Virus record (IMG/VR): IMGVR_UViG_3300042562_001138
Location: 897 to 64,896 of that record
Origin: a virus
Taxonomy: Duplodnaviria > Caudoviricetes
DNA length: 64,000 nt
Strand: one strand, 5' to 3'
The translations under genes and the position numbers were made by a program. Under the pieces are notes generated by a model. The model was given only the letters and a program-made list of their open reading frames with translations. It did no database searches and was not told the DNA's origin. The stretch's first letter is position 1, and each line of letters begins with the position of its first letter. Shown one piece after another: positions 1-64,000 of the stretch.

Positions 1-159
1 ACAGGCGACGGATATATAACTCCCATTGAGGATTGGTTGGACGTTGAAATTACGCAAACGGAATACTTTAATGCCGATATGCAACGATTTAAACCGAAAC
101 GAGAAATACAGGATTATGTAGAAAGTGCTTTGGTTGAGAAAATAAAAGAAGGATTGTAG
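1..159 (+). CDS. 3' end of a hypothetical phage protein (partial)
   Basis: Frame 1 is open from base 1 (TGDGYITPIEDWLDVEITQ...) to TAG at 157-159. Confidence 0.6.
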   Translation, partial: TGDGYITPIEDWLDVEITQTEYFNADMQRFKPKREIQDYVESALVEKIKEGL

Positions 160-192
160 TAAAATCCAGATTAATCTAAAAATGTTTATATA

Positions 193-274
193 TAAAATCT
201 ATAAGATTGCACAATTAATATAGAAAAATACAATCAAAAAATATTTTGAAATTAAAAAACATATAGTAATTTTA
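193..274 (+). promoter_or_regulatory. Putative regulated promoter: TAAAATCTATA box / TCTATA-n15-TATAGA inverted repeat plus -7-like TAATTTTA
   Basis: The same TAAAATCTATA box occurs at 7784-7794 and 63416-63426; each lies 73-75 bp upstream of a -7-type element. Confidence 0.5.
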
Positions 275-290
275 CAAAAAATAATAGGAT

Positions 291-572
291 ATGCAGGAGT
301 TAGAAAAAATGCTAGATAATGTTTGCACAATTTTAAACGTGGACAAACAGGAAGTAAGGAGTAAAAACAGAAAGGAAGATTTAGTTAGAGCAAGAGCTAT
401 ATTTAGTTACATAGCAAGAGAAAGAAAAATAACGTTTTATGCCATAGCTGATGTTTTACATAGAGATCATTCAAGTGTAATACATTTAGTTAAGTTAGCG
501 AAAAACATGGATAATTACATTAAGTTAAAAAACGATTTTGAAAAAGTAGTATATGGAAGAAGTATTTGTTAA
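291..572 (+). CDS. Stand-alone DnaA domain IV-like (Bac_DnaA_C) helix-turn-helix DNA-binding protein
   Basis: SKNRKEDLVRARAIFSYIARE...IADVLHRDHSSVIH matches the DnaA C-terminal signature (S-x-x-R...AR...RDHSTV). No AAA+ domain. Confidence 0.8.
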   Translation: MQELEKMLDNVCTILNVDKQEVRSKNRKEDLVRARAIFSYIARERKITFYAIADVLHRDHSSVIHLVKLAKNMDNYIKLKNDFEKVVYGRSIC

Positions 573-741
573 AGTTAGAGATTTCCTAGACCAACAAGGA
601 ATAAACAAACGAGGATTTTTCTTGGAGATTGGAATGAAGCGAGAAGCATGGGATCAAGTTGTAAGAGGTAGGTTTAAATTTACGCCTAAAATGTATTCCC
701 GGATGTTACCACAATTATTAAAATACGGATATAAAGAATAA
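553..741 (+). CDS. Small HTH-like (XRE/Cro-like) protein
   Basis: 62 aa; GINKRGFFLEIGMKREAWDQVVRG has HTH spacing; overlaps the upstream gene. Confidence 0.5.
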   Translation: MEEVFVKVRDFLDQQGINKRGFFLEIGMKREAWDQVVRGRFKFTPKMYSRMLPQLLKYGYKE

Positions 742-742
742 A

Positions 743-1393
743 ATGGAAACATACATATACATAAGAGTATCAACTGATATACAAGATAATTCAGTAGAGA
801 TGCAAAAGGAACGTTGTGAAGCTTATTGCAAGTATAATAACTTTCCAGTAAAGGAAGTAATTATTGATGTTAATGTTTCGGCTAAGGTAAAGTTATTTGC
901 TAGGGAAGGTGGTAGAATACTAAAGAAGGTAAAAAACGCTAGAGTAGTAACACTTAAATTAGATAGGATGTTTAGGAATACTATGGATTGTTTAGGTTCT
1001 TTGGATGATTTTACCAATAGAAATTGTGCAATCTGCTTTGTGGATATGGGTGGGCAATCACTTGATACAGGTACCGCAATGGGTCGTTGGTTTGTTACCA
1101 TGATGAGTAGCTTTGCAGAATTAGAGCGTAACACTATTTCGGAGCGTACAATCGCTGTATTAAGAAGTAAAAAGGAAAGAGGGGAGAAATATAATGGAAC
1201 TGCTTTATTTGGCTTTAAATGGGGCGAAAATGGTATGGAGGAAAGTGAGGAAATAGAAATTGTAAAAGCTGTAATAGGTATGCTTAAATCGGGATTAAGT
1301 AAAACTGAAATAAAAAGGTTGCACAATTTTCCTAATTTTAAAAAAATATACCAAATAATTAAACGAGAGGAATACCAAGGTTATTGGAATTAA
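743..1393 (+). CDS. Serine recombinase (resolvase/invertase family)
   Basis: N-terminal YIRVST catalytic motif; VSA, KLDRMFR and FAELERNTISERT segments typical of resolvases; 216 aa. Confidence 0.92.
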   Translation: METYIYIRVSTDIQDNSVEMQKERCEAYCKYNNFPVKEVIIDVNVSAKVKLFAREGGRILKKVKNARVVTLKLDRMFRNTMDCLGSLDDFTNRNCAICFVDMGGQSLDTGTAMGRWFVTMMSSFAELERNTISERTIAVLRSKKERGEKYNGTALFGFKWGENGMEESEEIEIVKAVIGMLKSGLSKTEIKRLHNFPNFKKIYQIIKREEYQGYWN

Positions 1394-1727
1394 GGATACA
1401 CCATTAAAATTTAAAACAATGACTGTAAAAGAATTAAAAGAAGCAATTGCAAATCTTCCAGATGAAATGGAAGTGGTTTTGCAGAAAGATAGAGAAGGTA
1501 ATGGATATAGTCCGCTTTCAGATATTGACCCTGATGCTGTTTATATACCTAATAATACTTGGTCGGGTGACGTATATTCAATGGATTGGACAGCGGACGA
1601 TGCTTGTATGTCAGAAGAAGAATGGGAAGAAATAAAGTCAAAACCACGAACATTGATTTTAGCACCTGTCAATTAATGGCTACTACCATCATTCGGATAT
1701 ACGAGGTTATTGGAATTAAGGATACAC
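1378..1727 (+). repeat. 24-bp direct repeat AGGTTATTGGAATTAAGGATACAC (1378-1401, 1704-1727) flanking one ORF
   Basis: Identical 24-mers read directly from the sequence. Confidence 0.9.
1419..1676 (+). CDS. Hypothetical acidic protein (MTVKELKEAIANLPD... family)
   Basis: 85-aa ORF with A-rich leader, between the 24-bp repeats. Confidence 0.75.
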   Translation: MTVKELKEAIANLPDEMEVVLQKDREGNGYSPLSDIDPDAVYIPNNTWSGDVYSMDWTADDACMSEEEWEEIKSKPRTLILAPVN

Positions 1728-1744
1728 AATTAAAAAAGAAAAAT

Positions 1745-1984
1745 ATGATACCATTAGAAACAGCAAGAAAAATTTACAAAGAATATCTTGAAATCATTGG
1801 CAAAGATTTTTATCAAGATGGAACTTACTCCAAAAATGAAGGAGAAAGAGCGTTGGCTTGTGCTAAATATCAAGTGCAAGAAACGCTAAACTATTTTGAA
1901 TACTTAAAATGGGATTTTAAAACAAATGGAAATGTCCATTTTTGGCAAGATGTTATGTCGGAGCTTAACGGTTTCACAGCATAA
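1745..1984 (+). CDS. Hypothetical protein, first cassette-like gene
   Basis: In-frame ATG at 1745 (MIPLETARK) after an A-rich leader within track ORF 1586..1984; stop immediately precedes attC-like site 1. Confidence 0.65.
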   Translation: MIPLETARKIYKEYLEIIGKDFYQDGTYSKNEGERALACAKYQVQETLNYFEYLKWDFKTNGNVHFWQDVMSELNGFTA

Positions 1985-1985
1985 C

Positions 1986-2081
1986 ATATAACGTTTTGCG
2001 TGTTTATGTCAGGCGGGCATAGCACGAACTTAAATATTAACAGCAAGCTGTCCGCCCGCTTGCATAAACACGCTGTTAGTA
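1986..2081 (+). mobile_element. attC-like recombination site 1
   Basis: Starts ATATAAC, ends GTTAGTA. GCGTGTTTATG (1998-2008) pairs perfectly with CATAAACACGC (2063-2073); CAGGCGGGC pairs with GCCCGCTTG; unpaired T at 2009. Confidence 0.7.
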
Positions 2082-2093
2082 GCAGTTAAAATT

Positions 2094-2294
2094 ATGATAC
2101 CAACAGAATTAAAAATTATTATTACAAGCATTGTTTTATGGCTTGTAGCACATTGTGCAGCATTCCCAAGTACCACATTTGCGGCTTGGGGCGAAAAGAA
2201 ATTTGGCTCTTATGTAAATTTCATAGGAGCATTAATATTCATTTTTGCCATTCCAATTGTCATAACTGGCTTGTATTGGTTGTGGTCGCTTTAA
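2094..2294 (+). CDS. Small two-TM membrane protein (cassette gene)
   Basis: 66 aa with two hydrophobic segments; bounded by attC-like sites. Confidence 0.7.
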   Translation: MIPTELKIIITSIVLWLVAHCAAFPSTTFAAWGEKKFGSYVNFIGALIFIFAIPIVITGLYWLWSL

Positions 2295-2298
2295 TTGC

Positions 2299-2427
2299 TG
2301 CTAACGGTTACGGCTTTGTGCAGGTGGGGCATCAAGGCACAAATGTTCAACCCACCACTAAACTTTAATTGAAATACAAAAGATGAATATAGCAGAAACC
2401 CCCACTTGCACAAAACCGATGTTAGGC
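2299..2427 (+). mobile_element. attC-like recombination site 2
   Basis: Starts TGCTAAC, ends GTTAGGC (GTTRRRY). Arms CGGCTTTGTGCAGGTGGGG (2311-2329) and CCCCACTTGCACAAAACCG (2400-2418) are 17/19 complementary. Confidence 0.75.
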
Positions 2428-3333
2428 GTAGTGCTTTCGTTATTCGATGGTATGAGTTGCGGACAAATTGCACTCAACAAAACAGGCATTTCCTATGGCA
2501 AATATTATGCTTCGGAGATTGATAAACACGCCATCAAAGTAACACAACACAACTACCCTAATACAATACAACTTGGGAGTGTTACGGAAATTAAAGGCAC
2601 GGACTTACCACAAATAGATTTATTGATAGGTGGAAGCCCCTGCCAAGGATTTAGTTTTAGCGGAAAGCAATTAAACTTTGACGACCCAAGAAGTAAATTG
2701 TTTTTTGAATTTGTAAGGCTAATTAAAGAATGTAAACCGAAATATTGGCTTTTGGAAAATGTGGTTATGAAAAAGGAATTTGAACAAGTAATAACCGAAC
2801 ATTTAGGAGTTGAGCCTGTGAAGATAAACAGTGCTTTGGTTTCCGCCCAAAATAGAGAACGATTATACTGGGCAAACTTTACGATTGAACAACCAAACGA
2901 TAAAGGCATAAAGCTAATTGATATTTTAGAAGATACTGAAATGATTGAGCCAAGTGCAATAAGAGGGCGAAGATTGAACAAGGCTACTATTTTGGGCAGA
3001 AGATTGAACGACAAAGGCAAACGAGAGGATTACAATAAAGAAATACCAATTACTCAATGCCTTGAAGTGAGAGCCACAAACAGAGATAAGAGCAACTGTT
3101 TAACCACAGTAGCAAAAGACAATGTTTTAACAACAATGCCAATAGGACGACACCCTGACGCATTCAAAAACAATTTGCCTTTCCGCTATTACACAATAAA
3201 GGAATATTGCAGATTACAAACCGTGCCTGAAACTTACTTTGATGGCCTGGCAAGTGAAAACCAAATTAGAAAAATGATAGGAAATGGCTGGAATGTTGAT
3301 ACAATCGCTCATATTTTCGGAGGGCTGTCTTAG
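2383..3333 (+). CDS. C5-cytosine DNA methyltransferase (cassette-borne)
   Basis: Motif I SLFDGMSCG, catalytic GGSPCQGFS, LLENV, QNRERLY, C-terminal GNGW. Confidence 0.95.
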   Translation: MNIAETPTCTKPMLGVVLSLFDGMSCGQIALNKTGISYGKYYASEIDKHAIKVTQHNYPNTIQLGSVTEIKGTDLPQIDLLIGGSPCQGFSFSGKQLNFDDPRSKLFFEFVRLIKECKPKYWLLENVVMKKEFEQVITEHLGVEPVKINSALVSAQNRERLYWANFTIEQPNDKGIKLIDILEDTEMIEPSAIRGRRLNKATILGRRLNDKGKREDYNKEIPITQCLEVRATNRDKSNCLTTVAKDNVLTTMPIGRHPDAFKNNLPFRYYTIKEYCRLQTVPETYFDGLASENQIRKMIGNGWNVDTIAHIFGGLS

Positions 3334-3346
3334 CATTACGCCTAAC
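3332..3346 (+). mobile_element. Residual attC R'' end of the methyltransferase cassette
   Basis: AGCATTACGCCTAAC is a 14/15 reverse complement of the cassette start GTTAGGCGTAGTGCT (2421-2435). No full hairpin follows. Confidence 0.65.
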
Positions 3347-3396
3347 ATCTTTATTAACGCAATTCAAATTTTTGCACTTAACATAACTAATTAAAA

Positions 3397-3624
3397 ATGA
3401 GTGAAATTGAAGAGAAAGTAATAAGTAGGTTGCACAATTTGGTACAGGAAAACAAATTAACAAACAAATGTTTAGTGCAAATTATTGAACTAGCAGGAAA
3501 TTACCTAAATTTACAGACCATTTCGGATTATGCAAAAAGTAATAAGCTTAGTTACAATGGAGTTAAGAATTATAGAGAAGTAGTAGAGTTATTTAATAAG
3601 AAATTTGTAATTGATAATGAATAA
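3397..3624 (+). CDS. Hypothetical protein, possible HTH
   Basis: 75 aa; TISDYAKSNKLSYNGV resembles an HTH. Confidence 0.6.
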   Translation: MSEIEEKVISRLHNLVQENKLTNKCLVQIIELAGNYLNLQTISDYAKSNKLSYNGVKNYREVVELFNKKFVIDNE

Positions 3625-3973
3625 GGAAAAAATTAACCTAGAAAAGTTAGATAATCAAGAATTATCAAAGTTAAAAACAATATCAAGATACGCCCAGAGG
3701 TACGAATTGTTAGCTAAAATAAGAACAGAAGAAGTAAGAAGAGGTATAACAATAACTTATGCCAAAAGGTATTCTGTATCTATTAATAATGAAATAAATA
3801 ATAGGGTTATATTTGAAACAGATAACTATACTGAAATAATATCTTATTATAAAAAAGCTAACTTGATATTATCTAAATGGAGAGATTATTATCAAGGTAG
3901 GTTTTTTACAAATAAACATAGGAATATTCAATTAAATGAAATTAAAATACAAATTAACAAATTGATAGTGTAA
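3611..3973 (+). CDS. Hypothetical basic protein
   Basis: 120-aa ORF in operon context. Confidence 0.6.
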   Translation: MIMNKEKINLEKLDNQELSKLKTISRYAQRYELLAKIRTEEVRRGITITYAKRYSVSINNEINNRVIFETDNYTEIISYYKKANLILSKWRDYYQGRFFTNKHRNIQLNEIKIQINKLIV

Positions 3974-6046
3974 GTGATGATTGAATACGTAAAAAAAATG
4001 CAATCTTTAGGCTTTAGTGTTTTCCCACTAAATACTAAAAAGGAGCCTAACTTTAAGAAGGGAGGAGAGATTAATAGTTATTCATGGATGGACTTTAATG
4101 TTAAAACAAATAAATTCCCTATTACCGAAAACACAGAAAGTAATTTTATTTTCTTAGGTATTGGCTGTGGAGATATGAGTAATAACTTAGAGGTGATTGA
4201 TGTTGATAGTAAGTATGAGTTAAATCAGGATTTATACGGTGAATTTAAAACTTTGTTGGAGGATAATTTAGAGTGTTTTTCCAAATTGTGCATCGTACAA
4301 ACTGTTTCCAAAGGTTATCACTTAATGTATTACTGTGAAACTATACAGGGTAATCAAAAGTTAGCGCAAAGGCATTTATCTAGGGATGAAAAAAATGAGT
4401 TATACGTTAAACTTACTACCGAAGATAAGATTGAGAAGGAAAAAGCTAAATCTTCCTGCCAAACAAAAAAACTTACCTTAATTGAAACTAGAGGACAAGG
4501 AGGTTATGTAGCTACTTACCCAAGTGAAGGTTACACAATTATCCAAGGCTCAATGGAAACAATACCCACAATTACACCCGAAGAAAGGGATATAATTATG
4601 TGTTGTGCCAAAGCAATGGATTTAATTGAGGAAGAAAAGGTAGAAGAAAAGAAAGTAGCTTTGCCTGTATGGGAAGAAGGTAAAAAACCATGGGATGCTT
4701 ACAATGAGCAAATGTCCTCGGATGATATAGCTAATTTATTTATTTCTAATGGATACACAATTACTAGAAGAATAAAAGATAAAATATTTATCAAACGTCC
4801 GGGAGGAACATCGCAATCAGGCAACATACGTTTAAGTGATAAGTTATTTGTGGGACACTCTAGTAATATACCTTTTGAACCACGTAAAGGATATAGTGCT
4901 TCTGCTGTGTTTACAATATTGGAATGTAATGGAGATTTTTCACTTGCAGGAAGAAAGTTACTTGAAATGGGATATGGCGATAAACCAAAAAAGAAATTGT
5001 CAAACGACTTTGAAATTTTATCAGAAAAGTTTGAGCCGAATAACTATGTAGCTAAAGTAAATTCTAACAGAGATACCATTGAAAAATTCCTACGTGGTGA
5101 ATTTGGTATGGGCTTGCCTACTGGATACCCTACGCTTGATGATTATTACAGATTTAAGTTAGGGAAGTTTGATGTATTTCTAGGGCACGAAAATATCGGT
5201 AAATCAACTGTTTTATGGAACTTAATGGTTGTGGCGAATTTACTGCACAATTGGAGAGGTATAATTTATTCAACAGAAAACGATCCATGGGTAATACAAA
5301 AACAAATGATGGAATTTTTAGTAGGTAAACGTATGGGTTTATTTACAGAAAACGAAAAGGAAATTGCTTATAAATGGTTTGATGAAAACTTTGTGATTAT
5401 AGATAACGAAAAGTTATTAGCGTATAATCAAATATTACAAGTTGCAGAATCATTTTTACTTAAAAAGGAATACCATGTATTAATGATTGACCCATACAAT
5501 ACTTTATCGTACAATTGGGAAGGATTGGATAGGCGCATAGGTACACACGAATACCATCACCATGTGGCTACACAATTTAAACAATGGACAAAGAACATGA
5601 ATTGCAGTATATGGTTAACTATGCACCCTATTTCGGAAGCAATGAGAATTGTGGAAGCATCAGGAGATTTTAAAGGATTAAGAAAAGCTCCTATTTCCTC
5701 TCATGCAGAAGGTGGTGGTAAATGGGCAGCAAAAGCAGATAACTTTGTAGTGTTGCATAGATATACTAAACACGCTACTATGAATCACGTTACGTTCTTT
5801 GATGTTCAGAAGGTAAAGGAAACATTTACAGGAGGTAAACCAATGTCAGATGGCAACGCTTTTAAAATGTCTTTAACAAATTACGGAGGTTTTGTTGGGT
5901 TTTTTGATGAAAATAATTCGTGTCCATTGCAAGGAATTTTCAGAAAAAGATTTATCTTTGGGGAACAAATGGAAATTCAACAAGAAATAGAACAACCACG
6001 AAGCCGATTATCTAAATGGTCGGATGATATAAAAGCACCATTCTAA
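3974..6046 (+). CDS. Bifunctional primase/polymerase (Prim-Pol) fused to DnaB-like SF4 helicase
   Basis: N-terminal GFSVFPL, LEVIDVD, TVSKGYHLMY, ETRGQGGYV (Prim-Pol); C-terminal Walker A GHENIGKS and Walker B LMIDPYN. Confidence 0.88.
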   Translation: MMIEYVKKMQSLGFSVFPLNTKKEPNFKKGGEINSYSWMDFNVKTNKFPITENTESNFIFLGIGCGDMSNNLEVIDVDSKYELNQDLYGEFKTLLEDNLECFSKLCIVQTVSKGYHLMYYCETIQGNQKLAQRHLSRDEKNELYVKLTTEDKIEKEKAKSSCQTKKLTLIETRGQGGYVATYPSEGYTIIQGSMETIPTITPEERDIIMCCAKAMDLIEEEKVEEKKVALPVWEEGKKPWDAYNEQMSSDDIANLFISNGYTITRRIKDKIFIKRPGGTSQSGNIRLSDKLFVGHSSNIPFEPRKGYSASAVFTILECNGDFSLAGRKLLEMGYGDKPKKKLSNDFEILSEKFEPNNYVAKVNSNRDTIEKFLRGEFGMGLPTGYPTLDDYYRFKLGKFDVFLGHENIGKSTVLWNLMVVANLLHNWRGIIYSTENDPWVIQKQMMEFLVGKRMGLFTENEKEIAYKWFDENFVIIDNEKLLAYNQILQVAESFLLKKEYHVLMIDPYNTLSYNWEGLDRRIGTHEYHHHVATQFKQWTKNMNCSIWLTMHPISEAMRIVEASGDFKGLRKAPISSHAEGGGKWAAKADNFVVLHRYTKHATMNHVTFFDVQKVKETFTGGKPMSDGNAFKMSLTNYGGFVGFFDENNSCPLQGIFRKRFIFGEQMEIQQEIEQPRSRLSKWSDDIKAPF

Positions 6047-6088
6047 TACGTACACAATTAATCTAAATATAATCTAAATTTAAACATC

Positions 6089-6757
6089 ATGGCTAGAGGA
6101 AATCAGCAAACAGACAATTACACTAACTTTTATGTAAAGTTGGTAGGCTTAAAAAAAGGAAGCAAGGAGTGTTTCTTTGAGTTTAAGAAAAAAGAAGGCG
6201 ATAAATACGTTATTGCTGAAAACAATTCATCATTCGATGGTAATGTAGAGAAAATCTCTTACAAAGAAATTGAAGTAGAAGGTAAGAAAAAACCTATCTT
6301 AGAAGTTATTTTACGTGATGACTATTCGCAAGAAAGGTATTACTTAAACTTAGGTATGACAAACATTGCTAGACAATTAATATCATGCTTAACTACTGCC
6401 GATAAGATTGAATCTTTATCGTTCTGGACAAAGATGGGTGATAATGGTTTTCCTGTATTTGTAACTAAAGCAAATGGGAACCAGGATAAGTTACAATGGG
6501 GATTAGATATGAAAGCATTAAGTGAGAAGTATGTAACTGAACACAAAATCGCAGGAGATATTATTCGTGATTATTCTGAATTGGATAAATACTTATTAGG
6601 AACTGTATTACCTACTGTTATTGAAAAAGTAGTTGGTTTACCTAAAGCAAGTATTATGACTGCTAAGGATCCGATTGAACAAGTAACTAAAGAAGATATT
6701 TATAAAGCTTCGGAAGAATCTACTTCGGAGGGAGAAGATGACGATTTACCATTTTAA
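6089..6757 (+). CDS. Putative single-stranded DNA-binding protein
   Basis: Acidic tail EGEDDDLPF typical of SSBs; follows primase-helicase; followed by a terminator. Confidence 0.65.
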   Translation: MARGNQQTDNYTNFYVKLVGLKKGSKECFFEFKKKEGDKYVIAENNSSFDGNVEKISYKEIEVEGKKKPILEVILRDDYSQERYYLNLGMTNIARQLISCLTTADKIESLSFWTKMGDNGFPVFVTKANGNQDKLQWGLDMKALSEKYVTEHKIAGDIIRDYSELDKYLLGTVLPTVIEKVVGLPKASIMTAKDPIEQVTKEDIYKASEESTSEGEDDDLPF

Positions 6758-6762
6758 TAATT

Positions 6763-6784
6763 GAGGGGTAACACCCTCTTTTTT
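6763..6784 (+). terminator. Rho-independent terminator
   Basis: GAGGG-gtaaca-CCCTC followed by a T run. Confidence 0.75.
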
Positions 6785-6797
6785 ATATCTAAAGAAA

Positions 6798-7199
6798 ATG
6801 ACAAAAGAAAAGGCACTAGAGATTTATATGGGTAGCTTCAAGGATGCTAAACAATCTCATTTTGAATTTATTTGGGGAGTTGTACACTCAACAAATAAAG
6901 AACAAGATTACAGAATATTTGTAGATGATTTTAATTCGATATTAGACAGGAATTTTAAGTATGCAGATGTTAAGGCTCAAAGACAATTTAAGTTAATTAG
7001 AAAGGCAGGATATACGCCCGAAGATGATTTAAAAGTGTTTAAATCTTTGAGAGATGATTTATTCCATATTGAATCGGATTATAAATACTGTACACCTGAA
7101 TATATTTCTAGGATGAATATCTACGAAAAATATCGTAACCAGTACAAAGAAGAATTAAAGCTTAATTTTACAAAAACAATTGGAAACCCTTACAAATAA
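6798..7199 (+). CDS. Hypothetical replication-associated protein (conserved phage C-terminal-like domain)
   Basis: DDFNSIL...YCTPEYISRMNIYEKY resembles C-terminal domains of phage replication proteins; weak match. Confidence 0.5.
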   Translation: MTKEKALEIYMGSFKDAKQSHFEFIWGVVHSTNKEQDYRIFVDDFNSILDRNFKYADVKAQRQFKLIRKAGYTPEDDLKVFKSLRDDLFHIESDYKYCTPEYISRMNIYEKYRNQYKEELKLNFTKTIGNPYK

Positions 7200-7204
7200 T
7201 TATT

Positions 7205-7786
7205 ATGAAGAAAACAGTAAAAGTTGATTTCTCTGGTGGAGAATTTATGGTTAAATTTAAAAAGATTGATGAACTACAAGAAAAGGTAGATTTATTAAGA
7301 AACAGTTTGTGTAGAGAAGCAAACTCAATCAAAGGAGTATTAAACGAGTATCACAATGCAGATGTTGAAGTAAACGGTAGAGAGATTACTTACAGCGAAG
7401 TATTATCGGAAGGTGCCAAACGTTTAATTAATAACAATAGCCAAGTTACAATAAACCTAGAGTTAATGGAGGTTGAGGTAACACGACCTAAAGTTGATTA
7501 CTTTGAGAAAATTGTGCAATGGGGTACAGATAAAGGTATCTTAGATAAAGGTACGGTTGTTACACAATTTGCAAAGTTAATCGAAGAAGTAACCGAACTA
7601 GGAGAAGGTATAGAGAGAGAATCGGAAGCAGAGATTAAAGATGCTATCGGGGATTGTGTTGTTGTATTAACGCTCTTAGCCAAATTGTGCAACATGGACA
7701 TTGAAAATTGTATCAAAAGTGCTTATAATGAAATAAAAGAGCGCACAGGTAGAATGGAGAATGGTACATTTGTAAAAGATAGATAA
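7205..7786 (+). CDS. MazG-like nucleotide pyrophosphohydrolase with N-terminal extension
   Basis: QFAKLIEEVTEL...IKDAIGDCVVVL...AYNEIKERTG (EExxE / GD motif). Confidence 0.85.
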   Translation: MKKTVKVDFSGGEFMVKFKKIDELQEKVDLLRNSLCREANSIKGVLNEYHNADVEVNGREITYSEVLSEGAKRLINNNSQVTINLELMEVEVTRPKVDYFEKIVQWGTDKGILDKGTVVTQFAKLIEEVTELGEGIERESEAEIKDAIGDCVVVLTLLAKLCNMDIENCIKSAYNEIKERTGRMENGTFVKDR

Positions 7787-7820
7787 AATCTATAAGCAAG
7801 AATTTTAATATAAATAAATA

Positions 7821-7850
7821 AAATAGGTTTTCTTACGGAAGCCTATTTTT
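7821..7850 (+). terminator. Rho-independent terminator
   Basis: AATAGGTTTT-cttacg-GAAGCCTATT followed by Ts. Confidence 0.6.
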
Positions 7851-7872
7851 GTTTTATAAATTTGATAAAAAT

Positions 7873-8994
7873 ATGAATATGAAAGATTTTCCCAAGGAGC
7901 TTGCACACTTAGAAAAATACGCTAAATACTGCAAAAAATTAAAAGAAGGAGTATATGGTTTCTTTATTAACCAATTTAATGAAGATGGAACAAAGAATAT
8001 AGATTGGTATGAGTTTAGACCTAATACATTAGGTGCTTCTGAAACTGCAACTGCTTGTGAAGGTGGTTATGATGAATACGGAGTACGTGCAAAGTTGTTT
8101 TGGAGTAAGTTAGGCAAAAAGTTTCCGGAAATTAAATCTAAATTTACCTTTTGGGGATTGGAGTTAGAAAGAAACGTGGCAAACGCATGGGAGTATTACG
8201 ATGCTACACCCGAAGGATATATTGATAATAGATATGCAGGACAAAAGGTTAGGAATTATCAAGAACTTAATTGTTACGCTATTAATATTAAATACCCTTA
8301 TTTATCCGCTTCATTTGACTTTTTAGTACCCGAAGGGCAGGTTAACCCATTTACAGGAGAGATAGTTGATTATTCGTATCCTTTGGAGATTAAAACAATT
8401 TCAACTGCTGCTGCCGAAAAATACGAATTAGGTTTACCAGTACGATATATTTTCCAAACGCACCAACAAATGATAATTTGGGAGGTTGATTATTGTGAGA
8501 TAGCTGCACTTAAAGGAGGTACTGATTTTGAGGTTTATCCGATTTATATGAATGAAGGTATTAAGGAAATGGTATTGAGAGAAACTAAGGAGTTTTGGAA
8601 TTTAGTTGAAACTGCACGACCTATATATACTGAATTAGATGTATGTTTTGATGAAAAGAAAAAAGAAGAGTACGTTGCACAATTAGATAACTTAGAACCT
8701 GCACCCGAACAAAACAAAGGCTACGAAGATTTTTGGAAGGAGAAGTATAGAGAAACAAGCGAGAAGAAAGAGAAACAAGGTAACGAAGAGGACTGGGCAA
8801 TTGCAGTAGGTTATAAAAAGATATTGGATCAAGAAAAGGAATTATCCGAGAAGAAACAATTGTATAAAAACAATTTGCTTTATACTATGAAGGATTGTGA
8901 GGAATTAACCTTTGGTGAGAATGGTAGAGTAGTACACCGTAACCACGAACACAGTAGGACTTATTTTGGAGTGAATATTAAAAATTATAAGTAA
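7873..8994 (+). CDS. YqaJ-like (lambda exonuclease family) recombination nuclease
   Basis: LGASE, GLELE, LSASFD, EIKT, QTHQQM motifs. Start placed at 7873 because TAAATTTG (7857-7864) overlaps the track start. Confidence 0.85.
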   Translation: MNMKDFPKELAHLEKYAKYCKKLKEGVYGFFINQFNEDGTKNIDWYEFRPNTLGASETATACEGGYDEYGVRAKLFWSKLGKKFPEIKSKFTFWGLELERNVANAWEYYDATPEGYIDNRYAGQKVRNYQELNCYAINIKYPYLSASFDFLVPEGQVNPFTGEIVDYSYPLEIKTISTAAAEKYELGLPVRYIFQTHQQMIIWEVDYCEIAALKGGTDFEVYPIYMNEGIKEMVLRETKEFWNLVETARPIYTELDVCFDEKKKEEYVAQLDNLEPAPEQNKGYEDFWKEKYRETSEKKEKQGNEEDWAIAVGYKKILDQEKELSEKKQLYKNNLLYTMKDCEELTFGENGRVVHRNHEHSRTYFGVNIKNYK

Positions 8995-9086
8995 TGAAAT
9001 TTAAAATAATAGATACGGTACAGCTTTACTTTCATGGCTTAATGAAGAACAATTAGAATTAATATAAACTATATAAATCATAAACA

Positions 9087-9800
9087 ATGGCAGACAAGGA
9101 TTTTAACAACAATTACATTAAAGTAAAACAAAGGATTTTACAATTAAAAAAAGATGGTTTATGGAACGATGTTTCTGTTCAAACCGAAGTAGTGAAGATT
9201 GATACACAATTAGATGTAACAGGCAAACAAAAGTTATTCGCAATAGTAAAAGCGAACGTACAGATTGGTACACAATTCTTTACTGCCCACGCAATGGAAA
9301 CGCAAGGAATAGGCGAGGTAAATTACTTACACTTTCTAGAAAACGCAGAAACATCCGCAGTAGGTAGAGCATTATCATTTGCAGGTATAGCAGAAGAAGG
9401 AGTTGCAGAAGAAGATTCAAATGTAGCTACTAAAGAAGATATAGAAACAGCTAAGGAGCAAGTAAAGGATATTAACGCAGAGAAACGTAAGGAAGTTGCT
9501 AAGAAGTTAATTGAAGAGGGTTTAAACAAGAAGCAATTAAAATTAGATGTAACGCCTGAACCAAAAAAGGAAGTTGCACAATTAGTAATACCTGTATTTA
9601 AAGAAGTAACCGGAACAATAAGAGAAAAGAAAGATAGAGAAGAAGTAATTGCATGGTTACGTAAGGTAGGAAAGTTTGATGAAAACTTATTGATTGGCGC
9701 AATGATTAAAGCTGAAATTTCAAGTAAGTTTAAATCATTTAATGAATTATTACATAAAGGTACTTACAACGATTTAGTAACTGTATTTAATTACTTATAA
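9087..9800 (+). CDS. Single-strand annealing protein (Rad52/Erf/Sak-like)
   Basis: YIKVKQRI and LENAETSAVGRAL motifs; adjacent to the YqaJ exonuclease. Confidence 0.7.
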   Translation: MADKDFNNNYIKVKQRILQLKKDGLWNDVSVQTEVVKIDTQLDVTGKQKLFAIVKANVQIGTQFFTAHAMETQGIGEVNYLHFLENAETSAVGRALSFAGIAEEGVAEEDSNVATKEDIETAKEQVKDINAEKRKEVAKKLIEEGLNKKQLKLDVTPEPKKEVAQLVIPVFKEVTGTIREKKDREEVIAWLRKVGKFDENLLIGAMIKAEISSKFKSFNELLHKGTYNDLVTVFNYL

Positions 9801-9805
9801 AAACC

Positions 9806-10165
9806 ATGAATAAGAAAATATTTTGTGAAATTATTGATAGGCTTGAAACAAACTATCGTAAATACTACAACAAGACTAAATCTATTTCGGATGCACTAGG
9901 TAGCTCCGTTGATTTTATAGGCGGAGAGTTCGTTGAAGATACCTTACGTGTATTACAACAGATATATCCACCTTATATTGATGCTGATGGAAATGTTCAT
10001 TGCACAATTGCCTACTATGTGTACGAATTAGATTTTGGTAAAAAAAACCAAAAGAAAAAACACTTAGGTATTACTCATAAAACACCTAATGGGGATAAAG
10101 AGTTTTACATTAAGAACTCTAGTGAGTTGTATGATTATCTTATGTTTTATTATGGATTAGCCTAA
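9806..10165 (+). CDS. Hypothetical protein
   Basis: 119-aa ORF (YELDFGKK...ELYDYL). Confidence 0.7.
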   Translation: MNKKIFCEIIDRLETNYRKYYNKTKSISDALGSSVDFIGGEFVEDTLRVLQQIYPPYIDADGNVHCTIAYYVYELDFGKKNQKKKHLGITHKTPNGDKEFYIKNSSELYDYLMFYYGLA

Positions 10166-10237
10166 TTGTGCATTAATCTTAGAAAAAATTAAATAGTTAT
10201 TCATACTTTTGTATAAAATAATTAAAAACAGACTGTT

Positions 10238-10468
10238 ATGCAATTTACTCGTAAACAATTACTTGATTTAGGATTCCAACCAATAGCACATTGCTTATAC
10301 CTAGATTTAGATTTATCAGGAAACAATTACATTTACTTTGAAAAAGGTGAATTAAGTTTATGCCTTAGAGATAATCAGGATATGGAAACACAATTCCCTA
10401 TTAAAAACTACAACTCTATTGAGGATTTGCAAAAGCTAATCAATATGATCAAACAAGATGGAATATAA
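10238..10468 (+). CDS. Hypothetical protein
   Basis: 76-aa ORF downstream of -7 element TACTTTTG at 10204-10211. Confidence 0.7.
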   Translation: MQFTRKQLLDLGFQPIAHCLYLDLDLSGNNYIYFEKGELSLCLRDNQDMETQFPIKNYNSIEDLQKLINMIKQDGI

Positions 10469-10973
10469 ATCTAACGAAGAATACTTCTTTTCTCTTTGGT
10501 TAGATGAATTAAAATCTAATGGGTATATCAAAAGTTATGAATACGAGCCAGATGCTATACCATTATCAAGTAAAGTAAGTAGGATTTTGCAAAAAAAAGA
10601 ACAGTTTGTATTGCACCCACACGAATACACGTATGATTTTTTAATTAAATGGGATAAAAGTGCAATAGGGATATTCGCTACTATTTTTGAAAGCGATGTT
10701 AAATCATTAACGCCTTTGTACTGTGATGTTAATCTAGTAAGTGCAATAGAAATTAAGCCTGAATTTGATTATAAAAACATGACAAGGGAAGTAATGATAA
10801 ACATTAAATGGGTATGGGAGAAGTACAACATTTATGTTAACCTAGTTAAAACACCTAGTTTTTTTAAAAAAAGCTTTACGCCTACACAATTCCTATTAAC
10901 AAAAACCAAAAAACCAAGAACAATTAAATATAAACCAGTATTAACATTACAAGAGTATGTACAACAGAAGTAG
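10458..10973 (+). CDS. PD-(D/E)xK endonuclease (DUF1064 / junction-resolvase-like)
   Basis: YKSNEE, YEYEP, YTYDF, IEIK pattern. Confidence 0.7.
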   Translation: MEYKSNEEYFFSLWLDELKSNGYIKSYEYEPDAIPLSSKVSRILQKKEQFVLHPHEYTYDFLIKWDKSAIGIFATIFESDVKSLTPLYCDVNLVSAIEIKPEFDYKNMTREVMINIKWVWEKYNIYVNLVKTPSFFKKSFTPTQFLLTKTKKPRTIKYKPVLTLQEYVQQK

Positions 10974-11187
10974 ATTAAGAAAACTAGAGTGGCAAGTTAC
11001 AGAAATAATTGATTCACCTTTTAGTGAAAAGGATATTAAAATCACTTTGGAAAGGGGGATTGAGGATTTAACAGTTAAATACAATAAAAAAGAAGCGAGG
11101 ATAACAACAGAGTTGCCTTCGGGCATTATTGAAGAGGAAGTAAAAGAAGCGATAATAAAAGGATTTTTGGAATTTAAAATTTATTAA
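10957..11187 (+). CDS. Hypothetical protein
   Basis: ORF track; overlapping operon arrangement. Confidence 0.6.
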   Translation: MYNRSRLRKLEWQVTEIIDSPFSEKDIKITLERGIEDLTVKYNKKEARITTELPSGIIEEEVKEAIIKGFLEFKIY

Positions 11188-11188
11188 G

Positions 11189-11428
11189 ATGGCAACAATA
11201 ACCAAGCAAGAAATCTACACAATTAATGTTCCTAAAGAACAGTATCATTTAATTAAGACACAAAAGGTTCGTAGTGTACCCATAGAAACTAATTTTAAGC
11301 TGTTACAGATAGTTTCTCACATAAAAGGTAATACACCAACCGAAGCTATAATATGTAAGGTTACACATAAAGCTACGTACAATACACACTTTAGAAAAGT
11401 ATTAACCTTAAATTACGTTATTAAATGA
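11189..11428 (+). CDS. Hypothetical protein
   Basis: ORF track; overlaps the next start codon. Confidence 0.6.
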   Translation: MATITKQEIYTINVPKEQYHLIKTQKVRSVPIETNFKLLQIVSHIKGNTPTEAIICKVTHKATYNTHFRKVLTLNYVIK

Positions 11429-12678
11429 ATGTACTAAGCTTATTTAACGGAATGAATTGTGGATACTTATCCTTGCACAATTTAGGAATAAAAATAAATA
11501 AATACTATTCATCCGAAATTGATACACACGCTATTAAAGTAGCACAAACTTTATTTCCTGATACAATCCAACTGGGTGATGTAACTAAATGGAGGGAATG
11601 GGATATTGAATGGGATAAGATTGATATTTTGATAGGTGGTTCTCCTTGTCAAGGATTTAGTTTTGCAGGTAAACAATTAGCGTTTGATGACCCTAGAAGT
11701 GCTTTGTTTTTTGTTTTTGTAAAAATATGGGAACACATTAAAAAAGTAAATCCAAAGGCTTATTTTTTATTGGAAAATGTACGCATGAAAGAGGAACACG
11801 AAAATGTAATTAGTAATTACATGGAAGTAAAACCTATACTTATTAATTCCGCTTTATTGTCTGCACAAAATAGAAATAGATTGTATTGGACAAATTTATC
11901 CAATGAGCCATACGGTTTATTTGGTTATAATCATTGCACTATACCGCAACCAAAAGATAAAGGAATATTATTAAAGGATGTGTTGGAAAAAGAAGTAGAT
12001 GAAAAGTATTTTTTGAGTGATAAGATGATTAATTCATTATTAAACAACCAAACTTTTAACAAATTTAATCCTAAAGAAATTAATTTTGAGGGTAAATCAT
12101 CTTGTTTAACCGCAAGAACTCATAAGATGGGTAATGCAGATAATTATATTAAAATAGACAAAAAAGGAAACGTAAAAAACAATCAAAATAAAGCCAGTTG
12201 TTTTACAGCCGGAGGTAATAGTGGAGGCAATCATAGTGATATGGATTTGATTGTTATTACCCATTCAACACAACCACGAACAGGAAAGGGAAAAGGAGGT
12301 AAAGGGCGTTTATTTAAAACGGATCAAAAAAGTTATTGCTTAGATACTACCAATAGTCAGGCGGTGGAATTTACCAAAAACTACCTACAATTTGATGTAT
12401 CAGGTAAAGGGCATAAATCACAACAAGATAGAGCGTTTTATTTAGATGGTAAACATGGATGTTTAGCTACTGCTAGGGCAGATACAAAAACAGGAGTATT
12501 ATTAGAAAATAGAATAAGAAGATTAACACCTAAAGAATGTATGCGCTTACAAACTATTCCAGAATGGGCAATTGAAAAAATGCTTACTTGTGGAGTAAGC
12601 GATACACAATTATACAGAATGCTAGGCAACGGATGGACTGTTGATGTAATTAGTTATATTTTAAGTTATATGAAATGA
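11425..12678 (+). CDS. C5-cytosine DNA methyltransferase with extended variable region
   Basis: SLFNGMNCG, GGSPCQGFS, LLENV, QNRNRLY, RRLTPKECMRLQ, GNGW. Confidence 0.95.
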   Translation: MNVLSLFNGMNCGYLSLHNLGIKINKYYSSEIDTHAIKVAQTLFPDTIQLGDVTKWREWDIEWDKIDILIGGSPCQGFSFAGKQLAFDDPRSALFFVFVKIWEHIKKVNPKAYFLLENVRMKEEHENVISNYMEVKPILINSALLSAQNRNRLYWTNLSNEPYGLFGYNHCTIPQPKDKGILLKDVLEKEVDEKYFLSDKMINSLLNNQTFNKFNPKEINFEGKSSCLTARTHKMGNADNYIKIDKKGNVKNNQNKASCFTAGGNSGGNHSDMDLIVITHSTQPRTGKGKGGKGRLFKTDQKSYCLDTTNSQAVEFTKNYLQFDVSGKGHKSQQDRAFYLDGKHGCLATARADTKTGVLLENRIRRLTPKECMRLQTIPEWAIEKMLTCGVSDTQLYRMLGNGWTVDVISYILSYMK

Positions 12679-12992
12679 AAGGAGAATTAGCCTTATTTAT
12701 TGAAATATGGAAAGAAAGACCACACTATTCCGAAATATCAGGAGAGCCACTAGGTAGTTTTAATGTAGCTTATTTTTCGCATATACTTAGTAAGGGTGCA
12801 TATCCCGAAATGAGAATGGATAAGCGTAACATAATCCTTAAAACAATTAAGGAACACATGGAATGGGAAACAGGTAATAGGGAAAAACTAATGAGTAATC
12901 CTAAATGGAAAAAGATATTTGATTTACAGGAGGAATTAAAGCTTTATGCCAATACCAACCATAGGGGTACGATTAAAAAAATTAAATCCTAA
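12675..12992 (+). CDS. Degenerate HNH / NinG-Ref-like nuclease
   Basis: SEISGEPL...FSHILSKGAYPEMRMDKRNIIL...EH pattern. Confidence 0.55.
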   Translation: MKGELALFIEIWKERPHYSEISGEPLGSFNVAYFSHILSKGAYPEMRMDKRNIILKTIKEHMEWETGNREKLMSNPKWKKIFDLQEELKLYANTNHRGTIKKIKS

Positions 12993-13451
12993 ATCAAACT
13001 TGTAAGATTTATGTAAGTATGAAGCGTATGGAGTTATGTTACGGTACCCAAATTGTGTACCGATATACAATCCATTTTTATCTATACGCTCGGTTATTTT
13101 TAATGTATCTACTCTAGTAACAGAAGGCTGTTTAAAAGTATATTGAATATCAGATTTAAGCAATACACCATCTATATCTTGCACAATTTGTAAGCTTAAC
13201 AAACTATCATTATAATCCGTAGTAAAGCGATTAAATTCATAAACTAAAGTATCATGTATTGTATCACGAATAACTGTAACAGAAGAAGGGAGAATATCTT
13301 TTTTAACTACTGTATGGGTAATATAAACTGTATCTGATTTACCAGGTAAATATTCCACTTCTGTTTCAATGATTCTATCGTTGGATTTTATACAACACTT
13401 TAATAGTATTACGCTTAATACAATTATAACAATATTTTTAATCTGCTCCAT
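12936..13451 (-). CDS. Putative spanin-like lipoprotein/membrane protein
   Basis: Hydrophobic N-terminus ending LLKCC; C-terminal amphipathic beta strands; last gene of the lysis cassette. Confidence 0.55.
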   Translation of the reverse strand: MEQIKNIVIIVLSVILLKCCIKSNDRIIETEVEYLPGKSDTVYITHTVVKKDILPSSVTVIRDTIHDTLVYEFNRFTTDYNDSLLSLQIVQDIDGVLLKSDIQYTFKQPSVTRVDTLKITERIDKNGLYIGTQFGYRNITPYASYLHKSYKFDLGFNFFNRTPMVGIGIKL

Positions 13452-13851
13452 TTCTATTTTTTAAATTAATAATCTTGGTGTTTATCATATCTAACAAACC
13501 TTTAAGTAAATACTTACCGGTTAAATTAAAGTGATGTTCATCTAAACTACGTGCTTCTGCAACAATCATTAATGCTGCTGTAATACCTACGATTATCTGA
13601 TAGTCATATACCATCTCAACGCCTCTGGCAGCCAATAGTATAACAAAGTAAATACCTGTCTTTGTAATCGTAATCCTAAATTTTTTACTGCTGAACGGTT
13701 CATTGAATTTTATTTTGTTTACTTTATAGGCGATAAATAAATCCGCCATTACTAACGATCCAATTAAGATTAATAAAGGAACAATGGGTGTTAAAAATAC
13801 TCCTACTGTTGTAATCAAGGCAAATAACCTATCGTTTAAATAATCTTTCAT
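13438..13851 (-). CDS. Holin
   Basis: Three hydrophobic segments, FSSKKFRITITK, EARSLDE; adjacent to the endolysin. Confidence 0.75.
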   Translation of the reverse strand: MKDYLNDRLFALITTVGVFLTPIVPLLILIGSLVMADLFIAYKVNKIKFNEPFSSKKFRITITKTGIYFVILLAARGVEMVYDYQIIVGITAALMIVAEARSLDEHHFNLTGKYLLKGLLDMINTKIINLKNRNGAD

Positions 13852-13852
13852 G

Positions 13853-14308
13853 TTATATAAATAAGTATTTATCTAATCTTTTTACCCAATCAGGAACAAA
13901 AAAGTTAGGGCACGTTTTACCTTTATCAAATTCATTGTGTCCATGTATGTTCTGTAAGCTAATTGTGTATTCATCTGTTAAGTGTATTAACAATGAAGCT
14001 AGTGTTTTTTCTTGTGCAGGTGTATAATCATATTTAGCATCCCAACCACCTTCTAAACAGATACCGATACTACCTGTGTTTTTACCTTTACAATGCGCTC
14101 CTACCTTGTTTAAATCCCTTCCTAAATGTAATGAGCCATCAAACTTAATGTAATAATGATAACCAATTTCATTAAACCCTCTTGCTTTGTGCCATTGTTC
14201 AATATCATACACACTTGTATTCATTGTAGGTCTTGTCATTGCGCAATGAATAATAATGCTATTCAAAGGTCTTTTTGCTTTTGGTAGGATTAGATTAGTA
14301 ATTTCCAT
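13853..14308 (-). CDS. Endolysin, N-acetylmuramoyl-L-alanine amidase (Amidase_2, T7 lysozyme-like)
   Basis: IIIHCA, IGYHY, GAHC, IGICLEGG, GHNEF, KTCPNF zinc-amidase motifs. Confidence 0.93.
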   Translation of the reverse strand: MEITNLILPKAKRPLNSIIIHCAMTRPTMNTSVYDIEQWHKARGFNEIGYHYYIKFDGSLHLGRDLNKVGAHCKGKNTGSIGICLEGGWDAKYDYTPAQEKTLASLLIHLTDEYTISLQNIHGHNEFDKGKTCPNFFVPDWVKRLDKYLFI

Positions 14309-14796
14309 GATTTGATTTTATATTCCTTTTTAAGTTTAACAATTGTTTCATCGTATAAATCAGTTAACCATTTAGGTTCTGGTACTCTTTGCCCTTTAAT
14401 GTAATCTCTCAATATGAATAATTGTGCAGCAACCCTAACAACATAATATTGAGTAAACGCCCAAAGAGGACTAGCTCCTGATTTAAGCTCCAAATATAAG
14501 AAAATAATATCATTCTTTTTCCCACCAAAACCACAACGTGAAGGATAATCATGGAAGAAGCTAGAGATATTACCGTAATAATTATCTTTTACAAATGTTT
14601 TACCATCAAATCCTTTTGTTTCCCAAAACCTACTTCTAAATATTAAGTCTAAACAATTGTAGTAGTTTATGCCTAATTTAAAATCAATTACTTGTTTTAA
14701 AAAGTTTACATATACAGATTTTTCTGTAAAAAATGTATATGGCTTACCAAATAATTGGTTTTTATAAGGAGCGGTATATGGTTCAAAGTTTATCAT
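14290..14796 (-). CDS. DUF1353-like protein
   Basis: GFDG...FFHDY...KNDIIF pattern. Confidence 0.5.
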   Translation of the reverse strand: MINFEPYTAPYKNQLFGKPYTFFTEKSVYVNFLKQVIDFKLGINYYNCLDLIFRSRFWETKGFDGKTFVKDNYYGNISSFFHDYPSRCGFGGKKNDIIFLYLELKSGASPLWAFTQYYVVRVAAQLFILRDYIKGQRVPEPKWLTDLYDETIVKLKKEYKIKSWKLLI

Positions 14797-15011
14797 TGTT
14801 CATTTGTTTTAGAACTGGTTTGACTATCACCGAAATAATAATTAACAATTGTAGCAACTAAAGTACCTATTAAAAAACCTAATATAGTATCAACTACTCT
14901 ATGATTATCTTTTGGTATATTTATAAATGTTACACAAAATAAGTAAACCACCGAAACAAAACTGTAAAATATAGCTAATTTGTTTCTCATGTTGTTAAAG
15001 TTTATTTTCAT
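14793..15011 (-). CDS. Small two-TM membrane protein (holin-like)
   Basis: Two TM segments and IVNYYFGDS motif. Confidence 0.6.
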   Translation of the reverse strand: MKINFNNMRNKLAIFYSFVSVVYLFCVTFINIPKDNHRVVDTILGFLIGTLVATIVNYYFGDSQTSSKTNEQ

Positions 15012-15013
15012 AG

Positions 15014-15148
15014 TTATTCAATTATATAAGGGTAGTGAGGATTCTTTTTATAATCTATCTTTTTATTGCTAGTACAACTACTAAAAAACAAATAGAAAAT
15101 TATCCCAAATAAGATAATATAAGCTAGTGTTTCGCCTTTATTCCGCAT
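15014..15148 (-). CDS. Small lipoprotein (44 aa), absent from the ORF track
   Basis: MRNKGETLAYIILFGIIFYLFFSSC-TSNKKIDYKKNPHYPYIIE; signal peptide with FSSC lipobox; fills the gap between neighbours. Confidence 0.6.
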   Translation of the reverse strand: MRNKGETLAYIILFGIIFYLFFSSCTSNKKIDYKKNPHYPYIIE

Positions 15149-15623
15149 CTTCAACAATCGGTTTAGGATGGTTTCCTAAGTAGTTCATAATAGTTAAATC
15201 AATACTAGGATTTAACAAGGGTAAAAACGCATTTTCATTGCGTGAATACTCCTGTAACCTTTGTAATGGATTACCCTCTTCATCAGTTAAAACCTCCGTT
15301 CTTTCAGCGTTAAATTGATAAACTTCTTCTCCATTAATATTACGTAATGGCACACCATCTCTTTGAATGATATCAAATTCAAAACCTGTGTTATTTGGTA
15401 TAGCAATAAATTCAGTATCATTAATTTTACGTAAAAAATACACCTTATTAATGATGCTTCCTGTTCGTTCATCAACGGACAAAGCTAATTTATAGCTGTA
15501 AATTTCGCCCTCATTTCCTTTGAATAAGGTATCAGCGTAGGCTATCCTTGTTAGCCTATTCGCTTTTAATTGGTTAATGTTTAGTATCATATCTTTTATG
15601 TTAAATCTAGTAAATCTTTCCAT
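15138..15623 (-). CDS. Hypothetical protein, possible tail-fibre chaperone
   Basis: Directly downstream of the tail fibre gene. Confidence 0.55.
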   Translation of the reverse strand: MERFTRFNIKDMILNINQLKANRLTRIAYADTLFKGNEGEIYSYKLALSVDERTGSIINKVYFLRKINDTEFIAIPNNTGFEFDIIQRDGVPLRNINGEEVYQFNAERTEVLTDEEGNPLQRLQEYSRNENAFLPLLNPSIDLTIMNYLGNHPKPIVEDAE

Positions 15624-18295
15624 GTACTACCGTTGTACACCTGTAAAAAATTGGTTGTTGTATTTCTTATTTGAAAACCTGCGCTAACATTAGTTAACGC
15701 ATCTCTTTCGGCAGTAGTCATTGGTACATACATAAACCAATTTCCATTGCCTGTATTGTTTAAAAATCCTAAAGGGTCTGTTAATCTCGCAGGATTGTTA
15801 TTAATAGCATCGGCAACCGTACCACTACTTACGCTAATGTGTGAATTACCTTTTGAAAATCGGCAATTTTTCCACTCTACATTATTTGCAGGTATTGTAC
15901 GAATATCACTCCTACCATTAGGATTTATAAATGTTACATTGTTTATTTTAACATTCGTTGATGCTACATTTGTAAACACTAAAACATCCGTAGTTGCACT
16001 AGCATTAGTTGCTTCAATTGTACAATCTCTAATTTCAACTAAACCAGCATAATTATTAGCGGCAAAATTTGTTTGATTAGCAAAAGCCATATAACCACCT
16101 TTGATTATATTCCAACCTGCTGAACCGCCAAAACTGGCGCACAAATAACCAGTCGTAATAAATGTACAGTTGATTAAGATAATGTTTGGTATATTGTAAA
16201 ACGTATGAGTTGCCAAACTTGGAGTGTGTATTATGTTACAATGCCTAGCTGTAAATTGCTGAAAGTTAGCTGTACCATTGTTATTTCTAGTACTTCTTAT
16301 TTCACAAAAATCAAATATTCTACCGTTACCAATTGCTATATCCCCAAAGTCGCAATACGAACTTCTAAAATTAGTTGCACATGGGTAATTTGTGTAACCC
16401 TTAATAAAATTTGTGATAGCTCCTAATTGAAACCCTCTTGTTGTAACATTGAAACAAGTTCCTGTTCCTGCTAAACCATTTGGATATAAATTTGCAGAGT
16501 CTGTTACGCCATCAGGTATTACTGTACCATTAAACATTAAACCAGTCACTGCTACACAAGTGCTTGACGACCTCGCTAATTGTATAAATATTCTAAAAAT
16601 ACAATTATCATCGTTATATAAAGTTCCTACTACGCTCAAAGTAGTGGTGATATTAATACCCTCTGAATTTAAATTTACACCTAAAAAATAAGCAGTTTTA
16701 CCACTTGCTATATTAAAAGCGTTTCCACTATTAATATTTATACTATTAACAGTTGTTTTAAATCCATTTCCAATCCAAACTATACTTGGTATGGCAAACA
16801 TAATACCACTACCATTATTAACGTAAGTGATACTAGTTTCATCCGCAAATTGATGTAAAACATCGCCATCAACCCAATTTAATCTAACTTGTGATAATGT
16901 AGTGTAATACTCCTGCGTACCGTTAGATTTTATTAACGTATATCTAGTTCCCCCATACACCTTAGATTTATCAACTTTAGCAAATAAATCACTAACAACA
17001 CCCATATTATTTTTATACTTCCAAAATAAATCTAGGGAAGTATTATCTAATAAAGGCGCAATGCTATTATTAACCATTTCGGCATCATCCACCGATGTGT
17101 TAAAAATCTGCGCAAACTGTGTTAACGATTGGTTTCCTGTTGTTTTAAGTCTTAAACTATTGACAAAAGACAAATCGCTATCACTTGGTATCGTTAACGT
17201 TCTGTTTGTTGCGCTTGGAATTGATAGGTTTGTATTTGCTAAGTTAGTATCGGGTTTAGTATCAACATAATTTTTAGTTGCAACATCTTGATTACTTGTT
17301 GGGTCTGTTACGTTAACAATCTTATTGTTATTCATATCTAAAACACCGCCCTCTATATCAACCGCATCTCCTGTTCCACTTATTTTTCTAAACCTTGCAG
17401 TTTGTCCGTTACCTGTTTTATTAACTGTTAATGTAGGATTACCTCCGTCAGTATGGAATATTATTTTTTCAACCGTTCCCGCCAACCATCTTAACACTCT
17501 ATTACCAGTACCCATGTTGTAATCTCTAGTGCTATCACTTTGGGTAAGGTTATTCGTTGCTAAGTTTTCGGAAATAATAGTTATATTTCCTGAACCTAAT
17601 AAACTATCCCCGTTTAAGGTTTTTATATTTGTGCCTGATACTAAAGTGTTTTGTTTACCATCTAAACCTATTTTTAATAAGTTAACCGTTGGGTATTTAG
17701 TTGTACTTGTATCAATTACGCTATTCTCTTTATTTGCAAGTAATTCTCTATTGCTTAAATCAGTTACTAATCCCGTTATTTTACTTTGTGGTAATTCGGG
17801 AATATCATTTACGTTAATTGTGTAACTAACTGCATTTGTTATTCTACCTTTTGCATCAATAGTTAACGAAGCTAAATTGTAAGTACCTGCTGTTACACCT
17901 GTTGAAGCTAAGATTAAAGCACCTGTATTCTGTAATGTAGCATCACCACTTAATGCTCTCGCAGTAGCGTTACCCAAAGTATCACCAATAAAAATAAATC
18001 CACTAGGTAAAGTAAATGAACCATCTTTCGCTAATTGTATAATATCGTTAACTGTTCGCCCTTGTAAAAAGTTTGCATCCAATCCACTACCATCTCCATC
18101 TACCTTACGCAATTCGTTAAGTAGCTCTAATGGAAATTGTGTAACCATACGCCATTGCTGACTATTACTATCATACGATTTTATCCTTTCGTAAAAAGGT
18201 AAATTCATATTGGAAGTATCCTCCCATAAAACTTCTCGGTTATCAGGAGCGTTTACACCCCTAGCTAACGCTATTGCAGGTACATTTATTGCCAT
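15596..18295 (-). CDS. Tail fibre/spike protein
   Basis: DGDGSGLDA, TGVTAGTY...DAKGRIT, LVSGTNIKTLNG and DVATKNYVD fibre motifs; N/G/T-rich beta-helix-like distal half; C-terminal MTTAERDAL...YNGSTW. Confidence 0.85.
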   Translation of the reverse strand: MAINVPAIALARGVNAPDNREVLWEDTSNMNLPFYERIKSYDSNSQQWRMVTQFPLELLNELRKVDGDGSGLDANFLQGRTVNDIIQLAKDGSFTLPSGFIFIGDTLGNATARALSGDATLQNTGALILASTGVTAGTYNLASLTIDAKGRITNAVSYTINVNDIPELPQSKITGLVTDLSNRELLANKENSVIDTSTTKYPTVNLLKIGLDGKQNTLVSGTNIKTLNGDSLLGSGNITIISENLATNNLTQSDSTRDYNMGTGNRVLRWLAGTVEKIIFHTDGGNPTLTVNKTGNGQTARFRKISGTGDAVDIEGGVLDMNNNKIVNVTDPTSNQDVATKNYVDTKPDTNLANTNLSIPSATNRTLTIPSDSDLSFVNSLRLKTTGNQSLTQFAQIFNTSVDDAEMVNNSIAPLLDNTSLDLFWKYKNNMGVVSDLFAKVDKSKVYGGTRYTLIKSNGTQEYYTTLSQVRLNWVDGDVLHQFADETSITYVNNGSGIMFAIPSIVWIGNGFKTTVNSININSGNAFNIASGKTAYFLGVNLNSEGINITTTLSVVGTLYNDDNCIFRIFIQLARSSSTCVAVTGLMFNGTVIPDGVTDSANLYPNGLAGTGTCFNVTTRGFQLGAITNFIKGYTNYPCATNFRSSYCDFGDIAIGNGRIFDFCEIRSTRNNNGTANFQQFTARHCNIIHTPSLATHTFYNIPNIILINCTFITTGYLCASFGGSAGWNIIKGGYMAFANQTNFAANNYAGLVEIRDCTIEATNASATTDVLVFTNVASTNVKINNVTFINPNGRSDIRTIPANNVEWKNCRFSKGNSHISVSSGTVADAINNNPARLTDPLGFLNNTGNGNWFMYVPMTTAERDALTNVSAGFQIRNTTTNFLQVYNGSTWKDLLDLT

Positions 18296-18936
18296 TACGA
18301 ATAAGTATATGTTGCTCTATCATCCCAAACTTTATCAAAATTACTATTACCACTTGCAAAAGTAGTAGTAGTTAATGCACCGGCTACAACTACTCGTTTT
18401 ATCTTCCATGCAGGAGTACCGTTTAATGTTCCTGGTAAAGCAAAACCTTCATACGTTGTTCCGGCTACTGGTACATCTACTCTTAATTTCTCTACTTGAC
18501 TAGCGTCTACTGTTAATACAGCAGGTAGGATTTGTATAGATTGGCTTTGGTATAATTGTGCATTGAACTTTTGTACAGTAGAATTAATAACTGTAAAAGC
18601 ACTTGCGCTTAAATTAACATTTTCCTTACCTACAATAGTTAATTTATAAACGAATTTAACACCATTTTTATCTAAATCAACAACACCTTTAATTGTACTT
18701 GCTACTTCATCAACAGCAGTAATTTGCGCTTCTAATGCAGTTATAGTAGTTGCGAAGTTTGTTGTAAATGCCTGTGAGATGGATACACCATTTAGCGTAA
18801 AAGCTAAAGTATCTCCCGAAACTAATTCGGAAGTAAATAAAATATCCCATTTACTTACACCTAATCTAATTCCACTATCTACAACAGTTCCATTTAAGTC
18901 CTGTCCTATTCTCCAAAATTGCTCTGAATTTATCAT
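18295..18936 (-). CDS. Tail-associated structural protein
   Basis: C-terminal PAWKIKRV...FDKVWDDRATYTYS motif; coupled to the fibre gene. Confidence 0.6.
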   Translation of the reverse strand: MINSEQFWRIGQDLNGTVVDSGIRLGVSKWDILFTSELVSGDTLAFTLNGVSISQAFTTNFATTITALEAQITAVDEVASTIKGVVDLDKNGVKFVYKLTIVGKENVNLSASAFTVINSTVQKFNAQLYQSQSIQILPAVLTVDASQVEKLRVDVPVAGTTYEGFALPGTLNGTPAWKIKRVVVAGALTTTTFASGNSNFDKVWDDRATYTYS

Positions 18937-18983
18937 AATTTATTTTTTATAAATTTCGGTTATAAAGTTACTAATTTTTTTTG

Positions 18984-21900
18984 TTATTTATCTTCTTTTG
19001 CTTTTTGCATTGGATTTAATCTTTCAAAATTACCATCTTTAACTTTGTAATTATTTTTAATTACTTTTTTAATAGTACCTAGAAATTCAGAAGGAACACC
19101 TTTACCATATCTAATACTTAAAAAATAAAGTATATCAGCAGTTGTTTCTAAAGGTCTATTATACCCTGCTTCAAACATAGATTTAGCAATAGCGTAATCA
19201 GTAGATACTTTTCTTTTCTCTTCTGCATCATAAACGTATGGACTAACTATATCAGTAGAAGCTTCTGCTACATCAAGTAATGTTTTAAATCCACCACCTA
19301 ATTCTTTCCAGTTACCAAAGAAAACATTTTCACCTGAATATTCTCTATTAAATGCAGTCTTATATAGTGTTTTTCCTGCTGGATCTAATACGGTTGTACC
19401 CATAAAATCGGATACACCTGATGGAGATACACCACCTGCTAAAACATCAACAGCAGATCTTAACATAATTCTATAAGCATATTCTGATAAATAAGTAGTG
19501 TTATTCCAATTATCTACAAAGCTTTTTCTTTTATCTTCTGGATTTTCTAATTTTCTACCCGTAAGTTTTTTCGCTCCTTCTTTTAAATTATCATCCCATA
19601 AATCTTTAAGTAATTCTTTTGAAGCTTGGAAAGCTACAACAGAACCTACATAACCCATTAAATTTAATATAGCTATTTCCTTATCCTTCCTTGTTGCAGT
19701 TGGGTCAGTTAAATCTAAAATAGCATTTTGCGCTCCAACAGCTGCATTTACAGCCATTGATTTAAATTGATAGAATAATTGTGCAACCATACCTTGGTCG
19801 GTAAACATACCACCTTGTTTGGCTACATCAGATTCGTTGTTAATAAATCCTGCAATTCTATCAGCTTTATAAGTATTTTCTAAATCCTTATTTTCTTTTA
19901 AGGTATAAATATCAGGAAACATACCTAATTTAAGTTTACTAGTATCACCTTTTTTAATTTGTTTTTTCTGTTCTTTAATCATTGCACCAATGTATGTAAC
20001 AGTATTAGAAAATAAATCGGGGTGAGTTAGTATTAAGCTACCTATATTTAAACCTTGATTTATTGGGTTTAATAACCATTTTTGTATTCCTTGGTAAAAT
20101 CTATTATCAGTTAAATCATAAGTGCTTAATTTACTAACCATTTGCGAAAACTGTTCGTCACCTAAATTAGCTCTATTTGATGTATCAGAACCTGATAATA
20201 ATTCTGTTAAATTTTCTCTGCCCTCAACTGTACCTACATTACCTAAAAACACACCTAATCCATTAAAGAAATCTATACCTAATCTAGATGCAGAATGAAC
20301 TAAAATAGCAAGTTGTTTTAAAACTTGTCCTGTTCTTGCTAAATACGCTAATTTCACATTGCTTATTAAATCCCTTACAAAACGAATATGTCTTTTATTA
20401 ATATTTAAACTAGTACGTTGATTAGCTAAAATAGAATTTGCGTATCGAGATACTCTTTCTTTAAAGATGTTATACAAATCATCATTATTTGCAAATACTT
20501 CCTGGAACTGTTTAGAATTTATAAAACTAGATAACTCTAACCTCGCTCCTCTTGTTTGTACATCAATGTAACTTTCAAACACTCTTCGTTTACTTACGTT
20601 ATAAAAGTCAAAATCTAAAACTTCTTTTACATTTAATGGATTTTGAACTCTTGCTAATACTGTTCCTGATTGTGCATCAATTATACCTGATGTATTATTG
20701 AAGTTAGGATCTAAAATATTTTTTTCAGATTTACCAGTATCCATTCTTAAATAAGAAATAGAAGTGTAATTGTTTTCTTCTAAAAACTCTTTATCACCAT
20801 AAGCTACGTTAGAATCAATAAGTAAAGGTTTTATTTTTTCATATTCACCCCTTGTTAAATCGTAAACAGCTTTTTGTTCTTTATTTAATAAATCACCATT
20901 ATCATAAGCATCTAACAATTCTTGATACGTATCATACTTACTAATATCATTTAAAGCTTCTTGGTATAATTCAGCTCTTTGTTTAGCTGCTTTTTGCGTA
21001 GAGTATGTTACACCAGAAGTTACTTGTGATTTCTGTATTAATCTATCTATATCTAATTTAATCTTTTCCTTTTTTCTTTCAAATAATACTTGCGCTTCTA
21101 TATCACTTATATCTTTAGGAGAAGATAATAAATATGCTTTTACACCTAGATTGTAGTTATCTATGTTTCTTAATTCAAATTGTGCAAGCTTCTTTAATTT
21201 CTTAGCGTATTTAGTAAATTCTGTTTTAGCTTCATTTACGCCATTAAACAAACTTTTAAACATAATAGCACCTATTGTATCAGCTTCTTGCCCTACAAAC
21301 ATTCTTTCGATTAATCTATGGAAACCAACTAGTTCGTTGCCTTTACCAAATATAGGGTCGCCATCAGGAGAAAACAAAGCGTTTTTTAACCTACCGCTAA
21401 AAGTCCTTAGCTTTGACATCATCTTAGGTTGATTTTCAATAGCTTTTTTTATCCCGGTTAACTCTGCTGTTAAATTACCTAATTGACTTGAACTATTAAA
21501 TATTTCCAATTCATTAGCAACCTTTATAATTTCTTTTAATTGTCTATCCTCTAAATCTTTTAAGTGATTGTTATCTACTAAAAACTTTAATGTGTCTTTT
21601 AACTTAGATATATTCTGAATATTTAAAGGAGATAAACTTGTGTTTAACTGAAAATCTAATATTGATTGAATGTTGAAAACAGTTAAAGTTTCTAGTTTTT
21701 TTCTTTTCTCTTCCTTTCTTTTCTCTCTAGCTTCTTCATCTAATTCTTTTTTCGCTTCTTTTTCTTCTAACAACTGTTTTTCAGTAGGGTATATAAATTG
21801 TTTATATTCATCTAAAGTAATAGTAGTGTTAGGATTATCCCTTTTAAATAACTCAAACATCTTTTCTATTAACGCTTCTTCTTTAGCTATATTATAATCC

Positions 21901-24900
21901 TCAATAGATTTGTTAAATTCATCTAATTTAGCTTGATTATAGTTTAAATTATCTTTACCTGACAAGTATTCTTTTACATCTTCTAAAAGGCTTATTAAAT
22001 CATTTTTTAAACCTTGCTCTGTTATCTGACTTCCGTTTAAATTAATTAATTCCCTAATGTATTCTTTTTGTTTTATTTGCTTTAAGTTTTTACTAGAACG
22101 TTTTAACATTCTTTGCATTTCACTTATTTTGCTATTTAAAGTAATATCAACAGCTTTGTTTACTATTTGATCTATTTTAATTGTCAAATCATAAATACCA
22201 CTAATGTTACTTAAATTAGCCTTTTCAAATACACTTGTTATTTGTTGTAATTGTTGTTGGCTAAATTTCAATCCTTTAGTGTTAGCTTTTACTAATGCGT
22301 TTAATATAGTATTCTTTAATGTTACAGCCTGTTGCTTATCTTTTAAAATTAAATCAGATAACTGGTTAAATAAAGATTTTATATTTCCTCCTCCTTTTGT
22401 AATAAAATCACTTACAGAACCTTCAAATTTTTCCATTCTCTTCTCCCTAGAAGCTTCTGTTTTTTGTAATCTTTTATAAACATTTTCAGCAAACGTTTTA
22501 GCATCTATAATACCAGACTTTTCCGCTAATTTCTCAATAGATTTTTGAGTAGGTAAACTAGTCATACTGTTTTTATATAAATATTTTATCCTAGCTTCAA
22601 TAGATTGTTTTATTTTACTTTGTTGTAATTTAGTTAAAGGATTTTTTAAATCTGCTTTTTGTTTTAAATCAGTAACAGCGTTAGTTAAGTTTTGAATAAT
22701 ATCGTTTACTTCTTGCGCTGTTTTACCTTTTAATATATCACTATTTTTAAATTTTACAATAGCCTTATTAAACCCATCAATAAAGGTAGCACTTGATTTT
22801 AATGTAGCACTTAATGCTTTTAAAAATGCTTTAGCAATTAATGGCTCTACACCAAATATAGTAGCGTAACTGTTTTTACCTATATTATCTACTGCCTTAT
22901 CTATCTTACTAGCAATATCTCTTAGTATTTCGGAAGAGTTTTTTTTGTTTGAGGTTAAAGCCGATTCTAATTGTGCAACATCCTTTTTAGTTGCATTCAT
23001 ATTCAACTCCTCTTTTATCTTACCTATATTTTCCTTTATCTCTGTATTTAACCTATTAGTTGCATCCTTTACAGAATACAATCCATTTGATACACCTTTA
23101 GCGTATCTTTCTGTTAACGCCTTTACAGTAGGTGAAGTAGATAGTATTCTATCGTATAAAGTTTCAGGTTCCAATCCTAATTGTGCAGCATCCTCACTTA
23201 ATGAATCAATATTCGATTGTCCTGTTTTGGTTAATGCAGTTTTTAATTCTACTTTAGCTTTTAATTGTACATCTGCTTCTTTTGTTTTTTTATTATCTTG
23301 ATAACTTTTATCATCTGTAAAAATAGATTCAACTGCTTCTACTAATGCAGGATTAGTACCATCTTTTTTTACTTTGTGGTATTCTTGAGCTACTGATTTT
23401 GTACTAGGAAAAGAAGAAGGTAAGTTGTTTATGTCTTTTTGATTTTCTGAAATTTCTTTTATAATTGATCCATCAATAACTATAAGCTCATTTCTTTGGC
23501 GACTTACCACATCCTCTTTGAGTAAGATACCTTTAATACCAAGGTCTAATAATGGTTTTATCTCTTCAAAACTTAGCCCTTTATTAGAGTTTATACCGTT
23601 TTCTTCTAAAAACGCTTCAAATTCTTCCGCTGTGTCAAAATAAACTAAACCTTCGTTTTCTATATCAACAAACAAAGCATTTTGTTGCTCTCTTCCAAAT
23701 CTACCTACTGTACTCCAATCTTCACTACTAAAGTAAGCACCTGGTACGTTAGAATCATTATCTAATTTATTAAAATTAAAACCTTCTTTTAATATGCTTT
23801 TTTTATCTTTAGAATTTCTTACTAAATGTTTTAAGGTTATTTTTTTTGGTAAAAATTTTAATGAAGAAGGTTTTTTAACATTCCCCATTTTATTACCTTT
23901 TCTAGCTAACTTTTGTAACCCCTCTATTGCTGCACCTGAATCAAAAGTATAACCTTTGTCTAAATTAAATAATTTTTGTAAATCTATAAACTCTGGTTCG
24001 TTTTCTTGCTCGTATTTATCTAAAGCTTTTGTTGTTTCTTCAATAGATGATAAGGCTTTTTGCTTATTATCTACAAAAGTTTTAGTGGCATTTTTTACCT
24101 CTGGCATTTTAACGAGAACAGATGTTTGTTCAGCTGTAAGTCCAATTCTTTTTACTACTTCATAAACACTGTCTTGATTTTGAATAGGCACACTATTACC
24201 TATAATAGATAACACGCCCACTTGATTAGGATTGCTTTTTAGCTCCTCTGTTAAACTTTCGTTTAAACTAGATAATCCAAACAACTCTAACTCTTTTGGT
24301 TTGCTTAAATCTAAGTTATCTTTTAACGTAGGATTAGCTTTTACCAATTCAACAGCATCAATTGTTTTATCGGTATCCTCTAACTTGTTTTTTAATTCTC
24401 CTATCTTGTAAGCTTCTTGTAAACTATTTGCTTTTACAAAGTTTACATCAACACTTGAAGTACCATCTTCCAATGCAGTTGCTACACGTTTGGTACCGTT
24501 TATAACAAATAACTCATTTGTTTCAGCATCTTGCCAAACATCAATTACTCCTGCTTTTGCTCTATCAAATGTTTCCGAAATTGGTTTAGCTTCTTCTACT
24601 ACTAATTGTTCTACTGGTACTCTTAATTGTGTACCCTCCTCAACTTTTTCAGTTACAGTAGTTACTATTCCTTCATCTGTCTTTACGCTTTCTCCTACGT
24701 AGGTTTCAGGTACACTTCCTTCGTCCTCTCCTTTTAACAACTTTAAATCATCATCCATTTCCTTTTTGGTAACGTATGGCGAATCACTAGGTGCTAACTC
24801 TTCCGTTTCCTGTACAGTACGTTTAAGCGTTAATTCATCTTCTGTTAATGGTTTGTAATTTAATTTCTCACGTAAAACTATTTCTTGTTCTACTGTCATA

Positions 24901-27161
24901 TTACTTGCTCTTAATTGCCCTCCTTTACCATCAGGATATACTCTATCAGATTTTGTTTCTGCTTCTGCTTTTAAACTAGCTATAACATCGTCTGGATCAA
25001 TACCCATTTCTGACATTACAGATTCCATTTGTTTTACGGTTTCTGAATTAGGATTTATAGCTTTAGCTGTTTCATAAGAACCTACCATTAAAACCTTTGC
25101 GTGTTTACCCATAGACATCATACCCATTGTAAACGTTAACGACCACTTCTCTAATCCCTCTTCTTTCGTTTTCCCAAATGTATTATCAAATGTTTCTTGG
25201 CTTATACCTGTTTTAGTAAACTCATGAAACAAATCCCCTGCGTATTCCTCTACGGTAACACCAGTAGCACCAATTAAAGATTTCGTGAAGAAATTAACGA
25301 TTGGATTTAACGGTTTTAATTTACCAAATACTTTATTAAATGCTAATTGTGCTGCCTCCTCTGCACTACCCATAGCAAAACTTGTTTGGTCGCTTGCTAA
25401 TTCAAAATTAACACCTGAAATTATTACATCAGCAATAGCTTTAAATTTCTTGCTTTTATCATACAATTCAAATACTTTAGGTAAAACGCCTGCACCTTTT
25501 ACTATTGTGCCTATTCCACCTGTTAAAAAAGTTGTTGCTGCTATATTTGCTCCCAATACAGTTGAAGTACCTAATACACCACCAAATTTTTCTGGGTAAG
25601 TATAAGCCAATTCTTTATCTGCATCTTTTAAATTAATCCCTACTGATTTTAGTTTTTCATTTAATATTCTAGCTTGATTTTTTTCAGATGTTGAAGTCAT
25701 ATTAAATTCGCCTAATATAGTTTCGTTAAAACCTTGTTTCACATCACTAAGCACCTCTAATAATCGTTCTGTTTTTTTAAAAGGCATCTGATAATAAGAA
25801 TCGTTTTTATCGTACCTAGCCACCTTCTTTGTAATATCTTCATTTAAAAACAAAGCATTGCTTAATGCTAATACTTCTGCTTTAGCTAAATTACGTTCTC
25901 TATCTAAGTTACTTAATGCTTCGTTTTGTTTAGCTGTTAAAGATATACCTTTTTCGCGTGAAGTATCTCTAATACCTCTCGCTTCTTTCTCTAAGTAGTT
26001 TAACTTATATGTAGCATCCTCCAATGCGCCTTTTAACTTCATATAATCATTGTTATACTTTGAAGTAAAGCTTTCTTGTGTTACTTGCTTATCGGTATCT
26101 TTATTTATTACGTTTGATAATTCATCAAACAATCTATTGTTGTTTCCTCTTATCTTATCTACTTCTTTAGATAGTCTTTGGGATTCTTTTAAGTCTTTCT
26201 CAAATTGTGCAACCTCCTTTGGATTAATTACCATTGAACCATCCTCGCCTTGCTTTTGTACAAATGATTTTTCTTTATAGGAATTTAACCTATCCATTAC
26301 ACTTGAATATTCATCAACAACCTTTCTTTGGTTATCATCTAAATCCATTAAGCTAAATGAAAGATTTTTATTCTTCTCAAAGCTCATTTCTTTAGCCTTA
26401 TTCAATAATTCTATATTCTGTGTATATGCAGTTATATCTTTAAAATCCTTTGGTGCAGGAGCGTATTTAGTGATTAAATCTAACGAGGATTCTAAATCCT
26501 TACGCTTAAATTCTGTAACCTTATCGTTTAAATATTTCTTTTGCGCTTTTTCTAGTTCCTCTTCCGTTAAGTTATATTTTTCAGCTAACCTTTGTCCGCC
26601 ATCAAACATAGTTAACTCATTATCGCCCTCAAATATTGCTTTTAAATCCTCTTGTGGAATAGCTTTTAACTTGCGTTGTGTATCTAACTCTGGCTTAATT
26701 TCTTTTGCTTGGGATTGTATTTCCTTTGCTTTTGATTTTTCCTCAATATTAGGCATGAACGTTTCACCCACAGAAATAGCTTCTTGCTTTGCCTGTGCCT
26801 TTTTTTCTTCCTTTGTAGCTACACCTTTAAAGGCTTGCTCGGTTTCCTTATCAACATCCCAGTTAATGTTTGATGATTTTTGTTTCCTAGCTAAAGCCTT
26901 TTTTTCTTCTAAACTAAGTGGTTTTGTAGTACCCGAAGATTGTTCTTTCTTCGTTTCGCTTGTACCCGAAGAAGATTCTTCCGTACTCGAACCCGATTGA
27001 GATTGGCTTTTTTTTTTATCCTCCTCTTGGGATAATTTTAAAGCTCTCGCTATTCGTTCCTCTTTTGTTAACGTTTTAGGGGTTTCATCTTGTAAGATTT
27101 CCTCCGATTGGGATAACTCTAAAGCTTTTGCAATTCGCTCTTCTCTTGTTAATTCAGGCAT
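18984..27161 (-). CDS. Giant internal virion / DNA-ejection protein with ParB-like and ADP-ribosyltransferase-like domains
   Basis: 2725 aa, largely helical, after the nozzle and pilot genes. GVIDVWQD...FVINGTKR (ParB/Srx-like, ~24370-24640); LKH...GF...GAYFS...NELIVID (ART-like, ~23460-23845). Confidence 0.7.
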   Translation of the reverse strand: MPELTREERIAKALELSQSEEILQDETPKTLTKEERIARALKLSQEEDKKKSQSQSGSSTEESSSGTSETKKEQSSGTTKPLSLEEKKALARKQKSSNINWDVDKETEQAFKGVATKEEKKAQAKQEAISVGETFMPNIEEKSKAKEIQSQAKEIKPELDTQRKLKAIPQEDLKAIFEGDNELTMFDGGQRLAEKYNLTEEELEKAQKKYLNDKVTEFKRKDLESSLDLITKYAPAPKDFKDITAYTQNIELLNKAKEMSFEKNKNLSFSLMDLDDNQRKVVDEYSSVMDRLNSYKEKSFVQKQGEDGSMVINPKEVAQFEKDLKESQRLSKEVDKIRGNNNRLFDELSNVINKDTDKQVTQESFTSKYNNDYMKLKGALEDATYKLNYLEKEARGIRDTSREKGISLTAKQNEALSNLDRERNLAKAEVLALSNALFLNEDITKKVARYDKNDSYYQMPFKKTERLLEVLSDVKQGFNETILGEFNMTSTSEKNQARILNEKLKSVGINLKDADKELAYTYPEKFGGVLGTSTVLGANIAATTFLTGGIGTIVKGAGVLPKVFELYDKSKKFKAIADVIISGVNFELASDQTSFAMGSAEEAAQLAFNKVFGKLKPLNPIVNFFTKSLIGATGVTVEEYAGDLFHEFTKTGISQETFDNTFGKTKEEGLEKWSLTFTMGMMSMGKHAKVLMVGSYETAKAINPNSETVKQMESVMSEMGIDPDDVIASLKAEAETKSDRVYPDGKGGQLRASNMTVEQEIVLREKLNYKPLTEDELTLKRTVQETEELAPSDSPYVTKKEMDDDLKLLKGEDEGSVPETYVGESVKTDEGIVTTVTEKVEEGTQLRVPVEQLVVEEAKPISETFDRAKAGVIDVWQDAETNELFVINGTKRVATALEDGTSSVDVNFVKANSLQEAYKIGELKNKLEDTDKTIDAVELVKANPTLKDNLDLSKPKELELFGLSSLNESLTEELKSNPNQVGVLSIIGNSVPIQNQDSVYEVVKRIGLTAEQTSVLVKMPEVKNATKTFVDNKQKALSSIEETTKALDKYEQENEPEFIDLQKLFNLDKGYTFDSGAAIEGLQKLARKGNKMGNVKKPSSLKFLPKKITLKHLVRNSKDKKSILKEGFNFNKLDNDSNVPGAYFSSEDWSTVGRFGREQQNALFVDIENEGLVYFDTAEEFEAFLEENGINSNKGLSFEEIKPLLDLGIKGILLKEDVVSRQRNELIVIDGSIIKEISENQKDINNLPSSFPSTKSVAQEYHKVKKDGTNPALVEAVESIFTDDKSYQDNKKTKEADVQLKAKVELKTALTKTGQSNIDSLSEDAAQLGLEPETLYDRILSTSPTVKALTERYAKGVSNGLYSVKDATNRLNTEIKENIGKIKEELNMNATKKDVAQLESALTSNKKNSSEILRDIASKIDKAVDNIGKNSYATIFGVEPLIAKAFLKALSATLKSSATFIDGFNKAIVKFKNSDILKGKTAQEVNDIIQNLTNAVTDLKQKADLKNPLTKLQQSKIKQSIEARIKYLYKNSMTSLPTQKSIEKLAEKSGIIDAKTFAENVYKRLQKTEASREKRMEKFEGSVSDFITKGGGNIKSLFNQLSDLILKDKQQAVTLKNTILNALVKANTKGLKFSQQQLQQITSVFEKANLSNISGIYDLTIKIDQIVNKAVDITLNSKISEMQRMLKRSSKNLKQIKQKEYIRELINLNGSQITEQGLKNDLISLLEDVKEYLSGKDNLNYNQAKLDEFNKSIEDYNIAKEEALIEKMFELFKRDNPNTTITLDEYKQFIYPTEKQLLEEKEAKKELDEEAREKRKEEKRKKLETLTVFNIQSILDFQLNTSLSPLNIQNISKLKDTLKFLVDNNHLKDLEDRQLKEIIKVANELEIFNSSSQLGNLTAELTGIKKAIENQPKMMSKLRTFSGRLKNALFSPDGDPIFGKGNELVGFHRLIERMFVGQEADTIGAIMFKSLFNGVNEAKTEFTKYAKKLKKLAQFELRNIDNYNLGVKAYLLSSPKDISDIEAQVLFERKKEKIKLDIDRLIQKSQVTSGVTYSTQKAAKQRAELYQEALNDISKYDTYQELLDAYDNGDLLNKEQKAVYDLTRGEYEKIKPLLIDSNVAYGDKEFLEENNYTSISYLRMDTGKSEKNILDPNFNNTSGIIDAQSGTVLARVQNPLNVKEVLDFDFYNVSKRRVFESYIDVQTRGARLELSSFINSKQFQEVFANNDDLYNIFKERVSRYANSILANQRTSLNINKRHIRFVRDLISNVKLAYLARTGQVLKQLAILVHSASRLGIDFFNGLGVFLGNVGTVEGRENLTELLSGSDTSNRANLGDEQFSQMVSKLSTYDLTDNRFYQGIQKWLLNPINQGLNIGSLILTHPDLFSNTVTYIGAMIKEQKKQIKKGDTSKLKLGMFPDIYTLKENKDLENTYKADRIAGFINNESDVAKQGGMFTDQGMVAQLFYQFKSMAVNAAVGAQNAILDLTDPTATRKDKEIAILNLMGYVGSVVAFQASKELLKDLWDDNLKEGAKKLTGRKLENPEDKRKSFVDNWNNTTYLSEYAYRIMLRSAVDVLAGGVSPSGVSDFMGTTVLDPAGKTLYKTAFNREYSGENVFFGNWKELGGGFKTLLDVAEASTDIVSPYVYDAEEKRKVSTDYAIAKSMFEAGYNRPLETTADILYFLSIRYGKGVPSEFLGTIKKVIKNNYKVKDGNFERLNPMQKAKEDK

Positions 27162-27165
27162 AGTA

Positions 27166-28872
27166 TTATAACTTTATAAATTCTTTAAAAGTAATTGTTT
27201 TTTTAGGATTAGAACCTAATTGTTTTAAATACTTATCATAAGCATCCATATCTTCTGTATCGTAATTTTCTAAAATAGATTTATCTCTTTTTAATCTTAA
27301 TGTTCCATCTTTAAGTTTTTCTAAAAAAATACTATCATTATCCTTACCAGTTGATTTAATACCTGCTATTTCTGAACCTCTAGAAAATGTTTTCTCTTTT
27401 AAAACTTCTGGATCCTTTTCATTTATTACAGCTTCAAAGTTTTTGATGTCATTACCTCCTTTAGGATTAGCTCCTACAAAACCTTTATATTCGTAATAAG
27501 GTATAGCAACATCAAAACTAGATTGCTTATCCCCTAATTCTTTTTTAAAGTTACCTACTATATATGGCTCCCATGATGAATTTTCATCATTTAATGTAAT
27601 ACCTCTAAACTTACCTTTTTTAACATCGTTAGCACTTATTGATATATTCTCAATAGGTATCCATCTTTTTTCACCTCCTGTTGTTTCAGCGTTCATTTCT
27701 ATTTCTCCAAAAGCGTTCTTTCTGAAATTTGCCTTATCAATAGGATTACCCTTTGAATCTAGTTTAGGTCTTAATACAGCCATTGATTTAACTTTCTTTG
27801 GCTCAAAATCTTTATTACCTTGGTCGCCTTGTTCCCAAAATTCTCCTTCAAAATAATCATCCGCTATCTTTCCTTCTGTACCTTGCCATTTACCAAATAC
27901 AGTTAAAGGTATAGCTCTCATTTTCTTTAATTCACCTGAACTTAAAGGTATGTTTTCGGTAAAATTACCTGCTGTTTCTTGTACTGCAATTGACCTACTT
28001 TTTTGAAATATTTTTTCTTTACCACCTTGTTTACCAAAAGGTACTGATACATCATCCTCGACAACATTATTAATTTTTAAATCAAACTTTTGTTGAGTTT
28101 TTTGGTTTGGATCTATGTAAGGAGTTTTAACGTTTTTCTTTAATTCAAGATTTCCGTAATCGTAAACAGCTTCCCTAAATTTATCTAAAGTTTTATAAGA
28201 TTCTTTCAGTTGGTCATTACCATCATTCCACATTCTTTCCGCCCAATTATCCATAGATTGTTTAGAAGTTTTCTCTACTTGGTCGTAATTGTAGTTACCA
28301 AATTTATCTTTACTAGAGCTTTGAGTAATCGTGCTAATTAATTTATTAACCTCTGGTTGCATAAATTTCTTCTCGTAAGAAGCCATACTGAAACTTGGTA
28401 TAAGTTGTAATTGGCTAATATCAAAATCACCTGGTTTATCTATAAACGCTTGGATTGATTCATCTGATTTTTCTATATCGTATTTATTTTTGTTTTGATT
28501 TAATTCAAACAATAACCTAGTGGTTTCTTTTTCAGCTAATTTAGCGTTAGCAACAATAGTTTTAATATCGTTTATTTTTTTCTTGTATTCTATCGCTTCG
28601 GTAGTATTCCCTTTTAATATGTTTCTGTTGTTATCTTGAACATATTGGTATAAGTTACCTAATTCAGTTTTTACCAAATCAGCATCTCTAAACCATACGG
28701 AACCATCAATTGATTCTAATTGTTTATTAATCTCCTTTTTTCCTTCTTTCTGTTCAGCCAATAGTCTATTACCCTCTTCTTTAAAAACAGGATTATATGT
28801 GCTATCAAAAACTTGGGCAAAACCTCTGCCTTGCCCTTGCGATACTCCTAGTGAATCTACTTCTTCAAACAT
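27166..28872 (-). CDS. Internal virion/ejection protein
   Basis: 568 aa, between the pilot-like gene and the giant gene. Confidence 0.6.
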   Translation of the reverse strand: MFEEVDSLGVSQGQGRGFAQVFDSTYNPVFKEEGNRLLAEQKEGKKEINKQLESIDGSVWFRDADLVKTELGNLYQYVQDNNRNILKGNTTEAIEYKKKINDIKTIVANAKLAEKETTRLLFELNQNKNKYDIEKSDESIQAFIDKPGDFDISQLQLIPSFSMASYEKKFMQPEVNKLISTITQSSSKDKFGNYNYDQVEKTSKQSMDNWAERMWNDGNDQLKESYKTLDKFREAVYDYGNLELKKNVKTPYIDPNQKTQQKFDLKINNVVEDDVSVPFGKQGGKEKIFQKSRSIAVQETAGNFTENIPLSSGELKKMRAIPLTVFGKWQGTEGKIADDYFEGEFWEQGDQGNKDFEPKKVKSMAVLRPKLDSKGNPIDKANFRKNAFGEIEMNAETTGGEKRWIPIENISISANDVKKGKFRGITLNDENSSWEPYIVGNFKKELGDKQSSFDVAIPYYEYKGFVGANPKGGNDIKNFEAVINEKDPEVLKEKTFSRGSEIAGIKSTGKDNDSIFLEKLKDGTLRLKRDKSILENYDTEDMDAYDKYLKQLGSNPKKTITFKEFIKL

Positions 28873-28878
28873 AGCTTA

Positions 28879-29634
28879 TTAATAATTTAAAGCCCACAAC
28901 GGAACGTTATTACTTTGAACAGGAGGTAAAATATTACCCAAGTTAGAATAATCTTCTTGTGCATCTAACATACTAGACCCTCTTGTAAAATCTACACTAT
29001 TACTTGTTCCACCTGCTGTTGGATTATTATTAATAGGAGTTTTACTTTTCTTAGTAAAATTGAAAATACCATCACCTCCTGCTATTCTATCGGTCATTTC
29101 ATAATCAACTAACATACGTGAAAAATCTGTTAATCCTCCCATAGTGTTTTGCATACCCGAACCAATTAATCCTTCTGCCATACGCATTTTGTTTAGGAAT
29201 GGCTCGTATTCGTTTAATTGAAATTGCATATCCCTCTGCCTACCCATTTCCGCTCTTTGTGCTGTTAATAAATTTTGATTTTGCAACCTCATTGCTGAAT
29301 CCTGCATAGCTAATCTATTCAATGAATCTAACTCTCCTTGGTACAATTGTGGAATACCTGCAATACCTGCTCTTCTATCAGATAAACCTCTTACAGCTTG
29401 TTGCTGTCCTCTCTGCATATCTTGGATAAACAAGTTTCTTTGTTCCTCTGGCATACCCTCTAAAGCTTGTACTTGCGCTTGGGTTAAATTAGCGATAACC
29501 TCTCTTGGTATTTCCCTCATAGGTCGCTTAGTATTCCTTAACGCATTTCTTCCTGCTAAAAATTGTGCAATACCTGTACCTGTTTTAACCGCTGCTGGTA
29601 TCCCGATTGCTAAACCCATTGTAACTGGTCCCAT
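28879..29634 (-). CDS. Pilot/ejection protein
   Basis: Gly/Ala-rich hydrophobic N-terminus and Q/R/M-rich helical body, typical of podovirus ejection proteins. Confidence 0.65.
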   Translation of the reverse strand: MGPVTMGLAIGIPAAVKTGTGIAQFLAGRNALRNTKRPMREIPREVIANLTQAQVQALEGMPEEQRNLFIQDMQRGQQQAVRGLSDRRAGIAGIPQLYQGELDSLNRLAMQDSAMRLQNQNLLTAQRAEMGRQRDMQFQLNEYEPFLNKMRMAEGLIGSGMQNTMGGLTDFSRMLVDYEMTDRIAGGDGIFNFTKKSKTPINNNPTAGGTSNSVDFTRGSSMLDAQEDYSNLGNILPPVQSNNVPLWALNY

Positions 29635-29635
29635 G

Positions 29636-29893
29636 TTATATCATTTTATTAATTGTGTAACCTACTCCACTTACCGCTAATCCGTAAAATAAACAGTATT
29701 TTATACCCACTCCATAAAACAAAGATAGCAAAACTCCACAATATAAACCAACACATTGAGGACAACTTATAAAAATACCTGCTTTCATTGAATAGCTTGT
29801 TATTCGCTCCCTCAATGTTTTAAATATGTTTCCCTTTGTAATTACCATTGTTAATCCATAACCTGATAATAAAATTAAAAACAATGTTTTCAT
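29636..29893 (-). CDS. DUF1360-like membrane protein
   Basis: IFKTLRE...CPQCVGLY CxxC motif between TM segments. Confidence 0.6.
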   Translation of the reverse strand: MKTLFLILLSGYGLTMVITKGNIFKTLRERITSYSMKAGIFISCPQCVGLYCGVLLSLFYGVGIKYCLFYGLAVSGVGYTINKMI

Positions 29894-32800
29894 TATTTAT
29901 TTGTTCTTTGTGATATAGCGTAATTCAATCCTAATTGATACACAATTTCCTTACGTTGTGAATTAGTAGTTAATTTAACTAAGAAACTTCTATCCCTCAT
30001 TGCATCGCCATTAATCTTAGGGAACTCCTCATTAACGCTATTTATATCTCTCCAAACCTGTGAGTAAAAAGCATTTTCTTTACCGTTAAACACTAACCCT
30101 TCCAAATCTTCATCTATAAAATCATCTAAAGTGTTATTCGTTTCTTGCCCATTTAATGTTTCTATAATTACATCAAAAGGACTTGTAGTGTAAAGCACAA
30201 TAGATTTTAATATCTTACTTGATTCAGGCATTACATTAAACGGTACCCACAATTCACTTTGGTAAGCCACTCCATAGAATACAGAATGATTTGCGTTTTG
30301 GTCGTGTAGGAATAATTGTCCATTTTTAAATGTTACAATGTTTAATCCAACTGAACACATATATTCCGGTTCAAATGAATAAAACGTTGTCCAATGCTTT
30401 GTTGTTTCACTAAACGCTAAAGTAATTGGTTTTATATCTACATCCACCTTTCTTTCGTATGCAGGTAATATTGGTGTTGCTCCTATTATGTATGTTCCTT
30501 TAACTAAATCTCTAGTTACTGTTATATCAGCTTCGTATCCTGTTTTGTTGTCCTCTAATTGTGCATCAAACACAATAGTTGAACTACCTTCCAATAACCT
30601 AGTTTCATACACAATTGAGCCAAAGTTTATATTACCAACAACAGGAGGTATAAATAATTGTCTATTCAAACCACCAAATGCAACTACCAATTCATCATAA
30701 CCTACATCGTAAGTTGTAAAGATAGTAGGCACCTTTTCTTGTGATAAATATTCTTTAAATTTATCCTCAAAAAATTCCTCCATTTTAATATCGGAAATAG
30801 GCGTAATACCATCGTTGCTTAATCTACAAACAACACCTCTTCTGTAATCCACAAAGTATCTTCTGTTTCCGTAGTAACAAAAACTTTCAGGGTGCAATCC
30901 TATACCAAATTCTCCTGCGTAGTATATGATTTTACTCAATACCTTTTCGCTTGATGCTACTTGTCCTTGTGCAAATTGGTCGAATATTACATTTTCCTCA
31001 ACTAATATCTGCCCTACCTTTAATTCTTGGTAACACTCTAATCGCTTATCAAATGAAGCTAATCTTTGAATACTTCCGTATTTACGATCGTATTGCTCAA
31101 AGTTTTCATCAAAGAAACTATTTAAACCGTTTATACCTGATTCTGGAATAAACCTTTGTGAATAGTATATAGTCGTTGGTCGTCTTAATTGTTTAATATC
31201 CATATTAACAATGTTAGGTCGCCCAACATCCGAAGTGATAAAATTCCTGTTTACAAAATCATTAACAAAATTACTTTCTACAAATTCGTTTTTAAATGAA
31301 GTTGTTGTAACTGGCATATTTCTTTTAAACAAATATGTATCCCCCGAAGTAAACTTAACTATTGCAGGTTCCGTATCAGTTTGGTTTTGTTCATTACCTA
31401 AATGTAAACCATTGTTAATTTCGTAAAACTCTCCAATCTCAAAGAAGAAATTGTTTTCTAAATCTTTAACAGGAGTATATATCTCAAATAAATCACCACC
31501 ACCACTTGTTAATGTAGGTAAGTTAAATTCATTACGCAACGTTATTATTGCTGTACCTATATCATAATTCAATATTTCTAAATCAAATCTCTGTGTAAAA
31601 GGAAAACCATTAGCAGATTTAATAAACCTCATTCTATCTCCTTTGGTAAATGTATATACCAACTCACTTCCTTTGTTTATTTCATTGTATCCGTTTACTA
31701 TGTTATCTATATTTATCTCAATTGTGTATCCATCGTTACTTGATGTTACATCATCTGAAATAGTTTTATATGTAGTTGATTTTGAAATAAATTGAATATA
31801 GTTTCTAAACGTTAACTTCTTAGTACGTACCCATGCGTAATGAGTCGCCCAACTTGGAGCTTTATGGTAAATGTAACCACTTACTACTGGTACAGATGAA
31901 AACGCATATTCAGTAGGGTCGCCTACAACACTCTGTAATCCTCGTTTTACCTTATCGGAAAAGAATGGTAAATCTAAGCGTAAATCCTCTATACTGTTTA
32001 CTGCTCCACTTCTATTCGCTCTGTCGTAATAAACTATACCAAACTCATAAGAAGCACCACGTTTTAAGAAACTAGCTCCTAATCCAAAAGTTGTTGTAGC
32101 GGTTATACTACCTAAGTCTAACCCTATGTTTATATTATAAATTTTAACTAACGGATCATTATTAGCACCGAAATACATTAATACAGATGGATTAGTTAAA
32201 ACATTGTTTATTACAGTATAAATGATTTGAGAATCACTTTGGTATGCGTATAATGGTGAATTAAATAAATTTGTAGGTACATTAAATACAGTTGAAAAAA
32301 ACGAATTAGCGTAAACAATTATATCAAAATACCCATTGCCATCAGTCGTTTGCGTATCACCATTTGATGTAACAATGGTCATATTCACAACTGGATTACC
32401 GTTTGCATCAACTATTCTGCCTGTAATATTTGATTTAGATGTAGCTAAAGCCCCCTTGTTTTTTACCTGCGCTAATAATCTTAAACCATTATTATCGGTT
32501 GAAAATATTTGATTAACCTCCTCTAAATTAGTCAATTCTGATTTGTAAAAAACAACAGGGGTAATAAAAGAACCTTGCCTTATATTTAAAAATGATTCTA
32601 CTCTTGTAGGAATGTAAAAAAATCCATTATGGTCTGTAAAAAACCAACACTCTTGTCTTAAACCCCCAATAGGAGAAGGTCGCCTAACCCCAAAATAACC
32701 TTTTAAATAATTTCTAGAGGTGGTGTAATTCCCTGAATGTCCAAAAAAATCACCTACATAATCAATCCTGCTATAAGGTATTCTTTGTTGACTTCTAACA

Positions 32801-34647
32801 TCATTTGTTGTATTATATATATTATCCTCGTTATCATGTAGATAACCAAATGAAATAGTGTTTTCTATATTCATTTCTTTTGTACCAATAGCTGTAAGTC
32901 TTATATCAGGATAAGTAATATCAGCAATTTCAGTTATACCTATTTCTATTTCTCCTCCTGATACTTTTACCTTACACTCACCGCCATCAACACCTCCTGT
33001 TCTTATAGAAAATGTAGAAGTCCTTTCATATGGTTTACTAATATCATCGTATTCTGATTTGGTAGTTAAATGGCTAGCTATCCTTAATACATACTCCCCA
33101 TCAGGAACACCTTTTAATTCAAACTCACTATATATAGACTGACTCTCCATTAACTTCACTATCCTTTCAGTATTTATTCTATTAACAAAGTAAACGTTAT
33201 TTGAATCCATCATATCTTCACCAATCCTTCTTTGCTTACTTATGGTCTTAAAGCTGGTACCTGCTAAATAAACAACAAAACCTCCTAATGGTATAGGATT
33301 ATAATATAATCCATTATCTAAATATTCTTTTTCAGTATCACCATCTGTACGATTGTCGCGAGCTATTAAAGCATGAGCTGTACTTACACTTCCAAAATAA
33401 GCATTTCCACTATTATCACCATTTAATCGTCTTATCGGTTGACAATTTTCAAATACAGAAGAATTAAAAGACTCTTTACCCAATGCGTTTAAACCAAAAG
33501 TACCTAAAGTACCACTAGGCATACTATTTATGTTTCTTATAAATATCTTACCTTTAATCGTGTTTAATTTTTCATCAGGTAATTGTGCATCCTCAAAAGC
33601 TTCGTATTGAACATCTAAGTCAGCATCTACTTCTACGTTATCATAGTCCTCTATAATATCTCCATACACAATTCGGTTTCCCTCAATCAATGATTGTGTT
33701 CCGGCTAGTATAGGTAATCTATCAAAAGGCTTAATTGAATCCCTTAAATCAACAGTAGAATAATTACCATCGTTATAAAAGTTATAGATATAATCACCTG
33801 TATTAGATTGCTCAAAAAAACTTACTGGTTTATCAATAATGGTTATAAAGTCTTTTGCTTCCGTATCTCTTGCTACTATCTCTATTCGCTTTACTAATTT
33901 ACCTCCCGAAGGTATAATTACTTGTATAGCGTTATTAAATTGATTAGTAGTTTGTATATAAGCAGTATTACTTATTGTTTGTTTTGATATAGGACTAAAC
34001 GCACTCTTCTCGTTATCGTCATATACGTATCTTGCTTTAAATTGCCATAATTCGTTTCGGAAGTAGTTTACATCAAATTGTGCATCCGTAAAATATTTAC
34101 TTACTGGAGGAAATAATGGTGGGTATTTAATGGCATCTATAACATCTAATGTAATAGGTAAATCATACTTATCACCTACTAATCCTGTGTTGAATGTTCT
34201 AATCGCTTTACCGATATTAAACTTCCTTGGCGGATTCAACCTATCAACAAAATAAATTAATTGATTATCGTTATCTAAATCAACTATATCAACGTGAGTA
34301 ATTAAATAATCCTCGCTAAAGTTTAACAACTCGCTTTTCATTACAATTACACTACGCTCTTGTAAAAAGTTATACTGTACAATATTATGATTACCTAAGC
34401 TATTGTGATTAAAATAATACACAACACTATCCCTCTTGTATTCATAGGCTCCAATAGTCGTGTTCTCTCCCTCTGGTAAATCTATTCTTCTTATCTCATT
34501 ACCTTTAACTAACTCAACTGAATTTCTATTCTCTCCATCACTAGATCCAATTCTCATATTTACAGCCTTGCGACAGTAACCATTTTGTACATCACGTTCA
34601 TCGGTATCTGTATCCATACCGAGTATAACTCTTCGATTCTCTATCAT
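29893..34647 (-). CDS. Tail nozzle/stabilisation (crAss-like muzzle, tail tubular B) protein
   Basis: GMDTDTDER...AVNMR, EKSAFSPIS, GNRIVYG, YEFGIVYYD...RS, GIGLHPES, WTTFYSFEPE motifs; 1584 aa. Confidence 0.8.
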   Translation of the reverse strand: MIENRRVILGMDTDTDERDVQNGYCRKAVNMRIGSSDGENRNSVELVKGNEIRRIDLPEGENTTIGAYEYKRDSVVYYFNHNSLGNHNIVQYNFLQERSVIVMKSELLNFSEDYLITHVDIVDLDNDNQLIYFVDRLNPPRKFNIGKAIRTFNTGLVGDKYDLPITLDVIDAIKYPPLFPPVSKYFTDAQFDVNYFRNELWQFKARYVYDDNEKSAFSPISKQTISNTAYIQTTNQFNNAIQVIIPSGGKLVKRIEIVARDTEAKDFITIIDKPVSFFEQSNTGDYIYNFYNDGNYSTVDLRDSIKPFDRLPILAGTQSLIEGNRIVYGDIIEDYDNVEVDADLDVQYEAFEDAQLPDEKLNTIKGKIFIRNINSMPSGTLGTFGLNALGKESFNSSVFENCQPIRRLNGDNSGNAYFGSVSTAHALIARDNRTDGDTEKEYLDNGLYYNPIPLGGFVVYLAGTSFKTISKQRRIGEDMMDSNNVYFVNRINTERIVKLMESQSIYSEFELKGVPDGEYVLRIASHLTTKSEYDDISKPYERTSTFSIRTGGVDGGECKVKVSGGEIEIGITEIADITYPDIRLTAIGTKEMNIENTISFGYLHDNEDNIYNTTNDVRSQQRIPYSRIDYVGDFFGHSGNYTTSRNYLKGYFGVRRPSPIGGLRQECWFFTDHNGFFYIPTRVESFLNIRQGSFITPVVFYKSELTNLEEVNQIFSTDNNGLRLLAQVKNKGALATSKSNITGRIVDANGNPVVNMTIVTSNGDTQTTDGNGYFDIIVYANSFFSTVFNVPTNLFNSPLYAYQSDSQIIYTVINNVLTNPSVLMYFGANNDPLVKIYNINIGLDLGSITATTTFGLGASFLKRGASYEFGIVYYDRANRSGAVNSIEDLRLDLPFFSDKVKRGLQSVVGDPTEYAFSSVPVVSGYIYHKAPSWATHYAWVRTKKLTFRNYIQFISKSTTYKTISDDVTSSNDGYTIEINIDNIVNGYNEINKGSELVYTFTKGDRMRFIKSANGFPFTQRFDLEILNYDIGTAIITLRNEFNLPTLTSGGGDLFEIYTPVKDLENNFFFEIGEFYEINNGLHLGNEQNQTDTEPAIVKFTSGDTYLFKRNMPVTTTSFKNEFVESNFVNDFVNRNFITSDVGRPNIVNMDIKQLRRPTTIYYSQRFIPESGINGLNSFFDENFEQYDRKYGSIQRLASFDKRLECYQELKVGQILVEENVIFDQFAQGQVASSEKVLSKIIYYAGEFGIGLHPESFCYYGNRRYFVDYRRGVVCRLSNDGITPISDIKMEEFFEDKFKEYLSQEKVPTIFTTYDVGYDELVVAFGGLNRQLFIPPVVGNINFGSIVYETRLLEGSSTIVFDAQLEDNKTGYEADITVTRDLVKGTYIIGATPILPAYERKVDVDIKPITLAFSETTKHWTTFYSFEPEYMCSVGLNIVTFKNGQLFLHDQNANHSVFYGVAYQSELWVPFNVMPESSKILKSIVLYTTSPFDVIIETLNGQETNNTLDDFIDEDLEGLVFNGKENAFYSQVWRDINSVNEEFPKINGDAMRDRSFLVKLTTNSQRKEIVYQLGLNYAISQRTNK

Positions 34648-34650
34648 AGA

Positions 34651-35406
34651 TTAAAATTTAGGCGACATTTTATTACCTTTTCTAAATGTTTGTAGCATTT
34701 CATCCTTAGTGAATGATTTAAATCTAGAAACACTTTTTTTCTTTTCCAAAATGTAATTTCTTCTCAAAACTTCCTTTTGGTTTAAAGCAACATTAAAGTT
34801 GTTCTCTGTCATCTTCCAACTAATGTAACTCTTAATAGTATCTATGATATATGGGTGTACTGAAAACCCTCCATCTGTCTTTTGTAAATCAGCTAGGTAT
34901 TCTATATAAATTGTGCTGCCACCTTGGTAGCCATCCAATGCTATATAACCTCTCTCTAAGTTAATTGTGTAATAACCGTTTGAGTTTTGCCCTCCACCTA
35001 ATCCAAACACACCTCCTGTTACTTCTCCAAAATTAAAGAAGGAATGATTGTTTGTTTGCCAATAAATTACTTGTGTCATGTTATCACCTCCTTTTGGCGA
35101 TAGTATATTTCCACATTCATCAATAACCACATCCTTACCTTTTGTGAAAGAAGGGTACAGAGGCTTTATATTTCCTTTGGAATCGTATATACCTAAAGTA
35201 ACCAATGAAATAAAATCATTTGGTAAGTTAACTGTATCGTTAACATTAACTTGTAATAACTTTGCTACTGGCGAACCACTTACATCTAAGTTTAATGTAC
35301 GCATACAACCTAAAGCTAAAGATAAAGCTCTAGCGTATTTATGTTCCGTATTACCGCTCTCAAATAACCATTCCCTAACTATACTATCTAAACTTGTCTG
35401 ATTCAT
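34651..35406 (-). CDS. Tail ring/adaptor protein
   Basis: LPNDFIS motif; third of three ring-sized genes before the nozzle. Confidence 0.65.
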   Translation of the reverse strand: MNQTSLDSIVREWLFESGNTEHKYARALSLALGCMRTLNLDVSGSPVAKLLQVNVNDTVNLPNDFISLVTLGIYDSKGNIKPLYPSFTKGKDVVIDECGNILSPKGGDNMTQVIYWQTNNHSFFNFGEVTGGVFGLGGGQNSNGYYTINLERGYIALDGYQGGSTIYIEYLADLQKTDGGFSVHPYIIDTIKSYISWKMTENNFNVALNQKEVLRRNYILEKKKSVSRFKSFTKDEMLQTFRKGNKMSPKF

Positions 35407-35408
35407 AA

Positions 35409-36035
35409 TTATTTCACATTATCGTTTATAATATCTTGTGGTACTTGGCGCATTGTCATATACATCTGTACTACTAACTTTACTATATCATCTTGGAAGT
35501 TTAATGATATATCTACACTATCCTCTTGCTTTGCATTTTGAATACCTCCTACTAATTTGATTAATAGTTTTTCTGGTATTGATGCCTTATCCAAATTGTG
35601 CAAGTATATCCTTGTATTCTCAACTGTATAGCCTTTATTTCCCTCTAATTGTGCAACCATCGTACCTCTTGTCAAAGATAAAAAATCTGTGCGTAATGGC
35701 ACAAATGTATTAAATTCATCTTGTATAGGAGAAACGCTGTAAATACCCATGCCATTAGGTAAATTAACATACGTACTGTTAATAAGCGAATAGTATCTAT
35801 TTCTCTCTGTATCACATTTTACAGGCTCTACAAATGAATAAACAAAACTACCATTTACACTACTCTCACCTTCTGTATTTTTATTCTCGAAAAAGTTATT
35901 GTAAATAAATTTACCAAAAGCTTGGTCAACATAAACTTCTAACTCCTCTTTAGTTACTTGAACATCAGAGTTTACATCACCTCCTTGGATTATCCTTTGC
36001 GCTTGTTCCGCAATTAAAGTTCTTGTATCTCTCAT
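35409..36035 (-). CDS. Tail ring/adaptor protein
   Basis: Size, position and LPNGMG motif. Confidence 0.6.
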   Translation of the reverse strand: MRDTRTLIAEQAQRIIQGGDVNSDVQVTKEELEVYVDQAFGKFIYNNFFENKNTEGESSVNGSFVYSFVEPVKCDTERNRYYSLINSTYVNLPNGMGIYSVSPIQDEFNTFVPLRTDFLSLTRGTMVAQLEGNKGYTVENTRIYLHNLDKASIPEKLLIKLVGGIQNAKQEDSVDISLNFQDDIVKLVVQMYMTMRQVPQDIINDNVK

Positions 36036-36745
36036 TACGCTCCTTGTTGTTTAAGTGTTTCTGAATATTGTATCAATTCCGCTTCTCTCAAATTCATTCC
36101 TAAGTACGATGCACAATTAAAAACCAACTCATTCATACAATCATCAGGCAACTCAATATCAACTGATTTATCTACGGAATATACTGGCTTACCATTCACC
36201 ACATTAAAACCCCATACAGGAGTTTTAGGCTTTCTTAAATACACTAACTTTACAGTAAATATATCTTTAGGAAATATCTCTATGGAATCACCCACAAATC
36301 TAGCTACACCCATTTTTCCTGATTTGATTTTTTTATTGAAGATTACAGATGATAATTGTATAGCCAACTCCGAATCTCTTAGTATTCTAAAATTAATTAA
36401 ATCACTCTGTAATTCATCTTCTTTATCTAAACCGTTTCTTACATAAGATAGTGTTGATAAATGTAAATAATCGCTCGGTAAAACAACCAATCCACCTTTT
36501 ACAGGATAAGCTTCCCTCCTAACAATTAAGTATCTTAAATCATCTGTAATTTTTTGATTTTGTTCAAATCCAATTAACGATGAACCATCAGGTTTTTGCG
36601 CTTTTACATTATGATAACGCTTTGTTATCAATTCGTATAAAGCTCTTGATATACTCTTGTTAAAATCTTTAGGAGTTAAAAAACCACTTTGGCTTTTATT
36701 TGCTATAAACTGCAAAAACTCATATACCTTATTTACATTTATCAT
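36035..36745 (-). CDS. Tail ring/adaptor protein
   Basis: NKSQSGFLTP, GFEQNQKITDDL, LPSDY, YLRKPK, ELPDDC motifs typical of crAss-like ring proteins. Confidence 0.75.
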   Translation of the reverse strand: MINVNKVYEFLQFIANKSQSGFLTPKDFNKSISRALYELITKRYHNVKAQKPDGSSLIGFEQNQKITDDLRYLIVRREAYPVKGGLVVLPSDYLHLSTLSYVRNGLDKEDELQSDLINFRILRDSELAIQLSSVIFNKKIKSGKMGVARFVGDSIEIFPKDIFTVKLVYLRKPKTPVWGFNVVNGKPVYSVDKSVDIELPDDCMNELVFNCASYLGMNLREAELIQYSETLKQQGA

Positions 36746-36753
36746 ATCTCAAT

Positions 36754-38898
36754 TTATATTGAATCAAATGCAGCAATTATATCATTTCTGCTAACAGATG
36801 AACTGATAGGGTAAGAAATGTTTAAGTTAAAAATATAACCTCCCCATTTACTTGCATCCATTCCGTTAATTGCAGCAGGATATGTTTTTGTTGAATCCGT
36901 TACAGCAAATCCACCTATTTGTTGTTTGTATGTAGAATACGAAGGTACATTAGCACCACTATCTGCAACAGTTATAAATTGTTGTGCAGGGAAGTTTACT
37001 ATTGCTGTACCTATTGAATCATTTAAATCAAATTGACTTACAATAAACAATTTACCGTTAGTTAAAAATTGAACTTGACTAAATATTGTATTTAAAACAA
37101 TAACGTGAGTGTTTCCTGTATCAAGTATGTTTCTTTGCGCAAATACATTTCTACCTGCTAAAACAGTTTGTGTAGGCATTAATGCAGTTGGAATTAAAGC
37201 TGTTTGAGATGTTATAGCTCCATTAGGGTCAACAGAATATCCGCCTGTTGATGCAACATACGTTTCTGTGTCAACATTAAATGGATTTTGATAACTACTC
37301 CATGGTGTTCTTAATAATGTTCCAGAAGATGCACTTGTAGATAAAGGAATTAATACTTGCCCTGTAATAAACACTACTCGATTAATTACTCTAATACTAG
37401 GGTTAGTCCAACCAACTACTGCTGCAAATCCAAATGTACCATTGTGAGCGTTCATCACCTTCCAACCGCTATCATAACTGTCTTGGTCAAATGGCACCCA
37501 TGTTCTTACTCCTAATGTATCACTAGATAATACCATTCCGTTTAATGATGGATTACCTAATGAATTTTCCTTAGTTGCTAATTGTGTAGTGTCCACTAAA
37601 TCTCTTCCTCTACTATTAGCAATTAAAGTACCTCTCCATGTTACTACGTATTCCCCTATCACTACACACTTATTACCACTTGCTTGGGTAGATGAAGCTT
37701 GTAATGAAGTTAATGGAATACCGAAGATTGTTACGTTGTTTCCGTTTAATGTAATTTGTTGGTCAACATAAACAATAAAGGTATCACCCTCTTTTGGAGT
37801 TCCTGTACCTTGAATTGTCCATGATGAACTTAATGTTACTGGTGAACCAGTAATACGGATATATTTTTCATCAACGCCTGGTTCTAAATTAATAGTACCA
37901 CCTCCTGCTGTTAATGCAATATCTTTACTTCCTAAAACTTCTTGTGGGAAGTTAGCGCTTCTAAATGCTGCTACTGTTAATGGAATACCTGGTGAGCGTG
38001 TAACCTCCCAAAAATCTCCATTTATGTATTGCAACACAATTACGCTTTCATTTCCTCCTGTTACGAAGTTTGCAGAGTTCGCTAAGTTAATGTTACCACT
38101 TGTGTTAATTGTAGTTAATCTAGCGTTATTTACACCTCTTATAATTAACGTATCGCCATTGGAAAAACCTACTGCAATAATATCTGTTAATGTATCAGTT
38201 GATAATGCTCCTTCTGTATCAATTTGTATTTCGGTTGTAGAGCCTTTTCTATCAATATTGACACTTCCTCCTCCAATTGTGTATGAACGTATATCAGCAG
38301 GTGAATTAAAAGGTTTTCTTACTACAAATGAAGAAATGTCTGTTGCGCCTACTATCGTTCCAAATTGTGCAGCAACATCGTCGTTAATCCAAACCTTAAT
38401 ACCTGTTTGAGCATCTACAATATCTTGTGATGAAGTACCTCCATCTAAGTTAGTTTTTGTAAATTCTAATGTTCCGGTTACTGTTGCAGCTAAAGTTGAA
38501 TTATTTAAACTTGATCCAAATCCAGAAGCAATAAAAATATAAACAGCATTACCTAACACTTGTGCTGTGTAGTTAGGAGTTGAAGTGTAGCTATTAATAG
38601 CTACTGCTGTGTTAACCGCTAAAGCACTTAAACTACCTCCCGATATTGGTGTACTTGTATCAAATATTGAAGTACCTCCAATAGTTAAATCCGTTACAGT
38701 TCCCGAACCTACCGTATAGGTAATTGTAGCTAACGCTAAGGTTTCTCCAATTACAGGACTAGAAGCCAATATCACTTGGTTAGCTAATTCTTTTCCTTTT
38801 TTATCATTATCGTATGAAGCGATAATACTATTGTTGAACGTTGTTAAGTATATCTTACCTAATCCTGTTCCGTATTTTGTAGCCTTTGTGAAACTCAT
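36754..38898 (-). CDS. Virion structural protein (fibre/hub-like)
   Basis: 714 aa, T/G/S-rich beta composition; YDSGW motif; shares a domain with 49693..50547. Confidence 0.65.
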   Translation of the reverse strand: MSFTKATKYGTGLGKIYLTTFNNSIIASYDNDKKGKELANQVILASSPVIGETLALATITYTVGSGTVTDLTIGGTSIFDTSTPISGGSLSALAVNTAVAINSYTSTPNYTAQVLGNAVYIFIASGFGSSLNNSTLAATVTGTLEFTKTNLDGGTSSQDIVDAQTGIKVWINDDVAAQFGTIVGATDISSFVVRKPFNSPADIRSYTIGGGSVNIDRKGSTTEIQIDTEGALSTDTLTDIIAVGFSNGDTLIIRGVNNARLTTINTSGNINLANSANFVTGGNESVIVLQYINGDFWEVTRSPGIPLTVAAFRSANFPQEVLGSKDIALTAGGGTINLEPGVDEKYIRITGSPVTLSSSWTIQGTGTPKEGDTFIVYVDQQITLNGNNVTIFGIPLTSLQASSTQASGNKCVVIGEYVVTWRGTLIANSRGRDLVDTTQLATKENSLGNPSLNGMVLSSDTLGVRTWVPFDQDSYDSGWKVMNAHNGTFGFAAVVGWTNPSIRVINRVVFITGQVLIPLSTSASSGTLLRTPWSSYQNPFNVDTETYVASTGGYSVDPNGAITSQTALIPTALMPTQTVLAGRNVFAQRNILDTGNTHVIVLNTIFSQVQFLTNGKLFIVSQFDLNDSIGTAIVNFPAQQFITVADSGANVPSYSTYKQQIGGFAVTDSTKTYPAAINGMDASKWGGYIFNLNISYPISSSVSRNDIIAAFDSI

Positions 38899-40721
38899 TA
38901 TTTTGTAATTATAAAGTTAACTAAAACTGATTGGTAATTGCTTGATATATAGCTTTGTGTTGGCATTGGAATATCATCGCTTAAACTAAACACTATATCA
39001 TTTGCACTAGCTTTTACAATCTTTAAATCTAAAAGTTTTGTTGCATCAAATATTGAACTATCGCTTAGGGTGTTATCTTGTGAATTATACCCTACTGTTT
39101 TTACTACCTCTGCAAATACCTTTACATTATCCGAAGAAGATTGGAAAGCTCTTAATGCTAAAAGATTCATTGAGTTAGGGTAATTAGGTAAACTAACTAA
39201 TGCTCTATCTTCTGGTGTTGGTTGTACGAAGTCTAATTGTGCATCAACCTCAAAGTTACTTATAGTAAAGTTTACAGATGGTCTTGCATTGTAAGGAGCT
39301 GTTGAAAATCTATACTGAATTAACAAGCTAAAACTCATTTTCTCAATTACATCAGGAATAACATTTGTTGCTATACTTGGGGTATAAGTTTTATTTCCGT
39401 TACCATCAATAACCTCGTTTACATCAATTGTAGGTGAATCAACTAAAGTTACGCTTTTTATGTTCGCTAATGCTGTTGCAATTGATGGGTCTAAACTTAA
39501 TGTAAATGTTGAGGTGTTTCCGCTTACTGTTTTAGCCACTCTTAATTGATTACTACTAGAAACAACTTCTACATTGTTACTAGAACTAATACCTTGGATT
39601 AAAACATTTTCACTATCCTCGCAATTACATTCAGTAGTACATCCTGTTACACTTCTTATTTCAGCAACTACTTTATCTAAGTTAGTTGTGTTACCACAAA
39701 AAATTTGAGTTTGTAAGCTAGTTAAATAACTACAAGCTAAAACATAAGCGTTTTTGTAGTTGTTTGCCAACACATCATTTACGCCCTTATATTGTAAATA
39801 ATTATTTAATGTTTTACTTATGCAGCAATAAATATCACACAATCTAATATCACAAGTAATATTTTTACTTTCTGTTTTTAACAAGTAAAATGTTACGCTA
39901 AAATCCGAAGCGTAAACATAGTTGAAATACCCCTCGTTTTTAAACTCTTGGTTTCCTGTGTAAAATACAGAAGTAGTTATCGTACTTGTAAATCCTACTA
40001 ATGGATTTAATCCTAATACTCCCGGATAATAGATATTGTTTACTCTCGTGTATAATAAACCATCTCCTACGTTGCTATCTACACTTGTACTAAAAACTAT
40101 CTCTGTAATATTGGATGTTTTGTTGTAGATTACATTACTAATTGTGTATTCACCATCATTTGATGTTGAACCTTGAATATTTACTTTGGAGCCAATGATA
40201 AATGCCCCTACATTGTTTCCTGATATACCAACAGAAGAACTGCCTGTACTTGCTGCTATAACTGGAAAACTTGTTGCAGGATTTATACCTCTTACATTGT
40301 AAACTGTTTTATCCTCACTTTTTAACTGTGGAGATATACAATCTACTGTTACATCTATTACGGGTACCGGCTTATCTAAATTGTATTCAAAAACTTTTGT
40401 TCTTGTAAATTCAGTTACACCAGAATCTTCTGTGCTTGTTAAACTAATTGTGTAAGTACCTTTTAACGGATTATTAGTGCCCACGTATGTAGGAACTATA
40501 ATTGCTCTGTTAATTCTACTTGTTACCAACTCTAAATCAGGGTCGCTAAAATCAGTATTATCATACACAATTCCACTTGGAGAAACTACTTTTAGTAAAC
40601 CTTCTACATCATTTGTAGTTACACCTTGTCCTGCGTAATCAGTAGTGTCTGTTATCACGAAGTAACTTTGTGTTTTGTCTATCACAAATGCTACTGAAAA
40701 ATCAACATTGCTTATTGCCAT
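38898..40721 (-). CDS. Virion structural protein with Cys-rich segment
   Basis: 607 aa, beta-rich; CDIRLCDIYCC and GCTTECNC; first gene after promoter TATATTTG (40741-40748). Confidence 0.65.
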   Translation of the reverse strand: MAISNVDFSVAFVIDKTQSYFVITDTTDYAGQGVTTNDVEGLLKVVSPSGIVYDNTDFSDPDLELVTSRINRAIIVPTYVGTNNPLKGTYTISLTSTEDSGVTEFTRTKVFEYNLDKPVPVIDVTVDCISPQLKSEDKTVYNVRGINPATSFPVIAASTGSSSVGISGNNVGAFIIGSKVNIQGSTSNDGEYTISNVIYNKTSNITEIVFSTSVDSNVGDGLLYTRVNNIYYPGVLGLNPLVGFTSTITTSVFYTGNQEFKNEGYFNYVYASDFSVTFYLLKTESKNITCDIRLCDIYCCISKTLNNYLQYKGVNDVLANNYKNAYVLACSYLTSLQTQIFCGNTTNLDKVVAEIRSVTGCTTECNCEDSENVLIQGISSSNNVEVVSSSNQLRVAKTVSGNTSTFTLSLDPSIATALANIKSVTLVDSPTIDVNEVIDGNGNKTYTPSIATNVIPDVIEKMSFSLLIQYRFSTAPYNARPSVNFTISNFEVDAQLDFVQPTPEDRALVSLPNYPNSMNLLALRAFQSSSDNVKVFAEVVKTVGYNSQDNTLSDSSIFDATKLLDLKIVKASANDIVFSLSDDIPMPTQSYISSNYQSVLVNFIITK

Positions 40722-40748
40722 TGTATAAAATTTTATACGACAAATATA

Positions 40749-40783
40749 TAAAAAAAAACCGATAACATTTAGATATCGGTTTC
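40749..40783 (-). terminator. Rho-independent terminator
   Basis: AAACCGATA...TATCGGTTT stem; the + strand A run reads as a U tail on the - strand. Confidence 0.7.
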
Positions 40784-40809
40784 TTATAATATAGTTATTA
40801 AGGTTTTAA

Positions 40810-41931
40810 CTAATTTCCACGAACTTCTTTAGCTTCGGCAACCATCATAGTTATCTTACCATACAACTCGTGATTATCTCTTAACATAACCTCAAAATCT
40901 GCCATTGATTTTCCTAAATTAATATCAGACATTGTTTTATCTGTGAATTTAGTCCATGCCCCAGCCTTGTAAATAACCTTAGTTTCTAAAGCTGATTTGT
41001 ACAAAGCTTGATACTCGTTATCATTGTTTGGTGATGCTAAAGCTGTTGTGTTAGCTTTAATAATCGGTTGTTTTAAAATCTTAATAGTTTTTTCTATTAA
41101 TTCATTTACCTCAACGCTCTTAAATGATAACTCTGTTAAATACTCAATGTGGTTTGTATTAATACTTGGTACATCGCATATTGTTCTAATTCCTCCAATT
41201 GTGTATTGAATTTCAGATTTGTTTGCGCTTACTTGGAATACTTTTTCCTCAAACGCTTTCATAATCCAATATTTACGCTTACGTTCATCGGAGTTCATTT
41301 CCTTTTCAAATTTTAATGGATCAAAAGCTACCATGTCCAATAAGATTGTACGCTTCTCATTTACATTCATATTGTTATAATTCCTAACTTCAAAAGTTAA
41401 ACAATACGCATCTAATTCAGCTTCCGTACTCTCAAATACTTTTCCTTGTAATTCAAAGATTTTTTTCTTTAAATCAATACCTTGGATACCTTTAGATTCT
41501 CTATCCTCTTTGTAAAACAATTCAGTTTTACCATCCATTCTAAATTCTGCATTGGCTCTGTTCCAATTGCATAAATCTAAAAATTGTCTTTGTAATTTAT
41601 CTTTACCATCAACAACTAAAAAGCCATCAATAAACCTAATTCTTTTAACTTTCTTTGGATTAGGATTTACTTCTGATTGTTCATCTGCAAAGATACTTGT
41701 TTGTCCTTGAACCAATCTAATGATTCTGTTTCCTGTATGATGTTGTCCATCCTTATCTGTCCAACTCATATAAACTTCATCCTCTGCTTTTATGCCATAA
41801 CTTTTTGGGTAGTGACAACTCTCTAGTGTAGGATTAGAGTTTTTTCTTGATAAAATGTACAAGTGTGATTTAAAATCTTCTTGTGTAGCAACGCCTTTTG
41901 GCTGTGGCTTTAATTGTGTGTAATCTGCCAT
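40810..41931 (-). CDS. Conserved protein downstream of the major capsid gene
   Basis: 373 aa; RIIRL...SIFADEQ...FIDGFLVV; occupies the post-MCP position seen in crAss-like head modules. Confidence 0.6.
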   Translation of the reverse strand: MADYTQLKPQPKGVATQEDFKSHLYILSRKNSNPTLESCHYPKSYGIKAEDEVYMSWTDKDGQHHTGNRIIRLVQGQTSIFADEQSEVNPNPKKVKRIRFIDGFLVVDGKDKLQRQFLDLCNWNRANAEFRMDGKTELFYKEDRESKGIQGIDLKKKIFELQGKVFESTEAELDAYCLTFEVRNYNNMNVNEKRTILLDMVAFDPLKFEKEMNSDERKRKYWIMKAFEEKVFQVSANKSEIQYTIGGIRTICDVPSINTNHIEYLTELSFKSVEVNELIEKTIKILKQPIIKANTTALASPNNDNEYQALYKSALETKVIYKAGAWTKFTDKTMSDINLGKSMADFEVMLRDNHELYGKITMMVAEAKEVRGN

Positions 41932-41967
41932 GTTTAGTTTAATTTAGATAAATAATAATTGTGTATT

Positions 41968-41996
41968 AAAAAAAGGGAGGTGTTACCCTCCCCTTT
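41968..41996 (-). terminator. Terminator after the major capsid gene
   Basis: GGGAGG-tgttac-CCTCCC with an A run on the + strand. Confidence 0.75.
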
Positions 41997-42017
41997 AATT
42001 TTTATGATATTGTATGA

Positions 42018-43436
42018 TTACACTCTTTCAATGTAAAAGAATCTGTTACCACCAATACCTTCGAAACCTACTGAATCAGAGTATCTCATTGATACGACAT
42101 CTCTACCGTTTTCAAATTGAGAGAAACCTTCAACATAAGCTCTCTTGTTTAATCTAGTTCCATTCTCGTCCACTAAGTAACGAACTCTTAAAGATGACAT
42201 TTTCTCACCTGTTTTAGAATCCATTTTAGCATCCATTGGGATAATCATACCCTCATAAGGATAACCATAACCTTGTGCACCTAAAGACTGTAAATCATTG
42301 AATGAATCCATTGTCTTTTTCTTGAATACATAGTTACCGATTTTGTAAGAATCAAATTGGTAGTTGATTGAAGCATCTGTACCGAAACTGTACGCTCCAA
42401 ATGTAACTGCACCATTTTGTCTTGAATCAGCTAATACCTCATCAATTGCTAAAGACAACTGAATACCACACATGAACAAGTTTTCTTTAGCTCCTTTTTG
42501 AGAATCTAAAGTAACTACGATTTCATCCATATCCGCTTTACTGAAACCAGTTAAAGCTGAATAACCCAAAGTGTTACCTTGTGATTGAATGAAAGGAATT
42601 AAACCCTCTGTTGTTAATGTAGGTACTCCTGCTGTTGCTTGTGCATTAGCTAAAGTAACGTTAGTTGTTTTCTTGTTAGTTAACAAACCTAACTCTCTAG
42701 TGTTTAAGAAACGTACATACGCATCCTCTTCACCTTTTAAAACGTAGTATTTTCCTTTTTGTCCGTTAGTGCCTGTAAACTCTACCCAAGTTTGTAATCC
42801 TTTTGCAGTACCAGGTAATTCAAAAGTGTCTTTGAAAAACTGTACGTTGTTAGAATACTTAGATACTTTACTTGCTCTTGATTCTGGTTGAACATCGCCC
42901 TCACCGAAAGCGTTACCTACAATTGCAATTTCACTTGCAGAAGCGATAGCCGGGATAGATACACCTGTTTCTAAAGGAATAGCAGTAAAAGTTCCTGCAC
43001 CTTTGTTAACTGATTGTACACGAGCTAAAATCATACTAGAACTATTAACTACACCTGATGCAGGTTTAATAGAAATAATATCACCAACTCTTGCTACTAC
43101 GATGTCTTTATCAACACTACCTACGAAAGGAGCTTGACCTAAAGAATAAGTATCAGTTGCGTTAGCAGCTAAAGTGAAAGTTGCCGAAGCACCTGCACCT
43201 GCACCTGCTGTTGTAGCGTTCAATTTAGGGTAAATACGACCTTCCTCAAAGTGGAAATATTCGTAACCCATAACTGGTTTCGCATAGTTAATGTTCATTA
43301 AGAACTCGGATAAATACTGATTTCCGTATCTTCTTCCTAATTCATTGTCAAATTGTGGTTTGTGCAAATCCATTGCTGATACGAAGCCATAATCTGCTTG
43401 CGTTCCAAAACCACCTGGTTCAAAAGGTAATGCCAT
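42018..43436 (-). CDS. Major capsid protein (HK97 fold, Bacteroidota podovirus type)
   Basis: 472 aa after the scaffold. AFGEG, YSNNVQFFKD, TTEGLIPFI motifs; optimised codon use; followed by a terminator. Confidence 0.85.
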   Translation of the reverse strand: MALPFEPGGFGTQADYGFVSAMDLHKPQFDNELGRRYGNQYLSEFLMNINYAKPVMGYEYFHFEEGRIYPKLNATTAGAGAGASATFTLAANATDTYSLGQAPFVGSVDKDIVVARVGDIISIKPASGVVNSSSMILARVQSVNKGAGTFTAIPLETGVSIPAIASASEIAIVGNAFGEGDVQPESRASKVSKYSNNVQFFKDTFELPGTAKGLQTWVEFTGTNGQKGKYYVLKGEEDAYVRFLNTRELGLLTNKKTTNVTLANAQATAGVPTLTTEGLIPFIQSQGNTLGYSALTGFSKADMDEIVVTLDSQKGAKENLFMCGIQLSLAIDEVLADSRQNGAVTFGAYSFGTDASINYQFDSYKIGNYVFKKKTMDSFNDLQSLGAQGYGYPYEGMIIPMDAKMDSKTGEKMSSLRVRYLVDENGTRLNKRAYVEGFSQFENGRDVVSMRYSDSVGFEGIGGNRFFYIERV

Positions 43437-43459
43437 AATGTAAAAAATAATTTAAAAAT

Positions 43460-44641
43460 TTATAAACCCAATAATTTGTTAATGCCTAAATCAATAGGCG
43501 ATTTTACTTTCTCTCCTCCACCTTTTTGACTTCCATCAAAATTGATATTGGAAATATCCTTAATAACCTCTTCTGCTTTATTATTTGCGTTTTGTTGGAT
43601 TAAGGTTTTAACAACTGTTTTCCAATTCTTCATCATGAACAAGTCTTGTCGCATTGATTTAAAATCAAAAGTGTTGTTTTCTTTATCCTGATAACGTTTA
43701 TACAATTCAGCCGAATCAGTAATTGATTTTTCCAAGAAATCTATATCCTCGTCTGCTACCTTAAAGTTGTACTTCTTGTCTTTGTCTAAGCTAAAAACTA
43801 CTTCTTTAAAATCACTTACATTGGACTTTACTACGTTATTCCATTTAGCAACCATCTCCTTTTGCTTTTCTAATTCCTCCTCGTTCGATTTGGTATCAGG
43901 CTTTAAGTTGATTTTTGGTAAGTCAAATTGTGTATCGTCCTTTAACTTCGATATATTATCTCGGTAATCTTTTAATTTTCTTTTCAAAGAACTCTTTAAT
44001 CTTTTATTCTCTAATATTTCTCTGCTATCAGCTAACTCTTCATCAAAGCCAAACGTAGCATCAAATATTTCTAATTCATCTGCAATATCCTCTTCACTAT
44101 AACCCTCCTGCTTCAATCCATTTACAAAAACCGTTCTGTCATCAAGCTTACTAACATCCATTGTTTTAATGTCTGCTATCTGCTTTATCTTATTCCAATC
44201 TATCTCACCATCTACCAACAACCCTGCTACTTTCTCTAAATCGTTATCCGATAGTATTGGTTTTCTTTCTTTTAATTCCTTGTATTCCGTTACTAATTGT
44301 GTAACATCCTCAATCCCTAAATCAGGATACAATTCCTTAAATTTCTCATTTATGTCAAAACTAACTACCTCTTCTTTTTTTTCTTCTTTTACCTCTACTC
44401 CTTTATCGCTAAAATCAAAAGTATCAACCCCATCAACACTGCTGTCTTTATTAATAACATCCTCTTCTTTTTTATCAGTTAATACTTCTTCTTTTATATC
44501 TTCTTTTACTTCCAATTCTTTTGTTTCTACAATATTATCTAAAAACTCTGGTCTTGATTCTCCATCGTTAACCTCGTCCTTAACCTCTACTGTAACGCCC
44601 TCTTGCTTTTCCAATTGAGCTTTAATTATATTCTCTAACAT
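43460..44641 (-). CDS. Capsid scaffolding protein
   Basis: Very acidic coiled-coil protein between portal and MCP. Start set at MLENIIK because TATATTTG (44678-44685) overlaps the track start. Confidence 0.7.
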   Translation of the reverse strand: MLENIIKAQLEKQEGVTVEVKDEVNDGESRPEFLDNIVETKELEVKEDIKEEVLTDKKEEDVINKDSSVDGVDTFDFSDKGVEVKEEKKEEVVSFDINEKFKELYPDLGIEDVTQLVTEYKELKERKPILSDNDLEKVAGLLVDGEIDWNKIKQIADIKTMDVSKLDDRTVFVNGLKQEGYSEEDIADELEIFDATFGFDEELADSREILENKRLKSSLKRKLKDYRDNISKLKDDTQFDLPKINLKPDTKSNEEELEKQKEMVAKWNNVVKSNVSDFKEVVFSLDKDKKYNFKVADEDIDFLEKSITDSAELYKRYQDKENNTFDFKSMRQDLFMMKNWKTVVKTLIQQNANNKAEEVIKDISNINFDGSQKGGGEKVKSPIDLGINKLLGL

Positions 44642-44707
44642 AATACTTGATTTAGATAAATTTAGTTTATAATAATGCAAATATAATAAATTTTATCAAT
44701 AACCAAA

Positions 44708-47041
44708 TTAATCAAAAGTTTCTAATCGCTTTTCTTCTTTACGTTCCGGTTCAAAATCTAAAGCTTTCTCAAATTTAATTTGCTTAATCTTTTCTTCCCC
44801 TCTTGTTTCTTCTTTCAATATTTCGCCCTCTACGGTTATTCCTGCTAACTGCAATTTAAAGCCATACTCTAATTGTATTTCAGCCATTTTCGCTTGGTTC
44901 TTAGCTTGGATTACTTGTAATTCAGCTTGTGCTGCAACCATAGCTGCTTGTCCTTGTGCTTCTGCGTTAGCTTGTTGTAGCATTAAAGATTTTTGTTCAT
45001 CAGCTTCCATTTTCTTTCTTCTCTTCTCCTTCAACAAATCAATAGCAACCTTAGTATTAGTTTTCAACACATCTCTAATTTCAAAAGCATCTTCTAAATC
45101 TATATTACCATTTGCAATAGCTCTTTCAACTTCCATGTACATTTGCTGTATCTCTTCAATATCAGGCATTAAACCAATCTTGATTCCCAATGTAGCATTT
45201 GAAATTTCTTTGTTAATTTCTAATATATCAACAGTTTCTTTACCTAATGCAGGTATCAATCCTTTTAATCCATTCGGATACCACTTAGCTTTTAACTGTA
45301 ACATTAAACTTGCGTAATTCACAGTTCTTTCCATAATGGATAAAAATGCTTCGTTTAATGGTCTTGTTGAGTTTCTTGAAGTACCTATTGCCATTTTCTG
45401 TACGCCTACTAATGTTCTATTATCAGGTGTACTTCCATCCCTAAACTCATTGATACCACTTACAGTACGTAACATTTCTAATTCGTAGTTATACAAACTA
45501 ATAAAGCCTTGTATCTCGCCAATATTTAAACCATTTGGTGCAGGATTTATTGGACTTCTTTGCATTGTCTGTCCATCTGAATTGGTACCTCTGTAATAGA
45601 AGTTACCTGTTTGATCGTATATCTCTGTTAACTCTAATGGACTAATTGAACCATTACCCTTACCCATCATCACATCCTCTAATCCAGAAACATCAATCGT
45701 TAAACCACTTGGCTTTGCCTTGGCTACAAATTGCTGTATCTTTAAATGGATTAATTGTATCTGGTCTGCGTGAGGTATCATACGCTCTACAATGGATTTA
45801 TTATCCATATCGTAAATATCCTGTGCGTAAATTGTGAATCGACTACAAGTTTTATACGAATAAGCTTCATTCATTTTTGGTCTTGGCATATTTTTACGTA
45901 AGCCATAGTTCATAATGAATTTACTTCCTACAATCCATAAACCATCATAATACACTTCTAAATCTTTACTTAGTACCTCAACTCTTTTTTTAGAATCTTT
46001 ATTCGGTACGTATCCCTTACTTTTTTTATTTAAGTAAAAACCATCTTCCTGATAATACTTCTTTTCGTAAGTAATATCAAAATTGCTGCTTCTAAACTCA
46101 AAATCTAAAACATCAATATAGAAGTCATCAAAATTCTCTAAGCTTCTTGAATCGTTATAGTAATACGCTCCTTTTTCTGATAAAGCATCTACGGAATAAC
46201 CAAAGCTATTTCTACCGTAAGTTTTTACAATCTCCAATAATTCATCATCGCTCAATGTTTGATTCCTTAATCTTAAATCATGGAAACTCATTTTAACAAC
46301 TTCACCTGCATATTCAATATCCGAACAATCAGGTCTTGTTGTATATGGTATAACTAAATTTCTTGGGTCAACATAAGCAATTCTTATATCGTAATTAGAA
46401 TCAAAGTAAGTTTTAGAAGCTCCCCATTTTAAGGTTACTAAATCTCTTACTATTCGCTTTTTTAATTCCTTGATTTCGTTATTTTGTAAAACATAAGTTA
46501 ATGCTAATTCAATAGCTTTTTCACTTGCTTGTTTATACGTGTTCTTTAGGTATGATTTTATTTGCTCTTCATTCTCCATTGTAGGTACTGACTTATCTAC
46601 AACTGGCATTCCTGTCGCTTTTTCTATTTCCTTGTTTACATCCTTTAAAATAAAGTTAGCGTATAACTTGGATTTCATTTCATCAAATTGTGTAAGGCTA
46701 CGGTCATCAACTGCTTCGGCTGTAATCCTAAACTCTTGATTCATCATTTCCCCCACCAACAAATCCACAAACTTAGGTATAATAGGTACTGGCGTAAAAT
46801 CTAAATTCAAATATGATTGGTCGCCATTTAAACCTAACAAATCCTTAAATTTATCTATACTATGCGTACCCTCTGCATATTTCCTGTTTCTTACAAATTT
46901 CTCTTTCTTATTGAATAAAGAAGATGAATCCTTAGTGTAAACATTATATATTGCACTAGCATATTGTAATCCATAAGACTTGTCTGACTTCTCTTCTCTA
47001 CTCGCGTAGCGTGATGGAAAATTTAAAGTTATATCGTTCAT
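44708..47041 (-). CDS. Portal protein
   Basis: 777 aa; YLNLDFTPVPIIPKFVD, YVDPRNLV, YAGEV, SGINEFRDG motifs; follows the terminase. Confidence 0.88.
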   Translation of the reverse strand: MNDITLNFPSRYASREEKSDKSYGLQYASAIYNVYTKDSSSLFNKKEKFVRNRKYAEGTHSIDKFKDLLGLNGDQSYLNLDFTPVPIIPKFVDLLVGEMMNQEFRITAEAVDDRSLTQFDEMKSKLYANFILKDVNKEIEKATGMPVVDKSVPTMENEEQIKSYLKNTYKQASEKAIELALTYVLQNNEIKELKKRIVRDLVTLKWGASKTYFDSNYDIRIAYVDPRNLVIPYTTRPDCSDIEYAGEVVKMSFHDLRLRNQTLSDDELLEIVKTYGRNSFGYSVDALSEKGAYYYNDSRSLENFDDFYIDVLDFEFRSSNFDITYEKKYYQEDGFYLNKKSKGYVPNKDSKKRVEVLSKDLEVYYDGLWIVGSKFIMNYGLRKNMPRPKMNEAYSYKTCSRFTIYAQDIYDMDNKSIVERMIPHADQIQLIHLKIQQFVAKAKPSGLTIDVSGLEDVMMGKGNGSISPLELTEIYDQTGNFYYRGTNSDGQTMQRSPINPAPNGLNIGEIQGFISLYNYELEMLRTVSGINEFRDGSTPDNRTLVGVQKMAIGTSRNSTRPLNEAFLSIMERTVNYASLMLQLKAKWYPNGLKGLIPALGKETVDILEINKEISNATLGIKIGLMPDIEEIQQMYMEVERAIANGNIDLEDAFEIRDVLKTNTKVAIDLLKEKRRKKMEADEQKSLMLQQANAEAQGQAAMVAAQAELQVIQAKNQAKMAEIQLEYGFKLQLAGITVEGEILKEETRGEEKIKQIKFEKALDFEPERKEEKRLETFD

Positions 47042-47084
47042 TCCTTATACGTAAAATTTATTTCTTTTACAAATGTAATAAATA

Positions 47085-49157
47085 TTATCTATATTGTTTT
47101 ATCTTATAGGTTTTTACTAAATTAGATATTCTAGGTAATTGTGTATCAACCTTGCTCATTCTATCGTATCTTGTTGAACCAATTAACGCTAATACCGCCC
47201 CTACAAATTCATCGTAATCAGTCCATTTGTCAACTTTAAATTGTATAAGGCACTTGCACAATTTATTGAAATACAACTTACCATAACCTTCCTCACTTTC
47301 GTTATACCCTACATTTTCCAAAATATACATCTCCATTGCTTCAACCAAGGATTGTCTTACCTCCGCACTATTCATTGGTAAACCTTTTTCCTTTTGTTTT
47401 TTTGAACTTGCAGTATGCGTTACCGAAGGTCTATCCATTAAGTAGTTGTAATAACCCTTTGTCCTAAAGTAATTCGTTAAACCTATCTTATTGGTTTCAG
47501 CTAATACCTCACAGCCATAAAATACACAAGCCTTTAAAATATCATCATAAAAATCTTCCGGATTGCTTGGTCTGTTTACATATTCGCAAATAAACATTTT
47601 ACTAAAATCCATATCCATTATATCAAACTTCTTAAAGATATAAAAAGCTCCATTTGATTTTCTGTAATCAGTTGTGTATTTATGGTCATAGGGGTCAACT
47701 CCTGCACTTAATGTTAAAAAATTACCAGGCTTTATAACTCCATGTACGGTGGATACACAATTTCTCTGTTCATGATTCGGCAACCAAACTACACTAAACC
47801 TACCATTATCACTTTGGATAAAATCAACCTTTGTCCTTGCTTCATCTTTCCATACAAAATTACCCTTAGTTACAAAATTATCATGTAAGGTATTGTTATA
47901 CTCAATCTGCTCATTTAAACGTATTACATCAAATACACTATCCTTACCATCCATGTAAAAAGCTTCATCTATATCCAATGGGTATTTACGCTTATGCGAT
48001 GCCATTGCTTGTGGACTTAAACCTATCCTAGCCTTTTTAATATAACTTAACGCTCCCTCTGTTATCATTTCACCATCCATTCCCATTACAGGTTGTTTTG
48101 GATCTTCTATAACACTTCTACCGTATTCATCTATAAAACCAACTAATCCATGTGTAGCCGGTTTAAAATATCTTAGCAATCCTGAATACGTACTATCCCT
48201 ACCTTTATCTAAAGCTTCCCTCAAATCACTATCTATCCATAATCTATAACAATTCTCTCCACCTTTTTTTTCCATTTCCTCCACAGTCGAAGTGTGCAAC
48301 GATTTCCCGATTATTCGCTTACCTATCTTCAAACACTCTTTCACAATTAACCAACGATTATAAACATCCACCTCAACCGTTTTACCAATTTCATCATGAT
48401 AATAAAACCTCATTTTGGTACCATCATACGCTTCCTCCGAACTAGGTTTAAAATCAATAGCGGAATTAATTACATCCTTATACACCTTTACACCACTCTT
48501 CGTACTCCTTGTACCCGGCTCCTCAAATCTTAATTCCTTTTGTGGATTAGTATCACCACTATCCACAGGCTTCATGTAATGCTCCATTTTCTTCCAAGAA
48601 CCAATTATCTTTTTGAAAATTATCTTTGCATCACCGCCTGTTTTACTTTGGATACCACAATAGCTTTCTTTGTTTAAAGTAGATATGTTATAAATAATTG
48701 CAGATGATCTAGCTGTCTTACCATCACGCCTGTTTGTTAATTGTAATAATCCTAAGCACGTTGGTAGTTTTTCTGTATAATCAAACAGCCAAAAGAAATC
48801 TCTATCCGATTCTTTATAATCTGCAAAACCTTCTGGTAATCTCCAATACGTTAAAAAGAAATAATGGTGCCCGGTTAAATAAGTTATTTCCCCACAGTTG
48901 TAAAACCAAAATCCCTCTCTCCTACGCTTAAACTCTCTCATTAAATAAGACAACTTCTTTTCATCGTCTAACGCATCAAAAGCTTTCTCTCCTAATACAT
49001 CCTTTGGTCTATGCCACTTCTGTTCAGGTACTCTTAAATCCCATCCCATTATGTCCTTCTTATCCTTTGGACATTCTGGTAATTCAAATGTATATTCTCC
49101 TACCTTTACTTCTCTTTGGAAGTCTTTAGGTAATTGTGCAGCAACCTTATTTTCCAT
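47085..49157 (-). CDS. Terminase large subunit
   Basis: RRDGKT Walker A, YYHDEIGK Walker B, RKYP...EAF, GVDPYD nuclease motif, ETNK. Confidence 0.9.
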   Translation of the reverse strand: MENKVAAQLPKDFQREVKVGEYTFELPECPKDKKDIMGWDLRVPEQKWHRPKDVLGEKAFDALDDEKKLSYLMREFKRRREGFWFYNCGEITYLTGHHYFFLTYWRLPEGFADYKESDRDFFWLFDYTEKLPTCLGLLQLTNRRDGKTARSSAIIYNISTLNKESYCGIQSKTGGDAKIIFKKIIGSWKKMEHYMKPVDSGDTNPQKELRFEEPGTRSTKSGVKVYKDVINSAIDFKPSSEEAYDGTKMRFYYHDEIGKTVEVDVYNRWLIVKECLKIGKRIIGKSLHTSTVEEMEKKGGENCYRLWIDSDLREALDKGRDSTYSGLLRYFKPATHGLVGFIDEYGRSVIEDPKQPVMGMDGEMITEGALSYIKKARIGLSPQAMASHKRKYPLDIDEAFYMDGKDSVFDVIRLNEQIEYNNTLHDNFVTKGNFVWKDEARTKVDFIQSDNGRFSVVWLPNHEQRNCVSTVHGVIKPGNFLTLSAGVDPYDHKYTTDYRKSNGAFYIFKKFDIMDMDFSKMFICEYVNRPSNPEDFYDDILKACVFYGCEVLAETNKIGLTNYFRTKGYYNYLMDRPSVTHTASSKKQKEKGLPMNSAEVRQSLVEAMEMYILENVGYNESEEGYGKLYFNKLCKCLIQFKVDKWTDYDEFVGAVLALIGSTRYDRMSKVDTQLPRISNLVKTYKIKQYR

Positions 49158-49491
49158 TTATCGCTTTCTCATATACACTCGCTTCTTCTCTATCCACCTC
49201 CTCTACGTATGTTTCTCCTAAACTATCATATATCTTATCGGCAGTTTCTAAGTATTTCCATATACTATCCGCATACTTAAACGCTCTCTCCATCAACTTA
49301 TCGTCCTTATTACTCGCATCCTCCTCTGTAATGTTCGTGTTTTTTAGTATCGAATTATTATTCTTGATGAAATTTCGCAAACTTAAATATGTTTCAGCTT
49401 TTAAGCTTTGGGTATTTATCGCTTTTATTTTGCTCTCTAAATGCTCTACGTATCTACGTATTTCAACATCTTTTATAATCGGTTTCTTCAT
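49147..49491 (-). CDS. Putative terminase small subunit
   Basis: 114-aa helical protein overlapping the TerL start; own -7 element TATATTTG at 49514-49521. Confidence 0.5.
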   Translation of the reverse strand: MKKPIIKDVEIRRYVEHLESKIKAINTQSLKAETYLSLRNFIKNNNSILKNTNITEEDASNKDDKLMERAFKYADSIWKYLETADKIYDSLGETYVEEVDREEASVYEKAINGK

Positions 49492-49525
49492 ATTAAATTA
49501 AATTTAGTTACTACAAATATACAAT

Positions 49526-49609
49526 AAAAAAAACCCACCGTAATTAAACGATGGGTTTTCCCATGCAAAAATCTAAAGAAAGATTGAACAAAAAAGTAAA
49601 GTGGCGATA
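49526..49609 (-). ncRNA. Candidate small RNA
   Basis: On the - strand: -7 TAGATTTG (49610-49617) and -33 TTTG (49637-49640, 19-nt spacer), then ~80 nt with no ORF ending in a hairpin plus U run (49526-49558). Confidence 0.45.
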
Positions 49610-49637
49610 CAAATCTAACAAACTTTTTTATTTAAAC

Positions 49638-49673
49638 AAAAAAAAAGTAGCAGAAAATTCTACTACTTTTTTA
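49638..49673 (-). terminator. Bidirectional terminator after the 284-aa structural gene
   Basis: AAAAAAGTAG-cagaaaattcta-CTACTTTTTT. Confidence 0.65.
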
Positions 49674-49692
49674 TTTTTTTTTATTTTAACAA

Positions 49693-50547
49693 CTATGCGT
49701 AAGTAGTTAATTCAACTAAAGATTTATTAATGTTTAGTTTTTCTAAAAACGATCCGCCATTGTCATAAACAACAGTACAATCATTTACACCTCCTGCTAA
49801 AGCAGTTGTAGTAGTAGCTAATGTACTTGTTAGTGTTGTAGTGATAGCTTCACCATTTAAAGCTTCCGAAGGAGTAGTAGCGGTTACTGTTACAACAGCT
49901 CCATTTGCAACAGCAGTAAAACCACCAGTTGAAGTGTAAGCGTTAATAGCTGCTGCTGTATTTGTAGCTAACAAAGCTAAACTCGCTCCTGTAATAGCTG
50001 TACCTGTATCAAAGATAGAGTTACCATCAATCTCAATATCGGTTACTGTACCTGCACCTGATGCAAAAGTAATTGTACCGCTAGGATTTACTTGTAAGTA
50101 ATTTTCCGCTCCTTTTACTTTCATTCTGTTAATAGCAATTGCAGTTGAAGAATTTAATTCAGTTGCAGCTAATAATTGACTAGATGCAGAAACAATAGTA
50201 GCTACTGAATCATCAACATCAATTGTTTTAGGTACACTAGAACTTAAATCGTTGTAAGTAACTCTTGAAGTTGAACTACCTAAATCAACTACCAATACAA
50301 CATCTGCTTCGTTAATAGCAACAGAAGTACCTAATGACAATTCGCTTAAAGCTAATAATTGTGTACCGGCAGAAACAATGTTTGCAACAGTTTCATCAAT
50401 ATCAATGCTTTTAGGAATAGTAGAATTTGTATCTCTGTAAATGATATTGGAAGTTGAACTACCCAAATCTCTTACGAAATTAATGTCGGTTTCATTGATT
50501 ACAACTTGGTTGCCATCTAAATCCGTTAATAATAATAATTTTGACAT
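49693..50547 (-). CDS. Putative capsid decoration/auxiliary structural protein with internal repeats
   Basis: Two ~61-aa repeats plus a third interrupted by a T/A/G-rich domain; own terminator. Confidence 0.6.
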   Translation of the reverse strand: MSKLLLLTDLDGNQVVINETDINFVRDLGSSTSNIIYRDTNSTIPKSIDIDETVANIVSAGTQLLALSELSLGTSVAINEADVVLVVDLGSSTSRVTYNDLSSSVPKTIDVDDSVATIVSASSQLLAATELNSSTAIAINRMKVKGAENYLQVNPSGTITFASGAGTVTDIEIDGNSIFDTGTAITGASLALLATNTAAAINAYTSTGGFTAVANGAVVTVTATTPSEALNGEAITTTLTSTLATTTTALAGGVNDCTVVYDNGGSFLEKLNINKSLVELTTYA

Positions 50548-50565
50548 ATATACACAATTTAATGA

Positions 50566-50838
50566 TTAAACAATATCATAAGTAACCTCAACATCAACAC
50601 CCTCAAAACATTTCCAAATAATCTTTTCGCCACTATCCACAAATTGTACCTCTATCAAATATCGCCTTACTCCGTACAACTGCAAATAATTCTTATCCCT
50701 GTAAATATCACTAACAGTAACTTCCTTTCCCTTTACAATAAATCCTTGTCCTTTACGTATAGTAAAAGCTTCTGCCTGGCGTTTGTATATCTTTAATTCG
50801 TAAATGTATTCTACATCTAAGTCTATCAATGTGTCCAT
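50566..50838 (-). CDS. Hypothetical protein
   Basis: 90 aa (IWKCFEG...VTYD); -7 element TATATTTG at 50852-50859. Confidence 0.7.
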   Translation of the reverse strand: MDTLIDLDVEYIYELKIYKRQAEAFTIRKGQGFIVKGKEVTVSDIYRDKNYLQLYGVRRYLIEVQFVDSGEKIIWKCFEGVDVEVTYDIV

Positions 50839-50877
50839 GTGAGATTTTTTACAAATATATAACTAATTGTGCAACTA

Positions 50878-51114
50878 TCAAAAAATAGGTTCTTGCACAA
50901 TTCCATTCCGCCTAAACACCTCCTCAATCTTATTTACATGAACACCATCAAAACGTATTGGACTCATTAACACTTCCTGCTTATGATTCATACATTCACT
51001 TAATAGCGAAGAACAAAACAACTTGTTTACCTCCACTATCTTTTTATGTGCTTCTATTACATCTATCTTACCTTGTTCCAAAGCTGATAGTATATCCCAT
51101 GTTTCTCTTTTCAT
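50878..51114 (-). CDS. Hypothetical protein
   Basis: ORF track; operon context. Confidence 0.6.
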   Translation of the reverse strand: MKRETWDILSALEQGKIDVIEAHKKIVEVNKLFCSSLLSECMNHKQEVLMSPIRFDGVHVNKIEEVFRRNGIVQEPIF

Positions 51115-51128
51115 AAATTGTGTATTGA

Positions 51129-51533
51129 TTATATACTATAACCATTTAAGTAATCACAATACATTTGAGCCTGCTTCTCACTATCATGTGGCATTATTAT
51201 AACTTCTCTTCCTATTGAATCTAATACAGCTCTTTTCTGTTTTTTACCTAATCTAAATGGAGGTTTAAATAAGTCTGGATCATAACGACTTGTAATAAGG
51301 GATTCGCAAAAAAAAAGTTTCGGCATTATAATATTCTTATTAAATATTATATCCTTAAACAAACTTTTACCTATTTCCTCCGTTACCACAAGATAAGCAT
51401 TCCTACTTGTAAATGGTGAAACAAATGTAGTCTTAGCCTTTTTAGTAGGCTTTACTGCAAATGGAGTAATATTCCTTACCCATTCTATTGCTTGTTGTTC
51501 GTTTTCTAATTGTGTATCCATCTTACAATTCAA
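51129..51533 (-). CDS. Hypothetical protein
   Basis: ORF track; contains a 9-nt A tract on the + strand near 51308-51316. Confidence 0.55.
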   Translation of the reverse strand: MNCKMDTQLENEQQAIEWVRNITPFAVKPTKKAKTTFVSPFTSRNAYLVVTEEIGKSLFKDIIFNKNIIMPKLFFCESLITSRYDPDLFKPPFRLGKKQKRAVLDSIGREVIIMPHDSEKQAQMYCDYLNGYSI

Positions 51534-51951
51534 TTATTTTTTGAGCATATATACCATTCGAGTATAAGCATAAATTATAATTAGTGCTATCGTACATAAC
51601 AAAATCATCGCTTTTTGCATATATAGTAAACAAACCACTAAATACATATTCGTTTTTATCCTTTAGCGAAATAATCTTATCGCCTTTTTTATACAACTTT
51701 GTTATATCAGCACTTGTTATGGTTTCAGGCTCAATGGTTACACAATTTTCCGCTTTGCTAAGCTCAAACTCAATATACGCCTTAGCCTTTCTTAAATCCT
51801 CTAAATAGTTATCGCTCTTCTTTCCTGCCCTAGAAATGTACTTAACTACATTGCCTAAATTAAAACCTAAATCCCATGCTTCAATTACTTTAATCGCTTC
51901 GTAAGGATTGTCCTTGCCCCCATAGTGTAGAGGATGATTTACTTTTTCCAT
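51523..51951 (-). CDS. DUF3310 (T7 gp1.7 nucleotide kinase / SaV-like) domain protein
   Basis: VNHPLHY...GFNLGNVVKYISRAGKK...EDLRKAKAY. Confidence 0.85.
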   Translation of the reverse strand: MEKVNHPLHYGGKDNPYEAIKVIEAWDLGFNLGNVVKYISRAGKKSDNYLEDLRKAKAYIEFELSKAENCVTIEPETITSADITKLYKKGDKIISLKDKNEYVFSGLFTIYAKSDDFVMYDSTNYNLCLYSNGIYAQKIIEL

Positions 51952-51980
51952 TTTTCTAATTGTGTAAGGTTTATAAATTA

Positions 51981-52661
51981 TTATTGTAAAAACTTAATTA
52001 AATCTTGATCGTTCTTAATCCAACCATTATCAATAGCAACAGTTATAGTTTTTTCTATTTCAGTTATTTGTTTTAATTGTGAAGATGAAGCTAAATCCCT
52101 AATTCCTTTTTGATGAATACCAAAAACTTTTTTATTGATTAATACCGCATATTTATAATATTCTGGGTTATCAATTATTTTACCTATACTTTGATTCATA
52201 GGTAAATATTCAGTACCAGCTTCTAATCTGTTAAATATTAAAGAATCTGTTAACCAAATAACAACATTAGCGTATATCTTAGGATTTAATTCCATAGCTA
52301 TTAAAGTCCAAATATAAGGGTTACAATAAACAGTCTTTGTATTTCTAGCTCCTGTTGTTTTCCAATAACCAACTTCTTTTAATACTTTTGTAATACCCTT
52401 ATTATCAACATCTTGCATAAAACCCTTAAATAAAGGTTTTATAACTTCTTGTTTTTCAAGTATATAGAAACACCTTTCTTTGAACTCTTCTGTTTGAGTA
52501 ACATGGTCAATACGCTTTTCATTCCACCCATACTCAAACCTAGCCTTATCATAAGCTAATTGTAAATCAGATACGTTTAACATTTGAGTTTTTGTTTCTT
52601 GCCTTATTTGAACACCGAAAAGACTCCTGTCGTCTGATTTTAAAATTGAGTTTGTTTTCAT
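51981..52661 (-). CDS. KilA-N-like DNA-binding protein
   Basis: IRQETKTQMLNVSDL, KTTGAR...YCNPYIW...NPKIYA; own -7 element TAACTTTG at 52680-52687. Confidence 0.7.
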   Translation of the reverse strand: MKTNSILKSDDRSLFGVQIRQETKTQMLNVSDLQLAYDKARFEYGWNEKRIDHVTQTEEFKERCFYILEKQEVIKPLFKGFMQDVDNKGITKVLKEVGYWKTTGARNTKTVYCNPYIWTLIAMELNPKIYANVVIWLTDSLIFNRLEAGTEYLPMNQSIGKIIDNPEYYKYAVLINKKVFGIHQKGIRDLASSSQLKQITEIEKTITVAIDNGWIKNDQDLIKFLQ

Positions 52662-52886
52662 AACATATTTTTAACTTTACAAAGTTATAGATAATAAATT
52701 ATAAAACAAATAAAATCCGAAAAATAATTTTATGAAAAGTATCAATTCAAGATAATTAATACAATTGTAGTAAACATGGAAAGCTTAATTTTACTAGGAT
52801 TTTTTACGCTAAAACTTAATATTAAGGATTATTAATATTAAATATCCAAGATTTTTTATGCTTAAATCATAATATTATCTACTAAG

Positions 52887-53567
52887 CTACACAATTCGCT
52901 TACCATAAACGTGCTCCATATAAACCATATGCTCAACACTACCATTAACGCTTAGCTTCTTTACACAATTAGGCTTGGTAATTATAACCTCCCCAACCTG
53001 TACATCCTCATTAGGCTTTACCAACTTAACTCGGTAATACTTATCGCTCTTCTTCTTTGTATCCAATAACACTATACTAGAACTCTTCAAATACTCCTCC
53101 TCTATCGGCTCTACCAACACCCACCTATCTATCGCTTCCAAACGGTCGTTGCACAATTTGAGGTAGAAATTAGTAACACTAAACAAATTATAATCCACCT
53201 TATAAGGTAACATATAGTAATATTCACCATTAATCTCTATTCGGTTATCAGGATCGCACATACTATGATGAACATAACAAATATCGCCTACCGATATATC
53301 CATACTTATCGCTGTCTTTCCCGGACTTAATGAACGAGGTACTTGCACAATTTGACACTTGAAACAAATATTCCTAATCTCATCAGGTATATAATCAGCA
53401 CGCATAACACTATACAACATATCCTTCATCAACTTTATCTCTTTCCCATCCTTATCCCTTATAACCCAACTATCACTCTCATCACTTATCGCTCTCACCA
53501 ATACCATATCCCTAGGCACCACTATTCCTGCAATATCCACTATTCCCTGTAATACACTTAAATCCAT
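52887..53567 (-). CDS. GroES-like co-chaperonin (tandem domains)
   Basis: Two GroES-like units: VLVRAI...VGDICYVHH and WVLVEPIEEE...SIVL...VQVGEVII. Confidence 0.65.
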   Translation of the reverse strand: MDLSVLQGIVDIAGIVVPRDMVLVRAISDESDSWVIRDKDGKEIKLMKDMLYSVMRADYIPDEIRNICFKCQIVQVPRSLSPGKTAISMDISVGDICYVHHSMCDPDNRIEINGEYYYMLPYKVDYNLFSVTNFYLKLCNDRLEAIDRWVLVEPIEEEYLKSSSIVLLDTKKKSDKYYRVKLVKPNEDVQVGEVIITKPNCVKKLSVNGSVEHMVYMEHVYGKRIV

Positions 53568-54332
53568 ATTCTCTTACTTTTAGTTTAACATACTCACAAA
53601 ACTAATCATTATATCCATAACTAACAAAAAAAACTTGTATCCGTACGGTGGAGAAAGTAGACTAACTTGTTGTAAATCAATATTATAAAAATTGTGCGTG
53701 TTGCGTTTTTTTAATACCTTTTACCGTACCTTTACTACATCCCAGTAAATACGTTTATACTCACCCGAAATGTTGTATCCGTACGGTGGAGAAAGTAGAC
53801 TTTTCCATTGATTATCAGTTACTTAAAAAAATTGCAAAAAATTTATTTTCGCTTACTCTTGCATATAACAGCCTTTCATAATACCTTTATACCCGACAAT
53901 TAAATAAATTATTAATCAAAACTTAAACGCTCTTTAACTTATTTATTTACTCGTGTTAACTGAAATGTACCGCGGATGTTCGTGGTGGGGGTTATGTGGT
54001 GGAGTGGAGGGGGTGGAATCCGAATGGGGAAACGCAAATCTGCGACTGGGTAGGGGTCAAAACGAATTTCAAACTGTTTTAACTAACTGATTTTTAATCG
54101 TTTACGTTTTGAACAACTACTTTTTTATTGCGCTTTTTTTTACTACCCACGAACGGTGGTGGGGAATTTTTCCCTATATTATACCGCGCGAAATATATAA
54201 ACGCGCATACGTGCGATATAACGCGCGATTTATAATCGTTTGATAGTTAGGTATAGGCGGAATACTAATAGTTTAACATGTGCCAAATAAATGGGCTTAA
54301 TTCCTTTTAAGTTTATCTATCTTTATTAACTT
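53568..54332. other. Non-coding strand-switch region (candidate genome end, packaging site or origin)
   Basis: No ORF of 60 aa or more; divergent transcription; direct repeats, G-tract cluster 53983-54057, CGCG cluster 54185-54228. Confidence 0.55.
53635..53801 (+). repeat. 29-bp direct repeat TTGTATCCGTACGGTGGAGAAAGTAGACT (53635-53663, 53773-53801)
   Basis: Identical copies 138 bp apart; internal palindrome CCGTACGG. Confidence 0.9.
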
Positions 54333-54686
54333 ATGGGCTTTGATAAGGATGAAACGGGTAAATTTGCAATTAAATACAGTAAATCACATTGCATACAGTT
54401 ACATAAGCTTTTAACTAAAAAACGCATAAGTAAAACGCATCTTTGTTTTATTCTCTCAGTTTCTGCACCAACTACGGCAACACGTTTAATCAATCAACCT
54501 TATTTACTCTCTTTACAACAATTAATTAATCTATCTTTTGCGCTTAATGTTTCTTTATATGATTTAGTTAGGATTATATGTGAGGATTTTAAAAATTGTG
54601 CAACGTCCTTTGATTCTGATTTACTTTTATTCGTACCTCCGCATATTAGAGAGTTAACTAAATCTAGTGAGTGGTTTGAGCGTTAA
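54333..54686 (+). CDS. XRE-like HTH regulator
   Basis: LLTKKRISKTHLCFIL...TATRLIN...LINLSFALNV. Confidence 0.65.
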   Translation: MGFDKDETGKFAIKYSKSHCIQLHKLLTKKRISKTHLCFILSVSAPTTATRLINQPYLLSLQQLINLSFALNVSLYDLVRIICEDFKNCATSFDSDLLLFVPPHIRELTKSSEWFER

Positions 54687-54865
54687 ACAAATTGTGCATC
54701 AATCTATTTTTTTAGTTCCTATTTTTTTTTGTGATCCTTTACCTGTTTTGCGCTAATTTTTACGCTTTATTCTATCCTTTTAATTTTTTCTTTAAAATAA
54801 ATGTAAAATTATTTGCTTGATTTACAACACTTTAAACTTTTTATCAAAAAAAACATTTAAAATAA

Positions 54866-54898
54866 TTTGCATTTACAAAACATTTATTCTTATCTTTG
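54866..54898 (+). promoter_or_regulatory. Bacteroidota primary-sigma promoter for early genes
   Basis: -33 TTTG (54866-54869), 21-nt spacer, -7 TATCTTTG (54891-54898). Confidence 0.75.
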
Positions 54899-54937
54899 TT
54901 TCATCAATCAATCAGTAATCAATTAAACGCAAATGTT

Positions 54938-55228
54938 ATGAGCCACGAAAAATTTATAAAACAGTTAAACAAAAGGTTTCCTAATTTAATCGTTTTACCT
55001 TCAAATGTATTCAATAAAGATAGCGTTGGCGGTTTATGGTTAAAAAACGCTTCTTGTATTACGTACACTAAAAAGGATTTAAATACTATTTGCGCCATTG
55101 ATAACGGTTTATTTGTAAACTATAAACTTTACGATATAGACGTTTATAATAAATTTAGTAAATGGTGTAAAAAGCGTGGATACTATTGTAGTACTTCGGA
55201 ATACACATTAATGGTTTATCCTTTATAA
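54938..55228 (+). CDS. Hypothetical early protein
   Basis: ATG at 54938 (MSHEKF), in frame with track ORF 54896..55228 and downstream of the promoter. Confidence 0.7.
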   Translation: MSHEKFIKQLNKRFPNLIVLPSNVFNKDSVGGLWLKNASCITYTKKDLNTICAIDNGLFVNYKLYDIDVYNKFSKWCKKRGYYCSTSEYTLMVYPL

Positions 55229-55280
55229 AAATTGTGTATCAATCTAAAAAAAAAATATTAACAACTTAAAAATTAAAGCC

Positions 55281-55724
55281 ATGAAAAATCAAGAAAAATT
55301 AACCCAGTCAATTTTAAACAACAAATCTTTATTGAAAAACATTAATAGCCATGTTTATGGAGGTACGGAAGCCGAAAAAATAAACTATTTTATTGACAAT
55401 GCAAAAAGGTATATTAAAGCCATTAAAGAAGAGAGAATGATTTGTAAAATAGTAAGTGTTTCACAAAGTGGCATGAGCAGAAGGATTTATTTTAGTGAAT
55501 TTTGTTTTGATAACAAGCAAAAAAGGGGTTTTATATATCAATTCCATGTTTTTTTTCAAACATTAGGGTATAAATCAAATAATAATGGATTTTTAATTAA
55601 TGGATGTGGAATGGATATGATATTCCATACTAACTACACTATTATTCATGAGCTTTGTAGTTTAGGATTTATAACTAAAGATGAGTGTAGAGTTTTAGCA
55701 CAAAAAACGCCTAAAAATATTTAA
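55281..55724 (+). CDS. Hypothetical early protein (SVSQSGMSR...GCGMDM family)
   Basis: 147 aa with conserved-looking SQSGMSRRI and INGCGMDMIF motifs. Confidence 0.75.
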   Translation: MKNQEKLTQSILNNKSLLKNINSHVYGGTEAEKINYFIDNAKRYIKAIKEERMICKIVSVSQSGMSRRIYFSEFCFDNKQKRGFIYQFHVFFQTLGYKSNNNGFLINGCGMDMIFHTNYTIIHELCSLGFITKDECRVLAQKTPKNI

Positions 55725-55740
55725 GTAAATTGTGTGATCA

Positions 55741-55816
55741 ACTTGACTAAGCAAGTATAAACAGGCTTTTAGGCTTAGAGCGTTTAAAGGGGTATTTTAG
55801 CCCCTTTAAGGTAGCA
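55741..55816 (+). ncRNA. Pistol self-cleaving ribozyme
   Basis: P1 ACUUG/CAAGU; loop CUAAG pairs with CUUAG (pseudoknot); AUAAACAG linker; P2 GCU/AGC; AGCG; P3 UUAAAGGGG/CCCCUUUAA; GGU cleavage junction. Element order matches the pistol consensus. Confidence 0.85.
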
Positions 55817-55852
55817 AAATACAAATTGTGTAACAATCTAAAAATTAAAACT

Positions 55853-56035
55853 ATGGTACGTTATTTTAACATTAAAGGCAATTACGGAGTTGAAACCGTT
55901 GACGAAATAAACAGCGCGGAATTTAAAACATTTAAAGAGTTTAAAACTGAATTAAACAGGCTTTTTAAAGAGTATCAAATTTCAGGTTTTAGCGTTTATA
56001 TTTCGCAAAAAGCGGATAAAAGTTGGAAAAAATAA
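55853..56035 (+). CDS. Hypothetical early protein
   Basis: ATG at 55853 (MVRYFNIKG...VETVDE) after the repeated leader. Confidence 0.7.
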   Translation: MVRYFNIKGNYGVETVDEINSAEFKTFKEFKTELNRLFKEYQISGFSVYISQKADKSWKK

Positions 56036-56064
56036 ATAAAGTAACAATCTAAAAATTTAAAACT

Positions 56065-56355
56065 ATGGAATTAATTAATGTAACTATAGGTGACGTAAAT
56101 CACAAAATTATCAAAGATAAAATTCGTGATAATTATCAAGTTGTATCTCAATTTAAAGATGATATGTGTGTAGAGATTTTTAATTTTGAAACACTTGCAG
56201 AGGCTAAAAACCACTTAGATAATGAGGTAAATACTCATATTGAAATGCTTGCAAATTTAGAGGAATATTTAATTTTAGCCTTAGAAAAGGCAGAAATTTT
56301 AAACCTAGATATAAGCGAAAATATAAACGAAATTTTAAATAAATTAAAAATTTAG
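56065..56355 (+). CDS. Hypothetical early protein
   Basis: ORF track; repeated leader. Confidence 0.7.
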   Translation: MELINVTIGDVNHKIIKDKIRDNYQVVSQFKDDMCVEIFNFETLAEAKNHLDNEVNTHIEMLANLEEYLILALEKAEILNLDISENINEILNKLKI

Positions 56356-56359
56356 AAAC

Positions 56360-56521
56360 ATGAAAAAATATAAATTTACAAAAGGCGTTTTAAATAAGAT
56401 CACAAACGAATATTATAATTTAACGCTTTTTTCGGGTGAAAATGTAATATACAAAGCAACCATAACAAGTAATGAAGCCTGTAAATTAGTTAATAAACAC
56501 AATAATATTGTGATTGAATAA
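56360..56521 (+). CDS. Hypothetical early protein (53 aa, not in track)
   Basis: MKKYKFTKGVLNK...NIVIE; fills the gap in the operon. Confidence 0.55.
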   Translation: MKKYKFTKGVLNKITNEYYNLTLFSGENVIYKATITSNEACKLVNKHNNIVIE

Positions 56522-56524
56522 ACA

Positions 56525-56695
56525 ATGGCAAAACTACTAATGTTACTATTTTTAAACTCAAATAGTTTAAAGATAAAAGGCGAAAAAATCGAAATATTCA
56601 AAGATATGGAGCGTGGATATAGTGCAATTTACAAAGGCGAATATTACGAAGGATACACAAAAAAGGATCTAAAAAAACAAATTAAAAATCAATAA
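56525..56695 (+). CDS. Hypothetical early protein (56 aa, not in track)
   Basis: MAKLLMLLFLNSN...KKQIKNQ; fills the gap in the operon. Confidence 0.55.
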   Translation: MAKLLMLLFLNSNSLKIKGEKIEIFKDMERGYSAIYKGEYYEGYTKKDLKKQIKNQ

Positions 56696-56706
56696 AAACA
56701 AACAAC

Positions 56707-56925
56707 ATGAAATTTAACATTAAACAAATACGTAATGGGATTGAATCAGCATACGGATACGAAAATTTATCTATTGAGGATGCAATTTATGAATTAAGAA
56801 AAAATGAAATTGTATCTGATATTTACACTAAAGAAGAGATAATTAGTTTAGTTAATAACATGAAACCAAAACAAATTAAATATTTTGGTACACAATGGAT
56901 TGAAATAAAATTGCAATGTATATAA
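56707..56925 (+). CDS. Hypothetical early protein
   Basis: ORF track; AAAAACAAACAAC leader. Confidence 0.7.
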   Translation: MKFNIKQIRNGIESAYGYENLSIEDAIYELRKNEIVSDIYTKEEIISLVNNMKPKQIKYFGTQWIEIKLQCI

Positions 56926-56956
56926 TAAACTTATGCAAGTGTAAAAAAAAAAGTAG

Positions 56957-57255
56957 TAACATTTAAAAAACAAACAACATGAAAAATTATAGTTTACAAT
57001 CATGCGAAAATGCAATAGATAAATATGTTAATGAATTAGGTGGTTATTGTACGCAAATATATGAAGGTACTTTGGGATTAGGATTTTTGATCCTACATGA
57101 TGCGCCCGGATACAAAAATATATTAATCAAGGAATATTTTATAAATAGTTGGTTAAGTGGGCACAAAGTAACAAAGTATAAAGTTTTACCAAAAAAATAT
57201 AGGGATTTAATAAACTCAATAGATTAACATTTAAAAAACAAACAACATGAAAAAT
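56957..57255 (+). repeat. 31-bp direct repeat TAACATTTAAAAAACAAACAACATGAAAAAT (56957-56987, 57225-57255)
   Basis: Identical leader-plus-start copies on consecutive genes; partial third copy at 56694-56712. Confidence 0.85.
56979..57227 (+). CDS. Hypothetical early protein
   Basis: 82 aa (EGTLGLG...IKEYFINSW). Confidence 0.7.
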   Translation: MKNYSLQSCENAIDKYVNELGGYCTQIYEGTLGLGFLILHDAPGYKNILIKEYFINSWLSGHKVTKYKVLPKKYRDLINSID

Positions 57256-58548
57256 ATAGAAAAATATATAACTAAAAAAACACAAGTTTTTACGGAAAAA
57301 GATAAAACAGTTATTTTTATTCCAGAAGGCAGAATTGTATTAAATAAACCTTACAAAAATATAAATAGCAAGTTAGTTTTATCCTCTCAAGGTGAAAATG
57401 TTTTTAATGAGGATTTAAAAACCGATATTGAAACCGCTAAAGACATTACAAGTAACATTTTACCGGAACTAGAAAAAATTAAATTAGCCTCTAAATTTTG
57501 TGGTAAGGACGATTTACGCCCTATTATGAATAATGTATTTATCAGTAATGGTGATGTAGTGGCTACTGATGCTCATATATTAGTTAAGTATTCAAATTGT
57601 GCAAGCTTAATGGATTTTGACAGGCTTTTATTTAATTCAAATATAGTTGGTTTATTAGAGGGCGCAAAAGTGATTAAACAAGCCGATAAATTTATATACA
57701 TTGAACATAATGATTTTTATGTTATAAGTTTTACTGATAGTGGCAAATATCCTAATTACAATGCTGTAATTGTAAGGAATGATTTAATTAACAAAGCTGT
57801 TAACATACAAATTAATGAGGATTTTAAACAAGCTTTAAATTTAACTAATACAGTAACAAATTGCATAAATATTTATGATGATAAAGTAAAATATTACATT
57901 GAACAGGAAGCGCAAATAAATGAGTTTGATATTAAACAAATTGATGTTAAATTAAACGACAATTTAACTGTTTTAATGATGCCAATTATGGGCGATACAA
58001 AAACGCCAAACAATCAAGATATATCCCTAAATTGTAAAACGCTTAAAAAAATAGTAGATGCTTTTAAATTGAATAGTGTTAATATTAATATTGCTGATGC
58101 AAATAAGCCTATGCTTATAACATTTGAACAAGAAAAAACAACAATTAAAAAACCAAAACCAAAAACCATGGAAAAACAAGAAACAAAAAGCGTAGATACT
58201 GATATTTTATCAGCTTTAATGCAACAAATTAACGCCTTAACACAACAAGTAGCGGAATTAAAAAACCAACAAATTAGTGCCCCAAAAATAGATAGTGAAC
58301 CTATTAAAGAGAGTGCAAAAATTGAAGCTAAACAGCCTATTAATACTGAAAAGCCAATTATTAAAGTACAAAAGTATTCGGAAAAAAGCTTAATCGTATA
58401 TGGTGATACTAAACTTATCAAAGCTGAACTAATGGAATTACACGCGCGTTTTAATCCATTCCTAAAATTAGATGAGGTTAAAACACCTGGCTGGATCGTA
58501 TCGGTAAAGCATGAGGGAAAAATAAACCAAATTGTGCAAGCATTATAA
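57247..58548 (+). CDS. DNA polymerase III beta-clamp-like domain protein with C-terminal YSEK domain
   Basis: KDDLRPIMNNVFI...VVATDAH, GKYPNYNAVI, VLMMPI resemble DnaN domains; C-terminal YSEKSLIVYGDTK...RFNPFL...PGWIV. Confidence 0.65.
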   Translation: MKNIEKYITKKTQVFTEKDKTVIFIPEGRIVLNKPYKNINSKLVLSSQGENVFNEDLKTDIETAKDITSNILPELEKIKLASKFCGKDDLRPIMNNVFISNGDVVATDAHILVKYSNCASLMDFDRLLFNSNIVGLLEGAKVIKQADKFIYIEHNDFYVISFTDSGKYPNYNAVIVRNDLINKAVNIQINEDFKQALNLTNTVTNCINIYDDKVKYYIEQEAQINEFDIKQIDVKLNDNLTVLMMPIMGDTKTPNNQDISLNCKTLKKIVDAFKLNSVNINIADANKPMLITFEQEKTTIKKPKPKTMEKQETKSVDTDILSALMQQINALTQQVAELKNQQISAPKIDSEPIKESAKIEAKQPINTEKPIIKVQKYSEKSLIVYGDTKLIKAELMELHARFNPFLKLDEVKTPGWIVSVKHEGKINQIVQAL

Positions 58549-58583
58549 TTTAAACAAGTATTAATATTTAAAAACAAATAGCC

Positions 58584-59120
58584 ATGCAAAAAGTAAACAG
58601 ATTTAAGAAAAATATAGCTTTACAAGTTATACAAGAAAAGCAACGAATAAACAAACAAATGTTAAGTATTATTGAAGCAGTTAAAAGTGTTGAATACTCA
58701 AAATACATTACTCTAGTTGGTAAACAAATAGAGGTTAGAAACTCAATATTTATTTACAGTCAAAATGCTTATAAATATAATAGTGCATACGGTATAACGC
58801 ATAACCACACGCCTATTGACAATGAGGAAAGACCAATTACAAATTGTATTGAAGTTGACTACTACAATTACTGTATTTTAAACAACAACTTTAAAATTAA
58901 TATTGGTAGTATTGAAGAGTATCACAAAAAAGGCGTACAGCATTTACTTATACCAAAGTTTAATTCAGGTGCCAATAAGGATTTATATACTAAATTGTGT
59001 ATTGATATTTTTAACGATGCTGCAAAAGATTTGCAAGCCTTTAGAGTTGAAAAACAAACTTTAGTTGACGATGCTTATATGATCCATTTTGGATTTTATG
59101 TTAATCGAGCTTTTTATTAA
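58584..59120 (+). CDS. Hypothetical early protein
   Basis: 178-aa ORF. Confidence 0.7.
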   Translation: MQKVNRFKKNIALQVIQEKQRINKQMLSIIEAVKSVEYSKYITLVGKQIEVRNSIFIYSQNAYKYNSAYGITHNHTPIDNEERPITNCIEVDYYNYCILNNNFKINIGSIEEYHKKGVQHLLIPKFNSGANKDLYTKLCIDIFNDAAKDLQAFRVEKQTLVDDAYMIHFGFYVNRAFY

Positions 59121-59152
59121 ACAAATTGTGTAACATTTAAAATTTAAAAATC

Positions 59153-59602
59153 ATGAAAAAAATTATTGAAATAAGGGAGCAAGCTATGGAATTAATCGAA
59201 TACGGTGATTCAAAAGAAAAGGCAGAAGGACGCGGAATGTTAAGAGTATTAAAGGAATGGCAGTCAATTTTAAAACCTGAATATACTAATCATAGCGTTT
59301 TTGAAACAAGTGGTGAATATATTGAAGAGGTTTCAGAATTTTCGCTTAAACTAAAAATAATCTTTAAATACTTACCATTTAGTACGGTTAAAGGGTATTA
59401 CATTACTACTTTTGGTGTAGATTTAAATTTTGAAGATATGTTTTATATTTCGGGTAAATTTAAAGGTGAGGATTGTTCTGCTTTTTTAAAACTGGGTAAA
59501 TACTTATTAAACATAAATATGCACCCATACAATGAAATGGGAGGTTTTGATAGTGTAGCTTTTGAGGATCAATTTAAAAGATTAGTTAATCAAATTGTGT
59601 AA
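59153..59602 (+). CDS. Hypothetical early protein
   Basis: 149-aa ORF with repeated leader. Confidence 0.7.
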   Translation: MKKIIEIREQAMELIEYGDSKEKAEGRGMLRVLKEWQSILKPEYTNHSVFETSGEYIEEVSEFSLKLKIIFKYLPFSTVKGYYITTFGVDLNFEDMFYISGKFKGEDCSAFLKLGKYLLNINMHPYNEMGGFDSVAFEDQFKRLVNQIV

Positions 59603-59618
59603 CTTTAATAAAAAAACT

Positions 59619-59789
59619 ATGGCAAATTTTGATACAAAACTACAAATAGCTTCCGTTTTAGCATCAGAGGACTACTTAAATGCTATTATTGAAGAAATGG
59701 AAAATGTAAAAACAATAGGCGCAAAGCGACAATTTATTTACGAAATTACCTTATACGAATTAATTAAAAACTTTGTAAATCTTAACTAA
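59619..59789 (+). CDS. Hypothetical early protein
   Basis: ATG at 59619 (MANFDTK) within track ORF 59595..59789. Confidence 0.6.
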   Translation: MANFDTKLQIASVLASEDYLNAIIEEMENVKTIGAKRQFIYEITLYELIKNFVNLN

Positions 59790-59791
59790 AC

Positions 59792-59974
59792 ATGATAACT
59801 GAAAATAGATTATTTAATACAAAATTAATTTCAATCCAAAAGGATTATATTAAAGTAGTAAACTGTATTGTATCCTGTAAAACACGCATCCAGGAGCAAA
59901 ATGCGGAAAAGCTAAAGGAATTTTTTAAGCGTAAACACATTGACAATCCTTTTTACTCACAATTTAAGTTTTAA
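59792..59974 (+). CDS. Hypothetical early protein
   Basis: ORF track. Confidence 0.6.
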   Translation: MITENRLFNTKLISIQKDYIKVVNCIVSCKTRIQEQNAEKLKEFFKRKHIDNPFYSQFKF

Positions 59975-59977
59975 GCT

Positions 59978-60151
59978 ATGGTTATATATGCAAGTATGGT
60001 AAACATACCACTAGAGGAATTAAAGCGCGTATATACGCCTTTAAATGCGGAATTAACAATAAAGGAAGTGCAGGTGCTTGCACAATTAGTAAAAATCAAA
60101 ACAAACAAACTATGGGAGCTAATAGAATCAAAAAAAATATCCTTTCAGTAA
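59978..60151 (+). CDS. Hypothetical early protein (57 aa, not in track)
   Basis: MVIYASMVNIPLEELKR...KISFQ. Confidence 0.5.
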   Translation: MVIYASMVNIPLEELKRVYTPLNAELTIKEVQVLAQLVKIKTNKLWELIESKKISFQ

Positions 60152-60211
60152 TTAAAACTATATACCTTTATGCTGTATTGGTTATAGTGTGGGTAAAGTG
60201 TAAATAGCAAA

Positions 60212-60535
60212 TTGTGTAACCTTAAAAAAATACTTGTGGAAACTTATCAGGAATACAAACAAAAGAAAAGCGAAATTGATGCTACGCTTCAAAAAATAGA
60301 AACAATCCTACAATCTTTTCCTAAAACAGAATGGGGGCTGGTCCCGGATGAAGTTAGAAAATCAGATTTTTACATAAAAACTAAAAATGATTGGAATATA
60401 TACTTTTCGCTTTTGCAATCTATTCATACAATCGGAATGAAAAAGTTTAAAAAGGAAATTCAAAAAGAAATACAGGACAAAAGAGATGTGGCAACAAAAA
60501 AATATATGCTTGATAAATTAACGCCACACAATTAA
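60212..60535 (+). CDS. Hypothetical protein
   Basis: GLVPDEVRKS motif; start uncertain. Confidence 0.6.
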   Translation: MCNLKKILVETYQEYKQKKSEIDATLQKIETILQSFPKTEWGLVPDEVRKSDFYIKTKNDWNIYFSLLQSIHTIGMKKFKKEIQKEIQDKRDVATKKYMLDKLTPHN

Positions 60536-60907
60536 AATTAAACAAAATGAAAAATCACGAAGGTTTTATTAGAGGATACCATAGAAACAGTAAGGCTTGG
60601 TATGCAAAATACGTAAAGAAAAATAATATAGAAGTGGGATTCGGGATGTATAATTCTGATGGTGGAACTTCTGGAGAAATGGTTATGGAGTGGGTGGAAT
60701 TAAATGGGAGATTATGCGCAAGGCTTAAATGTTTTCAGGATGGGTGGTCTTCTTTATCATCTTTTACCGACTTAATTCAGAAAATGGGAGAAGTTGATAG
60801 CGAATTAATACAAGAAGAAGATTTTTGTAAAATACTTAACGAATGTGGTTTTACTGACTTAACTGCATATACAAATATACGCTTTTAAAATTAACGCCAC
60901 ACAATTA
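60515..60907 (+). repeat. 20-bp direct repeat AAATTAACGCCACACAATTA (60515-60534, 60888-60907) flanking one ORF
   Basis: Identical 20-mers read directly. Confidence 0.9.
60547..60888 (+). CDS. Hypothetical protein (inserted gene)
   Basis: 113 aa (GGTSGEM...W...RLKCFQDGW); G-richer than neighbours; between the 20-bp repeats. Confidence 0.75.
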   Translation: MKNHEGFIRGYHRNSKAWYAKYVKKNNIEVGFGMYNSDGGTSGEMVMEWVELNGRLCARLKCFQDGWSSLSSFTDLIQKMGEVDSELIQEEDFCKILNECGFTDLTAYTNIRF

Positions 60908-60911
60908 GAAA

Positions 60912-61133
60912 ATGGAAACTTACTTAGACTATCTATTGCAAAAAGAAAAACAAGAAAAAATATTAAGTAGGTTGAGAATAGAAAAAGAACAATACATTAA
61001 CGCTCCTAAATACGTTCGTAATTCAAACGATTATCTTGCGTTTATGATAGAATACCAAAAGGTTTTTTTTAAGCTTGCACAATTAAAAAAAATAGCAAAG
61101 AAAAAGTTTAAGGAATACAATGAAGAAGATTAG
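60912..61133 (+). CDS. Hypothetical protein
   Basis: 73 aa; METY...PKYVRNS resembles VETY...PDEVRKS of 60212..60535 (possible paralogue). Confidence 0.6.
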   Translation: METYLDYLLQKEKQEKILSRLRIEKEQYINAPKYVRNSNDYLAFMIEYQKVFFKLAQLKKIAKKKFKEYNEED

Positions 61134-61138
61134 AAATG

Positions 61139-61167
61139 CGCCAGGGTAATACTTGGCGTTTTTTTTT
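61139..61167 (+). terminator. Rho-independent terminator ending the early operon
   Basis: CGCCAGG-gtaata-CTTGGCG followed by a T run. Confidence 0.8.
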
Positions 61168-61242
61168 GTATTTATTTTCAAGTATGATTTGTTTATACGT
61201 TTTATATGTTTATTTTTACTTAAACTTTTAAAATAATACGTT

Positions 61243-61374
61243 ATGAACAAAATTAAAAACACAACAATTTACCTTGATCCTGAAATCAAGAAAAAAGCAA
61301 AACAAAAAGCCAAAGAAATGTTGGGTAAAGAAAACCTAAGTGCATTTATTACTTACCTTATAAATAAAATATAA
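61243..61374 (+). CDS. Ribbon-helix-helix (CopG/Arc-like) protein, 43 aa, not in track
   Basis: MNKIKNTTIYLDPEIKKKAKQKAKEMLGKENLSAFITYLINKI; beta strand TTIYL plus two helices; TAATG overlap with the next gene. Confidence 0.7.
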   Translation: MNKIKNTTIYLDPEIKKKAKQKAKEMLGKENLSAFITYLINKI

Positions 61375-61943
61375 TGGAAAAGAAACAATTTGAACAAATA
61401 GTAAAAGGTATTATAGAAGAATCTTTTATAACCTTAGTAAAATCAAAAAGATTAAAATTAAATAAAGTATTAACAATTATAAATTTACAGGAAATATACC
61501 TTATAAATCATGATTACTTAGATATTGTCTGTAAACTTTACATAGACGATGCCGATTTTGAATCAGATAATGATTATAAAGAGGTGGTTGAAAAAAGAAA
61601 TGAATTGTTACAGAAAATATCTGAAAAAATAAAAATACCGAAAAGATTTAACCAATTAAGCGATAATGAAAAACAGGTAAAAGATGATTTAAATGAATCT
61701 TGTGAAAAAATAGTGAATTTATCTGACTTTTTAAAAGAAATTATAGATGACGCAAATAAATCGGATGCAAATAATTTTGTGTTTCATAAGTTTCTTGATA
61801 GATTAAATTTAGAAATTAAACTTGTTTTAACTATGAACTATGCTTACAATGATAATTTTTCTGAAAATTCATTATCGCATTTTAAAAATATAGCTCATAA
61901 AATCTTAGATTTACAAGAAGAAATAAACAAATTAACAGAATAA
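61374..61943 (+). CDS. Hypothetical helical protein
   Basis: 189-aa ORF coupled to the RHH gene. Confidence 0.7.
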   Translation: MEKKQFEQIVKGIIEESFITLVKSKRLKLNKVLTIINLQEIYLINHDYLDIVCKLYIDDADFESDNDYKEVVEKRNELLQKISEKIKIPKRFNQLSDNEKQVKDDLNESCEKIVNLSDFLKEIIDDANKSDANNFVFHKFLDRLNLEIKLVLTMNYAYNDNFSENSLSHFKNIAHKILDLQEEINKLTE

Positions 61944-61953
61944 TATATCACAC

Positions 61954-62111
61954 AAAAAAAAAGGGAGGTTTTATCCTCCCTTTTAGCTTTTAAACAAACA
62001 AAAAAACAACCTCAAAATATATGGAAAAACACTATGAGCTTAAAAGAATTGGGGGTAAATAACTTTAGTTAAACACCCCCAATAATTAATCTACTTTGCG
62101 AATAGAGATTA
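61954..62111 (-). ncRNA. Candidate small RNA
   Basis: On the - strand: -7 TAAATTTG (62112-62119) with -33 TTTG (62139-62142, 19-nt spacer); internal hairpin TTGGGGGT...ACCCCCAA; ends in GGGAGG/CCTCCC terminator with U9. Confidence 0.45.
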
Positions 62112-62217
62112 CAAATTTATAGCTTTTTTTTAAACCTACAAATTATTTAGGATAAAAATTTCATTAAAAGCAAATTATTTTTTATATTTGTAATCTAAAA
62201 TTAATCACTTTGCTTCA

Positions 62218-63246
62218 ATGAACAACACAAAACTAAAAATAAAAGTTTTCCCTGCACTGTACGAAGTCTTACTACAAAAAGACTTGGATACTGCATATCT
62301 TTTTTTTGGTGTTTGGAAAAAAGTTCATTCAACAATGTTTGATTATAAATCAGAACTGGGAGTAGCTAAAATGACTGCAATAATGGGTTGTAGTAATTCA
62401 ACTACTCGTAGGATGATTAAACAACTTTTCGCTTTAGGCTGGGTTACAGAAGAGTTAGGAAATGCAAATCACCTTAGATTTGTATCTAACAAAACGCTTC
62501 TTGCACAATTTGGACTAAGCGAAAAACAAAGCGCATTTAATGTTCCTTATGTTGGAAAACAAACAAGGGATATTATGAGCCTATCCGTTTTAATCCTAAA
62601 CCTTGCAAGGCAGGATTTCACAATTACCGAAAAACTAAATCGTAATATCGGCAAATTTCTAGCGAAAATTTATGCAGCAAACAAATCCGCTTGTGCGGAT
62701 GCTGTACAAAATGAGCGTGGTATGAAACAGTTTTTCCTTAATTTTGACATCACTATCACAAGGGCAGGTATCGCCAAAGCTATTAACCGTTTATCTATAA
62801 GTTCAGGTCTAAACCTGTTGAATAGATTATCGAAAATGGGACTTGTTGAGTCCGATGTAAATAGAATTGCAAAGTTATCTGATAAGGCAAACGGACACTA
62901 CAAAAACACCTATGATAAATCAGCTTACGTAAACAGTAAAGGCGAACTTTGGATGCAGTTACCTAATAAGGTTAAATTCAATGATATTCGCTCTGTTGAT
63001 AGTTTACTAAGGGAATTATCTTCCGGCTTAAAAAAACAAGCTAATGTGTGTTTTAAATATAACGCTTCTTATCAAGAGAATATGTTAGAATTATTTGCTA
63101 ACGTTGATCAAAGAAAAAGTGTTTATTTAGAATATTCAGAAAAAGATTTTAATTTAAGTAAAACTAAGAAAGGTTTAGAGATTATTAAAAAGGATAATCC
63201 TTTATATCATGTTTACTTAAATAAAAGTATGCTTAATCATAATTAA
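62218..63246 (+). CDS. Winged-HTH protein, possible replication initiator
   Basis: Two wHTH-like segments (MGCSNSTTRRMIKQLFALGWV; RAGIAKAINRLS...LSKMGLV); -7 element TATATTTG at 62183-62190. Confidence 0.55.
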   Translation: MNNTKLKIKVFPALYEVLLQKDLDTAYLFFGVWKKVHSTMFDYKSELGVAKMTAIMGCSNSTTRRMIKQLFALGWVTEELGNANHLRFVSNKTLLAQFGLSEKQSAFNVPYVGKQTRDIMSLSVLILNLARQDFTITEKLNRNIGKFLAKIYAANKSACADAVQNERGMKQFFLNFDITITRAGIAKAINRLSISSGLNLLNRLSKMGLVESDVNRIAKLSDKANGHYKNTYDKSAYVNSKGELWMQLPNKVKFNDIRSVDSLLRELSSGLKKQANVCFKYNASYQENMLELFANVDQRKSVYLEYSEKDFNLSKTKKGLEIIKKDNPLYHVYLNKSMLNHN

Positions 63247-63520
63247 AGAAAAGATTTAAGTCTTTATTTAATTAAGCTTTATAGGTTCGCTAAAGTAGTT
63301 ACAGTTTCTGACAACAAAACAAGAAGGTTTGCAAATAGCTTACCTAAATTTTTTTTTGTATATACCCAAGAAAAAAAAAGAAGTATAAGCAACCAGAGAA
63401 AAAAGCGTAAATAGATAAAATCTATATTGATGCACAATTCCAATAGAAAATTAATATAAAATAAATGTTTTGAAAAAAGAAAAGAAATATTATCTTTGAA
63501 AAAAGATTTAAAGAAAGTAT

Positions 63521-63778
63521 ATGGAACTAGAACACATTAAAGCAAATGGCGTTTATTACAGACCACAAAAAGCAGGCGTTAAGGATAAATATAAAAAATT
63601 TGGAAATTATCCAGTTTGCACAATTAAGAAACTATGGTTTGGATTTTGGCAAATAGATTATTACTGTGAGGTTACAGCATGGAAAAAAGGGTATGTACAG
63701 GATGGAGAGGAAAATTATCCAAATAAACGTATTATTTTAAGCCCTTTACATATTCAAGAAATAAGTTATAAGTTATGA
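63521..63778 (+). CDS. Hypothetical protein
   Basis: 85 aa; -7 element TATCTTTG at 63491-63498. Confidence 0.65.
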   Translation: MELEHIKANGVYYRPQKAGVKDKYKKFGNYPVCTIKKLWFGFWQIDYYCEVTAWKKGYVQDGEENYPNKRIILSPLHIQEISYKL

Positions 63779-63984
63779 AAAAGTTAATTTATATTTTATT
63801 CCTCCCCCTTCTATCCTTTGCCCCACCAAACAAGGTGGAAATAAGGCAAGAGTTTGATTATTCCGAACACATAAGGCAAAAATTAAACTGCATTTTGGAA
63901 ATTGAGGATGGTAGCAACTATTGGGATGCAAAAAATAAGATTGAAAGCAAAGAATTATTAATTATTAAATATTTAGAGAGATGA
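63775..63984 (+). CDS. Hypothetical secreted/membrane-anchored protein
   Basis: Signal-peptide-like MKKLIYILFLPLLSFA. Confidence 0.6.
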   Translation: MKKLIYILFLPLLSFAPPNKVEIRQEFDYSEHIRQKLNCILEIEDGSNYWDAKNKIESKELLIIKYLER

Positions 63985-64000
63985 AAATAGAAAATTACGA

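Follow-up and report, generated by a model that had tools for sequence, protein, structure and literature searches.

An Exact Nine-Base Word Is Kept Along the Phage Genome

Why does this phage carry one non-palindromic nine-base word, AATTGTGYA, from one end of its genome to the other, and what reads it? An exact search of the window (the whole 64-kb stretch of DNA analyzed here) found 94 sites, 54 on the plus strand and 40 on the minus strand, the first at position 208 and the last at 63617–63625; the Y position is C in 46 of them and T in 48. The first-pass annotation had claimed about 90 copies, one per 700 bp, with a roughly 30-fold enrichment, and the recount agrees: the density is 1 per 680 bp, dinucleotide shuffles gave 2.99 ± 1.83 sites (maximum 9, with none of 100 shuffles reaching 94), and an order-2 Markov model expects 1.16 + 2.45 = 3.6. 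Extending the search to the full 64,896-bp record leaves the total at 94, and the 896 bases beyond the window, therefore, contain no copy.

Codon-aware shuffles likewise fall far below the real count. With the 14 intergenic or gene-edge sites held fixed in both, shuffling codons within genes left 15.9 ± 1.8 sites in total (maximum 22), and shuffling synonymous codons within genes left 29.5 ± 3.1 (maximum 43). For the coding copies, this corresponds to ∼2 and ∼15 sites against the 80 that are present. These 80 lie wholly within ORFs, 57 antisense and 23 sense, and use all three frames; another 12 are intergenic, among them the sites at 6051, 50551, and 55824 that had been reported as such, and 2 straddle a gene edge. 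The antisense copies are read as xxT RCA CAA TTx (37 sites), TRC ACA ATT (15 sites), and xTR CAC AAT Txx (5 sites), in agreement with the AQL/TQL and LHN readings noted earlier.

The word is exact at all nine positions. Its one-mismatch variants occur at background (63 observed vs. 72 expected in sum), and all 25 classes of single-base substitution lie at 0–4 times expectation, compared with 26 times for AATTGTGYA itself. Around it, a weaker extended consensus, C-W-AATTGTGYA-W-C, spans ∼13 bp. Both orientations are enriched ∼25- to 30-fold over codon-aware nulls, and the sites are conserved in relatives (see below), which bears out the proposal of genome-wide selection: the word is kept by selection along the whole genome, even inside genes, and is written into proteins at a cost in codon and amino acid choice.

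The Word Belongs to a Small Phage Clade

The dense word is found in crAss-like phages from lake water that form a small clade. Its density is equal in five related phage records, and the totals per clade genome are 94 (the window), 96, 101, and 83, the 101 belonging to G002, which is 100% complete. Of the sites that could be aligned, G001 retains 66 of 83, G002 69 of 81, and G003 30 of 55 (55–85%), whereas the fractions of control 9-mers left unchanged are 0.29, 0.28, and 0.11, respectively. Retention is as good for sense as for antisense sites (18/21, 17/20, and 8/16 sense vs. 40/51, 44/51, and 21/35 antisense in G001, G002, and G003). Each relative also has 14–20 sites for which the aligned position in the window lacks the word, which indicates site turnover at constant density: lost sites are replaced. 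A search in related phages, as the first-pass annotation had suggested, thus found the word dense in five relatives and not in 79 distant ones (TerL identity ≤40%), which together hold only 6 copies in 810,620 bases. Flavobacterium phage elemoA and MW202828 have none in 50 kb each.

The bacterial sample, which may omit the true host, comprised 301 genomes from the genus to which a Flavobacterium MAG belongs and 401 from the phylum (Bacteroidota) of that MAG. The densest of these bacteria carry ∼1 copy per 15 kb (161 copies in 2.4 Mb, 217 in 3.3 Mb, and 273 in 4.3 Mb), and none reaches the density seen in the phage clade. The density is a property of the phage clade, and the sampled Bacteroidota are without it. 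A host factor had been named as an equally possible reader. On that view, the phage would protect its DNA ends by carrying many copies of a host signal, either a Chi-like site that attenuates the host nuclease AddAB/RecBCD or another polar signal. The word does resemble Chi in being exact, short, non-palindromic, and held at constant density; a permuted linear genome would profit from both orientations; and most sampled Bacteroidota contain about two copies of the word for each copy of its reversed control. However, the sampled bacteria reach at most ∼1 copy per 15 kb compared with 1 per 680 bp in the phage (although the host may lie outside the sample), complete site listings for two single-contig chromosomes show the strands mixed throughout with no replichore skew, and the long arms of the phage have no polarity beyond coding cost. 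Chi, KOPS, and DNA-uptake sequences are likewise exact short words kept by selection at high, even density, but they are host-wide and polar, whereas AATTGTGYA is phage-only and neither dense nor skewed in the ∼700 sampled genomes. We, therefore, regard a host-factor site as improbable.

The phage also encodes two C5 methyltransferases (2383–3333 and 11425–12678), which had been listed among the candidate readers. They might suggest that AATTGTGYA is a target for methylation, hypermodification, or site-specific nicking in virion DNA, and exactness at nine positions is enzyme-like. Against this, tblastn searches with the two methyltransferases found no homologue in G002 or G003, and the matches in G001 reach just 30% and 47%; all three records keep the word. 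Because G002 is complete and carries its 101 sites with no such homologue, we rejected the methyltransferases as readers. A 30-fold enrichment is, in addition, not expected of modification targets, and where Y is T, the word’s own strand has no cytosine. This explanation seems to us very improbable.

Orientation Departs from Coding Cost Only in an Early-Like Region

The sites are spaced in a Poisson-like manner (CV 0.97), with one every 1.2–1.6 kb on each strand. Their orientation was compared with the codon-shuffle null, both inside and outside a region at 50548..60211 that we call early-like from its position and gene content and that lies on both sides of a divergent 765-bp intergenic region. 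Outside it, the raw counts are 59 antisense and 13 sense sites; within ORFs, 12 sense sites are observed vs. 0.49 expected and 55 antisense vs. 1.64–1.84 expected, and the bias equals that of the null (p 0.38–0.65). The antisense excess in the long gene arms is, thus, what coding cost predicts, and the rest of the genome has no orientation signal beyond it. The early-like region holds 22 sites, 17 sense and 5 antisense, at 1 per 439 bp compared with 1 per 755 bp elsewhere. Within its ORFs, 9 sites are sense and 2 antisense, where the null puts the sense fraction at 0.32 (p about 0.001); this is the only real sense bias in the genome.

Sites also accumulate near gene boundaries, with 16 lying within 30 nt of a gene end vs. 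6.5 expected (P about 0.001). In the early-like region, an intergenic plus-strand copy at 55824..55832 precedes the ATG at 55853 by 20 nt and is followed by ACAATCTAAAAATTAAAACT. Similar copies lie ahead of the ATGs at 55281, 58584, 59153, and 59619. Five right-arm early genes have the word 20–40 nt upstream, and copies also sit 1–6 nt ahead of the ATGs at 51114 and 51951. A host-type promoter (TTG-N-TAnnTTTG) is predicted on the minus strand, ending at 50852, and its spacer contains the plus-strand copy at 50865..50873, an operator-like position for the word.

These placements raise the question of whether RNA polymerase itself reads the word as a promoter-like or pause element, which would drive or pause early transcription in the sense direction and yield antisense RNAs elsewhere. 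(T)AATTGTG differs at a single base from TAnnTTTG, the Bacteroidota −7 box, a T stands at −1 in 51 of 115 AATTGTG copies, and host-type TAnnTTTG promoters are predicted to be used in this phage; the sense bias and the intergenic positions ahead of early ATGs point the same way. However, the copies lack a conserved −33 element upstream, consensus promoters are already predicted at the early operons, and no ORF contains the RNA polymerase DxDxD motif. The 67 coding sites outside the early-like region, where both orientations are equally enriched, would make no sense as promoters. In phage phi14:2, early transcripts shared no common upstream motif (bioRxiv 10.1101/2020.03.07.982082). A transcription signal read by polymerase is, thus, an improbable account as well.

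A Phage-Encoded DNA-Binding Protein as Candidate Reader

The word most likely marks where a DNA-handling protein made by the phage lands. There is nearly an even chance, as we see it, that the reader is a phage-encoded protein that binds double-stranded DNA; our best reading, plausible but still tentative, is that the clade encodes a DNA-binding protein for which AATTGTGYA with its flanks is the specific recognition sequence. Such a phage-made protein would read double-stranded phage DNA at ∼95 places per genome. In the early-like region, binding at the intergenic, promoter-spacer, and start-codon copies would shut down early transcription in the manner of an operator or a roadblock. Elsewhere, the sites may be brakes scattered evenly over the genome or a titration sink marking phage DNA. 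The enrichment near gene ends, the promoter-spacer copy, and the copies ahead of ATGs speak for a regulator-like role. The placement of 80 of 94 sites in genes and the Poisson-like spacing count against regulation and would better suit a function required throughout the genome, priming for example.

The closest precedent for regulation is the stoperators of Cluster A mycobacteriophages (L5 gp71-type), whose repressors are described as binding more than 20 identical 13-mers, asymmetric and distributed genome-wide, that occur both in promoters and inside transcription units (PMC9283540). Here too, many near-identical asymmetric copies occur genome-wide, in that case read by a phage protein. However, stoperators number 20–36 compared with ∼94 copies here, and they lie in short intergenic gaps, whereas 80 of the 94 sites are inside coding sequence, and 12 are intergenic, one of these in a promoter spacer. 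With coding cost taken out, the stoperator link between orientation and transcription appears to hold here in the early-like region alone. The reader of stoperators is an immunity repressor with two domains that halts elongation; Pfam scans of 73 ORFs detected no repressor family of this type, and there was no sign of lysogeny.

The same Pfam scans gave four possible sequence-specific DNA binders: one strong match to DnaA domain IV, a resolvase, and two weak HTH matches (54333–54686 and 62218–63246). The ParB-like domain of the giant protein, also proposed as a reader, found no Pfam support and was rejected. The leading candidate is a stand-alone DnaA domain IV protein of 93 aa (291..572, plus strand; PF08299 Bac_DnaA_C, E 4.9e-14), whose start at 291 is bracketed by copies of the word at 208 and 324, as the first-pass annotation had pointed out. 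The protein aligns to residues 342–413 of Thermotoga maritima DnaA, and all homologues seen keep VRAR and R(D/H)HSS(V/I)IH, motifs that we take, from the 1J1V work, to be DNA-contact residues (VRAR and RDHSS-IH). The gene is present in all four near-complete clade genomes (G000–G003) and in one of five distant relatives. The reverse complement of the word, G-W-T-R-C-A-C-A-ATT, contains the W-T-N-CACA part of the DnaA box in the register of the box, and T-N-CACA is found in all 94 copies. It is this match, together with the conserved contact motifs in a bona fide domain IV, that makes the protein the best candidate.

Several observations do not fit it. The full TTWTNCACA box occurs at none of the 94 sites, and in the window as a whole such boxes are depleted (3 vs. 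11.7 ± 3.5 expected). Box positions 1 and 2 are TT, which is not the case here (position 2 is G in about one-half of the sites and T in only ∼10%), and the strict ATT, three of the nine strict positions, lies outside the box. In G003, the protein is only 34% identical, compared with 60–80% for most core proteins, and the word is unchanged. The depletion of canonical boxes would fit a domain IV protein aimed at host boxes instead. In addition, AATTGTG has a likeness to other sites, among them the lac-operator half-site and the Bacteroidota −7 box, so that resemblance to any one known site counts for little. The earlier proposal of this reader keeps its support from gene presence and the T-N-CACA register and loses the full box, and we consider the assignment to this specific candidate possible although doubtful. 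Unlike the DnaA initiator, the phage protein has no AAA+ module and, therefore, cannot work as an initiator. The effect of a DnaA box on RNA polymerase is reportedly orientation dependent, going by the title of a 1989 paper by Schaefer and Messer. DnaA bound near the asnC terminator is described as hindering passing RNA polymerase (PMC10950094).

A PrimPol-Helicase as Rival Candidate Reader

The main rival reader, considered because AATTGTGYA has a GTG core, would act on a single-stranded template. It is a 689-aa PrimPol-helicase (3977..6046, plus strand), which matches PF09250 Prim-Pol at a borderline 23.0 bits (cut-off 22.8), the DNA polymerase/primase family phrog_19930 (E 1e-57), and helicase PHROGs. 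PrimPol-helicases of this architecture, such as pRN1 ORF904 and NrS-1 polymerase, are described as having 5′-GTG-3′ as a strong recognition site and starting at the first base 5′ of it, and NrS-1 polymerase also has an 8-nt site, TTTGGTTA (PMC8718748 and PMC12205980). By analogy, AATTGTGYA would be the template recognition and start site of the phage enzyme: a helix-bundle part would recognize GTG(Y)A in the single-stranded template, and the primer would start opposite the AATT just 5′ of GTG and so begin 5′-AATT. The enzyme would need the whole word, and the genome would, therefore, carry it on both strands every 1–2 kb, whereas host DNA, with about one site per 30–60 kb, would be ignored.

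Consistent with this, the PrimPol-helicase is highly conserved in the clade (89, 88, and 74% identity in G001, G002, and G003), Pfam scans of all 73 ORFs detected no DNA polymerase family, GTG stands mid-word with four strict bases 5′ of it, and the elemo phages, which have a TOPRIM primase, are without the word. A distributed need in replication also fits the Poisson spacing, the turnover at constant density, the equal enrichment on both strands, the exactness, and the clade limit. However, known PrimPol sites have 3–4 bases and are not visibly enriched in genomes, compared with nine exact bases and 30-fold enrichment here. We know of no primase that requires nine exact bases, and by our estimate any 9-mer would have a roughly 1-in-5 chance of a GTG match. 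In residues 180–360 of the protein, Pfam detected no helix-bundle (PriCT) domain at E up to 1, and there was no sequence match in the PDB. G706 has a 32%-identical PrimPol yet no sites; a fixed fork direction predicts more strand bias than coding cost explains, which is not observed; and the boundary enrichment, promoter-spacer copy, and early-region sense bias are left unpredicted. On balance, we hold priming at AATTGTGYA to be unlikely, and the same goes for the wider claim of a replication self-code, in which the enzyme would start synthesis only at this word and leave the host unprimed. If true, the enzyme would be the first primase to require nine template bases, and the phage genome the first on which a primase has left a visible imprint. 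The PrimPol-helicase had not been among the candidates of the first-pass annotation, and it is a serious rival.

Abundance and exactness of the word

The nine-base word AATTGTGYA (reverse complement TRCACAATT) occurs 94 times in the window, or once per 680 bp, compared with 2.99 ± 1.83 copies in dinucleotide shuffles; an order-2 Markov model predicts 3.6. The genome-wide enrichment that the first-pass annotation had estimated by eye is thus borne out. Eighty copies fall within ORFs and use every frame; another 12 are intergenic, and the other 2 run across a gene edge. We held these 14 noncoding sites fixed in two codon-aware shuffles: permuting codons within genes left 15.9 ± 1.8 sites in total, and permuting only synonymous codons left 29.5 ± 3.1. 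Because both leave far fewer sites than observed, codon choice and amino acid sequence must both be bent to carry the word. Its cost is borne by the proteins, whose codon choice and even tripeptide content are altered to hold it. The word is also strict at its positions: its 25 single-substitution classes sum to 63 copies against 72 expected, compared with a 26-fold enrichment of the intact word in the same test. The flanks show weaker preferences, with C at −2 and C at +10. Spacing in the window is indistinguishable from random placement (CV 0.97), and regular spacing was rejected across four genomes (CV 0.94–1.11). Genome-wide, 16 sites fall within 30 nt of gene ends, where 6.5 are expected.

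Exact words that saturate a genome are known from bacterial chromosomes, as Chi, KOPS, and uptake sequences. In a literature search of partial coverage, we found no crAss-like phage described as carrying such a word. Among known systems, the stoperator network that Cluster A mycobacteriophages carry (PMC9283540) behaves most similarly; stoperators have an approximately threefold lower copy number and lie between genes, whereas the word here lies mostly inside genes, and copy number, in-gene position, and reader all differ. For Microbacterium phages, PMC7302621 gives only a 12-copy intergenic 18-mer.

Conservation within one clade

The source record (64,896 bp, rated complete by CheckV), of which the window takes in bases 897–64896, is a small crAss-like podophage, with a muzzle protein (PF25731), a portal (phrog_6547), a large terminase (phrog_6681), and an SU10-type capsid protein. 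A terminase search returned six related records, and we counted the word in five: 96 copies (70 kb), 101 (63 kb), 83 (52 kb), 33 (24 kb), and 23 (19 kb), with only 0–1 copies of a reversed control word in each. At aligned sites, it is retained at 66 of 83 positions in relative G001, 69 of 81 in G002, and 30 of 55 in G003, against a background identity over all aligned 9-mers of 29%, 28%, and 11%, respectively; sense and antisense sites are retained equally. Each relative also carries 14–20 sites at places where the window has none, and the density of the word is therefore maintained through turnover. The next relatives (TerL identity of 40% or less) hold 6 copies in 79 loci (810,620 bases), none of 35 scanned loci of at least 9 kb among them has a comparable repeated word of its own, and Flavobacterium phage elemoA and MW202828 have zero copies over 50 kb each. 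We conclude that the word is real and strict, that it is specific to one clade of crAss-like phages that look lytic, and that it is under purifying selection there. Its reader is important enough to constrain ∼95 sites simultaneously.

Several minor observations came from these comparisons. The database relative with the closest terminase, MW202828.1 (first 50 kb), carries another repeated word, a perfect palindrome (GTGTCGTTAACGACAC), in ∼22 copies in 50 kb. A scan of viral contigs for pairs of the word listed at least 115 loci, mostly chance inverted repeats; 74 of the 115 listed hold just the pair. Local arrays of inverted AATTGTGCA...TGCACAATT pairs occur in two unrelated large-virus contigs, of which one is named as a giant-virus MAG: we counted 19 sites in 11 kb at locus L341 (record G710, first 7.7 kb), against only 21 in the entire 122-kb record, and 17 in 8.1 kb at L289. 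They resemble a local family of hairpin repeats with a chance match to the word, without genome saturation. In G002, the "direct terminal repeat" consists of an exact 127-bp end overlap, a length that assemblers commonly use for k-mer overlaps, and is probably a marker of circular assembly, not evidence of physical genome ends.

Orientation and the early-like region

Genes are arranged in a plus arm, which starts at 54333 and passes over the record ends to 12678, and a minus arm, from 53567 down to 12936. Between them lies a 765-bp divergent intergenic region (53568–54332), a candidate origin or control region, with two near-identical ∼29-nt direct repeats, a G-rich tract atypical of this 31%-GC genome, and no copy of the 9-mer. 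Several intergenic regions contain predicted host-type promoters that follow the Bacteroidota pattern TTG-N17-23-TAnnTTTG.

Raw counts suggested a striking orientation contrast: 59 antisense and 13 sense sites outside the early-like region (50548–60211, so called from position and gene content), against 17 sense and 5 antisense inside it (Fisher P = 6 × 10⁻⁷). The contrast is repeated in G001, G002, and G003. The antisense excess in the arms is of the size that coding cost predicts: TRCACAATT (read as A/T-Q-L or C/Y-T-I) is cheaper on the coding strand than AATTGTGYA, which requires Cys codons in two of three frames. Codon shuffles gave a sense fraction of 0.21–0.23 outside the early-like region, compared with 12 of 67 observed (P = 0.38–0.65), and both orientations are strongly enriched there (sense 24-fold, antisense 30- to 34-fold). 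The polarity of the word in the gene arms is no greater than coding cost, and readings of it as Chi, as KOPS, or as a polar trap for forks or transcription thereby lose their main support; we dropped functional polarity in the arms, whether as a polar roadblock, Chi/KOPS, lagging-strand priming, or two origins. A striking in-gene strand bias of a word can thus be pure coding cost.

True sense bias is confined to the early-like region. Of its coding sites, 9 of 11 are sense against a null fraction of 0.32 (P about 0.001), and its intergenic and edge copies are 6 sense and 3 antisense. Density is also higher, at one copy per 439 bp compared with one per 755 bp elsewhere. Copies here follow stop codons and lie 20–40 nt before the next ATG, forming the 5′ part of a repeated leader of the right-arm early genes, (AATTGT)GTAACAATCTAAAAATTTAAAACT-ATG (54687–60211, plus strand); some leader copies, such as those preceding 56065, 56979, and 57247, lack the 9-mer and keep the GTAACA... 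part alone. On the left side of the region, copies stand 1–6 nt before start codons, and a promoter spacer contains one copy. That the word is an RNA polymerase signal is very unlikely in our estimate. A promoter for a virion RNA polymerase was rejected: no ORF has a DxDxD motif, and the 2725-aa protein is without Pfam or PHROG match.

Two further features were seen nearby. Between early genes, positions 55741–55816 (plus strand) encode a Pistol self-cleaving ribozyme (RF02679; 63.7 bits, gathering score 34.5), which ends 8 nt before the copy at 55824. One mismatch from the word, CACACAATT precedes the ATGs at 60547 and 60912 (60500–60546 and 60889–60911), and its two copies flank a 113-aa gene absent from relatives, which fits the duplicated gene boundary around an inserted gene described in the first-pass annotation.

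Sampled bacterial genomes

By terminase, the closest cultured relatives are 32% identical and infect Flavobacterium and Cellulophaga; DNA runs that hold the phage come from metagenomes labeled lake water, soil, wetland, and wastewater, and no RNA runs were among the matches listed. Taking a Flavobacterium MAG as reference, we sampled 301 genomes of its genus and 401 of its phylum. The word typically occurs there once per 30–60 kb, and about once per 15 kb in the densest genomes; it is not host-wide among the sampled genomes. Runs of 13 plus-strand sites in some genomes proved an artefact of short site lists, since the full lists of two genomes (G248 and G132) have mixed strands and no replichore skew. 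A host reader, earlier rated as equally possible, is weakened by these genomes, which may not include the true host; we retain a host Chi-like site as an alternative, albeit a highly improbable one.

Candidate readers encoded by the phage

The phage encodes a PrimPol-helicase (3977–6046), a YqaJ exonuclease (7873–8994), and a processivity-factor-like protein (57247–58548; phrog_947). Pfam scans covering all 73 ORFs found no DNA polymerase family; DNA synthesis may depend on the polymerase of the host, or else PrimPol may carry it out. The main rival to a dedicated DNA-binding reader is that the word is a priming code read by the PrimPol-helicase, which we consider unlikely. Enzymes of this type recognize GTG in the template strand and begin synthesis immediately 5′ to it; for NrS-1, an 8-nt site is described as well (PMC8718748 and PMC12205980). 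The word has a GTG core (AATT-GTG-YA), the enzyme is 74–89% conserved in the clade, and a replication need spread over the genome is consistent with random spacing, constant-density turnover, occurrence on both strands, and exactness. However, a search for the helix-bundle domain gave no match, and priming does not predict the gene-boundary and early-region features. Nine-base exactness is a further difficulty: we know of no primase that requires nine exact template bases. Should PrimPol read the word, it would be a primase that defines self DNA.

We tentatively favor, as somewhat less than an even prospect, a phage-encoded protein that binds the word in double-stranded DNA. In the early-like region its sites would act as operators or roadblocks, and elsewhere they could be scattered brakes or a titration sink. 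The Pfam scans of the 73 ORFs identified four possible sequence-specific binders: a stand-alone DnaA domain IV protein (mini-DnaA; 93 aa, 291–572, strong match), a serine resolvase, a Cro-like HTH protein (54333–54686, weak match), and a winged HTH protein (62218–63246, weak match with which protein atlas matches agree), the last not found in G003. Other readers suggested earlier fared poorly: the ParB-like domain is without profile support, and neither methyltransferase is conserved in the clade. The word as a modification target is, in our judgment, scarcely credible. Part of the probability falls to no named reading.

Within the DNA-binding reading, the larger share falls to mini-DnaA specifically, although overall it is less likely than not to be the reader. 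Its gene is present in four of four clade genomes, contact-like motifs are retained, and the reverse complement of the word contains W-T-N-CACA in the register of a DnaA box. Against it, no word site is a full DnaA box, box position 2 has T less often than any other base, three strict bases of the word fall outside the box, and the G003 protein is just 34% identical. Relaxed boxes (TTWTNCACA) are moreover depleted in the window (3 against 11.7 ± 3.5 expected; 100 of 100 shuffles gave at least 3), which could reflect avoidance of binding by host DnaA or by the phage's own mini-DnaA. If mini-DnaA does read the word, this would be the first function for the widespread, unexplained stand-alone DnaA domain IV genes of phages. 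We found nine homologs, each of 82–102 aa and some of them 56–68% identical; beyond the clade, an alignment scan of genome contigs and a separate protein scan of viral contigs gave zero matches each. Another virus record, G709, has two DnaA-IV–like ORFs; its own repeated word, TTGAAGACAC, reaches only a moderate 11 copies, and the record holds a single AATTGTGYA.
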